Shown piece after piece: positions 1-64,000 of a DNA stretch of 64,000 bases. The stretch is from Leucoraja ocellata (taxonomy: Eukaryota): NCBI GenBank assembly GCA_036785375.1, contig JAWMAR010000058.1, positions 6,324,001 through 6,388,000 of the forward strand, given 5' to 3'. The position numbers and the translations under genes are program-made. The notes beneath the pieces were generated by a model. That model ran no database searches. It saw only the letters and a program-made list of their open reading frames with translations, and was not told the origin of the DNA. Each line of letters opens with the position of its first letter. Position 1 is the stretch's first letter.

Positions 1-200
1 CACCTCGATAAGATCACCCCTCATCCTCCTGCGCTCCAGATAATAAAGTGCTAGCCTGCCCAACCTCTCCCTGTAGCTCGGGCCCACAAGTCCTGGCAAC
101 TTTCTCGTAACTCTTCTCTGCAATCTTTTCTGCTTAAGAATAAATGTCCTATACCAGGGTGAACACAGTACTCCGAATGTAGCCTCTCTAATGTCTTGTA
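1..200 (-). mobile_element. CR1/HER1-type LINE, fragment of ORF2 3' region
   Basis: Reverse strand resembles the CR1 ORF2 C-terminus (taagatcacccctcatcctcctgcgctccag; EYCV-like motif), similar to other CR1 copies in the window. Confidence 0.7.
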
Positions 201-329
201 GCTGAAACATGTACATCTTGTACAACTGTAACATTTTATAAATGAACATCTGTCCATAACCGGTGTGAAGCCGTAAAGGAAGAAGCAAAGGAGGAGGACT
301 GGCTGAACTTTGTTGCCATCCACCACAGT

Positions 330-460
330 GAAGAATGCTGTGGTGGATGCTTGTGTTAAATTTTCTTGTGTATTGTGTGTTCTTTTTTAGTGTATCGCTG
401 CTGGCAAATTCATTTCACTGCACCTTCGGGTGCATGTGACAAATAACTTTGACTTTGACA
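330..460 (+). mobile_element. LINE 3' tail fragment (Rex1-like) ending in a (CTTTGA)n tail
   Basis: gctgctggcaaattcatttcactgcac...gcatgtgacaaataactttgactttgac resembles the 3' end of the Rex1 copy at 8080-8150. Confidence 0.5.
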
Positions 461-1190
461 TTTTGATACTGCCTGACCTGTTGGGTTACTCCAGCACCGT
501 GTCATTTTGTGTCTACACTATGCTTTTTGGGAGTCATTTGTGCACAAGGTTTGTTTTTGACCTACTTCTCAGCTTTTTTTGTTAATGTTGGGCTTATGAT
601 GTAGCAACTGCTGGAACTTGCATAGTTTGTTTCATATAATATTCTCCCTCCCCGACAGCTCCAAAGAATGGATCTTTACCTCACATGCAGATTCCAATAG
701 TTTTTTTTCTGGAATCCTATGGATCCTGCTTTTTTCCCCTTGGAAACGCAGTGAGCCAGATGAATGGAAATGTTTGGGAGAAATTTTGAGCCGGCTCTTT
801 TATCTCCCAATCCGAAGTAATTTGAAAGCCTAGTCTATTCAAATTTTTCTTATATTTTGATCCTTTTCATCCGAGCGTTCTGCATATGCAGGTGGTTGTA
901 ACATTCTTCTAAAGTCAGCGCCTGCTATGCTGCATTGAGCTGACAGTGTTGGATCAAAGTGTATAATAAACTTTAAGCCTCATCAATGCAGTTCTACATT
1001 CAGTAAAATTCAGTTCTGCATCAATTTCTATGCCCAGACCCCATGTCATAGGTTTCTTTCATTTGATCTGGTCATCTCAGCTTTGTACATACTCCATGAC
1101 AGCCTTCAAAATAGGGAATTCTAAAATCTTTCAAATACATTTCCTGTCATATCTGTCCTAAGTGTTAACTCCTTAACCACTGACCATGCT

Positions 1191-1582
1191 CATAGAAACA
1201 TAGAAACATAGAAATTAGGTGCAGGAGTAGGCCATTCGGCCCTTCGAGCCTGCACCGCCATTCAATATGATCATGGCTGATCATCCAACTCAGTATCCCG
1301 TACCTGCCTTCTCTCCATACCCTCTGATCCCCCTAGCCACAAGGGCCACATCTAACTCCCTCTTAAATATAGCCAATGAACTGGCCTCGACTACCCTCTG
1401 TGGCAGAGAGTTACAGAGATCCACCAGTCTCTGTGTGAAAAAAGTTCTTCTCATCTCGGTTTTAAAGGATTTCCCCCTTATCCTTAAGCTGTGACCCCTT
1501 GTCCTGGACTTCCCCAACACCGGGAGCAATCTTCCTGCATCTAGCCTGTCCAACCCCTTAAGAATTTTGTAAGTTTCTATAA
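1191..1582 (-). mobile_element. Young 5'-truncated CR1/HER1 LINE
   Basis: ORF 1290..1604 (LIETYKILKGLDRLDA...SRTRGHSLRIRG...FFTQRLVDLCNSLP) is the CR1 ORF2 C-terminus. The (CATAGAAA)3 tail is at 1191-1214. Confidence 0.92.
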
Positions 1583-2105
1583 GACTTGGTTTAAGATTCT
1601 TCATGGTTTAAGATTAAACCTCATGGTTTAAGATTCTTCAGACTGAGGAATTATCCTTTCAACATTTACAATTCAGGGTCTTATGTGTCCCAATGAGACC
1701 ACTTTTGGGCAATCCAGTTGATGTCTAACCTCCTCAAGCCAGGATTATTTGGTGAGTGTGTACCATCCTCAACGCAAGAATAGCCCTGCATGGAAACCAC
1801 AAGAGAATCCCAAATGTTGTTTCACATAAGCCCTGATTTGTAGCAGCAAGCCTTCCTTGCTTTTTATCTAAATCCCCTGGTGTCAGCATTGATGATCTAA
1901 TCACATGTTGAGTGAGTTTTGAGTCCACAATCTTCAGATTTGAAAACAAGAGCAATACTCAATGTACCGTGGTTAATATTATGAATTTTATTTTAATTAT
2001 ATGAAAATGATGCAGCTGATGAGAGCTTCATGACAGTGAATATGCTGTGAAACTAGTCTATTGAACTCACACTCCGAAACAACTGAGAATCAAAACTGGT
2101 TGATA

Positions 2106-2760
2106 GTTCAAGAGTGTTTTACTGTCATATGTCCCAGATAGAACAATGACATTCTTACTTGCTGCAGCACAACAGAATATGTAAACATAGTACATTGTAA
2201 ACAACATNNNNNNNNNNNNNNNNNNNNNNNNNNNNNNNNNNNNNNNNNNNNNNNNNNNNNNNNNNNNNNNNNNNNNNNNNNNNNNNNNNNNNNNNNNNNN
2301 NNNNNNNNNNNNNNNNNNNNNNNNNNNNNNNNNNNNNNNNNNAACAATAGTGCAATAATAATAATAATAATCTATTGTAGTTCAGAGCTTATTTGAGGTT
2401 GTAGTGTTTAATAGCCTGATGGCTGTAGGGAAGAAGCTGTTACTGAATCTGGACGTTAAAGTTTTCAGGCTCCTGTACCTTCTTCCCGATGGCAGGGGTG
2501 TGGGTCTCTGATGATGTTGGCTGCTTTTTTGAGGCAGCGACTCTGATAAATCCCTTCGATGGTGGGGAGGTCAGAGCTGGTGATGGACTGGGCAGTGTTC
2601 ACAGCTTTTTGTAGTCTTTTCCGCTCCTGGGCGTTCAGGTTGCCGAACCAGGGCATGATGCAACCAGTCAATATGCTCTCTACGGTACACCTGCAGAAGT
2701 TCAAGGGAATCCTCTCTGACATACCGAATCTCCGTAATCTTCTCAGGAAGAAGAGGTGTT
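2106..2760 (-). mobile_element. Rex1/Babar-type LINE 3' portion, spanning an assembly gap
   Basis: ORF 2465..2722 (NFCRCTVESILTGCIMPWFGNLNAQERKRLQKAVNTAQSI) is nearly identical to part of ORF 7240..8043. Confidence 0.88.
2208..2342. other. Assembly gap (135 N)
   Basis: Run of n. Confidence 1.
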
Positions 2761-3189
2761 AATCCTCCTTAGATGTACGGCATGTTATTGTGCAACGAGT
2801 TATGATCAGGAATACAATTCCCCGAAAGAACGGTGGAAGCAAATTCAATAACTTTCAAAAGGGGATTGGATGAAAACCTCAGGGGAAAAATTAACATGAC
2901 TGTGAGGAGAAGGCAGGCTTATGTGATTAATTAATAGTGCTATCAGGGAGCTGCAGAGGCAGGAGAAACTAGTGGCCTCCTGCTGACAACAATGACAGCA
3001 ACAACTTGCACTTTATAAAGTCTTTCTATAGTGTTTTCACTGAAATTAGGTTTTAAGAAAAGGTGAAATTGATAGTTTACGTGAGAGAAGATCAAGGCAT
3101 CTGAAAGCATGGCTGTCAGTAATGGAGCTAACAGGCCTTAAGAGCATAAATCTATTTTGCCTTTGTCCATCAAATTGGTAGAGGTTATG

Positions 3190-3515
3190 TGTTTGCAAGC
3201 TCCTATGTAAGGAGACTTGGAGAGTTGCTGCAGTGCGTCTTGTGGATGGTACAAACTGCTGCAGTAATGGATGTGGATGCATGTGTATCAAGGAGGCGCC
3301 AATGTCTTGTGTCGAACTTGAGTGTTGTTGAAACTACATTCATCCAGGCAAGTGGAGAGTGTTTTGTCACCTGAGGCTTGAAAATGGTGGACAGGATTTG
3401 GAGAATTAAGAAGTGAGTTACATGCCGCAGGGTTCTTGTGTCTGCTTTTGTAACCACTTTGTATATCTGGCTATTTCAGTTCAGTTTCTGGTCAATGGTA
3501 ACCTCCAGGATATTA
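3190..3515 (-). mobile_element. Degraded non-LTR retrotransposon RT C-terminal fragment (L2/CR1 superfamily, Crack-like)
   Basis: Reverse translation gives ILEVTIDQKLN...VTHFLILQILSTIFKPQV.KHSPLAWMNVVSTTLKFDT. A second copy lies at about 46440-46960. Confidence 0.65.
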
Positions 3516-3519
3516 TTCT

Positions 3520-3832
3520 TTACTTTATTTTACTTTTGATATACAGCGCGGAATCCGCTCATTCGACCCACTGATTCCATGCTGACCAGCAGTTACTCTG
3601 TACACTAACACTATCCTACACCCTAGGGGGACAATTTACAATTTTTACTGAAGCCAATTTACCTGCAAACCTGTACGTCTTTCGAGTGTGGAAGGAAACT
3701 GTAGTATCCGGAGGAAATCCACGCGGTCGCAGAGAGAGTGTACAGACTACATACAGACTGCACCCGTAGTCAGGATTGAACCGAGGTCTCTGGCAAGGCA
3801 GCAGCTCTACCACTATACTACTGCGCTATCCC
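3520..3832 (-). mobile_element. tRNA-derived SINE (HE1-like V-SINE)
   Basis: Reverse strand has a tRNA-like head with B box (ggttcaatcc), a central domain and a CR1-like tail; homologous to 21177-21470. Confidence 0.85.
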
Positions 3833-4724
3833 GAGTCTGTAGAAATCTCCAGATCTGTTGCTGTTGGGATTTTCCAAGAGGATTCCAGATGATAAACATC
3901 ATACTGTGGAGTGGAGTAGACTGGGTTTATTTTCCACGGACTACCACATGGAATTCACAGCATAAATTCTTGATCCTATGGCAAAGATGACCAAGACTAT
4001 TGGAGACTAGCCTTTGCTGCCTGGATAATAATATCCAAATATTGGTTGGACCACGTGTAGAACCTGCTGAGTGAGTGCTTGCTCACATTAACAGGTCAAA
4101 ATTATTTTGACGCAATCAGCACTCTCAATTCAAATCAAAGATCCAAGACTTCTTGGTTTCTGTATTGTTTATGTTTCTTTGTTCCTTAAAGAATAATAAT
4201 TAGGGCTTTGTAAATTTGTGCTTTAAGCATTATTAATTCATCTATCGTTGTTTAGTGAATAACCAAACATTGCAATAATGATTTATTTTTGTTCTGGTCA
4301 AAGGAGCTGTCACTATTCATTGGCTATGGTTTACACTGAAGTCTCGTCCCTAACATAGCTTACTTGTACAATCAGACATAGCCAGCACGGCCAACTATTT
4401 CAGGAAACCTTTTGAGCTATTTATAGACCAAAAACATGATTAATACACACCATAATAATCAGGTTCGAGAAGGATAAATCTTATACGGTTAGAACAAAAA
4501 TCTCTGCATTTAAATGTATTATTTCAAAGGTAAAATAAATATTTTCGGTAGTCTTTTAATCACAAACTTACAGATCTTTTGATACTGGGATAATTCCTTA
4601 GGATTAAAGAATTGTAAATGTTACCGTCTTGTTCTAAAAGAGAGTGGGACGAGCCCAGTGAATGCAAACCTGTTACCTAAGTGATGGAGAAAATTTGAGA
4701 AACACTCCATTGGTCACAGACCTC

Positions 4725-5900
4725 CGGCCTGAATATTGTCCTTCCAACACAATCCTGTATTTTATCAGCGAGCCAGTTATAAATCCATGCAACCAAGTCA
4801 CTGTTAACCCCATGAATCTTCTAGATCAGCCTACCATGGGGGACTTTATCAAATGCCTTACTAAAATCCATGTACATAACATAGCCCTACCCTCTTCGAT
4901 CACCTTTGTCACCTCCTCAAAAAGCTTGATCAAACTGGTAAGATTACCTGCCATGTACAAAGCCATACGGACTGTCCCTAATTAATCCATTCTCTTCCAA
5001 ATGGGTGTTAATCCTATCATGAAGAGTCCTTGCCAATAGCTTCGCTGCCACTGAAATGAGGTTCTGTGGCCTATAATTCCATGGATTCTCTCTACTTCCT
5101 TTCTCAAGTAAAGGAACAACATTAGTGCCTCTCAGGCCTCTTGGACTTCACCTATGGGTAGCGATGAGGCAAAGATCTTCATCAAGGCTTCCGCAATCTC
5201 CAATCATAAAAACCTGGGATAAATCCCGTCGGATCTTGGGGATTTATCCACAATGCTCTTTAAGATCCCCAACATCTCTTCCTTCTTACTTTAAAAATAA
5301 GCGTGCATATTAGTATTCTCCACACTGATTTCACTGTCCTCCATATCTCTTCCCGTGGAGAGAACATGCAAAGTACTTGTTTAATACCTCACTTACATTC
5401 TCAGACTCGAATTCCCTTCTGGATCTTTGAACCTACCTTCTCCCTGGTTACCCACCTGATTTTACTATAGGTATAAAAATCTTTGGGATTTTCTTTAATC
5501 CAACTCACCAAAAGCCATTTTGTGGCCCCTTTTGGCCATTCTAATCACTTGCATGAGACCTTTCCTCCTTTATTTATGTTTCTCAAAAGTCCTGTCTGAT
5601 TCCATCCTCTTAAACCTTGCATGCACTTCCTTTTTTTTTGGACTAAGTTTACAACCTCTTTGGTCATCCAGGATGCTCTTACTTTGCCATTCTTATCCCT
5701 CTTCCTCACTGGAACATGCAGGTTCTGAACTTCAATCAATTGGTCTTTAAATTACTCCCACTTGTCAGTTGCAGACTTATCCAATAATAATTGTGCCTAA
5801 TGTACCTTCCCGAGCCCCTGCCTAATAAAGTTGTTTGCCTTACTCCAATTTAGTACTTTTCTGCAAGGTCCAGGCTTCTCCTTATTCAAAACAACCTTAA
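4725..5900 (-). mobile_element. Degraded CR1 LINE ORF2 internal fragment
   Basis: Reverse strand encodes MDFSKAFDKVPHGRL, NYRP (ctataattcc) and WMTKEV motifs. Confidence 0.8.
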
Positions 5901-5904
5901 ACCT

Positions 5905-6045
5905 ACAGAATAGAAGGGTTGTGACCTGAAACGTCGCCTATCCATGTTCTCTTTTTGATCTATTTTTTCTTGCATAATAAAGGCACAAAGAACTAGAGTA
6001 ACTCAGCGGGTCAGGCAGCATATCTGCAGAACATGGATAGGTTTT
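5905..6045. mobile_element. Penelope-derived short element; two inverted segments with a partial hammerhead motif
   Basis: gaagggttgtgacctGAAACGTCgcctatccatgttc on +, followed by the inverted segment gagtaactcagcgggtcaggcagcat...gaacatggatagg. Confidence 0.7.
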
Positions 6046-6627
6046 TCCATTTTTATCTTTCTTTTGTGACACCTGCTGGAAGCTCCCGCAACTTTGAAGC
6101 AACTTCTAAAAAAATACATACTGTGAAAAAAAAACATTGACATGTGAAGGAGGTGATTGTTAGTTGTGAATTGTAATCATATTTTGCATTCATGAGGTTG
6201 ATTCATGCTCTAGTTTATAACATCACTTGTTGATTGAGAATGAATGAGTTGAAACCAATGAGAAATTGTCACTCCCTTCAAGGGAACACTTTGCTGGGTC
6301 ATAAAATAGTTATATTTTCTGCTGGATGTCATTGTTGATTGCGGGTCTATTGTCACAATGCTGTTTAAAGTATTTTTGATCCTGTAGCTTCTCCAAACGC
6401 CTTATAATTTATTGAGGAAGCTCCTTTGTAGTTTAAAAATAAAATATCAGGTTGGGAGTTTAGTGTTTTTTCATGTACAGTGTATTGCAGTTGAATCATT
6501 TATTTATTTTCAGCTTTGTTTTTGCAGTCTCTTGGAATCAAGGATGACTTGCTTCCATACCACTTCTGGATTCTGAGATGGTCGCTAAGGTCAATGTGGG
6601 AACCACAGCAGGAAAAACTTTTTCATC

Positions 6628-6893
6628 CAGAGAGATGAGGAAAAACTTTTTCACCCAGAGAGTTGCAAATCTGTGGAATTCCCTTCTTCAGAAGGCAGTG
6701 GAGTCCAATTCACTTGAGGTTTTCAAGAGAGAGTTAGATATAGCTCTTGGGGCTAACAGAATCAAGTGATATGGGGAAAAAGCAGGAACGGGGTACTGAT
6801 TTTGGATGATCAGCCATGATCACATTGAATGACGCTGCTGGCTCGAAGGGCCAAATGGCCTACTCCTGCACCTATTTTCTACCGTTTCTATGG
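6628..6893 (+). mobile_element. CR1/HER1 LINE 3' end
   Basis: EMRKNFFTQRVANLWNSL...FKRELDIAL, then the 3' UTR ggcctactcctgcacctattttcta; reverse complement of the 1191-1582 family. Confidence 0.9.
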
Positions 6894-7237
6894 TTCTCAA
6901 TGACAACCCAAAAACCCCAACTCCATTTTGACTGATCATGGACTAAAGATTCCCATGAGTTAGTGACAATATTACACATCTTCAAGATGATTTGGAGAAC
7001 ACCCTTGAATCTTTCTCTGTTCACCTGATGACCTCTTGCCATGACAGACATTGCACTCGTGTATCTGTTTCCATCATCTAGTGTCATTCGTGAAACAATG
7101 TGGCCCTTTCGTCATAGTGTAATTACAGATGTTGATGAGGTTAAAAAGGGCATGCATTGTGGTTGATACTGCCCCCTACGTTTCTGTTGCAGTATCTTGA
7201 TGATCTTGTCCATTGTGCATGTAGATAGTAGATAGCT

Positions 7238-8152
7238 GCTTGCTCATCCCCCTACTGTACTCACTCTACACTCATGTCTGCGTAGCCAGTCATAGTGCAA
7301 ATTCCATCATCAAGTTCGCTGACAACACCACTGTTGTGGGACGTATCATTGATGGAGATGAGTCAGAGTATCGAAGTGAGATCGACCATTTGGCCAAATG
7401 GTGCCAGCACAATAACCTGGCTCTCAACACCAGCAAAACCAAGGAACTGATTGTGTACTTTGGAAGGGGTAGGATGGGGACCCATAGTCCCATTTATATC
7501 AACGGGTCAATGGTGGAGTGGGTCAAGAGCTTCAAATTCCTGGGCGTGCATGTCTCTGTAGATCTCTCCTGGTCCGAGAACATTGATGCAATTATAAAGA
7601 AAGCACATCAGCGCCTCTACTTCCTGAGAAGATTACGGAGGGTCGGTATGTCAAGGAGGACTCTCTCGAACTTCTACAGGTGCACAGTAGAGAGCATGCT
7701 GACCAGTTACATTGTGGCTTGGTTCGGCAACTTGAGCGCCCAGGAGCGGAAAAGACTACAAAAAGTTGTAAACACTGCCCAGCCCATCATCGGCTCTGAC
7801 CTCCCTACCATCGAGGGGATCTATCGCAGTCACTGCCTCAAAAAGGCTGCCAGCATCATCAAGGATCCACACCATCCTGGCCAATCATTCATCTCCCTGC
7901 TGTCTTCAGGTAGAAGGTACAGGAGCCATCAGGCTATTAAACTCCACTCACACAAAACTCTGATCATTAATAGCCCATTGCACTTTATCTGTTTATTTAT
8001 GTGTGTGTATATGTATATATTCATTGGTATATGGTCACATTGATCTGTTCTGTATTTATTTATGCCTACTATATTCTGTTGTGCTGAAGCAAAGCAAGAA
8101 TTTCATTGTCCTATCTGGGACACATGACAATAAACTCTCTTGAATCTTGGAA
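7238..8152 (+). mobile_element. 5'-truncated Rex1/Babar-type LINE (RT C-terminal half and 3' UTR)
   Basis: ORF 7240..8043 has PLLYSLYTH, IIKFADNTTVVG (FADD mutated), LNTSKTKELIV, SFKFLGVH and KKAHQRLYFLRRL; tail aataaactctcttgaatcttggaatc. Confidence 0.92.
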
Positions 8153-8429
8153 TCTATGCTGTGAAACAGCTCTGCTGCCACTGGGAGGAAGCAATAGACA
8201 AAGACTCTGATGAATAATGTTGTGTGTCTATTACAACTTTAGTGATGCAAAGGAAGCTGGTTCAGGAAGTGAATCTTTATGATAATATTTGGTGCTTGGT
8301 CAACAATCTGTTTTAAGAGTAGCTCAGCAACAGGCATTGGATTAATGCTAGATTTGGGTTATTCTGCTGAGACAAATAAATTATACTCGGTAGATCTACA
8401 GGAATCAGAAGGAATCTTGCTCATGTGAA

Positions 8430-8582
8430 TAGAAGAAACGGGTGACATTTCGGGTCGAGACCCTCAACCCGAAACATCACCCATTCCTTCTATCCAGAGA
8501 TGCTGCCTGTCATGCTGAGTTACTCCAGGATTTTGTGTCTGATATCTTCGGTGTAAACCAGCATCTGCAGTTATTTCACACA
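8430..8582 (+). mobile_element. Penelope-derived foldback element with 14-bp TSD
   Basis: Flanked by CTTGCTCATGTGAA at 8416-8429 and 8583-8596; inverted arms at 8430-8459 and 8463-8492; body gatgctgcctg..gctgagttactccag. Confidence 0.85.
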
Positions 8583-9394
8583 CTTGCTCATGTGAAGGCT
8601 GGTTTAACACCCGAATGTTACACTCCATTAAAATCATTGGGAAGATTGTAAACCATGATTCCCTCTATCACTTAGATCTCACCTGGAGTGAGTTATCTTA
8701 AAATTACATCAGCATGCCCAGTAACCGAGTTTTTAAAAACTTACTATATTAAAGGAACTTTTAATTGTTATGAAATGAAACATTCATGTGAATAGAAGGT
8801 TCAAATAGTCAAGCACAGGTTTGTGACTGAAGTGAGATGAGATGGAAATATAGAATCGTGCTACAGCATGAAGAAATGTAAAGTAGCATGAATTTTAATT
8901 ATAAACTAAACTGTTAAAAAAAATTGATGGTCCGTGGAAATGAGAGACTTTGGATGGAAATAAATTTAATACAATATAAGAATTGAGGAATGGAAAATGA
9001 GCATTCCGAATACCGTAAGAGGTAGAATGTGGGTCTTAGCTACAATGTCAGGCCATTAACAAAAAAATAGAATTTTTGACTCGGACATTGTTGAAGTAGT
9101 ACTTTGCTTCCGAGCATCACTTTGGCTTTGTGCATTTTGTTTCTATATAACAGCTTGTAAAACCATTGTCACCACCCAAGTAAGATGACTTTGGATAACT
9201 GTCAGAGTGACAAAGCTGGATATTAAACATACAGTTTGACCCTCTTCAGGAATAACCTGATTGTAAAATTCTTGTATGATTGCACCATGATGAAAAATTC
9301 TCTGGAAGTTTTAGTGAGAAGGATCTTTTTCCAAAGTAAACCTACAGGAGAATGCATCAAATTATGAGTGTTGCAGAACTAAATGAATACCACC

Positions 9395-9760
9395 AGCCAA
9401 AACTAGAAAATGCAGGGAATACTCAGTGGGCCAACCAAGCATGTAAGTTAACAGAGTCTGGGACCCTTCATCATAAAAGTGTCCGTGGAAATGAGTTTGC
9501 GTCAGCACCTTATTGAAGATTTGAAGAGCGAGTAAACCACTGAGAGTGAACACGCAAAATGGACAGACGGAAGTCCTCCTGCAGAGCAGAGGAGAGAGAA
9601 AGAACATCTCCAAATTGCCATTCCTGGAAGAGAAGCGGCAGTGAATTCATCAATGAATGAAAATACTGCTGGAAATCTGAAACAAAAACAGAGAATGACA
9701 GGTGCAATCGGCTAGTCAGGCAACAGTTAACGTTTCAGGTCTGGGACCCTTTATCAAAAT
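9395..9760 (-). mobile_element. Two old Penelope-derived terminal fragments with decayed hammerhead motifs
   Basis: Reverse complements read TGATGAAGGGTCCCAGAC (about 9456-9474) and TTGATAAAGGGTCCCAGACCTGAAACGTTAAC (about 9726-9757). Confidence 0.55.
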
Positions 9761-10649
9761 ACTTAGTAGCAATAGAGATTGTGGCTGAATGCTTGCAGGG
9801 AAGCATCAGATGCCTTTAGTGAAATTGGCTTTCTCCAGGTTAGTGATCATTGCTTGGTTCAGTTTCAGTACTGCAACGCAAGGACATGGATCTTGAAGGC
9901 TATGTTATTTGGATATTACTATGGTTGAGATTTTCTGAAACAATGAGAGCCTTATGAAACAAGATAGGTGAGAGTGCAGTCGATAGATTTGGTAGGTGTG
10001 CTGGTCTGGGATAGGAAGCAAATGTTCCTGAAACAGTGCTACTAAAATCTTTTTTAATAAGGTATTTCATAAGTAAATGCATTATTAATGTTATCTGATT
10101 GCATTAGTTACATGGTTCTGTTCTGTAAGACATGGTATTAGTTTGCTCACTCTTTAGGCTGTCTGCTTTAGAACAATGAACAATTTTACATGAAGTGTGT
10201 ATTCTAATTCTACTAATATTCGTCCATATAATGAATGACACAATTGACTTGAAAGTCATGGGAATATGAAAAGAGGGGGAGTCATCATGTAAAATCTTTG
10301 AGTCTCTGGTTAATGCATTGAATTAGCACATTTTTCTCTCTCAAGACCTGTGCTTGAATTCTGCTTGAGTAAATGTATCTACACATCTAATTATTAAGAT
10401 TATTATTTAAGATTGATACTTAAGACTTCAGAAGCAAATTGGCCCAGTTGATAAAAATCTTGACTTTGAATCAAGGAATGTTGTGTGTTCATGCCCCATT
10501 CTACAACTTGAGCTAACAGTCAGAAGATTTAACTTTTGAAACCATAACTGATCCAGAAAAAAACAGGGTGAAATGATTTATCAATGATGCAAAGCATAAA
10601 GTAGTGATAGTGATGCAAGAAACAAATGAAAACATGTGGTTAAAAAACC

Positions 10650-10821
10650 TTTCCCGTACACTGTGCTTTTACAGTCTTAATTACAGCGCCAACCTTCCTG
10701 TTCATTGTGGTGTGTGTCTGTATCACATTGGCTTTGCACCGTGTGAATTTCACTCAGACAGCGCTCCCCCCCGCTTGCCCTGTCCCCTGCCTGCATAACT
10801 GGCTGGTGAAGGAAGTGATGT

Positions 10822-10869
<48 letters not shown>

Positions 10870-10972
10870 CACTCTGACAGTTGCCGTTCCAGTCGCCGAT
10901 TTTTCAGCGATCTGCTACGACTTGACAGTCGCCGGCAGTCGCCTGAAAAATCGCCTAAGTGGGACAGGCCCA
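10650..10972. mobile_element. Partial non-autonomous DNA transposon (PIF/Harbinger-like right TIR) containing (TG)n
   Basis: Ends in GTGGGACAGGCCC then a-TTA, the same TIR as the 44512 MITE; left TIR not found. Confidence 0.55.
10819..10867. repeat. (TG)n microsatellite
   Basis: About 24 TG units with one interruption. Confidence 0.98.
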
Positions 10973-10974
10973 TT

Positions 10975-11260
10975 AATCTTCTAGATCAGTTTACAAAGAT
11001 TACTTAAAATCCCTAAAATTCCTGTAGACAACATCCATTGCCCTATACTCTTCGATCACTTTTGTCACCTCCTCAAAAAGCTCAATCCAGTTGCTAAGAC
11101 ATGACCTGCTGCATGTAAAGTCATGCTGACTGTCCTTTACTAGACCATTTCCCTTCCAAATGGTAGTAAATGCTTTGCCAAAGAATCCTTTCCAATGGTT
11201 TCCCTACATGAAGCACACCGGCCTATAATTTTTTGGATTATCTTTACTTCCCTTAAACAA
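10975..11260 (-). mobile_element. CR1 ORF2 fragment
   Basis: Similar to 4815-5110 (gatcacttttgtcacctcctcaaaaagctcaatc; ggcctataat). Confidence 0.75.
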
Positions 11261-13547
11261 ATATAGTATGAATTTTTCTGTGAGCTAACATATTATATAG
11301 TGTGGTCAACAGTCAATATTATGTGCTTGATCTCCATGATGGTTTTGAATAAAAGATTTTAAAATCTATCATCTTAATAATAACTTTCCAAAGATCCATT
11401 TTCTAACTGTAGACACACTTAGTGGGGAACTTGAGTGCCTGAAGCTGGGAGGTTTTCTGGAATGGAGAGTCTGTATTCTTCACCAGCACAAATTTAAATA
11501 GTGAGAGGCTCCACGTTACCTTTTTTGAAAAAGAGATTGTATTAAAAAATAATTAATGTGGCACTTGGAGTTGCGATAATTCGGAATTAATATAAACTGA
11601 TTACCTGTCATAAATTGGAAAATATTTTTTGCAAGCAGATTATTTATTTAAGAGGATTTAAATGCTCTCATAGTTGACTTGTGATAAGATACTAATCTGA
11701 AAAATAATGTAATTAGTATTCATTTGGGTGCAACTTTCATTTATTTTACTAGCCATTATAAAATTTAAATCATAATTAATTTGGAGCTGATAAAGCCATT
11801 ATGTCCTTGAGAAACAATTTATTCTCAGAGCAGAAGAAACCCTCAGAAATGAATAATTATTCAAAATTTCAGTTTGACTAATAAAAAATGATTGTCCAAA
11901 TTTGCCTCATTAAAAGTTGTTACATTTCTCATCTCTGTAGCTGAACTTCACAGTTTAATTTTTTCTTCAATAATTTTTACAAATACATTTTGTATGTCTG
12001 TGAATCTAGATAACTTGTTAAGAAATAAAGCTAATCCGGCCTCTTGGGAAAACGGATGAGCATGACCTTAGTGAAGTGTACTTTGCAATAGGAAACTTAA
12101 ACAAATTTGAAGAATAAAGGTGCAAGTATTTTACTTCTGTCACCTATTACAATGCATGTTCAAATGAGGCCTTATCTATATCTAATATCATGTATCATGA
12201 ATGTTTTCCTTTAACGGAAAAGTTTGGCATAACAGTATGTTTTTTCTCGGGTTAGGGTAAGTTACGGACCACAATTTCTTGCCATTGACAAACGACCGAT
12301 GCATTCTTGCCAATGGTAAATTTTTTGCAGATTCAATGTCAACTTGAGCTTTTGTGTCAACCAAGCCTCAATGGAAAGGTTCTATGTGACAGTGCTAAAG
12401 GCATCATGTTGGGGGAGTGGATGGTGCAGGAATTACAGAAATATCTCTTCTCATAAAATAGCTGAAAGTTTATTGAGAGATGGCTGAGCCTCCTCCATGC
12501 CAATCCCCACACCTGGGGTCTGCTGTCAAACAGTAAATGTTTTTGACTTTCAGAAACACAAAAAACAAAATAATTATTCATTAAAATTACTGAAAATATA
12601 AAAGAACCAAAACGCAATAATACATTACACTTTTAAACAATTTGAGCATGTAACTTTGTTTTAAAAAATGGCATTAACTCAATTTCTTGGTTCCTCAGCT
12701 GTCGCTATCTATTCAAATAAACGGAGATGATATTCTGTGGCAGTTCTGATTTGACACGGGTTCTGCAGACAGATTGATGTGTGTAAGGGCTGGGGAACTA
12801 CACAATCATCTGCTTTGCTGCTGATCTTGAGAACTTCAGTATCTAATGTGCGAGCACAGTCTGGAGACTGAAGAAAAGTAACCAGAAAAAGAGCATGAGA
12901 TGCTGGTCCAAGTGTGCCTCCTGAGCTGCAGGATTCTATGGAAAAGTGTTTAATGGGTTTCAAATCATTAGTAGAGGATGAAGATAAATGGATAACGTCA
13001 CTTTAAAAGGCTGGAGCTATTAACAGCCGAAATGTTGACCAAAGTAAGATCTATTAAAGTAAATTATGAACTCCAAACGTCCAATTGATTAACTATTAAA
13101 GGCCAGTGCTGAATGTCAGTGAGTAATATTTTCTTTCATCACATCTTGATTCCAATGTAATTGCAGTTATTTACTCCCATCGACCAGCAGCACTAAATTG
13201 TATTGGTTTTACAAGAAAGCCAAATCGGGTGATTTCTTCTGCAGTAAAGAAAACCCACAAGGATTGCATTGATTAGCTAGATTATTAAATATGAGACATG
13301 AAACACATCTATGTGTTACTGAGATAATTTAAATACAAATAAATAAGGACAATTATTTAAGGCAGTGTTCTATTTTACTGAGCTCTTGACTGTCATCTAT
13401 GTATACAAAAATAAGTCTCTTTAAAATTCTATACATCTGTCTTTACCTTATTCAAAGAATGGAACAGTTCAGCTGTTTGACTGTTAAGAGTTTCAGAACT
13501 TTTCTTTCTCCTACCTCGAAATGAAATCAGGTACTCAATATACTGCT

Positions 13548-13842
13548 TGATTGAAATTGATTGAAAGATACAGCCTAGAAAAGGCTTTTCGGCTCACGAA
13601 GTCCACTTCGACCATTGATCACCCATTCACACTCATTCTATTTTATCCCACTTTTGCATCCACTTTCTCTACACACTCGGAGAACCTACCAACCCACATG
13701 TCTTTGGGATGTGGGTGGAAACCAGAGCACCAGGAGGACACCCACAAGGTCACAGAGAAAACGTGCACACTTCACAAAGACAGCACCCGAAGTCAGGACA
13801 AACCCAGATCTCTGGCACTATGAGGCAGTAGCTCTACCTGCT
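13548..13842 (-). mobile_element. HE1-like SINE
   Basis: atgtctttgggatgtgggtggaaaccagagcac...cagcacccgaagtcagga matches the other HE1-like copies. Confidence 0.8.
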
Positions 13843-15757
13843 TTTTGTTTGAGGTACTTCATGCGAATGAGGGTCAGATGCACCAAGGGCAATTGGCATA
13901 TGCATTGATGTTAATGAGTGCGCAATGCTCAGTTTGCCTTTGTAGACAAAATCAGCCCATGTATATGAGGTCTGTGAACAGTGTTGGCTTCAATTGGCCT
14001 GCATTTATGTTACCTGGAACATCTGAGAAATCCATCTTCTCTCATGTAGTTTTTGTTTTTTCTTGGTGATTACTTCTAGCGAACTGATCACCCATCTCTT
14101 TGAAAAAACAATCCAACCTATCCACTAGTGTCCCTATGATCCATGCTGACATTTTCACTGATAAAATGACATCAGTAGTGTGGAATGAATTGTGATAGGC
14201 TATCAATTTGTGTAAATCACAGTTGCATGCAGATGCCCATGTAATATATTAAATCATTTTTATGTGCATCCAGTTGACATGTTGTCAATGCATCTTTTAT
14301 CTCACTATTTTGCATTATAAATTATTTTATTCAGACTTGTTCATCAGACTTGCCACTGTGATGGTGCATTATCTTGAAATATAATCCAATATTTACAATC
14401 AGAGTTTTAACTTTTTTCTCCTATATCCTGCATCCTTGGATGATGATGACATGTTTTTGAATATTTCATTATATTTTGTTAATTATTCATTCAAACAACC
14501 TCACATTAATATTTAATTTAAAATCCCTGAAGAACGGAAAACAAAATTGATACTTTCTAAATAAAAGATTCAATGCTTAGCCTGCACGGAATTTACAATA
14601 CAAAAATACATCTTGTGTTCTTCAGTGCAAAAAAAAAGTGAATTAGGTTTAAATATTGTTTATACTTTGCTTGTTGAAGCAGAATATTTTATTTCAGATA
14701 TATTCTGGCATTGTTAACCTTGGACACGAGTTTATATTATATTTGAGATAGATTCTTAGAAAAGTAAATTACATAATGAATCATGGAATTGACCAATTTA
14801 GACTTGATAATGTGGAATGAAGAGGAACTAGCTCTAGAGAAGGAACTTCTGGAGAAGAGTGATCGTAACTTGATAGAATTTCACATTCAGTTTGAGGGTA
14901 AGAAACAGGTGCTTTAAATGTAAATAAAGGTAATTGCAAAGGTCTAAAGTGGACTAGAAAAATAGATTAAAAGTTGATGAAGTGGAAGGTTTAAATAAAT
15001 ATGTTCAACCAAGAAATATCTCATTGGAAATACTGTTAAGAGAAAGGTAACTCATCCGTGACTAACAAAAGAAATTAAGCAGAGTGTCAGAGTAAAAGTA
15101 AAGGTGTGCAGTGCTGTGAAGATTAATGGTGCAGATAGGTGAATGTTCAAAACTAGTAAAAGGTGATTCAGATAAAATGAAAAGGTTAAATTAAATTATG
15201 AAAGTAAAGTAGCAAGAAATATGTTAAAATAACAATGTTCACAATAATTTTAAAAAGTAGCAAGTAGTTGGCCCCTTAGAGGTTGAGTGAGGAATGAGTA
15301 ATGGGAAATATACAACTGGCAGAGCATTATCCATCCATCACCCAGGCAGAAGATGAGGGTTGCATCCTAATAATACCATAAAAATGAGAGGGAACAGAAG
15401 AGGAGGAACTTTGAAGAAATATTCTAATTAGAGCAAAAGGTTCTTATCAAACAAATGGATCTAAAGGCTAACGAGTGGATCTGATTGCCTGCATCCTTAT
15501 GTATTAAAGAAGGTATCTACAACAATAATGTATGTATTGGTTATTACCGGACAGAGTTACCTTGTTGCAGTGTTGGAAAACTGCAAATGTAGCCTCCATC
15601 CAAAAATGTGATGCAAAATATAGGTGAGCCTGTCTTTGGTAAAATGCTAGTGATTTTACAGGACATTTGGAAATCCATATTGCAAACAGAGTCAAGGTGA
15701 CTTAATGAAAGGGAAATTGTATTTGAGTTATTTCAGGATATAATGAGCAGGGTAGAT

Positions 15758-16348
15758 GATGGGATTGATAGGGTGGTCAAGAAGGCTTTAGACACATTGA
15801 CCTTCATCAGTCAGAGTATTGAGAATAGAAGTTTTGTTACATTTGTACAAGTCATTGGTGAGGCCACATTTTGTGTTCAGTTTTGGTCACCCTGTTATAG
15901 TGAAGATGTTGTTGAGCTGGAAAAGGTCCAGATAAGTTACAAGGATATTGCCAGGACTGGAGGGCCTGAGCTATAGGGAAAGGTTGAGCAGGCTAGGACT
16001 TTATTCCTTGGAGCACAGGAGGATGATCTTGGGATGGAACAGGTAGGGTAAATGCACAGTATTTTATCCAATGTAGGGGAAACATGAACCAGAGGACATG
16101 GATTTAAAGAGACGGGGGAAAGATTTAATAGAAACCTTAGGAGCAACTTTTTTACGTAAAGGGTGGTAGGTATATGGAACGAACTGCTGGAGGGGGTCAT
16201 TTGGACATGTACATAGATAGGATAGATTTGGAGGGGTATGGGCCAATCGCGGGCAGGTGGTACTAGTGTATTCGGGGCATGTTGGTTGGCGTGGACAAGT
16301 TGGTCCGAAGGGCCTGTTTCTATGCTGTATGAATCTATACCTATGACT
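15758..16348 (+). mobile_element. Nested CR1 3' end
   Basis: DRVVKKA..FISQSIE..CVQFWSP; 3' UTR aagggcctgtttctatgctgtatga. Confidence 0.8.
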
Positions 16349-17195
16349 TTAACCAGTACATGTGGTATATTTGGATTTCCATATCACATTCGATAAAGTG
16401 CCACCTAAAAGATTACTATTCATGGCATTTGGTGTTATAGCTTGCACATAGAATGGGGCTAACTAATAGAATAGTTGGGAAAGATCATTTTTATGTTAGT
16501 AAGCTGTAACCAATTGGTTGCCACAAGGATAAATGCTGGAACCTCAACTATTTTAATGACTTGGATAAGGAGGCTCAGTATATTGCTTCTAAATTTATTT
16601 TGAGTATCAAAACTGGTGGGGATACAATTGGTGAGAAAGACACGGAGTGTCTGTAAAGGGAGAAAGTGGGCAAACAAATTGGCAAATGTAGTGTGGGGAA
16701 ATGTAAAGTTACACACAGAAAGGGGGTACTGAAAAGCAATTTAAATGGAAACAGACTCACAGTTCAGGACGGGGTCAATGTTTGTGCACTGGCACAGCAA
16801 ATAATTAATAAGGCATATGGAATGGCCTTTCTTGCAAGAGGGATGGAGTATAAACGTAATGAAGCCTTGCCATAACCATTGGGATCAATGTTTTGAACTA
16901 GGAAGAACAAATGGTGATCTTATTGAAATATCGATACTTAAGGAGATAATGTTGAGATTATGATTCCCAATTTTAGGGGAGTCTAAAACCAAGGGTCAAA
17001 GTTTCCGAGCGTGTGGGTTCCCAAAGAGGTCTGAATCTATGGTAATGCCTATCCTAGAGAGATGGTGGGAAGATTATTGAATATGTTCAAGGCTGAGAGG
17101 CAGAATTTGGGGCATTGAGTGAGAGGCAGAATTTGGGGCATTGAGTGAGTTGAGGATTATGAGGGCAGGCATAAAAGGTGAGTTGAGAGCAGTTT

Positions 17196-17790
17196 CATAA
17201 GGCCATAAGTGATAGGAGCAGAATTAGGCCATTAGGCCCATCAAGACTGCTGCGGCATTCTATTATGGCCGATCTGTCTCTCCCTACTAACCCCATTCTC
17301 CTGCCTTTTCTCCATAACCCTTGACACCCGTACTAACCAAGAATCTATCTATCTATCTGTCTTAAAAATATCCAATGACTTGGCCTCAACAGCCTTCTGT
17401 GGCAAAGAATTTCACAGATTCACTACCATCTGACTAAAGAAATTCTTCCTCACCTTCCTAAAGGGATGTCCTTTAATTCTGAGGCAATGACCTCCGTCCC
17501 TAGTCTCTCCCACTTGTGGAAACATCCTCTCCACATCGACTCAATCCATACTTTCACTATTCGGTAAGTTTCAATGAGATTTCCCCCTCATCCTTCTGAA
17601 CTCCAGCGAGTACATGCCCAGCGCCGTCAAATGCTCATCATATGCTAACCCACTCATTCCTGGGATCATTCTTGTAAACCTCCTCTGGACATTCTCCAGG
17701 GTCAGCGCATCATTCCTCAGCTATGGTGCCCAAAATTGCTTAGAATACTCCAAATATGGCCTCACCCACGCCTGATAGAGCCTCAACATG
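17196..17790 (-). mobile_element. Nested CR1 3' end
   Basis: cataaggccataagtgataggagcagaattaggccatt tail and reverse-strand ORF2 C-terminus. Confidence 0.85.
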
Positions 17791-18250
17791 TTTTAGATGT
17801 GCCAGGATCTTCATTGTGAGAGCAGCTTGAGGCTATTTGGTGCACTTCTACTATTTATTTTGTTTGATTGAGCTATCAATAAAAAAGCACAACAATCAAG
17901 GTCTTCAACATATGTCGAGAGTAACTTGTCGTGATATAGATTAAAACTGTCACATTACTGTATAAAACTACATAATATGTGCACCACAGTCTAATCTGCC
18001 CAAGTGGTTCTCATTGATTTTATGCATGACATAAGTTGCCTCCTGCCATTATTCACTCAGCATATCTTAATTTCCATTTGTATCTAGCTATATTATTAGC
18101 CTGTATTGCTTGCTTCCATAAGGTCATGTGAGTAATGAAATGAGTAACATCTAGCCAAAAAAGCAAACTGTTGGAGGAACAGAGGTGGTCAAGAAGCATT
18201 GGTGGAGACAGAAGGGTAGTCGATGTTTTGGGAAGAGACACTGCTCAGGT

Positions 18251-18420
18251 AACCAAAGACAGACACAAAGTGCATGAGTAACTCAGTGGGTCTGAAAAGT
18301 CTGAAGAAGGGTCCTGGCCCAAAACTTTACCTAGCCTTTTTCTCCAGAGATGCTGCCTGACCCGCTGAGATACTCCAGCACTTTGTGTCTATCTTTGGTA
18401 TAAACCAGTTCTTTGTTCCT
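18251..18420 (+). mobile_element. Penelope-derived foldback element with decayed hammerhead core
   Basis: Inverted arms accaaagacagacacaaagtgc..gagtaactcagtgggtc and gacccgctgagatactccagcactttgtgtctatctttggt; CTGAAGAAGGGTCCTGGCCCAAAAC at 18301. Confidence 0.8.
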
Positions 18421-19184
18421 ACTGTTTTTCCATATTGTAACCACTCTGGTTAAAGGAATTTCTCTTTAATTTCTTAGATTTTATCACGATCATCCTTTGG
18501 TTATGGGTCCCAAAATTAATTCATGGAAATTAGCACGTTGTGATGTTTCTTTTTTTTTTCTTTTTTTTTTTAACAGCCAAGAATCACATTCTCATTATAG
18601 TTCCGAGTTGCATTCTTGTAGTACTGCAAAATTGTTCAACAATGAAGGAATGCTACAGTGGTTTGGGATGATAACCATCTTTAGCTATGATTAAAATGTG
18701 ATTTCAATTCCATCTCTCCAGAGATGCTGCCTGCCCCGCAGAGTTACTCCAGCATTTTGTGTCTATCTTCAGTTTTTATAATATGTGTGGAAGAATGTGT
18801 GATATGTGATTGATGGGGCAATGCTGAAATGGAAGAAATGTATTCTTTAGAAGGATGTTGTATCCTATAAACAATGCAACCAAATAAAAATTGTGAATGA
18901 TTGGGGGTTTTATGCAATAACCTTTTAGTGACAACACTGAGTTGGTTAATGATGCTATGTTCTTTGTTTCATATGTTATCTGAACCACTCATAAGGTTCC
19001 AACATTGCATTCATTTCATTCCATAAAATCTATCAGAGCCCATCCAATTAGACAGCAGATTTATAACTCTCTTGAAAAATTGCAGCTTTGATTGCTATTG
19101 ATTGCCATTGGGATATTCATTAAAATTGATTGATGTCCACCATTAAGCAGTGATAAAATAATATTTTGCTAACTTTGTACTCAG

Positions 19185-19375
19185 AGATGCGCAGGCAAGT
19201 AAGCAGTGCAGAGTTGAAGAACCAACGGTTGAAGGAGGTGTTCCATAAGAAGATTCAGGAATTCCGAGCTGTCTGCTACACCCTGACGGGTTACAAGATT
19301 GATGTCACGACAGAGAACCAGTACAAGCTGTCATCAATATATGCAGAGCACCCGGATGACTATCTGATGTTTAAG
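19185..19375 (+). CDS. MAD1L1: Internal (penultimate) coding exon of mitotic spindle assembly checkpoint protein MAD1
   Basis: Translation (E)[63 protein letters not shown] matches the vertebrate MAD1 C-terminal region, recalled for human as [64 protein letters not shown]. Acceptor ttgtactcAG ends at 19184, branch-point-like GCTAAC at 19168, donor AAG|GTAAGA at 19375/19376. Length 191 nt, phase 1 to phase 0. Confidence 0.97.
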
Positions 19376-19559
19376 GTAAGATCACAGGGAGAGGGGAGAA
19401 TGCAGCAGTACCAGAACTGTTCGCATTTGAAGCAAATCTTTTTATTTCTCTTCATCACGGACTAGTTTCCATCTGAATTTCATTGTACTTACCTCAAAAT
19501 GGTACCATTTCATTTATAATGATTATTTGTTGAAGGTTTCCTTTTATTCTGATTCAAAT

Positions 19560-20460
19560 TGCTCTGTGCTGTTCCGTGGAATGTAGTAGTAATATGAGGG
19601 TTTTTACCAGTTATTGTCAAAGGGCTGTTGGTCATTCTAATCCATTCACCTGGGTCTGATGTGTTTCATAGATCATCGAGTATCGTTATCAATATTGATC
19701 ATTTCCCAAGGTGTTATTGATGATTCTTAATTTGTTACTTATTCATTCTAATAGTATCATCCTTTAATACGCCAGTTGTACGGAAAGGATCATGTGGCTT
19801 ATATCTAAGCAACATGAGTACTTTGCTTGGATTATGCTGATGAGACTAGTTTTAAAGTTTGTGATTGCTGGAATGTTTGTTCAAGAATTATTCCCTATAC
19901 AAAGTGACTATTCTAAAAATTGTTTCCATGGACACTCTGTTGTCAAAAGAGCTAAAATCTGAAGAAGATGCATATACCTGGGAAATAATTAATCTAATTC
20001 TTCGTGGATGGAGACGGAAGACTACACCGAGCTTCTTTATGACATATTCTTCAATGTCATCCCAAGTGCTTGTCATCCATTTAGAACAGTCAAGGGTAAA
20101 GGGTTCCCACAAGGTAATGCAGGTATTGCAGTGTATTGGGGAAACTTTGATTACATCCTTGGGTCTTTTTGTTTGTTCATCTGGTAATCGTTGGCATAAT
20201 GGAGCTCAGAATATCGTGTTTGTTTTAGATGTCTGGCATTGGGCTGCAAATCTGTTCTGCCTATTGGAACTGATGGAGTGTGATGAGGGCTTCAGTGTTG
20301 TGATATTAACCTGTGAGAGGATGCTATTATCCCTTTCTAGATTCTGATTGTGGTATACCTCAGGCAATCCAGACGTTGTGGACCTCGTTGCATGGGTGTT
20401 ATAAGGCTGCCTGTGAAGAGCCATCTTCCTGGGATCCTTGACATTTCAATATTAATAGTG
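19560..20460 (-). mobile_element. Ancient RTE-like LINE RT remnant (tentative)
   Basis: Reverse-strand motifs appear in RT order: DFSSFDNRVSMETIFRIVTLY (like DFxKAFDSV...IL..YGI), TTGVLKDDT (like TTGVLQGDT), then a DDL. Confidence 0.4.
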
Positions 20461-20809
20461 TCTTGTACTGCTATTATTTTGGGGTCAGGCTGATTGAAGT
20501 AATGGAAGGGATTAGCTGGTCAATAAACCAACAGATATAGGTGCCTATCATGGTGGAGCTAATGTAGAGACAATCTTGGTGGCTCATGCTCAGAATACGA
20601 TATTATTTAACAGATGACTTCATAGAATATAGGTGTTGCCATGATATCTCATGCATGACTCTCTGTCATTACAAAATACTGGTTATGATAATAACATACG
20701 CTAACCATTTTGGCAGAAGGTAGACATTATTTGAGTTATTTTTCTTCCCGCCATGCCAACCACACCTTTCCAAAACCATTTAATTCATAGCGAAAGATTG
20801 ATTTGTCAC

Positions 20810-22700
20810 TCTCTGACGTGGGCTGGGACTTATTGAGGACCATATCCATCTACACAGATATACGTCTAATTTGGTCTTTGAGTGGCCCTATTCTCGTTCT
20901 AATTACCCATTTCCCTTAATATACATTTCATTGGATTCTAAGTAATTATAACAATTAAAGCTATCTCACACCACCGATCTATAAAGCTATCTTATGCCCT
21001 GATTTTCTTGTGCATTCCTGTATATTTGTTACTCCTCCAGAGATTCACTTGATCCCAACTGCATGTACCTGACCCATTCAACCTCTTTTCTTCTAACCGA
21101 GTCTTCATACCTCTTGACATCCAGTGTTTCCTACTCTTGCCAGCTTTGCCTTCACTCTAAAGGAACATGCAGACCAGGGTGGCACAGGAGCAGAGTTGCT
21201 GCCTTACTGCAGCAGAGACCCAGGTTCGATCCTGACTATGGGTGCTCTCTGTACAGAGTTTGTATTTTCTGCCTGTGACCGCATGGGTTTTCTCCGGGTG
21301 CTCCGGTTTCATCCCACATTACAAAGACGTGCAGGTTTATAGGTTAAATGGGTTCTGTAAATTGTCCCAAGCGTAAAGGATAGAACTAGTGTATGTGTGA
21401 TTGCTGGTCGGCGCGGACTCATTGAGCCTAAGGGCCTGTTTCCACGCTGTAATTTTAAACTAAACCAAACTCACGATATCACACTTTTCGAAGCCTCCCA
21501 CGTGTCATGTGTACCCTTTGCCCGCTGCTTGACCCACTGAGTTACTCCAGCACTTAGCTTTTTTTGTAAACCAGCATCTGCAGTTCCTTGTGTCGCCAAC
21601 TTACACCAATCAACCTTTGTAAGCTCCAGGCCAATACTGTAAAACTCACCATCGCACGATTTAGATCTTTAATTTGTGGAACAGTTCTGTCCTTTTCCAT
21701 AACTATTTAAAAACCCAATGGAACTATGGTAATTGGTTCCAAAGTGCTTCTCAAGATCAGCTCAGACTGTTACCCGGCCTTATTTCCCAAGAGTAGGTTA
21801 AGCTTTACAAAGATCCAAAGTTACCAAATTCCACCCTATTAAAGCCCGGGCACAATAGCAAAATATTGTTTTTGTGACAACTCAATTATTCTTGCAAATA
21901 TCCACAATCTTCCTGTACATTTGTCCCTAATTCCCATTGGCCTATAGTATACACTATAGTATGTGGACTATAGTATATCCCTACAAGGTAATCATCTCCT
22001 TTTTATTTCTCAGCTCCACCCATAAGATTTGACTGGATAATCCCTCAGTAATCTAATCTCGGACTACTATTGTGCTGTAGCCATATTTCTGTAATAGCTA
22101 TTACTTCTGTCGAACGCAGTTTAATCCAATAGTCCTTCTTTGTTCCCTGCCACACTCCTACCCATCTTGTCATTGATGTTGTTGACTTCTCCATCAACTT
22201 CTAACCTCTTATCTGCTTTTCCCACTCCATTACTCACCCAATGTAATCTAGTTTAAACCCTTCCTCGTGGCACTAGAAAATCTGCCCATGAGGATGTTGG
22301 TTCCCTCTCCAGTTCAGGTGCAAACTGTCCCTCAATTATACAACACCTCTGATTCACAAGAGATCCCAATGTTCCAAAAATCTGAATCCCTTCCCCCTGC
22401 ACCAACTCATTGGTCCTGTTCGACTATTCCTACATTCACATATGTGGCACTCTAGAGATCTAGAGATTGCTGCCCTCGACGTCATGGTTTTTTAACATTT
22501 TCCCCAGCTCCCTATACTCTCTGTCTACTCCATTTGCCCTTCCTGGTGGTCAGCAAGGCATTGTTTGCCTGCAGCTTAGGTGTAACCACTTTGTTAAAAT
22601 TCTTATCTATCATACTCATCCCGGATGAGACAGTGCATCTAGCTCCAGTTCCTTAATTTGGTCAGTCAGGAGCTGCAGCTGGACACACTTAACACCGGCG
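20810..22700 (-). mobile_element. Decayed CR1 5' half (ORF1 esterase end plus ORF2 endonuclease/linker), interrupted by short elements
   Basis: Reverse strand at 22245-22330 encodes DSLHLNWRGTNILMGRF..RKGLN* (CR1 ORF1 SGNH-esterase C-terminus); YRP-like motif near 21940. Confidence 0.65.
21177..21470 (+). mobile_element. HE1-like tRNA-derived SINE, near full length
   Basis: gggtggcaca head, B box GGTTCGATCC at about 21223, central gggttttctccgggtgctccggtttc, tail gggcctgtttccacgctgta and (TAAAC)n. Confidence 0.88.
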
Positions 22701-23159
22701 ACATTCTGGTTCATCCCATAGAAGGAGCTTGCCACTGCCCGAACTGCCAACCCGACGAAAGAGGAAAGTTAAAAAGACATCACTTTATCTTACTTTCATG
22801 CTGATTAACCTCCTCGCTGAAGCCTCTCGAGCCCAGACCTCAACACTTATCCTCAATCACAGCACTCAACATGTATCCTCAATTACAGGTACAATCACTC
22901 CAACAAAAAGCTGCTCCAAAATGGCTTCACTTACAAAAACCTAAATAACAGGGAGGGCTTTAAATAAGTGTGGGCTTTAGGGCGAGTCTCTCACTGCAGC
23001 TCTATTTGATGGCTTGTATGAAGTTGATAAATGGCTATAGTGAACTAATCAGCAAATAGTAGACAGCTTTTGCATAAAGAGTTCTACCAAATTTAATTCC
23101 ATAATGACCCAGGTGTAATTTCCAGCTATTGCTTTCTCCTCCTTGATTAATAGCATGAA

Positions 23160-23295
23160 AGTTTAGTTTAGTATAGTTTATTTTCACGTGTACTGAGGTA
23201 CAGTGAAAAGCTTTTGTTGCGTGCTACCCAGTCAGTGGAAAGACTATACATGATTACAATCGAGCTATCCACAGTGTACCGATAAAGGGACTAAT
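23160..23295 (-). mobile_element. LINE 3' tail fragment (Rex1-like)
   Basis: gtttagtttag...gaggtacagtgaaaagcttttgttgcgtgcta, same family as 30240-30620. Confidence 0.65.
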
Positions 23296-24880
23296 GGTTT
23301 GTGCAGATACTTCCATTCGACCTGGTCCTTTGGTATCTTCCTACGATCTAGAAGTTCCTTTGCATGATCTTATTAATTGTTGGCCCAGGGATACAATCGG
23401 GCAAAGGGTGTTGGAGATGGCCTGCTTAGCCCTGCCCTGCACAGCGCTGATCTGCTGTCACACCCAAACTGAGTACCCTGTGGTGCTCACTCTTTCTTCT
23501 TATTTCAATATAGGTGGGATGAATGACAAGACCTGGATTTCACCACAATGAATACAACATTGGCAGTCCAATTCAGTGATCTGCAAATTGCAGACTTCAA
23601 TCCATACTCTCAAATCCATTACTCTTTTATTTGCTTGTCTCTTGCTTCCCTGAACAAATATTGCAGTTGAAATCACAAGAATAATTATGTCAATATAAAT
23701 CCCATGCACAGCCAGCAATGACATCCTTTTTGTTGTCAAGTCAAGCCAGCAAAAGGCTTTTCCATTCAATTTTTTCAACATTTTATCGTTAAGTTTGTAA
23801 ATTTGTAGCTGGATAATTAATGTACCTCATTCAGAGGGAGCATATTAATTGAGAAAGATTTAATGAGTTCACCGACCATGTTAATCCTGTCTATTTTAGA
23901 ACTAATTAGTTTATACTGTTAAATACTTTTTTTTTCAACCACACTGGTCTGGATTTTATTTTGCATTAGCAGAATAAATTCAGTATTAACCACTTGTTCA
24001 GTTTCATGGGCCTTCAACTATCTGTAAAAGATTGAATGAATTCATGGAATTTCATGTTCTTTGATGGGAAAGATCAATGTCATCTTCAATGTTTTCTTAT
24101 CTTTACTTTGGAAAACAATTCAAATAGAGCTGAAAGGCTAATTGAAGGGGTGGTGTGAGTGCGAATACCATGTAGACTACACAAATTGGTCCAGTTCCTT
24201 GAGGGACTCAATAAAATTAGCAATAAAATTGCTATATTTATTTGGAGAATTTAGATGTGGCCTACTTTTATTTTTTTTTACATGCTATTCTTTGGCAGGA
24301 TTGCAATTGATCCAATATTGGATCAACAGATGGAAGTCAGTTGAATAGAGAAGAAGAAATTCATCTCTACTTAGCTTTTGTACATATGACTTGAATGTTG
24401 ATAAAAGTTTTGATGTAAACAGATTAAGTGAAGCTACGGCAGAAGCTTCATCATATTTTTGTGTACAATCAAAATATTTTTTTCTAGAGAGTACAACATT
24501 AGTCAGTATGTCAGAGTACATCAGCATATAAGTCGGAGAGGTACTGAACAAGGTACAACAAATTCACAAGGGTGATATCAGAATTGGAAGTTTGTTATAA
24601 TGGACAGATGCATCTGCCAGATTATTGAAGTCAAGCTTTCCCATGTTTCTCAATACCTGCCACTGCAGAATCTGGCAGGTTTATCCGTTGGGATTAGGTC
24701 AATGGTGGTGCTGCCAAGCTTGTTTGTGATGGTCAAGTCTTGATGGGAGAGGGGAGAAAAGGGAATGACCGGAGTGAGACTCGTCCTTGATTATGCTGGT
24801 GGCCTTGCCGAGACAGCATAAAGTGTAGATGGAATCAGTGGAAGGGAGGTTGATTTGTGTGATGGTCTGGACAGCATCTA

Positions 24881-27118
24881 CAGTGGCCTCCATAATATTT
24901 GGGACAAAGACCCATCATTTATTTATTTGCCTCTGTACTCCACAATTTGAGATTTGTAACAGAAAAAAAATCACGTGGTTAAAGTGCACATTGTCAGATG
25001 AATAAAGGCCATTTTTATACATTTTGTTTTCACCATGTAGAAATTACAGCAGTGTTTACACAGTCCCCCCATTTCGGGGCATCATAATGATTGGGACACA
25101 GCAATGCAATGTAAATGAAGTAGTCATGTTTAGTATTTTGTTGCATATCCTTTGCATGCAATGACTGCTTGAAGTCTGCAATTCATAGACATCACCAGTT
25201 GCTGGGTGTCTTCTCTGGTGATGCTCTGCCAGGTCTGTATTACAGCCATCTTTAGCTTATGCGCGTTTAGGGGGCTAGTAACCTTCAGTTTTCTCTTCAG
25301 CATATAAAAGGCATGCTCAATTGGGTTCAGATCGGTAAGGGTTATTGACTTGGCCACTCAAGAATTGACCATTTTTTAACTTTGTTGCTTTAGCAACTCC
25401 TTTGTTGCTTTAGCAGTATGTTTGGGATCATTGTCTTGCTGTAGAATGAACTGCTGGCCAATGAGTTTGGAGGCATTTGTTTGAACTTGAGCAGATAGGA
25501 TGTGTCGATACACTTCAGAATTCATTATGCTACTATCATCAGCAGTTGTATCATCAATTTAGATCAGTGAGCCAGTACCTTCAGCAGCCGTACATGTCCA
25601 GGCCATAACACCCCCACCACCGTGGTTCACAGATGAATTGGTACGCTTTAGATCTTGGGCAGTTCCTTCTCTCCTTTATACTTTGCTCTTGCCATCACGC
25701 TGATATACCGTATTTCCCGGCGACTGCTCCGCGGAACCTGACACGCCTTCAACCTGGAACTGTGTGAAGTGGGAAGCGGCTGTAAAAGGACAGCGCCGCT
25801 GGGCGGGGGGGGGGAGAAAGTTCCTTTCCACAGCATGTGGGGAGTCTGGCCCGGGTCAGCACGACCTGGGCTGCACTAAGTAGTAAACTTGACTGGGCCG
25901 CCAGGGAGATGCAGGGAGAACAGGAGCATTGAGAAGGAGGGGGTCAGAGATCATGCCAGCAGTTCACTCACTCATTGCGAGTGCGGAACCACTGCATTGT
26001 GGCCGGGGAGGGAAATAGCTCCGGTGGCTGTGAGCAGCTGCTGAGACCAGACGGCGGAACCGGCCGTCACCTCAGTGCCTTCTACCGGCCTGCGCGCCAC
26101 GGTGTGCTTCGGCACAGGCGCAACCGGTGGAGGTGGTGGTTGGCAGGTAGCTACTGGGCGAAAGGCTGGCTGCTCCGTCCCGGGCTCAAAATGGGGGTGC
26201 GTCTACGACGCAGGTACGTCTTCATTTCACAGATGGTATGCTTTGGATTTTGGGCAGTTCCTTCTCTCCTCCATGCTTTGCACTTGCCATCACTCTGATA
26301 TAAGTTAATCTTTGTCTCATCTATCCTCAAGACCTTTTTCCAGAACTGTGGTTGCTCTTTTAATTACTTATTCGCAAACTGTAACCTGGCCATCCTATTT
26401 TTGCGGCTAACCAGTGGTTTGCATCTTGTAGCGTAACCTTGTATTTCTGTTCATGAAGTCTTCTGCGGTCAGTGGTCATTGACAAATCCACACCTGAAGA
26501 GTGTTTCAGACAGGTGTTTGGGGATTTTTTTTTAATTATAGAAATAATTTTTCTGTCATCAGCTGTGGAGGTCTTCCTTGGCCTGCCAGTCCCTTTGCGA
26601 TTAGTAAGCTCACCAGTGCTCTCTTTCTTCTTAATGATGTTCCAAGCAGTTGATTTTGGTAAGCCTAAGGTTTGGCTGATGTCTCTATCAGTTTTATTAT
26701 TGTTTCTCAGTCTCATAATGGCTTCTTTAACTTTCATTGGCACAACTTTGGTCCTCATGTTGATAAACAGCAATAAAAGTTTCCAAAGGTGATGAAAAGT
26801 CTGGCGAAAAAACTAGTTGCTGAGAGCTTTCTTATACCTGCATGAAGGAGGCAATTAAACACACCTGAACAATTACAAACACCTGTGAGGCCCTGTGTCC
26901 CAAACATTATGGTGCCCTGAAATGGGGGGGGTATGTATAAACACATCTGTAATTTCTACATGGTGAAACCAAAAATGTATAAAAATTACCTTTAATCAAA
27001 TCTGACAACGTGCATTTTAACCATATGTGATTTTTTAAATTACAAATCTCAAATTGTGGAGTACAGAGGCAAATAAATAAATGACGGGTCTTTGTCCCAA
27101 ACATTATGGAGGGCATTG
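24881..27118 (-). mobile_element. Tc1-like DNA transposon, IR/DR type, with disrupted transposase
   Basis: TA TSDs at 24879-80 and 27119-20; TIRs of about 220 bp starting CAGTGGCCTCCATAAT and ending ATTATGGAGGGCATTG; ORFs with paired-like HTH and GRPRKT (26360..26773) and DLNPIEH (25130..25357). Confidence 0.95.
25708..26224. mobile_element. GC-rich insert in the Tc1, probably a Tc2/pogo-like MITE with one intact end
   Basis: Begins TA|CCGTATTTCCCGGCG; subterminal GGGGGTGCGTCTACGACGC near the other end. Confidence 0.55.
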
Positions 27119-28995
27119 TATAAATCTCTGCAACTTTTTGCGGTCTTGGATGGAGCTGTTCCCAAACCATACTCTGATGCATCTCGATAAAATGCTTTCT
27201 ATAGGCGCATCTGTTGGTGAGATTTTATGGGGACATGCTGAACTTCTTAAGCCTTCTAAGGAAGTAGAAGCAATAGTCTGCTCTCTTGACCATTGGTTCG
27301 ATATGGCTTGTCAAGGACAAGTTGCTAATGATATATGCTCCTAGGAACTTGAAGCTTTCAGCGCTGTCAAAGTATACCGGGCTTCCTAAAGTCGAACCCT
27401 ATTTCCTTTGTCATGCTGACATTGAGAAAAAAGTTGTTGCCTTGACATCAGGTTACGAGGTTCTTAATCTATTTCCTGTACTCCCTCTTGTCACTATTTG
27501 ATACCAAGCCCACTACGGTGGTGTCCTCCTCGAATTTGTAAATTGAGTTGGATTGCCAGATGTTGTACTTTGTTGTGAAAGGCACCATTGCCACTCCTGC
27601 TGTATTTCTTAGTTCCTCCAGGAATGCCCTGTACAACCCTAATCACCTCTGTTTCATTATTGCCAGTAGGGCTCTAGGTGCTGAAATTGTTTCCCTCAAC
27701 ATTGAACTTTCTTTTCCTTCCCCTCCTTTAAGATAATCCTTGAAACTGACTCAATTTGAGCCAGCTTTTGATCACCTGTCATATGGTGTTTGTTTTGTTC
27801 TTACTCTGCTCTGGTGAGATATCGTGAAATATTTGACTTGGTTTAATTTGTTTTTGTACTTCTCTGTATGCATTCAGCTAAGTTGAACTCTGATATTGGA
27901 TCAGTGAGGGTGAATATAACTGATGGCCAATACTTATGGAAGAGTTTTAATGCTCGCAAGCAGAGGCTTGCTTCTCTCATGTTGTGTCTGAATCCATGAC
28001 AGAGGTCATTGATTCATGTCATTGTGTTTGTTTAGCGTCAATGTTTTAAAATTGTCCCATGTAAAAAAAAATACCCTCAACTCAAACAACTAGAATTACA
28101 ATTTTGTAGCACTGACACACGTGATGTCCCATTTGTCCAATCTGCTACTATTGTTTTTCCTAATAAATTATAGCAATGGAGTGGGTCATCTTACTTTTTG
28201 CTTTTATCCGGTTAAATAAATGGGCTCTTATTTTACCCCAGAAAAATATATTTTCTAAAAAAGATGTTGGTAACCTGATTTTCAAAGAGATTAACTTCTT
28301 TCAAAGAAATGTGTTGTATTTGATCATTCATTCTGCATTTTATTCCTGTCTGTTTTGTAGTGTCATTTCTAAGGACATCAATAAGTGTGCTGACTCTAAT
28401 TCTCAGTCCACAAAATATAATGACATTTCCTTGTCTCCTCTTGTGTATCAACTGAATATTATTCAGTTGAATTGGATTCATCTGTGCAGATCTGAAGCTG
28501 CATCCAATTTAACTTCAGCTTTAAAAAAAAATCTGTTTTAAAAAGTGTCTATAAATAGGCCGTTTCTGAAACGATCTTATTGCCGTGTCACAGTGTGCAG
28601 TGGCAGAACTGTTGATTCCAATTTACATTTTTTGAGATGATATGCAATACCTTCACAATATTGCAAAGATGAAATGAATACAACATAACTGACATTTCTT
28701 CAGCAGTGGTTGCTGTAAATTGATTGTCATGGCACCCCAGCCACTTACAGAGCAGACACCCCATTTGGCCCATTTGCCAGTTTATTTTTTCCATAAGGGT
28801 CCCTTGAATTAGACATTTATTTTGTACGTTATGGAGGGAAATGGAAGTAGATTCTTCCAATTGATGGTGTTTTCCTTAGAATCTTCTTCCTTCCAATGTC
28901 CTATTCATTCTCTCCAAATTTTGACCTCAACCATCCCTATCTTCCGTCCCTCACCATGCATAGATCTTCTTTCCACACTCCCCATCATGCCACAA

Positions 28996-29700
28996 GGGAC
29001 ATAGGAGCAGAATTAGGCCATTTAACCTTTCGAGTCTACTTCGCCATTCAATCTTGGATGGTTTATCTTTCCCTCACAACCCCATACTCCTGCCATCTCT
29101 CCCTAACCTTTGACACCCTTGTGATCTATCGATTTCTGCTTTAAAAATAACTTGGCCTCCACAGCTCTCAGTGGCGATGAATTCCACAAAGTTACAACCT
29201 TCTGGCTGAAGAAAGTTCTCCTCATCTGCGTTCTGAAGGTACGTCATTTTATTCTGAGGCTATGCCCTTCGATTCTAGACTCCCATTACTGGAAACATCT
29301 TTTCCATCTCCACTCTATCTTGGCATTTTATTATCTGGTAGATTTCAATAAGATTCCATCTCATCCTTCTAAACTCCAGCGAGTATAGGCCCAGAGCCTC
29401 CTAATGCTCCTCATTTGTTAACCCAAGCATCCCCAGGATCATTCTTGTAAACCTCCTCTGGATCCCCTCCAAAGCCAGCATATCCTTCCTCGGGTATGGG
29501 CCAAAAACTGCTCATAACACTCCAAATATGGCCTCACCAGCTCATGATAAAGCCTCAGCATTATATCCTTGCTTTTATATTCTATTCCCCCTGAAATGCA
29601 TATTAATGTTACATTTGCCTTCCTTTCCGCGGACTCAACCTGCAAATTAATATTTTGGGAAACCTGCACCAGTACTCCTAAATCCCTTCCCCAATCTTGT
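28996..29700 (-). mobile_element. CR1 LINE 3' portion
   Basis: ORF 29439..29843 RDLGVLV..GIEYKSKDIMLRLY..LVRPYLE; tail ataggagcagaattaggccatt. Confidence 0.88.
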
Positions 29701-29849
29701 ACGTCTGCCCCATTTATTTCATAATGGGAGATCATGGATATACTGCTAACCTTCACTGATGCCTTACATTGAACAAAGTTCCTCAACCAGCATATCCATT
29801 GCACAACCTGGCCAAAAATTGTCCCCTCTGCACCCAACCACAACCACCG

Positions 29850-30240
29850 TCACCACATAGAAAAACCTTGAGATCTAAGATAGCCAGAACTACTTTTCAT
29901 ACCTTGGGAGCAATCTCAAATGAATGTACCAATGACAATGAATTTCACCACTGTACAGCCACTAGCTGACTGAGGAAAAGCGTGTTAAAAATTAACTCAT
30001 AACCTCATGATCTATCAGTGACCTTGTCCCTCCTGTACGCTTCAGAGATATAAGATACCTTCCAGCAAGTGTTCAAAAACATGAGAGAGATCTCTCCAAA
30101 ATTCTACAAGCTAACTGTCTAAATAAACAAATAAATTACTATTCTATGAGCTCTTTCAGGCTACTATCCTCAGATCCATCCTCTGAAGAGCAGTCTCTGA
30201 AAATCACTTACCTGACAACGGAATCCTAAAGCAGGCACTT
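29850..30240 (+). mobile_element. Decayed RTE-like LINE C-terminal fragment
   Basis: Remnants LRSKIA, LMIYQ, LLYASE and HLPDNGILKQAL; appears to resume at about 30640-30780. Confidence 0.45.
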
Positions 30241-30620
30241 TATTAGTTTTGTTTATTGCCATGTGTACCAAGGTACATTGAAAAGCTTTTGTCGTGTACT
30301 ATCCAGTAAACGACCATTCTACATGATTACAATCAAGCTGTCCACTGCAAAGGATAAAGGGTACAACATTTAGTGCAAGATAAAGTCCGATTAGATCGTT
30401 CAAAGATCTTGAATGAGGTAGATCATAGAGGCCAAGAGCACACTCTAGTTGATGAGGGGATAGTTCAATTGCCTGATAACAGTTGGGAAGAAACAGTCCC
30501 TGATTCTGGAGGTATGCCTTTTCAAACATCTGCACCTCATGTCTGATGGAGAGGGGAGAAGAGACAGTGACCGGGGTGAGCCGAGTCGTTGATTATGCTG
30601 GTGGCCTCGCTAAGGCCAAA
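30240..30620 (-). mobile_element. Rex1-type LINE 3' end
   Basis: gagtcgttgattatgctggtggcctcgc, gatggagaggggagaaga and a tail shared with 23160 and 24730. Confidence 0.8.
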
Positions 30621-33600
30621 ATGTTGTCGCACCAATAGGTTAGGGTGGATAGAGGGAATTCCTCATTGGATGTTCTCAAAACCTCCTCGAAACAGAGAAG
30701 GAGCACTAGAACGGCACAGTATTGTCCTAGTATTGTTTGATTGCCAGCATTGGAGCCCAGCATTTCCTATGCAAATAGAAAGTAACCAAGTTTCATATCG
30801 ACAAATGAAAATGAATTAACTGTCTTACAAACTAATTTTTTTCATATAATTTATTAACAAAAGATATGAACCTGGCAGATATGGATGGCTTAGTACCTAT
30901 AATGTGAACTCAAATAAATGGTATTATTTTATTAAGATATCAATGTGCTGGCAGGTGTCATTGTCCAGGGACTTGCTCTATCTTGAAATATAAATGTGTA
31001 ATTAAGGATAAATTGTGCTTCAGATATCTGATACACCAAGATTTAGCCAGATGGCTGTAGGTGTAGCCAGACGGTACAGTTAAAGACCACACAGTAAGTA
31101 ATTAATATACCAATAATATTCAAATGCTGCATTTTTTAAATCTTTTTTTAATGAACGTGTGCATAATCACTTGTAATATGGCAAATTTCTCTTTGGTGAA
31201 TTCCACAAAGTTTCTGTGTCTCTTGAGGCTCATTAATGTGCTTGGACAGTACTTCTTGAAAGGGGCCTTTGCTCGTAAAGTGATATGAAAGCTCAGCTGC
31301 TCAGTTGTGTATCTCAGGTTTTTTCATATGTTACAAAAACTGGTTCCAATCCCTGACCTACAGCAGAAATTGCATACAATATTTAAAGGATCACATCATT
31401 AACACTCTTTCAGAAAAAGCAAAGATTTTTCATCGAAAATGCTAATCATCATGCTTGTTAATGAAAGATCCTGCTGACTTGCTTTTTGTTCCTTGTGTCA
31501 GTTGGAATATAGCACGATGCTTTAAGGACCTTCATAGCTAATTTTGTTATATCTAGTACACAGTCGAGATCTTGCCGGTTGTAAATTGCTGTGCTGCAAA
31601 CATAATACTTTATGGACAAGTCTTCATTTGGTTTAGTGCTTTGAGAGGCCATCACTTGGATCTGGAAAGCACCAAATTAATTTTGTATGACTGGTTTATT
31701 ACGACAGCATTCACTTTGTATACTAGAAACAAATTCACTGAGCATAATCCTCCCAAGTTGTAGTTGATTACAATTCTTTTGAGCCATGATTGCTTGTCTT
31801 TTGGATAGTCTGAAATAAAAAGGCAAGATGGGAGGAGGGGCAATGAAGAATCCACCTAAAACAATTATTGTACCCAAAATTACAATTCACTTCTTCTTTT
31901 CTCACCTTTCTGTCTTTTACAGCTAGTGGAGAAGAGGTAAGAGGAATTATAACTCTGAAGTCTAAATTGGTAGGAATTAATGTCGGGTTTAAAGTTTGTG
32001 AAATCAGATACAGCTGCATTGTAAGGGCTGAAAGTGCATTAATTTGATGACTAAGAGTGAACCCACATTGATTTTTTTAATTTCTTGCATTCTGTTATAG
32101 ATTTTCAGCTGGAGTGGGGAATTACTGCATAGAGCATTAGACATTTTTCTGCATTGATCCCCTAGCAAAGTTGAACTGTGCAGTTTCCTTTTCAGAATGC
32201 CTTTCAATTTGGGGATAGATGTTATACAGAAAATTCTTTAGAAATTGTGACTGTTATATCTTTGGGTTAGATAGCTATGATTCCACTTAATGCAGCGAAC
32301 TGGTTAACATTACAGGCCATTACAGACTAATTCAAGTGAATAGCCGCATCTCTGTGAATCGATCTGCTCAGGAGGAACATCAATGGTTTTCAAATGATGA
32401 GGGTTTATGAAGTGTTTGATTGAGCATTATCCTTAGGCCTTATTCAATCGCTTAAACAGGTTTTATTTTCTCATTATTGTCTTGACTCTGCAAGAATATG
32501 TGTCTTGCTATCAATTTTATACAAGAAAAAATATTTCATGGTTTTACTACACCAGTTGTGGAATATTCTTTGTAAACAACATGATAACTTTTCATATTGT
32601 TTTTTGGAACCATGGTAACCGTGTGTTGCTTGTGAATGATGTGGCTGTATTTTCAAATATTGTTTTAACTCTTATCATTACATTTTATCGAACATGTTTC
32701 CTGGTATGTTTCTGCATATCAAATATTAATAACCACATGATCAAGGCTTGTTTTTTTTTACCACAATAAGTTACAGCTCTTGCTTCCACTTATTTAAGTT
32801 ATCCAATGAATTGTTTTTGATTGTTGTAAATGCTTTAGTGGATTCACTTAGATGTTGATAACATTCTCGTGTAGATATGGCAAGCATATTGATTGTGCTC
32901 AATGCAGATTCAAGGTAGGATTATTTGTGAAGTTGCAGACGTGGATAGTTTGAGATAGAGAATTCAAGAATTTTGTCTTGAAAATTCTTTCATTTTGTAT
33001 TCTTTGATGTAGAATTAATGCTGAGATATAGATTATATTGAGTATAATAACATTGTAAATAGGCTAGATTTACTTTTAGAGATGAAGGCTGAATTTAGTT
33101 ACTGTGATGCTATTAATAGCAATGCGTTTGACAAACTGTTTAACATTGTAACCTTGAAGTACAACAGGGCTTTTTGCCAGAGGTCTTAGTAAGTGCAGAG
33201 ATGCTTTGTAACATCAGGAATGATCCAAGTAAAGGAGGATTCAGCTCAATTTCACTCAGATCTTGTCTCTATGCTATTATTACAACTTTCCCATCCGTCT
33301 CCTTGTGATTCCTAATTATCCTGAATTGCTCACTTAGATCCTGTCTTCTCACTTGGTCTCCAGGATATTTATTGACTTCCTTTCTCCCCTGATTAAGATT
33401 TGACCTCACAGCCCCCCACCCCCCTCTCTTCCCCCACCCTGCTCATTAACATTTACTTACCCAATGGAACATTTGGTATGGCCTCTTTTCCGTGTGATGC
33501 CGTGCATATCAAGCAACTTGGGACATTTTACATTGAAGGTTGAGACATGGAAGACAAAAGATGCCTGGCATGACTCTGTTTCCTCGCTTGTGTTTACCAT

Positions 33601-34227
33601 TCATATTTACTGCTTTATTGGTTTATTGGTTGAATTCTCACATACCCAATGCTTTTGGAAAAACCCTGGTATTTAAAATGAAAGACTGAAAACAACATTG
33701 TCATAACGTCCAGATCGAAGAAATGTCAGCATGTGTGAAGCATTTCCAGTGTACTTAGTTTGCTCATTGTATATGCTGAGGTGATACTCATCTTTAATAC
33801 ATCAACTGGACAGTTTTGGACAGTTTAAATCAACTTATGAAGAATACTTCATATTAGGTCGTTCTTATTGTAAAATAGTGTTTTTGCAATCTCTACACCA
33901 TTGAGCACAGAGGAGATTAATGCCAGTTTGTAAATTATTTATCACCATGGGTCAATTGCATGTACTATTATTCATTAAATGTGATGTCTAGACAATGTAA
34001 ATGTATTGCAAAGATCTCTGATTTGCCATTAATGGCTTTGCCTTAACCGTATAACATGCTAATTGTTACCTTCTGTACTATTCTATTATATATCACTACA
34101 AAGTATTTTTAGGATTATTGGCATATTGTAACGTCGTGAGCACTGCTGTAATAGGATTGCTACTGGTTTTATATGCGTGATTCTCACTGACCTGAATCTT
34201 ATGTTTAGGACCAATACAATTAATTGC

Positions 34228-34410
34228 CTCAGAAACAGAAAATACAGGAAACACTCAGCAAGTCAGGCAGCATTTGCAGGAAGAAAATCAGTTTCAGATT
34301 AGAGATCGTTCATCGGGCCTGTTTTTCTCTTTTTCATCCAGCTGTTTGATCTGCTAAGTGCTCCCAGAATTTTTAGTTTGTTTCAGATTTCCAGCCTGTG
34401 CAGTTTCTTG
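34228..34410. mobile_element. Old Penelope-derived foldback element
   Basis: ggaaacactcagcaagtcaggcagcat versus inverted gctgtttgatctgctaagtgctcccag. Confidence 0.55.
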
Positions 34411-35652
34411 AATTCCAATGAATTTGCTGCCACATTACAAGAGTGATTACAGCTCACAGGTAGTGAATTGCTTTTGGGATATTGGTTGTTGTTTGTTTTC
34501 TTTTTTCTTGTATTTTTCATTGAAATCTCTATCCCATGCACACGTCAATGGCATTTGTGCCTTTGTCTCAGAGTTCTGACATTGGTGACTTGCTTTCCAT
34601 TTGTTTGTCATCTGATCAACCAGTGTCAGTAGATACGCTGGTTGGCTTTTCTTTGCCATAAAACACTTGAAGTGTAAGATGGTAGAAGGTTAAAATAAGT
34701 GAACGTTGCATTTGCAAAGAATATTTTTTGGCTAAGGCTGATTCAGCCACACAAAAGGTGAACTGAATCAGAATCCTGAAACTTCAAAAGGAAGGAAAGG
34801 TAATGCAGTGGGCTCCGCAGATCATATGATCTAGTAAGGACTGAATTACCATGGAAATAAAATAAAACTTTTCTTGCTTACATGACTCTTTAATTAGGAG
34901 TCATTGTTGTAATGTATATTTATGATGATATTAAATACAAGATGAACTACTCACAGGAAATTATCGTGAGTATTGCTCCTGGTGTAATGCACTCTTAACA
35001 TAGCTTCCAAGCACAGTGTTTTAGAAAGGGGCTTGTTTTTTTGTTTCCAGCATGATCAGCCTTACGACTGACTATATGTGTATTTGGATTTTCCTGATAT
35101 TTTTATTTTTTGTGAAGAGTACTACACTGACTATTAGATGGAGTATTTTTTTAAATTCTACAATGGGGTTTCATTATAAGTCGCAGTGTGATGGAAATGT
35201 TGTCAGACTCACTGTCCATTTTATTCTTTAATATAGGAAGTAGTTGCAGAATTCATTCTTAATTCTCAGAGAATTCTTGGAAAACAATCACAACTGAATG
35301 ATTTGAAAGGTTTCCCGTGTGAAAAGACATACGATGCACAAATGCAAAGAACCATTTCACAACAGGGTGGACTGTTATCTGTGCAATTTTATTGATTTAA
35401 ACCAGGGCCATTTTATTTTATGCGCCTTTTGCAGCCTTGAATTCTAAACAGTTGAATTATTTGTTTTAAATCCGTATGTTTAATGAATTGTTTGAAATCA
35501 CTCAAAATGATTCAGGACGTATTTTATTTTGCTGACATTGATTTATCTCTCTTTTATCAGATTAATTATCAGAAAACTGGATAATTGCTGCATTTTTGCA
35601 TTGTTATGTATTAATATGTGGTACATCATATCCATTATTTATTTACTCATTC

Positions 35653-36055
35653 ATAATAATAATAATAATAAATTTAATTTATATAGCACTTTTCAGGGAC
35701 TCAAAGTCGCTTTACAAGGCAAGGCAAAAAAATAAAAACAAAAACAAAGACAAAACAAAACAAACCAAAAAAAATGAGCAACAATTCAAGCACAGATGAA
35801 CATCTTAAGTATGCGAGTATGAGGATAGCTCCTCTCCTAGCTATTTGTTTTACTGGCTTTATGATTCATGGCTTGTTACCAGACTCAATGTTGTCTGCCC
35901 TGTTAGTGCCGGTCATTAAGGACAAAGCTGGTAAAGTAGGCAGCCGAAATAATTACAGGCCCATAGCTTAGCCAGCATATTGTCAAAAGACTTAGAAAGA
36001 GCTCTGCTGGATAGAATAAATTAGTTTGTTAACTCCACAAATAACCAGTTTGCTT
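35653..36055. mobile_element. Bipartite LINE fragment: minus-strand 3' tail joined to a plus-strand RT segment (RTE-X-like)
   Basis: (AAT)n plus tttatatagcacttttcagggactcaaagtcgctttaca, then EHLKYAS...LVPVIKDKAGKVGSRNNYRPIA(L)ASILSKDLE...NQF. Confidence 0.7.
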
Positions 36056-36399
36056 TAATCCAAGTACAAATCATTGGAAATTCTGGGCATACTTTCCCTA
36101 TTATGGAAAAGCATACCATGTTCTAATGACCACATTTTATAAAGAACAATTATTTTCATTCTGTTTCTGCCATAATTTTAAATTTGGCATGGGAAGGAAT
36201 CTTCAAACACGAAGCTCTATTTAAAAACCTCTGCTCTCCTTGAAATATTCAGGAATTAACTACGTTGATTTAGTGCACACGGGACTAAGTCTATTGCCGG
36301 AATTGTAACCTTCAACAAAGTTGGCTGGAAAGGAAAAAAGTTGACATCCTGTGCTTTGTTGACACAGAGATAAAAACATGTTCTTAAGAAGGAAATTGA

Positions 36400-36600
36400 A
36401 GTGAGACTTGCATTTTGTGTTTTTCTCTGATTGTGCCAAAAAAATTGCTCTACTGCTGATGAATAACTTTTGAAGTGCTGTAATGTAGAAAATGCAGCAA
36501 TTATTTTGTACACGTGAAGTTTCCTCGAGCAGCAATGTGATTATGACGTAGAATATGTTTTTATGATGTTGCCTCAAATTCCCTGAGCAAAAGGAAAAAT
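36400..36600 (-). mobile_element. Old DeuSINE/SacSINE1-like fragment
   Basis: acttttgaagtgctgtaatgtagaaaatgcagcaattattttgtacac resembles the reverse complement of the Deu-domain SINE 3' part; similar decayed pieces at about 40190-40380 and 52640-52840. Confidence 0.45.
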
Positions 36601-36694
36601 CTAAGCCTATATGAATCAAGCTCATTCTCTTATACTACTTCATAATGAGATCACAAAATTATTAATGATGTCTAACCACGAGGTATACCATGAT

Positions 36695-36940
36695 GTAGAA
36701 AGAAGGAACTGCAGATGCTGATTACAGTCAGATAGCAACTCTGGAGAACATGGATAGATGATGGTTTGGGTCAGGGCCCTTCCCTAGACTGATTGTAGGT
36801 GAGTGGAAAGAAAGCTGGGAGAGGTAGGACAAAGCGTGGACATGGGCAAGGGGCTCTTTTTTTGATAGGCAGATGGTTGGAACAATGGACAAAGATTAAA
36901 GCAAAGGATTGAAGAGATGTAAATTGTGAAGACAGATGTA
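36695..36940 (-). mobile_element. Penelope 3' terminal fragment with decayed hammerhead
   Basis: Reverse complement of the 42400-42700 region (ggaactgcagatgctg, ggagaacatggatag, gggtcagggcccttcc.tagactgattgt). Confidence 0.7.
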
Positions 36941-38899
36941 TAACATGACTCCTGTCAGTTCTCTAGTGTGGCCATAATAACTATGAACGTTTATCCTAAT
37001 GCAGTATACCCAATACAGTAGAGATCAGTAGAAAATACAACATATATGGCTTCGCATCCACTGGATTAAAGTGACTGAGTAATTTGTTATCCCCATTTAA
37101 CAAATCAAGTGTATTGAAAGTAAACATGCAATCTAGTTTATTTTTGCCAGTAAATATATTGGAAGTCATCTGGACTAATAACACTCCAGGTTTATGTAGA
37201 CTCTCAGAAAGATATATGACTGGCAATTTAACTTTCTGTTTGGGGAATTGTCAGGCAGGATTGAAAATAAGAACTGAATATTAACCAATTAATAATTTGT
37301 TTGCAGTAAAAGGCCATCGTCTTTAATAGTATTTTCCCTGTGCAAATATGATCTAAATATTGAGTGGTGTAAATATAAAGAAACTGTTTTTCAGGCTCAC
37401 TCAAGCTGTCCTTAAATCCTGCAAATGCCAGCGTTTACTTCCAGCTTTTTCTCACCTTTTCAGTTCAAGAAATTTTAACTGTCTCTTGAGTTTGATGCAA
37501 TGTCACTGTCAGAGTCGAGCCTTTTCTCATCAACTCTCTGTGGTTGGATTTAATGGACGCTAATCAAGAGAGAGACCCCTCGCTGATTTGACTTTCTTTG
37601 TGCTCTTTCCCTCAGGAGCACTTACGCTGGTTGCATTACCTGTGGTTTAACTAAGGTAAATTAACACATTCAGTGGTTGAAAAAGACATTGTTGTCTTAT
37701 TATAAACCATTGCCAGGGGGTTCATATTAGTGATTTGAGACAAAATTTGACACCAAACGATGTAAATAGACTACTGAATCATAAAATGGTTGCAAGACAG
37801 AAGGCTGTTTTGTCCTATGTATGTCTACTGGCTCTCAACCAGAGCAACTTTCTCTTCAGTTACCATGCACACTTGTGACTTAACATCCTTTTTGGGTAAG
37901 TGCCAGGCAAGACTAACTGAAATAAATCTAATTGTAATTCTGTACAACAACATGAGCAGGAGGGAGCTTCCTTTGATTTCAGTCACTTTTTCTTCTTTGC
38001 ACTTCAGAACATGAAGAAACACACTGTATTGACGATTTTCTTTGTCCATCCCATCACTTGTTAGAGATGCGCCTTGCTGGGTGGAATTCTAAAGTTATTT
38101 CCAGCATTCATGTTTTCCAGATGAATTTGCTGGCCTATTGGTCTTTACCAGAGAGTTATTCCAGTTAGTTGCTTTTTTTCAGAGGCTGGAACTTCTCTAC
38201 AGTGGATGTGGGATCCATTAGGAAGCACACTATCTGACATTTGAAGAATGCAGATGATGATTAATAAGGCCAAAGCTACATTTTGTTCATTTGACCATTA
38301 CCATGTGAAAAATGGCAAGAAGGCAGGAAGGAGTATTGAGGACCTCCCCCCCCCCCCCCCCCCCCCCCCCCCCCACACCAGAGCTAAAATACCAACCAGT
38401 TACCATATATATTTTATATATACCAAAGTATATAAAATATATACCAAAGTATATATAAAATAGTGGAATTATCAAAATTGAATTTATAAGAGGCCAAATT
38501 GTAAGAGGCCAAATTGGCAAGTCATGTTGTGGTTTGAAAACATGGAGGAGAATTATAGAATGTAATCCTCACTTGGGCATTTGACTGTTCCTCTAAATCT
38601 TTGCACGTTTCTCATCCAGCACCCATTACAAGTGCCATCTGGTCCATAATTCCTCTGTACACGTTGCCTTGCATTGGGCAATAAATCCTCTTTTCTATTT
38701 TTGTTGACCTGCATTGACTCATTACCCCATTATACATTAATCTCAAAATAATTGTCTTTATTATCCACGATAAACAAATGATTGGATCATTATCTAAGTG
38801 ATATTTGATGGGTACAGCTTTGTATCAAGTGGCTATTTCATTTCCCGCATTCATTTTAGATGTAATTATTATTGTACTTCATTGACTTTCGCATCCGCT

Positions 38900-39092
38900 C
38901 CCTACACATTTTACGCAGGTCAATTAACCTATAATTTGGGATGTGGAAGAAAACCTGAGCACATGGAGGATACATATTTAGTCACAAGAAGAACGTGCAA
39001 ACTCCACACGGACATCAACCGAGGTCAGGAGTGAACCCAGGTCTCTGGCATTGTGAGGCGGGAGCTCTACTAGCTGCACCACTGTGCTGCCC
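38900..39092 (-). mobile_element. HE1-like SINE, 5' two-thirds
   Basis: Ends gctgcaccactgtgctgccc, the reverse of the tRNA-like head. Confidence 0.8.
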
Positions 39093-39905
39093 CTTTTCTT
39101 TTGACTGTGGACTTTTAAATACCTCTCAGCATCTTTCTATCCAACTATCAGAGCCTTAAACTAATGTTTTCAATACTAGAGAACTCCTTCCTGACGGTAT
39201 TTTCCTCCATCTTCAAAACACTCAGTATTCTTCTCAATCCGACAGTCATTGCTTCTGCACATCTGGGCTTGGCATCTGTTCTCCCCAAGCTTAGTTGTGA
39301 AACATCTGGAATTTTATATTGGCATTCGTGGTGTAGTAAAGAAAGGTGCCAGCTTTGTAATGTTGGAATTGACCTGGTAGTAATATATTTCAAAATTGCT
39401 TTGCGTCTTGAGAAGTGCCATTAAAGATTGGCAAGGCATAGCTTTACCCATTCAAGACTGGTAAATATATTAGCCACATATTTTCCCCCCAACATTCAGC
39501 TTAAAATTAATGACACTTCAATAGGCTCCTTGTAAAAAGAAAAATAGATTTGGAAAAGAAAGCCACCAGAGGAACAGGTTTGTTTAATTTGAGACAATTT
39601 TCATTCCTCCTCTGCAATGTTGCCAAATCATCTCAAAATAATGGATGAAGGATTCTGGAGGTTCCCAGAACTTGTATTCTAACGAGCCCTCTGTTAGAAA
39701 GCAAAAGCAAAATTTTGAAGGTTAGACCATTTGATGTTTTTTATTAGGTGTAATTGAGAAATCTTGCCAGATCGTTCTTTGTTACTTGGGTTTCAATGAA
39801 GTTAGAAAGAAATGAGCCTGGAAATGTTATTGCACAGCAGAGTATAGAAGAAAAATGATTGTGTATGCACTACAAAATGTCATTTGATGCCATCTACACT
39901 ATTCT

Positions 39906-40142
39906 GTTTAGTTTAGTTTAGAAATACGGCGCAGAAACAGGCCCTTCGGCCCATCGAGTCACGCCAACCAGCGATCCCCGCACACTAACACTATCCTACA
40001 TACACTAAGGACGATTTACAATTAACCTACAAATCTGTACATCTTTAGAGTGTGGGAGGAAACTGCAGCACCCGGGTAAACCCACGCAGGTCACGGGGAG
40101 AACGTACAATCTCCATACAGACAGCACCCGTGGTGAGGATCA
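39906..40142 (-). mobile_element. HE1-like SINE lacking its head
   Basis: (GTTTA)n tail, gaaacaggcccttcggccc, ccatacagacagcacccg. Confidence 0.85.
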
Positions 40143-41481
40143 TAAATAATTTGGGGGTCTTTAGATTTGTGCAGCTCCTTCACATCCATGAGGCAATTAA
40201 TCAATTACTTTTGCCTTTCAGTATTACATGAGCAAAGTTGCAGTTGGTATACCATAAATTGCAAATAATAGGTTGGTTAGAAAAAGAAAATCAGTTTGTG
40301 AGGATTATTACTCTCTTTTACGGCTCCCCTGTTCCATTGTTCAAAATATCTTCTGCCCTGTCCACGAGGACATCACTACGTTTCTGGTTGAGTTGCTGGT
40401 AATTGTCCTGTGGCTTTGTGCATTTTCTGTGATTCCTCACTCTGTGACTAAGTGTGCCTTGATACAAATAATTCATGATTGTGTGTGATTCTTTTCCACA
40501 GGTGCATTTGATCGACAGACAATGGCAATTACATTCTGCCCACTTTCAGTTCATTCTGGGCTCCATTCCTTCTTTTACTCCAGTGGGGCACACTCTGGAA
40601 TAAACCATCCATGAATGATTTGTTAGTCCAGTTGACAGGTTGCTAATGCAAAATGTGTTTTACATGCATTTTTGTGGTAATTTGTACCAGAAAACATTTG
40701 TCTACCAGAAAATGTTTGCATAATATTCATGTACCACTGTCAATTATGTTTCAGTGAAAATGTACCGTGTTTGAGATGTATTATGTTTTACCTGAGGTGG
40801 TTACAAAATTCAACCTCTAGTCTTGAGTGGATCATCCATAATCAATTGAATAATGCAGCAAATTAATGGTCTATTCCTGCACCTGCTGCACCCACTGTTT
40901 ATAGGTTAGGTATTGAAAATACACTAAACCAAAGTTCAGAGTTATAATTTGCTGATGCAGAATATTTCACAGATATCAGTGTTGGGTAGCCCATCACTTG
41001 GACTATCTCTGTCACCTCTCTTCCCTTTCTTAATTCTCTGTCTCCACCACAGGGGACAGACTATCAACTGACCTCTACTACAAACTTACTGACTCCCACG
41101 GTTATTTGGACTACACCTTCCATCCTACTTCTTGCAAAGATGCTATCCCCTAGAGTTAATTTCTCCGTCTCTGCTGCATCGGCTCCCAAGATTTCCCATT
41201 TTCTTTTGTAAATGTGTTTTCCACCCTGCTGTAATAAATGTTTTCCTCATCGATGTATCCTCTTCGTCCCGTAATTCCGCTCTCGTTCCCTCTCTTTCCA
41301 GAGTTTCCATGTCCATTACCTTTCACCCCACCAGCCGTCACATCCAATACATCATTCGCTGACATTTCCACCACATTCTTTAACATTTTCATAATGATCC
41401 AACCATCCAGTCTCATCTTCCCATCCCCACCCATTTCTGCCATCCACAGAGACTGCTCACTCCGCAACTCCTAGGTTCATT

Positions 41482-41682
41482 ATAAGGTCTTAAGGTCATG
41501 TGATAAGAGCAGAATTATGCCATCCGGCCTATCAAGTCTACTCCACCATTCAATCATGGCTGATCTATCTCTCCATCCTAACCCCATTCTGCTGCCTTCT
41601 CCCCATAACCTCTGATACCTGTACTAATCAAAAATATATCTATCTCTGCCTTAAAAATATCCACTGACTTGGCCTCCATAGC
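41482..41682 (-). mobile_element. CR1 3' tail inserted in the Penelope element
   Basis: Homologous to 17196-17395. Confidence 0.85.
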
Positions 41683-41907
41683 CAATTCATTCATCCGTTC
41701 CCACGCAGACCACCACCTTTTCACGTACTTTCCCCTTGAGCCACAGGAGATCCACCACCTGTCCTTACACCACCTCCCTCAGAGGTTCACATGCTCGCCC
41801 TCTAACCACATCTACTGCATTCAGTGTTCCCAATGTGGCCTCCTTTACAACGGCGACACCGAAATGTAGACTCCCCATCCCTATACTGAACTTTCCATTG
41901 CGGACTC

Positions 41908-42120
41908 TGTGGCGGCACCTGGTGGCAACCCAATGAACCATCGGCTCTAGAGGGCGGCGTCTTGGTGTAGGAGGCGCTAGTCATGGGGTTGGTATTTAAG
42001 GCCGGGCAACGCCCGTGACCTGGGTGGAGTAGGGAGCTGTATTGGAGAGAATAACATGTCCAGTGCACGCAACACGTGTATGATTAGTTTTTGGCTGGAC
42101 TCCTATTCGTCCCCACTACA
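41908..42120 (+). mobile_element. Solo LTR (Gypsy-type, 213 bp) inserted in the Penelope element
   Basis: TGTGGCGG...CCACTACA termini; 4-bp TSD ACTC at 41904-07 and 42121-24; TATTTAA box; AATAAC poly(A)-like site; Penelope sequence resumes after it. Confidence 0.8.
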
Positions 42121-44511
42121 ACTCCTCCATTTCCAGAGTGAGAATACGTGCAAACTTGAGGAACAGCATCTCATATTCCACTTGGATAGTTTACAATCTA
42201 ATGATATGAATATTGAATTCTCCAAATATGGGTAACTAACCTACAGACAGCCATCCTGCTTCCTTTTCCCCCTCCTTTCACACCCTCCACCCACCTTTTT
42301 TTCACCCTCTCTCTTCCCTTTCCCCATCTAGACTCACACCCATTTTACATCCTCCCACCTGGCTTCGACCTGTATTCCTTCCTCTGGCTTCACATTCACA
42401 CCTGTTCTATCTTCATCTCACACTTTTTGTCTTTTTTTCTCTGGCCTTTGCCCAACCATTTGCTTACTAACCTCCACACACCTCACCGCCCCCACCCCCA
42501 CCTGTATCCACCTGTGATTTACCAGACTTTGTCCTGGCCCTCCTCTCTTCAAGCTGTCGTCCAACCCAGCACAATCAGTCTGAAGAATGGTCCTGACCTG
42601 ACACGTCAGGTATCGATGTTCTCCAGTGATACTGCCTGACTCGCTGAATTACTCCAGCACTTTGTGTTTCTTTCTATGAACCAGCATCTACAGTTACTTG
42701 TATCTGCACTCATAGTATATAAATAAAGAATGTAGACTTTGTGAAAAAACTAAAGCAATTTAAAAATGGTAAATGGAGCTAAAATGGCAAAATACAATAA
42801 GAATTATTTTGGGACAACAGGTTGGATGTCTCAATGGATACTTTTATTGACAAAATTGAAGAAATCCATTTTGGAAGTAAAAATAGGGGATATGATCATC
42901 TTGATATTAAGGAAGATTAAAGAAATTTCAATGGCATAGTGCATTTCATAAGCTCTGGTCCAATATTTTTTATCTCTCACCTGAACACTGCAGTGTGGGT
43001 TCAGTTTGACATTTTATCCGAAAACTGTTCCAAATGTGCACCATAGCCAGTGTACTGCATTGGAGTATCACTCTGCTTTATGTGTGGATTGATCCCATTT
43101 CTCTTTGATCCATCAGCAAGAGTGCCACAACTCAAGGATGACCCTTTAATAGAGATCACAAAGTAGATACAAATGGACTTTAACAAAGTAATCTTATATT
43201 TGGATATATGGAGATGGAGAAGGTGTAACTAAAAGGATGAAGGTGTAATCACGCGAGTGTTTAGTTAAGCTTTCATCGTTTTGTTATGTGCAACATTGGG
43301 TGCCTTATCTTTTTTAAGATATGATAGTAATTGGAAAGACTTAATAAGGGTGTTAGCAAGGATGTTATGAAGAGATGAGTAAGGAGAGGAGTTTTTTGTT
43401 CTGCGGAAACCGAGAAAGTTAACGGTTACCCTGACAGAGGTCTTCGTGTTTGCCGAACTGTTAGGTTCAGTGAGATGGCAACAAGAATACATGGATTGAA
43501 GATAATCACAAAAGTCTTCAAGCGGAAGATTGAGGAATGTTTTGCATAGCAGATGGTTTGATTGTAGCATTCATTGCCAAAAACATTGAAGCACAATCAG
43601 TATTTTTTTTAATTGCTTATAAAAGAATATTACAGATTATGTGGATCAAGTAGTATTGTGGAATTAGATTAGGTGATTACATAGAAGGAATGCCAGCATA
43701 TATATACTATGACTAACAAAGTAAATAATCAAGAGAAAATTGCAGGAATTTATAGCTCATGATTTGCTTTACACAGCAGTACATTGCTACATAAATCTGT
43801 GACTACCTGCGGTGTTAATAAATCTGTGACTACCTGTGGTGTTAAAAAAACAATCCTATCTAACTTGTTCTCCTCTGTTGGCTAGCCATTAAAACTGAAA
43901 AATCTAAATTATGGGAATGTTTAGGGTTCTAAAAGTACAGCCAAATTGTCATTATTGCATTTTGAAATTATATCTCATAATTACTTAATTTCCTCCATAA
44001 GCGGCTTCAAGGTTTGTCTTTTATTGCCATTACAGTGGCATCGACCAAAAGCAATGCTACGTTTCCTCTTAACTCCTCCGCAATTGCAGATCAAAATCAT
44101 AAATTGGAGGCAGTTAGGCAATCCATTTGTTTTAGGGGTTAAACACAATATTTCAAGAGTGAATATTGAGAAAGCTCTGAGGTCATGAGGTTAAGTCTTG
44201 ATGATTTTACCCCTTCACATAGATTATGAGGTGATTGAATCTAATTTTAATGATGTTTTACATGATTTGAAGAGTTGGTAGGGTTGACAGGGAGAAACTA
44301 TTAAAGGGTAGAGCAGAACAAAAGCACATGTCAAAATTAGGACCGATCACTTCCCTACCACTAATAAGCTTCCAGCTGTTACTATGATAGATGGGCAAAA
44401 ATTCATGAATGGAAATCTTGGTCTATCCTCCAAAAAGCAGTTGAAGCAATGGGTTCGATTTTTTTTTCAGCTTGATAATTGTTTGTTTGCCAGTGATGCT
44501 TTAGAGACTTA

Positions 44512-44829
44512 AGGGCCTGTCCCACTGTACGAGCTAATTCAAGAGCTCTCCCGAGTTTAAAAAAAAAATCAAACTCGTGGTAAGCACGTAGAATGTACGT
44601 AGCGGGTACGTCGGTGCTCGGGACGTCTCTTAGTGGCTCGTAACGCTAACAGCAGGTATTCGGGAAACGCGGTAAGCTCGTGAAGACTCATGAAGATTTT
44701 TCAACATGTTGAAAAATGTCCACAAGAGCTCTGAGCACATACGAGTGGCAATTACCGTAATTCTCCGAGTTCGAATCAAGGTAAACTCAGAAGAACTCTT
44801 GAATTAGTTTGTACAATGAGACAGCCCCT
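44512..44829. mobile_element. PIF/Harbinger-type MITE
   Basis: TTA TSD at 44509-11 and 44830-32; imperfect TIRs of about 47 bp, AGGGCCTGTCCCACTGTACGAGCTAATTCAAGAG and CTCTTGAATTAGTTTGTACAATGAGACAGCCCCT. Confidence 0.88.
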
Positions 44830-44884
44830 TTAAGATGGTTAAATAATAATGAACAGATCAGATTTGATCTAATTTGATCTAATC

Positions 44885-45122
44885 TCTTTTTCCCCACACA
44901 TAGGATGGGTGGGTATAAGGAATGAGCTGTCAGAGAATGTAGTTGAGGCAGGTACTATGATAGCATTTAAAAGACCCTTGGACAGGTAAATAAGCAGGAA
45001 AAGTTTAGAGGGATATTGGTCAAACGTGGGCAAATGGGACCATCTTAGATGGGGCAACTTGATCGTCATGGATGAGTTGGGCCAAAAGGCCTTTTTCTGT
45101 GCTGTATGCCTCTGTCAGTCTG
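44885..45122 (+). mobile_element. CR1 3' end
   Basis: Homologous to 16140-16345. Confidence 0.8.
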
Positions 45123-46434
45123 TAAATGGCAGACAGTTGATTTGCCGACATCATTTCCTTTTTCTTTGTAGGTCGAAAAAAACCAAAAGTAGTGTGGTAC
45201 CTAAAGATCCAAAGTCTTTTGTGTTGCTGTTGACCCTACTTAGTGCGCTCTGCTTTCCTGCACATAATGTGGCCACGCATATTCCTACTCTTCTTGTGAC
45301 AAAACAACTATTGTCTTCAAGTCTACTGGGTATTTAAAAGGCAGTTTAATATCTTTTCTTCCAAGGAAACAGATTTGTTGTTTAAACTTGGCCAGCAGAA
45401 AAGATGTTATTATCCATTCTGTTACACGTGGCAGAAGGAAGTTCTGTGGTTTTTGGACATTTGCCACAGCTAAGGCTTGTGAACTCAGTTCATCAAAAAC
45501 TCTGACGCTGCAGTCTTCCTGATATTGTGCGGATTACTCTGCACTTTTTATTTAGCCACTGAGATATCAGAAGGCAGAATGGTTCAATTAAGTACTGTGT
45601 GCCAAGATCTCTTGCTGCCTAAACCCTAAAATTCAAAATGGATTTGAATAGATTTGTTAAAAGTTGACCCTGCTCCTTGGAGGCAAAAATCTAATTATTG
45701 CAGAGCTGCAGGGATTTGGGCAATTTTGATTACAGTTAATAACAGAGTTAGATCCAGCCATGTAAGTCCAGTACTCTTTTGACATTCTAATTACACATAA
45801 TAGAAGTAAGTGAAGTGATCCAAATTGGATAACCTGCCATTATAAATTAAAAAGGAAGTGCAGCATCAATCTGCTGTCATTACCTCTTTTGACAAATATA
45901 GTATTGTATACAATTTGCAAATCGAACCAGGGTTATATCTCCAGCAGAACATTATTGTTGTATGTTCTAGGTGGGTGTCTTTACTGAGTGAAGTGTGGAC
46001 AGTGTTACAGGAGACCTAATTTCGTGTTTTTTTTTGAAGTGTAGTACATATTGAAATTATGGTGAGATCACTTAATATTCAAGATTTTATTATTGTGTTT
46101 CATCCATTTTATTGTGTAGAATCTTTTATTAGAATCAGTCAGCCTTTTTAAGGGAATTTTCATTGTAGTCTCTACATGCATAGGTGTGAAGGATCCAGAA
46201 TCCGATGTGAAGAATATTTGCATTCCAGAGTTCTATTCTATTATTGTTCTGTTATAATAGATGCCAGGTGCATTTTTGCAGTAAACGAGAATTCCTACCC
46301 TGCTGATTGGTGCCTTGCCAATCTGCTGGAAATATTGTCGTGTACCCATATGGAATACAGGGCGAAGGTTCATCAACTGTAATTCCTTTACAATTTCTTG
46401 CATAACTTTCAGCAAGTAATTTATGCATTTATCA

Positions 46435-46960
46435 TTTTGTCAGGATGTGTTTGTTGATGACATTTGGGCATTGTCCATCTTTGATTGCCCATGGAATGGT
46501 GGGGGTGAGCAGCCTACTTGACCTGTTGCAGTCCTTCCAGTGAAATCAGTTCCACAATGCTGTTGGGAAGGTAGTTCCATGATTTAGACCTTGAGATGAT
46601 GAATCACAAATGATATATTTCCACGTCAGGGTGGCATTTAAGGTTAAGGAAGTTTGCAAGTACTGGTGTTCTTTGACATCTTTTCCCCTTGACCTTGATG
46701 TTAGAGTTGTCACAGTAGCCTGGACAAGTATCTGCAATGTATTTTGTAGCTGGTACACAGTACACCATTGATGGAGGAAAGAAAAACTTTGAAAGGTGGG
46801 TAGTTACAAAGTTTTAAACCTCTTAAATGTTGTAGATCCCTACTCATCAAGGTAAGTGGAGGGTATTATTTTCATGACGTGACATGGAGAAGGTGGAAAG
46901 ACTTTGCAATAGCTGGAGATGAGGCTCTCACAGGAGAATGCCTTACCATTAACCTGCTAG
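46435..46960 (-). mobile_element. Crack/L2-like LINE 3' fragment
   Basis: Same family as 3190-3515 (TLTWKYII...WNYLP motifs on the reverse strand). Confidence 0.6.
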
Positions 46961-46964
46961 TGAG

Positions 46965-47255
46965 GGTAGGAACAGGAAGACATGACAGATGAATGCGTCA
47001 CTGAGGAGTTGGTGCAGCAGGCGGAGATTCAGATTTTTGGACCATTGGAAACTCTTCTGGAGCAGAGGTGACTTCTACAAGAGTACCTGAACTAGAGGGG
47101 CGAAACAATATCCTGGTGGGCAGGTTTGCTAGTGTTGCTCGGGTGGGGTTAAACTAGTTTGGCAGAGGGCTGGGATCCAATGAAGGAGCGAGGTAGGTAA
47201 GAAGGCTGGAAGTCGGTATAGTAGGTGATGAAAGTAAGTTGAATAGACAGGATAG
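46965..47255 (+). mobile_element. CR1 ORF1 C-terminal fragment
   Basis: FRFLDHWKLFWSRGDFYK...NILVGRFASVARVGLN*. Confidence 0.75.
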
Positions 47256-47329
47256 CCTGATGAGCCCACACTTGGTTACAATGTCGGAACTATGTGCTGC
47301 AAAATACTGCAATTGCTCTGCCAACCTGA

Positions 47330-47830
47330 ACTAAAAGAGTATGCCAGAAATACTCATCATCAGGCAGCATTGAGAAAGACAAAACACAGAGTCAATAATG
47401 CAGGTTGATGACCTTTCATCTGCACTGGCCAGGTTGGAAATCTAAAGCTGTTGAATTTGATATTGAGCTTTAAAGGTTGTAATGTGCCACATTGAAGATT
47501 CTCTTTCCTACGCTTATGTTGGGCTTTATTGGAATATTGTAAAAGACTAAAAGATGGATTTAAGTGGCAGTGGAGCAGAGAATGAAAGTGACAGGAAAGT
47601 GAGCAGAAACTCTGAGTTGCCTTTGCAGACTGAACGTTCTGCAAAATTATATGTTTGGTTTCTCCAGTGCAGAGGAGACCACCTTATAAATGCTAAATGC
47701 TGTACACTGGATAGAGAGAAATATAAGTGAGCCACGGCCTCATTCGGCATGAATATTTTGATCGCTGGATGATTGAAAGGAGAGATAAAGGGCAGGTGTT
47801 GCACCTCGCTTTCAGTTGCGTGGGCAAGTG
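47330..47830 (-). mobile_element. Second, older Penelope fragment (GIY-YIG end and terminal region)
   Basis: Reverse strand GGLLCTGETK and GTLQPLKLNIKFN; hammerhead remnant CAGATGAAAGGTCATCAACCTG at about 47401-47422. Confidence 0.65.
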
Positions 47831-48894
47831 TTCTGTGAAGGGTGGAAATAAAAGAATGATCCAAGAACCACTTGAACCTGTCTATGGTAAGCTGCCTTTA
47901 GTGACTAACGTATCTGCATTCCTATGTTACAACTGGGATCAAGTGTAACCCTGGAGGGGTTTAAGAGACTGAGAAGTAAAACATGATTCACCAGGTTGAA
48001 ATTTCATTTTTAGGTATTCACATTGCTGCTTTCAGCATGGTGCTCATTGTTGAACTACGGAACTTGATCCTCTGACCGTGAGTTACAGGTTACAGTGTAT
48101 TTCATGTGTTGCTTGATGGTGCACTCACCTCATGCATTCCCTGTTTTGAACTGCCAGATTTATCCTGAATCTACCTCATTTATATCATGAACACAGAAGG
48201 TGCCTTTGCTGTGAAGAGGGAACATTATCATACGGACAGTTTGATGCTCGCTTCTACCATCACACAGGCTGTGTCACTTACAACTGGTTGTAGATCGTAG
48301 ATTCACGCAGTTACTGACACCAGTTCCATTGATAGTTATGTCCTTCACTCAGCCAGCTTGCTGTGTGATGGTGCTTCCCCCAAACCCCACACTCACAGTT
48401 CATTTGTTCTCCCTGCTACTTCAATGTTTCTTCCAAACATGGTTCACCATGTGGGAACACTGATCCATCAATTGAGAGAGGAATGTAGGTAGCAATAAGA
48501 AGGCAGTTTCCATTCCCATATTTGACTTAATCGCATGGAAGTTTGGGTTTGGAGTCAAATTTGAGGATTACCAGTACTATTCTTCCCACCTGTTTCCCAT
48601 TGTATTGCCCCATTCGGGCTGAAAAACAGTCCGTACACAAGGATTGTGAGGGACTAGTCTGGGATATTGATTTGTCGGATATAACTGTGAGGAGATCAAG
48701 TCAAGCTGTTGCCCTAAAAAATGTGTGGGATAGCTTGTCTAAACTAGACATCAGTTCCCTGATGTTGTGAAATGAAAATTGCAAACTCATCTGTGTTGTG
48801 AAATAACTTGCTGTTTCCAAATTTGGTACCTAGTTTGATATCAAATGGTCCATCTGGTTTTATACTTTGTCATCTTTAATGTGTTGCAACTGAA

Positions 48895-49165
48895 TAGTTT
48901 TCTGGAGGGCATTCAATAATCAGCCACTGGTCTGGTGTCACGTACAGGCTAGACAGGGGAAGGGTGACATATTCACGTCTGAAGGACATAAGTGAACCAG
49001 ATGGGTTTTATCAATGATCTGGTAATTTCATGATTATCATTAATAACGTGAGATTTTGTAAAGATTACAGATTATTAACTGAATTTAAATTCCACAGCAG
49101 CCACAGTCGTATTTGCACCGACGTCTCAAGACTGTTAGTCCATGTTTTGGGTGACAACCACTGAT
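48895..49165 (-). mobile_element. Old SINE-like repeat, family not assigned
   Basis: aaggacataagtgaaccagatgggtttta...attaactgaatttaaattccac resembles a chondrichthyan interspersed repeat as recalled. Confidence 0.4.
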
Positions 49166-50187
49166 GATAATTCTGACTGAGGGGGTAAAGCCCCAATTTT
49201 AAAAAAAAGAGGTAAAATCAAAAGGATTGCAATGAATTGTACAAGAATCAATTCAACTTTTAAAATTCTGCAAGCTGTGTTTCTTAAAGCCACTAAACAA
49301 CCATTTGGGTTAATCAATCCTGGCATTTTTTGTGATTTGTGCTAATGCTGTGAGAGTTTGGGGAGATGGTGGAGGAGAATTGGGAATAAAATGAAAAGTA
49401 ACCAATGAACTAACATGAAATTGAGCTGTAAATAAAATAATCGAAGCACACCTTGAGTTGAATTTTGATACAACTCCTATTGTAGCACATGCATTGGAAA
49501 ACCAAATGAATATTTCCTCCTAGATAGAGCTGAATTGTACTGATGGTAGGTTAGCATCATATTACACTCCTTCCATTTTGTTATGCAAGTAACACAGCCA
49601 AATGCTGAATCCTTGGTAGAAATCACCTATTTTTTGGAATTGGGTCGTCTCAGAAGCTAGTATTCCCTACCTGTGAGAAAGGGGAATGATGACTTTGATC
49701 TTCTAAATAGTACCAACATGTGTGACACCAGTCAGAACCAAGGGAGTACTACATTACTAGAACTTGCACAGTAAATACGTAAGAAAATAATATGGTCAGA
49801 GGTTGTGGAATCCCTCCTCATAACGTTGAAATTATGTGGTTAGAAATTGGAGGGTGAGGCACTGTGTTTACTCTATACAATCCAATGTTAATTTTAGGCA
49901 GAGCAAATCTTATTAATGATAATTTCCAGGTGAAACCATACCAATTGTGAAAATAAACCAGGCACTTCTGCTTTATTGGCCTGACATTTTCCCAGTGCCA
50001 GAAATGCACCTAATAATCTTAGTCTACATGCAACACACGTTTCATCCCCTTTTAACTTAAATTGGAGTTCTTGGCTCTACAAAACAACCATTACAGGGAG
50101 CAGCCACAGGAGAACCAAGAGCAGAACATGCTTATATTCTTGATTTATTTGGGATTTAAAGTGGCTTTGCTGACATTGGGCCTTTTC

Positions 50188-51200
50188 ACAAGAGTGTTTA
50201 ATGAATAATGAAATTCTTATTTGCAGCAGCATCACAGGTCTGTACATAAAATACACATAGATAATATATAACAAAAAAAAATTATTAACCACAATACTAG
50301 TGCAAAAAACCCAAAGTACTTTGTGCAACTAAAGAAAGTTCATAGTTCATAGTTGAGGTTAGTGTTGTGTAGTGAAGGGTCTGATGTTTGCTGGGAAGAA
50401 GCTATTTGTGAAACTGGTAGTCACAGTTTTAAGATGATGGTATTCATGATGGTAGGAGTGAAATGAGAGTGAGGTCAGGGTGATGTGGGTCTTTGATAAT
50501 ATTGGCTGCCTTTTTGAGGCAGTGACTCCATTATATCCTTTTAATGGTGGTGGTGTCAGTACCTGTGATGGACCGGACAGTGTTTACCACTTTCTCTGTT
50601 CTCTTTTGTACCTGAGTGTTTGAGATGCTAAGCCAGGCCATAATGCAATGTCAAAATGCTCTGACATACACCTGTAGAAGTTCAAGAGAGCATTAGTTGA
50701 CATACCAACTCACCACAATCTTCTGAGGATTAGAAGCATTGACGGATTTTCTTTATGCTTGCCTCGATGTACTGGGCCCAAGCATGTATCTCAAGGACAT
50801 GTATCTCAAGAACTTGAAGTTCACTCCACCGCCAACCCTTCGATGAAGATGGGTTCATGGATCCTCGATTTCCCCTTATAAAGACAATAATCAGCTCTTG
50901 CGTTGACAGCAAGATTGTTGTTCTGGCACCATTCAATCAGATTTCAATCTCCCTCCTATACTCTGATTTATCATTACCCATTATTCAGCAAACTATGATG
51001 GTATCATCGGTGAATTGAAAGATAGCGTTGGAGCTGTATCTGGCTACTCAGTCGTGGGTTTAGAGTGAGTTGACCAGAAAATTGAGCATACAACCTTGAG
51101 GTGCTGATGATTATCAAGGAGGAAGTACTGTTGCCAATTCATACTGTTTGTGGTCCGCCCATGATGAAGTGGAGAATTCAGTTGCATTGGGATGAGCAGG
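50188..51200 (-). mobile_element. Rex1-type LINE 3' portion, decayed
   Basis: Reverse strand FQFTDDTII (FADD remnant), NNLAVNARADYC and NFYRC. Confidence 0.8.
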
Positions 51201-51700
51201 GACCCAGTTCTGGAAGGCAGCTCCGGAACTGATTACAGCCTCTCAAAAGTGAACATTACGTACTTACACCAGCAGATAATGCTTGTTGGAGCATTTGGCC
51301 ACCTGTTCACTCATTCACTGGCAGCACTTAATCACAAAGGCTTTGAGGTAAGTGACTCTTGGCCCTCCAAGAATGTCTTTCCATAAAGACATGATGAACA
51401 GAGAGTCTATGGAGACTCGTTTGCAACAAATCCTCTCTGATGAGCTTTGTATTTACAGGCTATAGTAACAGAGATCTGTGACATTCTCATGCCTGAACTG
51501 GTCTTTCTGAAGATCATCGCAACTCACAATTTCATGTTCTTCAGCTCGTTCCATCGGCTGCTACTGATTACTGACATATTTTTCAGTTTGCTACACACCA
51601 CAGTATTAGGAACTGAGGAATGACTTTCCTTGCTATCATTTTAGTGAAGGGAATTTGGAATTTGAAAAATTAAATAAATCAATAACTGTAATACTAGTGT

Positions 51701-51907
51701 ACACAAAAAATGTGGAGAAACTCAGCGGGTGCAGCAGCATCTATGGAGCGAAAGAAATAGGCAACGTTTCGGGCCGAGACCCAAGAAGGGTTTCGGCCCA
51801 AAACGTTGTCTGTTTCCTTTGCTCCATAAATGCTGCTGCACCCGCTGAGTTTCTCCACCTTTTTTGTGTACCTTCGATTTTCCAGCATCTGCAGTTCCTT
51901 CTTAAAC
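51701..51907 (+). mobile_element. Penelope-derived foldback element with 16-bp TSD
   Basis: ACTGTAATACTAGTGT at 51685-51700 and 51908-51923; inverted arms of about 84 bp at 51699-51782 and 51788-51871; adjoins a Rex1 remnant (51910-52110). Confidence 0.9.
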
Positions 51908-54061
51908 ACTGTAATACTAGTGTCCGGGCAGAATCTACCAATCTCTGTAATCTTCCTGCCTGGCTTGAGTTTCCAAACCAGGCCGTGATGCAACCAGTGA
52001 GTACGTTGTCTCCTATAAATCTGTCGATGTTAGGGTATTTCCTGCATACTAAATATCCTCACTCTTCTAAGGAAACAGAGGTGTTGAAGAGCATTCTTTG
52101 TGTTTATTTGAATCTTCATGCGCAACATCAGAATGTTTCCTCATCGAGAACTGGAAAAGAGGGAGATACATGTTCAGATGGGCAATAATAGATTCCTTTG
52201 GAGGGCTGATACTTCTGAACAGTCCGCACAATCATTATCCCCACGTAAACTAAATGATCTCCACACTTGTTATCACCATACATGATTTGTTCTGTGAGCC
52301 TAAATGAAGGTGATTAAGGACCCTGAATAATTTGTTCATTGCCCTGTATTTGTAGGCAGCCTCATTTTGAGACAAAAACAATGTTAATAATTGGGTCGAT
52401 GTTGATTAAATGGGAATGGGGGTATAGATTCTCTGAATGTGTGTGTGAGAATGTGTCTGTATGAGAGAGCAGTATATATTTCATACAGCTCTCACCTTGC
52501 CATATCTTAAGAGGTCATTGAATTCCTTGTAAGTTTGCTTCATTGTTTGTTTCAGTGCATCAACAATATGCAATCCACTTACCACTTTCCAGGCAATAAT
52601 ATTTCAGATAAAATGAAGCCCCATTCACTAGTTCAGAGGGGGGGTTATAAGTCCCATGACATTGAAAATGAGTCCCTCTAGTGTCCTGATCTACACATAA
52701 CCCTGTGCAAAGTATTACAATCTAGTTCTATTTCATCTCAAGGATTCTTATGGGATCCTACTATGCGGACAAACTGCTGATATAATTGGCACCCATGAAC
52801 TTTGATATACTCCAAATGTGGAAATTATAGACGTTGTTGAGAAAGTTGTTTTTTTTTAATACTTATTTTGCTTGGCATTATAATGGCAGAGTAGATTATA
52901 AAAATGATTTATTGTGTTATGGAAGGGACGATGTTGGGTCATTAGAGATTTTTCAGGCTATCTCAATTTCTGCAGCAGCCAACTTAACCAAGTCACCGAG
53001 CTGCCAGATTGTTATTCTGCAATTTTCAAAAAAGCTTTAAAGAAAACCCGAGATAAATGGCATATCAGCAACAAAAAAAACATTATGCACCTTAGGCCCA
53101 GTAATGCATCTAGTTAATGAGCCTATTATTGCAGGAGCAGAAATCAATCCCTGAAATTATATTAATAGCAGTCAGGGAACAGGGTCTGTCTTTGCACTCA
53201 TCGGGAGAAGAATCATAACAAAATGGCTGCAAGCTTATGTTTTGGAATTATATTCGACGGGAGAATAAATGGTTCTTTCTAACTATTATTGCTTGGACTT
53301 GATAGAGGAGCAGCTTATTTTCTGTTGTATTTCCCAACCCTGAGCTTGATGGGTGAATTTCACTCCTGGCTATTTCTGTCTCAGTACAAGTGACTTGTGT
53401 AATGAGGTGCACACATTATACAAGTAGTAACTGCAGCTGCAAATTACAGCAGTGCACTCTTGTTTCCAGGTTATCTGAACCAGTATAGTTACATCTATTT
53501 TCTGAGGCTTTTCGCAAAACTACTGTCCACTCCAAGCTCTCTTAAGTGGCGAGAGGGAGGAAGGAAGTTCTTCACTATTTAAAAACTGCATCCCACTCTC
53601 TCTTCATGCTAAAACCTTTTTTTTTTCTTTTGTAATACCTCCCAAAGCGCAGCGTTGCCAACAGATGAACACTTTTTTCACACAACAGCTGTTCAGCTAA
53701 TCTATTAACAAACCTCTCGGTCCTAGGGCACAGTATGAAGATTATTTCTGAGTCAAACTTCCATTCCATGGTTTAATTGCATTCCTTTATCTTACCTTTT
53801 TAATGGTTTACTATTGTAAATCTTGTCAACACTATTGGTTCAGATTTTAAATAAACTAATGACCCATATTAAAAATATTCAAATAAATATTTTACAATGT
53901 GTGTTCTAGTATGGTAAGGTTGTGGTTTTGCAGTGGGTCTTCCAACTGATTGCTAGATGTGACTGAAACATAGCCCCAAACAGTTTGCAAGTTTGAAATG
54001 TTAGCAAATGCCTGTAGTCCTGCAGCAGCTGGCAAATCCATCCCGCTGGTCTTACAAATGT

Positions 54062-55160
54062 TTAGAGTCATAGAGCTATGTAGCATGGATACAGGCACAA
54101 CATCCCACCTTGTTCATGCCGAGCAAGTTGGAATTCTAGGCTAATCCCATTTGCCTGCATTTAGCTCATATCCCTCCAAACCCTTCTTATCCATATGTCT
54201 GTCCAAATGTCTTTTTTAAGTCATAATTATATCCACTTCTGTAGCTTCTTTTGGCAATTTATTCCAGTCACAGACTACCCTCTGAGTGAAAAGGTTGCCC
54301 CTGAGCTCCCTCTTAAATCTCTCTCCTTAAGCATATGCTCTCTAGTTTTGGCATCCTCTACCCAGGGAAAAAGACTGTATTCATTTTATCCATGCCCCTC
54401 CTGATCTTGTTCACTTCAATAATCTCACCGCACGGACTCCTATGCTCCAAAGAAAAAAGTTGCAGACTAACCAACCTTTACCTATAACTCAAGCCGCAAG
54501 CCCAGGAAACATTCTGGTAAATTCTGTACAGCTGCATTATGATGTGCAAGCTTTTCTACTCAGTACCCATGCCAGTGAAGGTAAGCGTGACAAACGGCGT
54601 CTTCACCAACCTATCCACCTGACTCGCCACTTTCAGGGATCCATGCACCCGTACTTCCAGATCTCTCTGTTCTGCAACACTCTCTAAGGCTCTACCAATT
54701 ACCATGCATGTCCTGCCCTGGTTTGACATACCAAAGTGCAATACCTCACACTTGTCAGAGTTAAATTTTATTTGCCATTCCTTGGCCCACCTTCCTAAAT
54801 GATCTAAATCTTGTTGTATATTTGGATACCCACCCTCATTGTCGACTATCCCACCAATTGTCACATCATCTGCGAATATACAAACGATGTTAACAACATT
54901 GGCATCCATATTGTAAGGTAGATAACACACAACAGTGGACCTAGCATCAACTCCTGCGGCTCTCCACTGTCACAGGCCTCCAATTATAAAAACAAGCCTC
55001 CATAACTAATTGATGACCACTTTCTCCAAGACAATTTTGAATCCAATTGGTGATTTCACCTTGGATTCCCTACAATCTAACCTTCCAGTTTAACTTACCA
55101 TGCGGGACTTGTGAAGGCCTTGCTCAAGTGCCTATAAACAACATCCTCTGCCCTGGCCTA
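54062..55160 (-). mobile_element. CR1 LINE 3' 1.1 kb
   Basis: ORF 54556..54930 IFADDVTIGGIV..QQDLDHLGRWAKEWQIKFNSDKCEVLHFG..QRDLEV. Confidence 0.92.
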
Positions 55161-56199
55161 ATAAATCGCTTGTTTGTGTGCATGGCCTGAGTATAAGTTG
55201 AACTTTGATAAGCTGGAGACAAACTGTACATCACCTACATTGCATGATCTCTATTTGTTCAGGCTGCATATCACCAACTCGAATTGGACTAATTTCTACA
55301 GGTGTAATCACATATCCAGCTCGAGGTGCCGTGCCTAATAAAACAGCCTACATTGAAATATTTTCTTCTGTAACTCATCAGCATTACCCTTTTACCACCT
55401 GGATGATAGTCCTTCAGACCCTGTAGTGGTTGTTTTCCCCCTATTTTCACTGCTCTAGTTTCTCCTTAAGGCCTCCCTCAAAGCTCCATCTGAGTAAGTT
55501 GCCTTTATTTCCCATATTTAATGAGATCCTCACAGATTAATGCAACCCACATTGATTCCTCCTCGTCAGATCTAAGTAGTTTCTTAATGCGATAAGTCTG
55601 CACTGACTGCTTGATAAATCAATATCTTCCAGAAAGCCAGTTCTGTGACAGAATGAGAGAGATAATAGTTTATGCAGTCTATGCTTTTGCTCAATTTAGA
55701 TGGACCTGCACCTGAGACTCCAACCCTTCAAAAAAAATCAAAATTATGGCGATAATGGATCTAATATGTAGCCAAGTCCCAATGAGATAAATGAAGAGTG
55801 ATATCGAATAGCAGCCTCTTTTCTGGTCACTTGCCAGTCAATGTCAGAGCTACCCTCGATCTCAGTAAAGCCACATTGATTACATTTGCACAGGCAATGC
55901 ATGAGTGAAGCAAATGGAAACAAAAGCAATTATATGAGAGCCAGAATGAGTAGAACAGAGAGAGAGATGAGTTAACAAACAGAAGGAATTATGGAATTAG
56001 TATTGGAGATAAAACAGAGGCTCAGGTTTTGTGTTTTATACGGCCAAACTTTGCTGGATTGAATTCTTGTCTTTGTTGTCTCCTCCTCGTTAAGTATTTT
56101 ATCCCTTATATAAAGGCTCCCTAATTCCATTCTTCTATATCCCACCACCCCAAGACCCCTTTCTCTTCAATGTAACCCAGCACTTTAGCTTTGTGGTTA

Positions 56200-56500
56200 C
56201 CTTGAACTGAGACCCAATGAATCCAGTTCCCCCACCCGGACGTTGCCAGAACATCTTCAATTCTCTTCACTTTCTCCAACTATTTTATTCTAATCATGTT
56301 TTTTGCAACAAACGTCTTGATTTTTACACAGTCTTCTTTCTTTTATAAATTTTGTGTGTAATATCTGTATCATTTATGTACAATTTGTATTTGTGTGTTT
56401 ATTCTGAGTCTATGTGCCAGTAATGCTGCTGTAAACAGAATTTACATTGTGCCCGTACTTCTCCGCACTTCTACATATGGCAATAACCCAACTTGATGAT
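56200..56500 (+). mobile_element. Rex1-like 3' UTR remnant
   Basis: atgctgctgtaaacagaatttacattgtgcc...atggcaataa. Confidence 0.5.
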
Positions 56501-57971
56501 CTAACGTGTAGCAATGGGAATCAAATGAGTCCATGCTATACTTGTCAAGTTGTGGGTAATATGGAATAATACACATATGTCTACATACTATACACCCTTT
56601 CCTGTGGCTTATTTTCTGGTAAATTAACGATAGGGTCGTGCTCTTGTGCAGAAATTGTTTGATCAATTTCCACCTACTACTTAATTTTTACTTGCCCATC
56701 TCGTTCCTTAGTTGTGATGAAAGGTCCTTCATTCTTCATTGTTGCTGCTTGATTTGCTGAAAATTTTGTTTTTTTGGTCTTAATTCAGAGTTCATTAGTT
56801 GAGGAGTAAGATATGTCAAATAATGCTTTTTTGAGATACTGTAGAAATGGAAGCTTCTCTGAGGTTTTATGTGGGCATGGACCTTATAGATAGATGAAAG
56901 ACTTTATAGAAAACAGGTATGGAAAGCAACTTGTCTCACTTATCATTGGTGGCCATTTCTTGAGCCTAAATTCTCTTTAAACCCTCTTAATTCCCTGATT
57001 CTCACTTGCAATAATTGAGGCACTCACTTGATGTTGCACTTTTTGTATATGTGAAATGTCTTAACTATTTGGGTGTCACTGGCCTTCTTAGCTGGCCTGA
57101 TGGGCTAAAACAGAAGGCGACACGAGAGTGTTATAACATACACAAAGTACATTATTCTATGTGCAGTGTAATGAATCTATAATTTAATGTTAAAACACCA
57201 GGCATAACTTTATAAATTGCAGAATAATTCAACGGTGCTTGATTTCTTACTGATTGAAAATGATTAATCTAATTGGGGATGCTGCTTTTCACAAAATTCA
57301 ACTTGCATTCAGCATGTTATGAATGATATGATTATTGCAATTAAATTGATTGAGAATGGACTCATCACCGACTTGCAATGAGATCACTGCAGCTTGTGTT
57401 AGACTATTTTTCATTGAAGCCCACAGCAGGCTCCAAATTAATATTTTGACTATGTTGCTCTCTGAAAAATGTATTGCATTTAATTCACAACTTGACCAAA
57501 TTATATAAAATTGTCATTTTTTTTATTTCGGGGACCCATTGACTAGCTAATTTCATGGATAATTCCTTCCTTATTGAGTGTTTGCTTGGAACCTATTGCC
57601 TGATTAATGTGCTATCTGAAATTATTTGTGCAGCAAAGCTGATAAAAGGTGGTTATCAGTCAGGTGACTGAAATGCGATTCAATGGGACAAATTGACTGT
57701 GAACAGTATTGATATTGGAAGTTCAAGGAAGGAAACTTGGACATATGCCAGCTTTCTGGAAAAAAAATAGTTAGCCATTCCACATTGTTTAGTCCGACTC
57801 TTTCCCCCAAATTATACATGGATATTAAATGGCATCAGGAGCGTTCAGAAGCTCGCCGTCCCAAGCTACACACCTACCTATTCCGTTAGGCATGTCCATT
57901 CTAATCTGTGGAAGAGTGTAAGGTCCCCAATTGCCTCATCACCTCAGAAAGCTGGAGAGGAACATCAATTC

Positions 57972-58098
57972 AGCGGACACCGCAAAGTGCGAGAGGAACT
58001 CAACGGGAGGGAATGGAGAGGCAACATTTCAGGTGTTGAGCCCCTCCAGGCACTTTGTGTTTAACACAAGATTCCAGCATGTACAGGTTCTTGTGTCA
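57972..58098. mobile_element. Penelope-derived foldback remnant
   Basis: caaagtgcgagaggaactcaacggg..ggcaacatttcagg versus ctccaggcactttgtgtt..ttccagcatgtacag. Confidence 0.55.
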
Positions 58099-59039
58099 CT
58101 GTTGATCCTGAGGGATTACCTGAGAAGAAAGATTTGATTCAGAATGAAAAATCCAAATAGCATGTTTGGAGCTGTTTGGTGGGTTTGAATCAGGATGTAA
58201 CGGTATTCTTTATTTATCAAGATTCACATTCACTATTTCCATTCAAAAACATTTCATCAGCTTTTATCTTTTGTATTTTCTGCATTGGTTTAATATAAAG
58301 AATGAAAACATCTATTTGTTCAGGTAGGAAATATTTTTAAAAAGTATCTATCTTAATATGTAAAATATTATCTTTGACAATATCAACGTGGCAACTGCAT
58401 TTACGCCCTGCTAGCCCCCCCACTTCTTTATGTCAAATAACTCTTTTGTCCTGCTGACGTTAAAGGCTAGGTTGTTGTTCTAACATCATGACCCCAGGTT
58501 CCCAATCTCATTCCTATTGTTGTTGAAGCGGCTGACAACAGTGATATAATTGGTGAACTTAACAAGCGGGTTGGCACACTACTTGGTCACACAGTCATGG
58601 ATGCTCAGGGAGAGGAGCAGGGAATGAACACACAAAAAGAGAAAATATTCTGACCAATTCTATCAGACTGAGGTTTGCCAATCAGGAAGACCAGAAGCGA
58701 TTTGCAGTAGAGATCCCAAGTCCAAGGTCGAGGAGTTTAGAAATTATACTCTTGTTACTATTTCATTTTGTAAAATGCATTTCTTTTTGTAACCTAATAT
58801 TGACCATGGCTGTGATCTATGACTGTATTCCAGCTTATTCGAATTTCCATCAAATATATAGAATGAAAGAGGTGGGATAGTTTTAATATTAAAGGACAAG
58901 CATGAGAAATAACTTTGGCTCAAAAGTGGCACATTGCATGGAGATAAAAACTAAAGCTATAGTCATCCTAACCGTGAGTATTATACAAAATAACAATAAA
59001 CTCACTTGAACTTGAACATCATAGCATCATATTCATAGA

Positions 59040-60030
59040 TTAATGCATGCTGGTGTTTAGAAAAGATTGGATTTTCTTGTACAAGAAATACTGAAACTAT
59101 GCAGTACAGCACATGTTTGGGAGATTAAGGAATATTGGTCTATATTTCAAGAGAAAGAGCAAAATGGTAAAGTCTTGTGATAGTGATGCAGGGTGTTAGT
59201 GAAACCATGCTGGACTGCAGCTTTGATCTAATTTGAGGAAGGTCTTATTTGTTTTGGAGGCAGTACACAAAAGGTTCTTCAGATTGATTCCAGGCATAAA
59301 AGGATAACTTTGTGAGGAAAAATCAAGTAGATGTAAGTTCAGAGGAATGAAAGTCAATGTTAATGAAACGTACAAGATTCTTGAGGGGGTGTTCCCCCGA
59401 GGAAGGCTCAACTCAAGGGCAGGATAACAAGGCGCCCATAGAAACCGCGAAGGAATTTATTCACTGCCTTCTTTGTGAATATTTGGAATTCTCAATTCTG
59501 AAGAAATGTGGCAGCTGGGTTTGAGTCAGGTGAGACAAGAGTGTTTGTCACATAACTGCCAACAGAACAATTACATTCTGACTCACAGCAACTCATGACA
59601 TAAAGATAAAATATATATTTTAAAAAATCCATAAATTAATACTAATCAGGGAAAATAGTACAAAAATAAGGTAGTCATAAGCGTGTAAAAAACAAGTTCC
59701 TTAGTGCAACCAAAGACACAGTCCATATAAGTTAAATGTTGGTACGGTTAGTGTGAGGTGTTCAAGTGCCTGATGGTTGTGTGGAAGAAGCTATTCTTGA
59801 ACCTGGTGATTATAGTTTTCAGGTTCCTGTACTTTTGTCCTGATGGAAGAAGCGAAATAAGAGCATGTCACCAGCAGGTCTTTGATTATTCAAAGTTGGG
59901 CTGCATAAAGGTTATGGTGAACAGGCATGAAAGCAGAGTTGAGACAAGATCAACCATGATCTTATTGAAAGGCAAAACTGGCTGCAGGAACCACGTGGTC
60001 ACCATCTGTTCCTATTTCTTATGTTCTTAT
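59040..60030 (+). mobile_element. Old CR1 3' part interrupted by a minus-strand Rex1 tail (about 59532-59872)
   Basis: LEAVHKRFFRLIPGIKG and ETYKILEG; the insert resembles 2106-2500. Confidence 0.65.
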
Positions 60031-60147
60031 TTTAATAAAAGCAGTGATATGAAATGTTTCCTCTTATAAATAAGGCAAGTCATACTAATTGTATGAATTA
60101 ATCAGGATAAGTAAAATTATTAGTGGATATCTTTTGGTTTTAATATT

Positions 60148-60705
60148 TAACAAGACCGAGGGTCCGTCCCCTCAACGAGTGGTTGCGGAGGGGAGGGGGG
60201 GGGGGGAGGCCTGCGGTGTCACACACACAATAACCACCCCCCTGCCACACACACACTAACCACCCCTCCCACACACACACACATTAACCACCCTCCTTGA
60301 TATTATATTAATATTATTAATTGGCTCCTTTTACCCCATCCCCGCCTTCGATGGGCAGAGAGAGGGGGGAGGGAGAGCAGGGGAGGGAGAGGGGGTGGAG
60401 AGTGGTGGGAGAGGGGGGGGAGGCGTGGAAGGGGAGAGAGGGGGAAGGGGGAGAGAGGGGGAGGTGAAGGGGGGGGAGATGGGAGTAGGGAGGAGAGGAG
60501 GGACAGAGAGGGGAATGGGGGAGGGAGGGGGAGAGTGGGAGTAGGGGTAGAGAGGATGGGGGAAGGGAGGTAGAGGAGTGGGAGAGGGGGTAGTGGGGTA
60601 ATGGAGGGGAGGAAGAGGGCGGACCTGAACTCGGCGAGTAGGCGGCGAGCCTCGGCAGTTCTCGGGACGTCGCGGGACCTCTGAAGCCCTCTGAGGCCCA
60701 ACTAA
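60148..60705. mobile_element. GC-rich repeat with internal (CA)n-containing tandem units and a polypurine tract; possibly a Helentron-associated (DINE-1/HINE-like) element
   Basis: Abrupt GC/CpG shift; three copies of cacacacac..taaccaccc; about 260 bp G/A tract. Family assignment is by architecture only. Confidence 0.35.
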
Positions 60706-63700
60706 ATTACTGCGTGTTCAGTGGCTTCAATCCAGCATGGTAACACTTTCATTAAAATCATCAAAACAAAGGCCATTTATTATTAATGTGAAAGATGTAT
60801 TGTCACATTTCGAATAGCGGTTTACATTTAAGCGGAAGGGGCCAAGCTTGTGAATGTTTGGGAATAAGTGCTCTGAGACTAATCTGAAAAAAAGTTGATC
60901 AGGTTAAACTCTAATAGTCAACGCTAACTACGCAGTGCAGGTGGTAAACTAGCAGGTTGAATGAGTAGTTTACTCAAATCCTTTTATGATTCCGTTTCCA
61001 GAGTCAAATTTAAGGCCTGCATATCTGTGAGATTAAGACATGGCTAGAATTGAGATTATCAAGTAATACCCAGCTGTTCACGCCTGGAGGTAGCATTCTT
61101 AATGGACTTGAAATGATTTTATGCACATAATTTTCCTCCGAGCCCTGATTAGGTGACCAGAAACCTGACAAATGGAATTCTGTTTGGAGGTATGTGAGCT
61201 AATGCATTTGAGTGGGGCAAGGAAGCCATGAGAATGCACGGGAAACGGTGGGTTATTGAGATGTATAAAGGAACAGATGGAACGGACTCTAGCCGGTGAG
61301 GTGCCAAAGCATACAAACCATAGGCTGTCAAATGGAATTAAGCTGTCGGCTCTTCAATGGCTCTCAAAGTCTGAGGGGCTGGATAACATACTCATAGATC
61401 ATTTTACTTGATTGCACAATGCACCATATTTTGCTCAAGAAATAATTCTGTTTTTATCTTCAGGGGTTTCATTCATATATGCTGAGGATTCTTTAAATAG
61501 TCTGCAAACGGACTATTGTTTCTTTTGCTGAGTAAATAGAAACCCATAAAATAGATCATGTCCCACTTACAACTCGTGAGCAAACGCATCAATGCCAATA
61601 GACAATTGGCTGCCGGTGTCTGCACTGCTAAATTCAATAACCCTATCCATAAATATGCCAAATCTGCAATCTATCACCAGAATAACAGAGCAGGATTTAA
61701 TATTCTCTTGTCAAGTATCATGTTATGGATGTCACATTCCCCGAATGTGACCTATGCAAGCACCATTATAAAAATAGCTGTACATTTTTCATTCTGCATG
61801 AGGTGGCCACTCACTATGTATGGTTGTGGTTTGGAACAAGCGTGAGCAAACAAGATGAGTCATTTCATCAGTCAACCTTTCATCTTATTTCATCAGGGTT
61901 CAATGGGCCATGTGGCTTCCTTCTGTGCTGTAGCAGTTCTGTGATTCCTTTGGGAGTTTATAAAGGGAACAACTGGGCAGAATTGCCTTTTGTAGTGGAG
62001 ATTCTGCAATTTCTGCCACAGTCTGAGTGAAGTGCCTTGACGTATTGCATGGAGGGTCACTGTGTGAACCATGTATCAGGGAACGAAGCGCACTGCAATC
62101 AAGCCTGCAATATAGATTTACCTCTTGCTGTAATTTGCTTGATGATGTTTTAAATCCAAGGCGACTAGGAATTGCTAATAAAGCAGTTCTTGCACATTCT
62201 TGCTATAAATAGTGATTTATAAATCACTGCTTAACTGCTAACCAATTGACAGCAACCTTTATATCTTTGAGAAAGTAATATTATTCAATAAATGTGTTGG
62301 CAGCCTGTACTTTAAATTAGATGTGCGCATTATTGTGAATGGAATGACTACGGAGCATTTCAGTCATATTATCCTTCATTAGGTTTTCCTCCCAATTATT
62401 AAATATGTACTGAAGCTGTAAAGTTTTTTTTTATAATCCATAAATTAGTTACTTTTGATTCTGTGCAACATTTCTAATCCAAAGTACCTTGCCAAAGGTA
62501 CTGTTACACTGAGAAATTGAGAAGTTGTGTAGGAAGCTAGGCCAAATTAACTGTACTACCCATGAAAAAATGCCTCTGATTTTGGAAAAGGATATGCATG
62601 GAATCACTGATTCTATCCTGACATTTAAAAGCACATTTAGATTAGGAATGGCAAAAGTCAAAATTAATCAACTCTGCACATTTGTTTGGGAAGTACAGAT
62701 ATCTGCCCTAGATCCTACAATTACATTAGAAAGTCACAAAATCATTGTATTAAATGCAATTGATTTTGTTGAGAAGCCTGATGTAGATCTTTGAAAAGTG
62801 CCACATGTAATCAAAATTCAATTAACAAGATTAGAGATTCAGATTTATCTTCTCTCTGCTAATCCCTGCACAGAATTGTGAATCAGTAGAATAGCCAAAC
62901 TCTATCCCACTGTACACAAAGTCAACTTTGAACAAAGTGTGATAAAGAATTAGATTAGCGGTTTAAGAATAAATGTTTGTGAAATTAAAGAACATACTCC
63001 AATGTAGTCTTAGTAATGAATGATTCATCAAGGAAATGCAAATAAACAGCACTAAATAAGTTAAATTGGAGCAGACTTTTTTCTATTTGTTTATGGGATG
63101 TTCTTGCAGGTGAGGACATTATTTAAAAACCCATTTCTAATCACCTTGAAACCGTAATACCAGCCACTGCCTTAAAACCAGCAGTCCCCCTGATGTTGGT
63201 TTGCCCACTATGGTTGGGTCTGGTTCAGTTGTATTTCTGGTTGGTGCTGAAGGACTAAAATATTGCTATACTATTAAAAGTCAGTGTTAGATACTCAGAC
63301 ATTCTCTCTTGTGCTACAGAAGTGTTGCTTGTCACATTGTAATCCCTGACTGAATGTCAGAAAAATCACAGAAAACCATGGATACAGAACGAGGCAATTT
63401 GCCATCATGTCCGTATCATGTGAGAAAGGATATTCCCAGCATAGTCCTATATTACAGCACTTGGTCCGCGGCTCTGGGCCGTTCCTCATGTATATATCAG
63501 GGTCTGTTGTAAATGTGATGACAGATTGGGCCACTACAAGTGTTTTAATCAGTAAGTTCCCAAATTCTACCACAGTGTGCATCAAAACAATTCTCCACAC
63601 TGATCCTTCTCCAAGTTACCTTCAATCTTGTGGTGCTTTGGTTGTTTGAGCTATTGATAGTACTGAGGAATCCACATGTAGTATACCTTGATCTTTCTAT

Positions 63701-63714
63701 TCACCATGTCTTCT

Positions 63715-63758
63715 TTAGGTCAGACTGAAGAAGGGTTTTGGCCCGAAACGTTGCCTAT
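63715..63758 (+). ncRNA. Putative minimal type I hammerhead ribozyme
   Basis: CTGAAGA (63725-31), A, stem II GGGT-tttg-GCCC, GAAA (63745-48), palindromic AACGTT helix III; predicted cleavage after GUU at 63752; stem I is imperfect (taggt/gccta with a bulge). Confidence 0.6.
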
Positions 63759-63852
63759 TTCCTTCGCTCCATAGATGCTGCCACACCCGCTGAGTTTCTC
63801 CAGCATTTTTGTCTACCTTCGGTTTTCCAACATCTGCAGTTGCTTCTTAAAC
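63721..63852 (+). mobile_element. Penelope-derived short element
   Basis: Nearly identical to the right half of the 51701-51907 element, with the same 3' end cttcttaaaca. Confidence 0.85.
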
Positions 63853-64000
63853 AGCTATGGGACTGAGTTCTGTCCTATTTGTTCCACAAGAGCGCAATTG
63901 TAATATGATCTTTTCATTGGTAAATTAACTGAATTCTTGTTTTGGGGTTTTACAAAATATTCATGTTATTTAACTAGGTTTTCATGAAGAAAAAGTTAAT

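Follow-up and report, generated by a model that had tools for sequence, protein, structure and literature searches.

Short hammerhead-bearing repeats in the MAD1L1 region of a skate, probable terminal modules of a Penelope-like element with a preferred 5' end at the ribozyme front edge

The short repeats found throughout the window (the whole 64-kb stretch of DNA analysed here) are the terminal module, or pLTR, of an abundant protein-coding Penelope-like element, and the stubs are probably direct RT run-off products and not a separate element. Their truncation is non-random: the favoured 5' end is sharp and lies at the hammerhead ribozyme motif's front edge. The possibility, mentioned in the preliminary description of this DNA, that the copies are simply variably 5'-truncated was thus correct with regard to truncated Penelope insertions, but not with regard to the sharp preferred 5' end.

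The pLTR module consists of a minimal hammerhead motif, a body of about 65 nt and an optional tail of about 36 nt, as numbered here with the C of CUGA at position 0. The shared body gave 12 matches in the window, on both strands and with at most 9 mismatches, and a profile built from natural copies found 20 arms. These matched 12 of the 13 sites named in the preliminary description, including weak sites at 9660 (E 0.005) and 57972 (E 0.001 and 0.03), but 9400 had no profile match at E<=1 (Table 1). An intact head as described there was not borne out: the copy at 63721 holds the core, though with A replacing U2.1, and none of the 15 window arms that were scored satisfied both core and helices. 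No tandem with complete hammerheads in consecutive units was found in the window. Head-to-head inverted pairs, absent from the preliminary description, were seen at several sites; the pair at 51691–51908 is flanked by a 16-bp TSD (51685–51700 and 51908–51923). The Penelope copy reported at 41000–42708 was confirmed at 40996–42702 as ending in the shared sequence. It encodes the C-terminal part of the RT together with GIY-YIG at 40996–42226, interrupted by other insertions, and continues with a 350-nt pyrimidine-rich 3' UTR and a tailed pLTR (42571–42702) in which GAAA is changed to GACA.

Table 1. Repeat copies and related features located in the window
Feature	Position	Strand	Evidence
pLTR body alone, head absent	464..516	+	profile E 4e-6
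Decayed hammerhead head fragment, CUGA lost	5912..5949	+	profile match
pLTR body, 5' end at +28 (predicted cut site), single case	5979..6042	-	body match and profile
Head-to-head pair: short - arm 8428-8464, tailed + arm 8464-8583; head begins within helix II	8428..8583	.	profile
Old weak pLTR relic	9668..9756	-	profile E 0.005
Composite: old - arm 18165-18245, short - arm 18249-18294, tailed + arm from 18296 with G12->A	18165..18423	.	profile
Untailed pLTR body without head	18707..18775	+	body match and profile
Host MAD1L1 coding exon, sets the gene's sense strand	about 19185..19372	+	PF05557, E 3e-32; single exon within window
3' body and tail, without head	21524..21593	+	profile
Old head-to-head pair	34234..34411	.	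profile
Decayed tailed pLTR, short 3' UTR piece, internal deletion	36684..36823	-	profile
5'-truncated broken Penelope-like copy ending in module	40996..42702	+	tblastn to RT/GIY-YIG residues 455-774
Young head-to-head pair: untailed - arm, tailed + arm, CUGA missing	51691..51908	.	profile
Weak decayed head-to-head pair	57981..58099	.	profile E 0.03 and 0.001
Young tailed solo pLTR, begins at hammerhead front edge; core present, helix I broken	63720..63853	+	sequence and profile

The Penelope origin claimed for the repeats was borne out at loci selected by RT, 29 of 30 of which end in the module (12 tailed, 17 untailed). Six of 20 extended loci also have a tailed upstream pLTR leading into a 5' UTR and ORF, giving full-length units with a pLTR at both ends, and three of these six carry stop-free frames of 1,202–1,256 codons; the first ATG lies about 30 nt past the tail, and a GIY-YIG-like motif could be read by eye in the translations. 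Pfam gave only a weak RVT_1 match, on a 268-aa piece. Long counterparts, with a 3' UTR of their own, exist for each pLTR type, and the GTCACC and GTTGCC types both terminate long coding copies, while eight very old GTTAAC-type relics, few and heavily decayed, had no ORF link. The reference set leaves out library copies with nested insertions (three) or a mutated core (nine). In a tree of 134 stubs and 63 long copies, the two classes were mixed in all large clades, with no large stub-only clade and with stubs more numerous than long copies in older clades. The tree comprises only 106 columns and shows slight clustering, with 48 label changes versus 54 when shuffled and 14–22 of 500 shuffles equally low; in view of that clustering, some solo masters may exist. 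Because both sequence types occur on coding copies and stubs interleave with long ones, the independent non-autonomous family proposed earlier is not supported.

The profile gave 551 matches in a 1.464-Mb sample and none in the same DNA reversed, which excludes chance, and these correspond to 438 insertions or about one per 3.3 kb, in agreement with the high copy number that had been suggested. TSDs were found for 31 of 142 unpaired arms, compared with 2.4 in shuffles, supporting insertion by retrotransposition. MAD1L1 lies on the + strand (C58:6017687-6624707), and its region holds 160 insertions in 664 kb, a density no higher than that of the overall sample. Arms in MAD1L1 were sense in 83 cases and antisense in 86 (56 versus 59 for unpaired arms, p 0.85), and intact cores were found in 6 of 42 sense and 1 of 39 antisense arms (p 0.11), with one further intact antisense arm lying outside the table filter used for these counts. 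Selection against sense copies was considered and rejected on these numbers. With sense and antisense copies balanced, and intact cores tending, if at all, towards the sense strand, the idea that sense copies cleave the MAD1L1 pre-mRNA is not supported; the record shows no sign of any effect on MAD1L1, in which the copies are likely inert passengers.

With regard to the ribozyme itself, the motif is a minimal type I hammerhead with a palindromic ACGU in helix III, in line with the preliminary description. In 176 full heads, each matching at least 12 of 15 anchor letters, the CUGANGA and GAAA core, helix II, palindromic helix III and the UH cut site were all present, and the core was kept across subfamilies. 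Helix II pairs were retained at 86–90% and two helix I pairs at 87% and 93%, with a third at 15%, or 52% if bulged, and 37 of the 176 heads were strictly intact; the motif would be expected to decay once inserted. The predicted cut site is at +28, and helix I, which has 2 bp, ends in the G at -2 as its last paired base. A scan with hammerhead models did not recover the motif, as Rfam gave zero hammerhead family matches at E<=1, and four natural copies, when folded, were no more stable than shuffles (z -0.6 to 1.3).

Copies finish at either of two 3' positions, about +92 and +128, and their commonest 5' start is at -2/-3. Thirty of 243 unpaired arms start at -2, the G of GUCUGA, compared with one at +28 and six at +27 to +30. 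The 5' ends thereby sit 30 nt upstream of the cut site, so that the ribozyme processing of the template suggested earlier is not supported. Of 128 copies reaching the interval -7 to +2, 85 end there, a rate of 0.10 per nt as compared with 0.002–0.004 further upstream and 0.008–0.015 downstream, where it should be considered that local alignment may set the end at the conserved head if a UTR type is missing from the 27-copy library. The stop is spread over a band, roughly -6 to +1, whose mode at -2 lies one base inward of the A expected for an initiator, and the peak persists across subfamilies with differing upstream UTRs. Early stops are also frequent, with 122 of 250 unpaired arms starting at +3 or later. 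Exact whole-genome counts, covering the youngest pLTR type, gave 34,833 copies with G at -2, of which 6,745 differ at -3, and 28,088 copies with A at -3, of which 4,140 differ at -4, with at least 16,659 continuing to -9. The differing bases at -3 were 41 G, 32 C and 27 T (by eye, among the first 100 of the matches listed), and those at -4 were 1,409 G, 1,750 A and 981 T. This excess of G at the junction is possibly the trace of a copied cap; it is modest, with A high too and without a clean control.

Four RNA runs showed no spot where many molecules start, such libraries showing starts poorly, and no pile-up of read ends, which is uninformative on cleavage. Read depth was in the thousands on the pLTR and below about 30 at the start of the ORF. 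Among the listed data sets that contain the element, none is recorded as RNA; the raw-read runs share only the species label of the best-matching ones and may derive from another organism. Loose ends at -3/-2 were also visible in contigs from three public runs, each labelled as a different organism.

As a tentative model, to which we give somewhat less than even weight, these elements would replicate by a strong-stop mechanism, with run-off of a transcript starting at the first paired hammerhead base, pLTR template switching for longer copies and priming of both strands at separate starts. In the reading of the stubs that we consider probable, the element RNA would begin at -3/-2, within the initiator-like TCAGTC, and RT would start inside the 5' pLTR, at +92 or +128, as the anole element does in vitro, to reach the RNA 5' end after 95–130 nt. 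Joining at that end would yield a solo stub (the 'strong-stop'), and a switch to the homologous 3' pLTR would let RT continue into the UTR and ORF, such that long copies would need the template switch. Under the strong-stop model, the TSD-flanked solo and head-to-head stubs would be failed intermediates, mapping the RNA 5' end and both RT starts in vivo to within a few bases. Priming of both nicked strands, one per start site, would give head-to-head pairs with one tail. We counted 90 head-to-head and 3 tail-to-tail pairs, and among the 77 head-to-head pairs that the profile could score for tails (13 of the 90 could not be), 62 combined a tailed with an untailed arm, 12 were untailed on both arms and 3 tailed on both, as compared with an expected 38, 24 and 15 (p 3e-8). 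The anole study reports two internal initiation sites in vitro, with both strands cleaved and extended and with ribozyme cleavage unnecessary (PMC11167929).

Solo pLTRs could alternatively be SINE-like masters, transcribed from the initiator-like head and recopied in trans by the Penelope protein without ribozyme processing. Such masters would explain the sharp 5' end and TSDs as well as the preponderance of stubs in older clades; pLTR-only composites with common junctions also recur elsewhere in the genome, and in rotifers pLTR sequences alone mobilised unrelated DNA (PMC3846280). We nonetheless hold this to be unlikely, with no large stub-only clade in the tree and with both named subfamilies terminating coding copies. 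Moreover, untailed solos contain nothing past the first RT start, while the anole protein needed about 55 nt beyond its own start region (the first 172 nt of the ORF, with RT starts at 111–118; PMC11167929). Stalling of RT when it meets the front of the folded hammerhead or a bound protein, on a longer tandem or read-through template, is quite unlikely: the position of G-2 at precisely the last pair of helix I, the stop rate that is already elevated within the motif and the seamless passage of this point by at least 44% of the youngest type all fit, but an RT moving 3' to 5' would presumably have unwound helix I before -2, the predicted folds had no stable structure at the stop and the stop does not depend on upstream sequence. 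Very unlikely is a front of the RNA set by splicing, with the pyrimidine-rich UTR and CAG serving as the 3' splice site and a very short upstream exon supplying the G at -2. Stubs share no common upstream exon, their flanks being unrelated and several adjoining the TSD, and no GT..AG joint to the site was seen among the best-supported RNA-read joints listed, even though an acceptor-like sequence is found in every subfamily and Penelope of D. virilis has an intron that runs up to the 5' end of helix I (PMC4209133).

Templates in the form of ribozyme-cut monomers or circles, the retrozyme-like mechanism first envisaged, are largely contradicted by the 5'-end map and highly improbable, since the conserved core and four head-to-tail tandems with an upstream unit ending at +26 to +28 are outweighed by the near absence of arms at +28, by 697 such tandems genome-wide with ends from +23 to +37 (by eye, among the first 100 matches listed), by a 3-base microhomology accounting for some of them, by a helix I of just 2 bp and by cleavage being dispensable for insertion in vitro (PMC11167929). 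Reading the four tandems as fossils of in vivo cleavage, with a -3 to +27 fragment joined to a second copy, was likewise rejected upon the genome-wide spread and the TCA microhomology.

Taken as repeat annotation alone, there is nothing unusual here: families of this kind, Penelope-like and with a minimal hammerhead, were described in 2014. The origin of the tandem and inverted ends of these elements is still called open in the cited papers. Tens of thousands of young copies provide a base-level record of RT starts and stops, which argues against ribozyme cleavage setting the template ends, and run-off with template switching and two-strand priming form a model directly testable in the existing in vitro system.

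In retroviruses and LTR elements, minus-strand strong-stop synthesis is primed internally near the RNA 5' end and produces a short run-off cDNA that jumps via the terminal repeat. The likeness is one of analogy only, as that synthesis is tRNA-primed, whereas here nicked target DNA would prime and the short product itself would insert. In the literature searched, which lay outside subscription papers and Repbase, 'strong-stop' and 'pseudo-LTR' were not found together, and 'solo pLTR' was found in one paper. The PAc/Poseidon element of Anolis (Frangieh et al. 2024, PMC11167929) has two RT starts bracketing the tail, matching the two 3' ends seen here, but its ORF begins within the hammerhead, whereas the first ATG here is some 30 nt past the tail; the parts of that paper covered here mention neither solo stubs nor a preferred 5' end. 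Non-LTR retrozymes (Li et al. 2026, bioRxiv 10.64898/2026.07.22.740005) are similarly non-coding, pLTR-related and dispersed as monomers with a type I hammerhead, but their definition calls for tandem repeats in which two or more consecutive units hold a complete hammerhead, whereas the copies in the window have broken cores and occur singly or as inverted pairs. Unit ends in the sample are not set by the cut site, at which only one of 243 arms starts; a common 66-nt tandem elsewhere in the genome lacks CUGANGA. The minimal hammerheads of metazoan Penelope-like elements (Cervera and De la Pena 2014, PMC4209133) share the core, the extra base before helix II and the palindromic 15.2-16.2, and their thousands of single motifs, 'probably related to truncated PLEs', and opposite-strand pairs, with low activity in vitro, have counterparts in the single motifs and opposite-strand pairs of the skate. 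Helix I is 2 bp here and in the D. virilis variant, compared with 4–5 bp in Schistosoma, and helix II has 4 bp with a 4-nt loop, unlike in those metazoan hammerheads. The closest likeness in architecture is to EN+ Penelope-like elements (PMC3846280; Craig et al. 2021, PMC8557442), with the same RT and C-terminal GIY-YIG, pLTRs, frequent 5' truncation, a 30–40-bp tail on one end, a head-to-head inverted pLTR, short TSDs and solo pLTRs. For rotifers, Arkhipova et al. (2013, PMC3846280) explained solos lacking TSDs by recombination or deletion, and inverted arms by self-priming; what distinguishes the skate copies from the EN+ elements is that stubs form the majority class and have a sharp 5' end.

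The body motif of the repeat occurred 12 times in the window when up to nine mismatches were allowed, and a search profile derived from ten natural copies found 20 arms there, an arm being one copy of the pLTR (the terminal module of a Penelope-like element, with a minimal type I hammerhead head, a body of about 65 nt and an optional tail). The profile matched 12 of the 13 sites named in a preliminary description, weakly at 9660 and 57972 and not at 9400; the repeat itself is real. An Rfam scan found no hammerhead. In a genome sample of 1.464 Mb, made up of the whole MAD1L1 region (664 kb) and sixteen 50-kb blocks chosen by position, there were 551 profile matches, compared with none in the same DNA reversed. 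MAD1L1, which is on the plus strand, spans about 607 kb and has one exon inside the window, was not enriched for the repeat, since 160 insertions fell in its 664-kb region and 438 in the whole sample. Target-site duplications (TSDs) flanked 31 of 142 unpaired arms and 28 of 90 head-to-head pairs, versus 2.4 and 1.4 in shuffles; from this excess, the stubs (short pLTR copies without an ORF) were inserted by retrotransposition.

Using as query the RT piece upstream of one long copy (143 scored matches, at least 92% identity), we found that the module terminated 29 of the 30 fetched RT loci, 17 at about +92 and 12 at about +128 (counted from the C of CUGA as 0); the Penelope parentage had been correctly recognized. 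A tailed upstream pLTR was followed by a short 5′ UTR and the ORF in six of the 20 loci extended upstream, with stop-free frames of 1,202–1,256 codons in three of those six. ORF-end-linked copies in a position-picked sample fell into several 3′ UTR types that each had a distinct pLTR variant, and these variants covered both the GTCACC and the GTTGCC types. When 134 stubs and 63 longer copies were placed on one tree, built from only 106 columns, both labels were mixed in every large clade, with 48 label changes versus 54 when shuffled (14–22 of 500 shuffles were as low). Because ORF linkage was found in both types and stubs mix with long copies, GTCACC and GTTGCC are subfamilies of coding elements, and the repeats in the window form the ends of an EN+ Penelope-like element. 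One full-length copy (L202:3122–3246 and 7031–7185) carried an upstream pLTR whose head, of the GTCACC type, was joined to a tail and ORF of the GTTGCC type, and at its 3′ end a second tail, from another subfamily; this mosaic would fit template switching between subfamilies. A very old pLTR type, in which GAAA is followed by GTTAAC, was seen in the MAD1L1 region at offsets 40213, 76609, 558479, 609241 and 610782 from C58:6004001, and none of eight GTTAAC-type pLTRs examined was linked to an ORF.

Among 243 unpaired arms of at least 80% identity, 30 started at -2 and a single one at +28, the base after the predicted cut site. The front edge was reached by 128 arms, 85 of them ending within -7 to +2, where the stop rate was 0.10 per base versus 0.002–0.004 upstream and 0.008–0.015 downstream. 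This peak at -2 persisted in subfamilies whose UTRs differ, and several flanks adjoined a TSD. Whole-genome exact counts, which cover the youngest type only, were in agreement and gave T at -1 in 37,968 copies (3,135 diverging at -2), G at -2 in 34,833 (6,745 diverging at -3) and A at -3 in 28,088 (4,140 diverging at -4), the greatest single drop thus lying directly before G-2; long copies are common in this type, since at least 16,659 extend to -9. Loose ends at the same bases as the genomic 5′ ends were seen in contigs from three public runs, each labelled as a different organism. A template start cut by the ribozyme would fall 30 bases later than the 5′ ends observed. With both subfamilies belonging to coding elements and only one of 243 arms beginning at +28, the independent ribozyme-processed family of the preliminary description is not upheld.

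The 176 full heads, picked by anchor letters and thereby biased to good copies, had a conserved core and 4-bp helix II, a helix I of two pairs only, and mostly CG at positions 15.2–16.2, with the departures expected from CpG decay. Strictly intact heads numbered 37 out of 528 arms, and none of 15 scored window arms had an intact ribozyme. Within MAD1L1 we counted 83 sense and 86 antisense arms, with intact cores in 6 of 42 and 1 of 39, respectively; neither measure gave any sign of purging of sense copies, leaving the suggested cleavage of MAD1L1 pre-mRNA unsupported. PMC4209133 had earlier reported such single hammerhead motifs by the thousand in vertebrate genomes, along with pairs on opposite strands and a low activity in vitro. 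At 5912–6042 of the window, in an unusual arrangement, a plus-strand head fragment faces a minus-strand body whose start coincides exactly with the predicted cut site. A direct duplication, 34 nt long, of the hammerhead region (L203:3138–3174) was met again in RNA reads and in the contigs of three runs.

We propose that the element RNA would begin at -3/-2, in the initiator-like TCAGTC. Internal initiation in the 5′ pLTR would yield a run-off cDNA of 95–130 bases, and to make longer copies the reverse transcriptase would have to switch to the 3′ pLTR. In D. virilis Penelope, the pLTR is known to hold an internal promoter (PMC2377424). Of the 90 head-to-head pairs 77 were scorable, and 62 had a tail on one arm only, 12 on neither and three on both, against an expected 38, 24 and 15; this excess of one-tail pairs supports two priming events, the one-sided tail itself being already published (PMC3846280 and PMC8557442). 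Several points weigh against the run-off model: four RNA runs showed no RNA start, the 5′ boundary is a band and not a single base, there is only a modest cap-like excess of G, and roughly half of the unpaired arms end short of the head. Stalling of the reverse transcriptase, solo pLTRs acting as masters and splicing that sets the RNA front remain as rival explanations.

Four tandems resembled fossils of ribozyme cleavage and were rejected as such; the whole genome has 697 tandems of this sort, and the ends of the first 100 listed fall at any point between +23 and +37. Tandem arrays are also built from a 66-base stretch of the pLTR body (+21 to +86), with the units joined at a single fixed point (23,980 exact matches to this junction genome-wide). 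These arrays are clustered (the first 18 Mb of contig C1 have none) and are absent from the window and the MAD1L1 region; they frequently adjoin pLTR heads that belong to other subfamilies. GAAA and the cut site are retained in each unit, the CUGANGA box is lacking, and some units lie inside composites common to several loci. The array is a real non-coding derivative of the pLTR, and a candidate for a true non-autonomous one. A pLTR-only composite at loci L265, L270, L272 and L280 (body, variant tail, inverted piece, second head and 66-nt units) has the same odd junctions at each, L270 and L280 being 96.5% identical over 317 bp. As for other elements in the window, the 272-codon frame is probably a 3′ LINE fragment, the 150-codon frame resembles the N-terminus of a Tc1-type transposase, and one copy of a dispersed repeat of about 200 bp splits the window Penelope element.

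Other elements in the window, and 66-base arrays elsewhere in the genome (G000)
Feature	Position	Strand	Basis
272-codon frame	7225–8043	+	Pfam RVT_1 and ALKBH8_N matches
150-codon frame	26360–26812	-	weak helix-turn-helix match
Dispersed ~200-bp repeat, other than pLTR	41488–41683, 17195–17394, 29001–29165, 1221–1388, 6699–6820		
Decayed frames like CR1-type LINE reverse transcriptase	29439–29849, 54556–54969	both -	by eye
66-base arrays	L251–L280 (G000:C1:18.05–20.36 Mb); also sample blocks C13, C400, C800 and L217		

In literature searched without most subscription journals or some supplements, we found no description of the 5′-end pile-up or of solos as run-off products. The window copies do not qualify as retrozymes by the definition in Li et al. 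2026 (10.64898/2026.07.22.740005). The Penelope protein of PMC11167929 nicks and extends both strands in vitro, with ribozyme cleavage dispensable in that setting, and uses two internal start sites that bracket the tail; the two 3′ ends of the element described here fit these sites.
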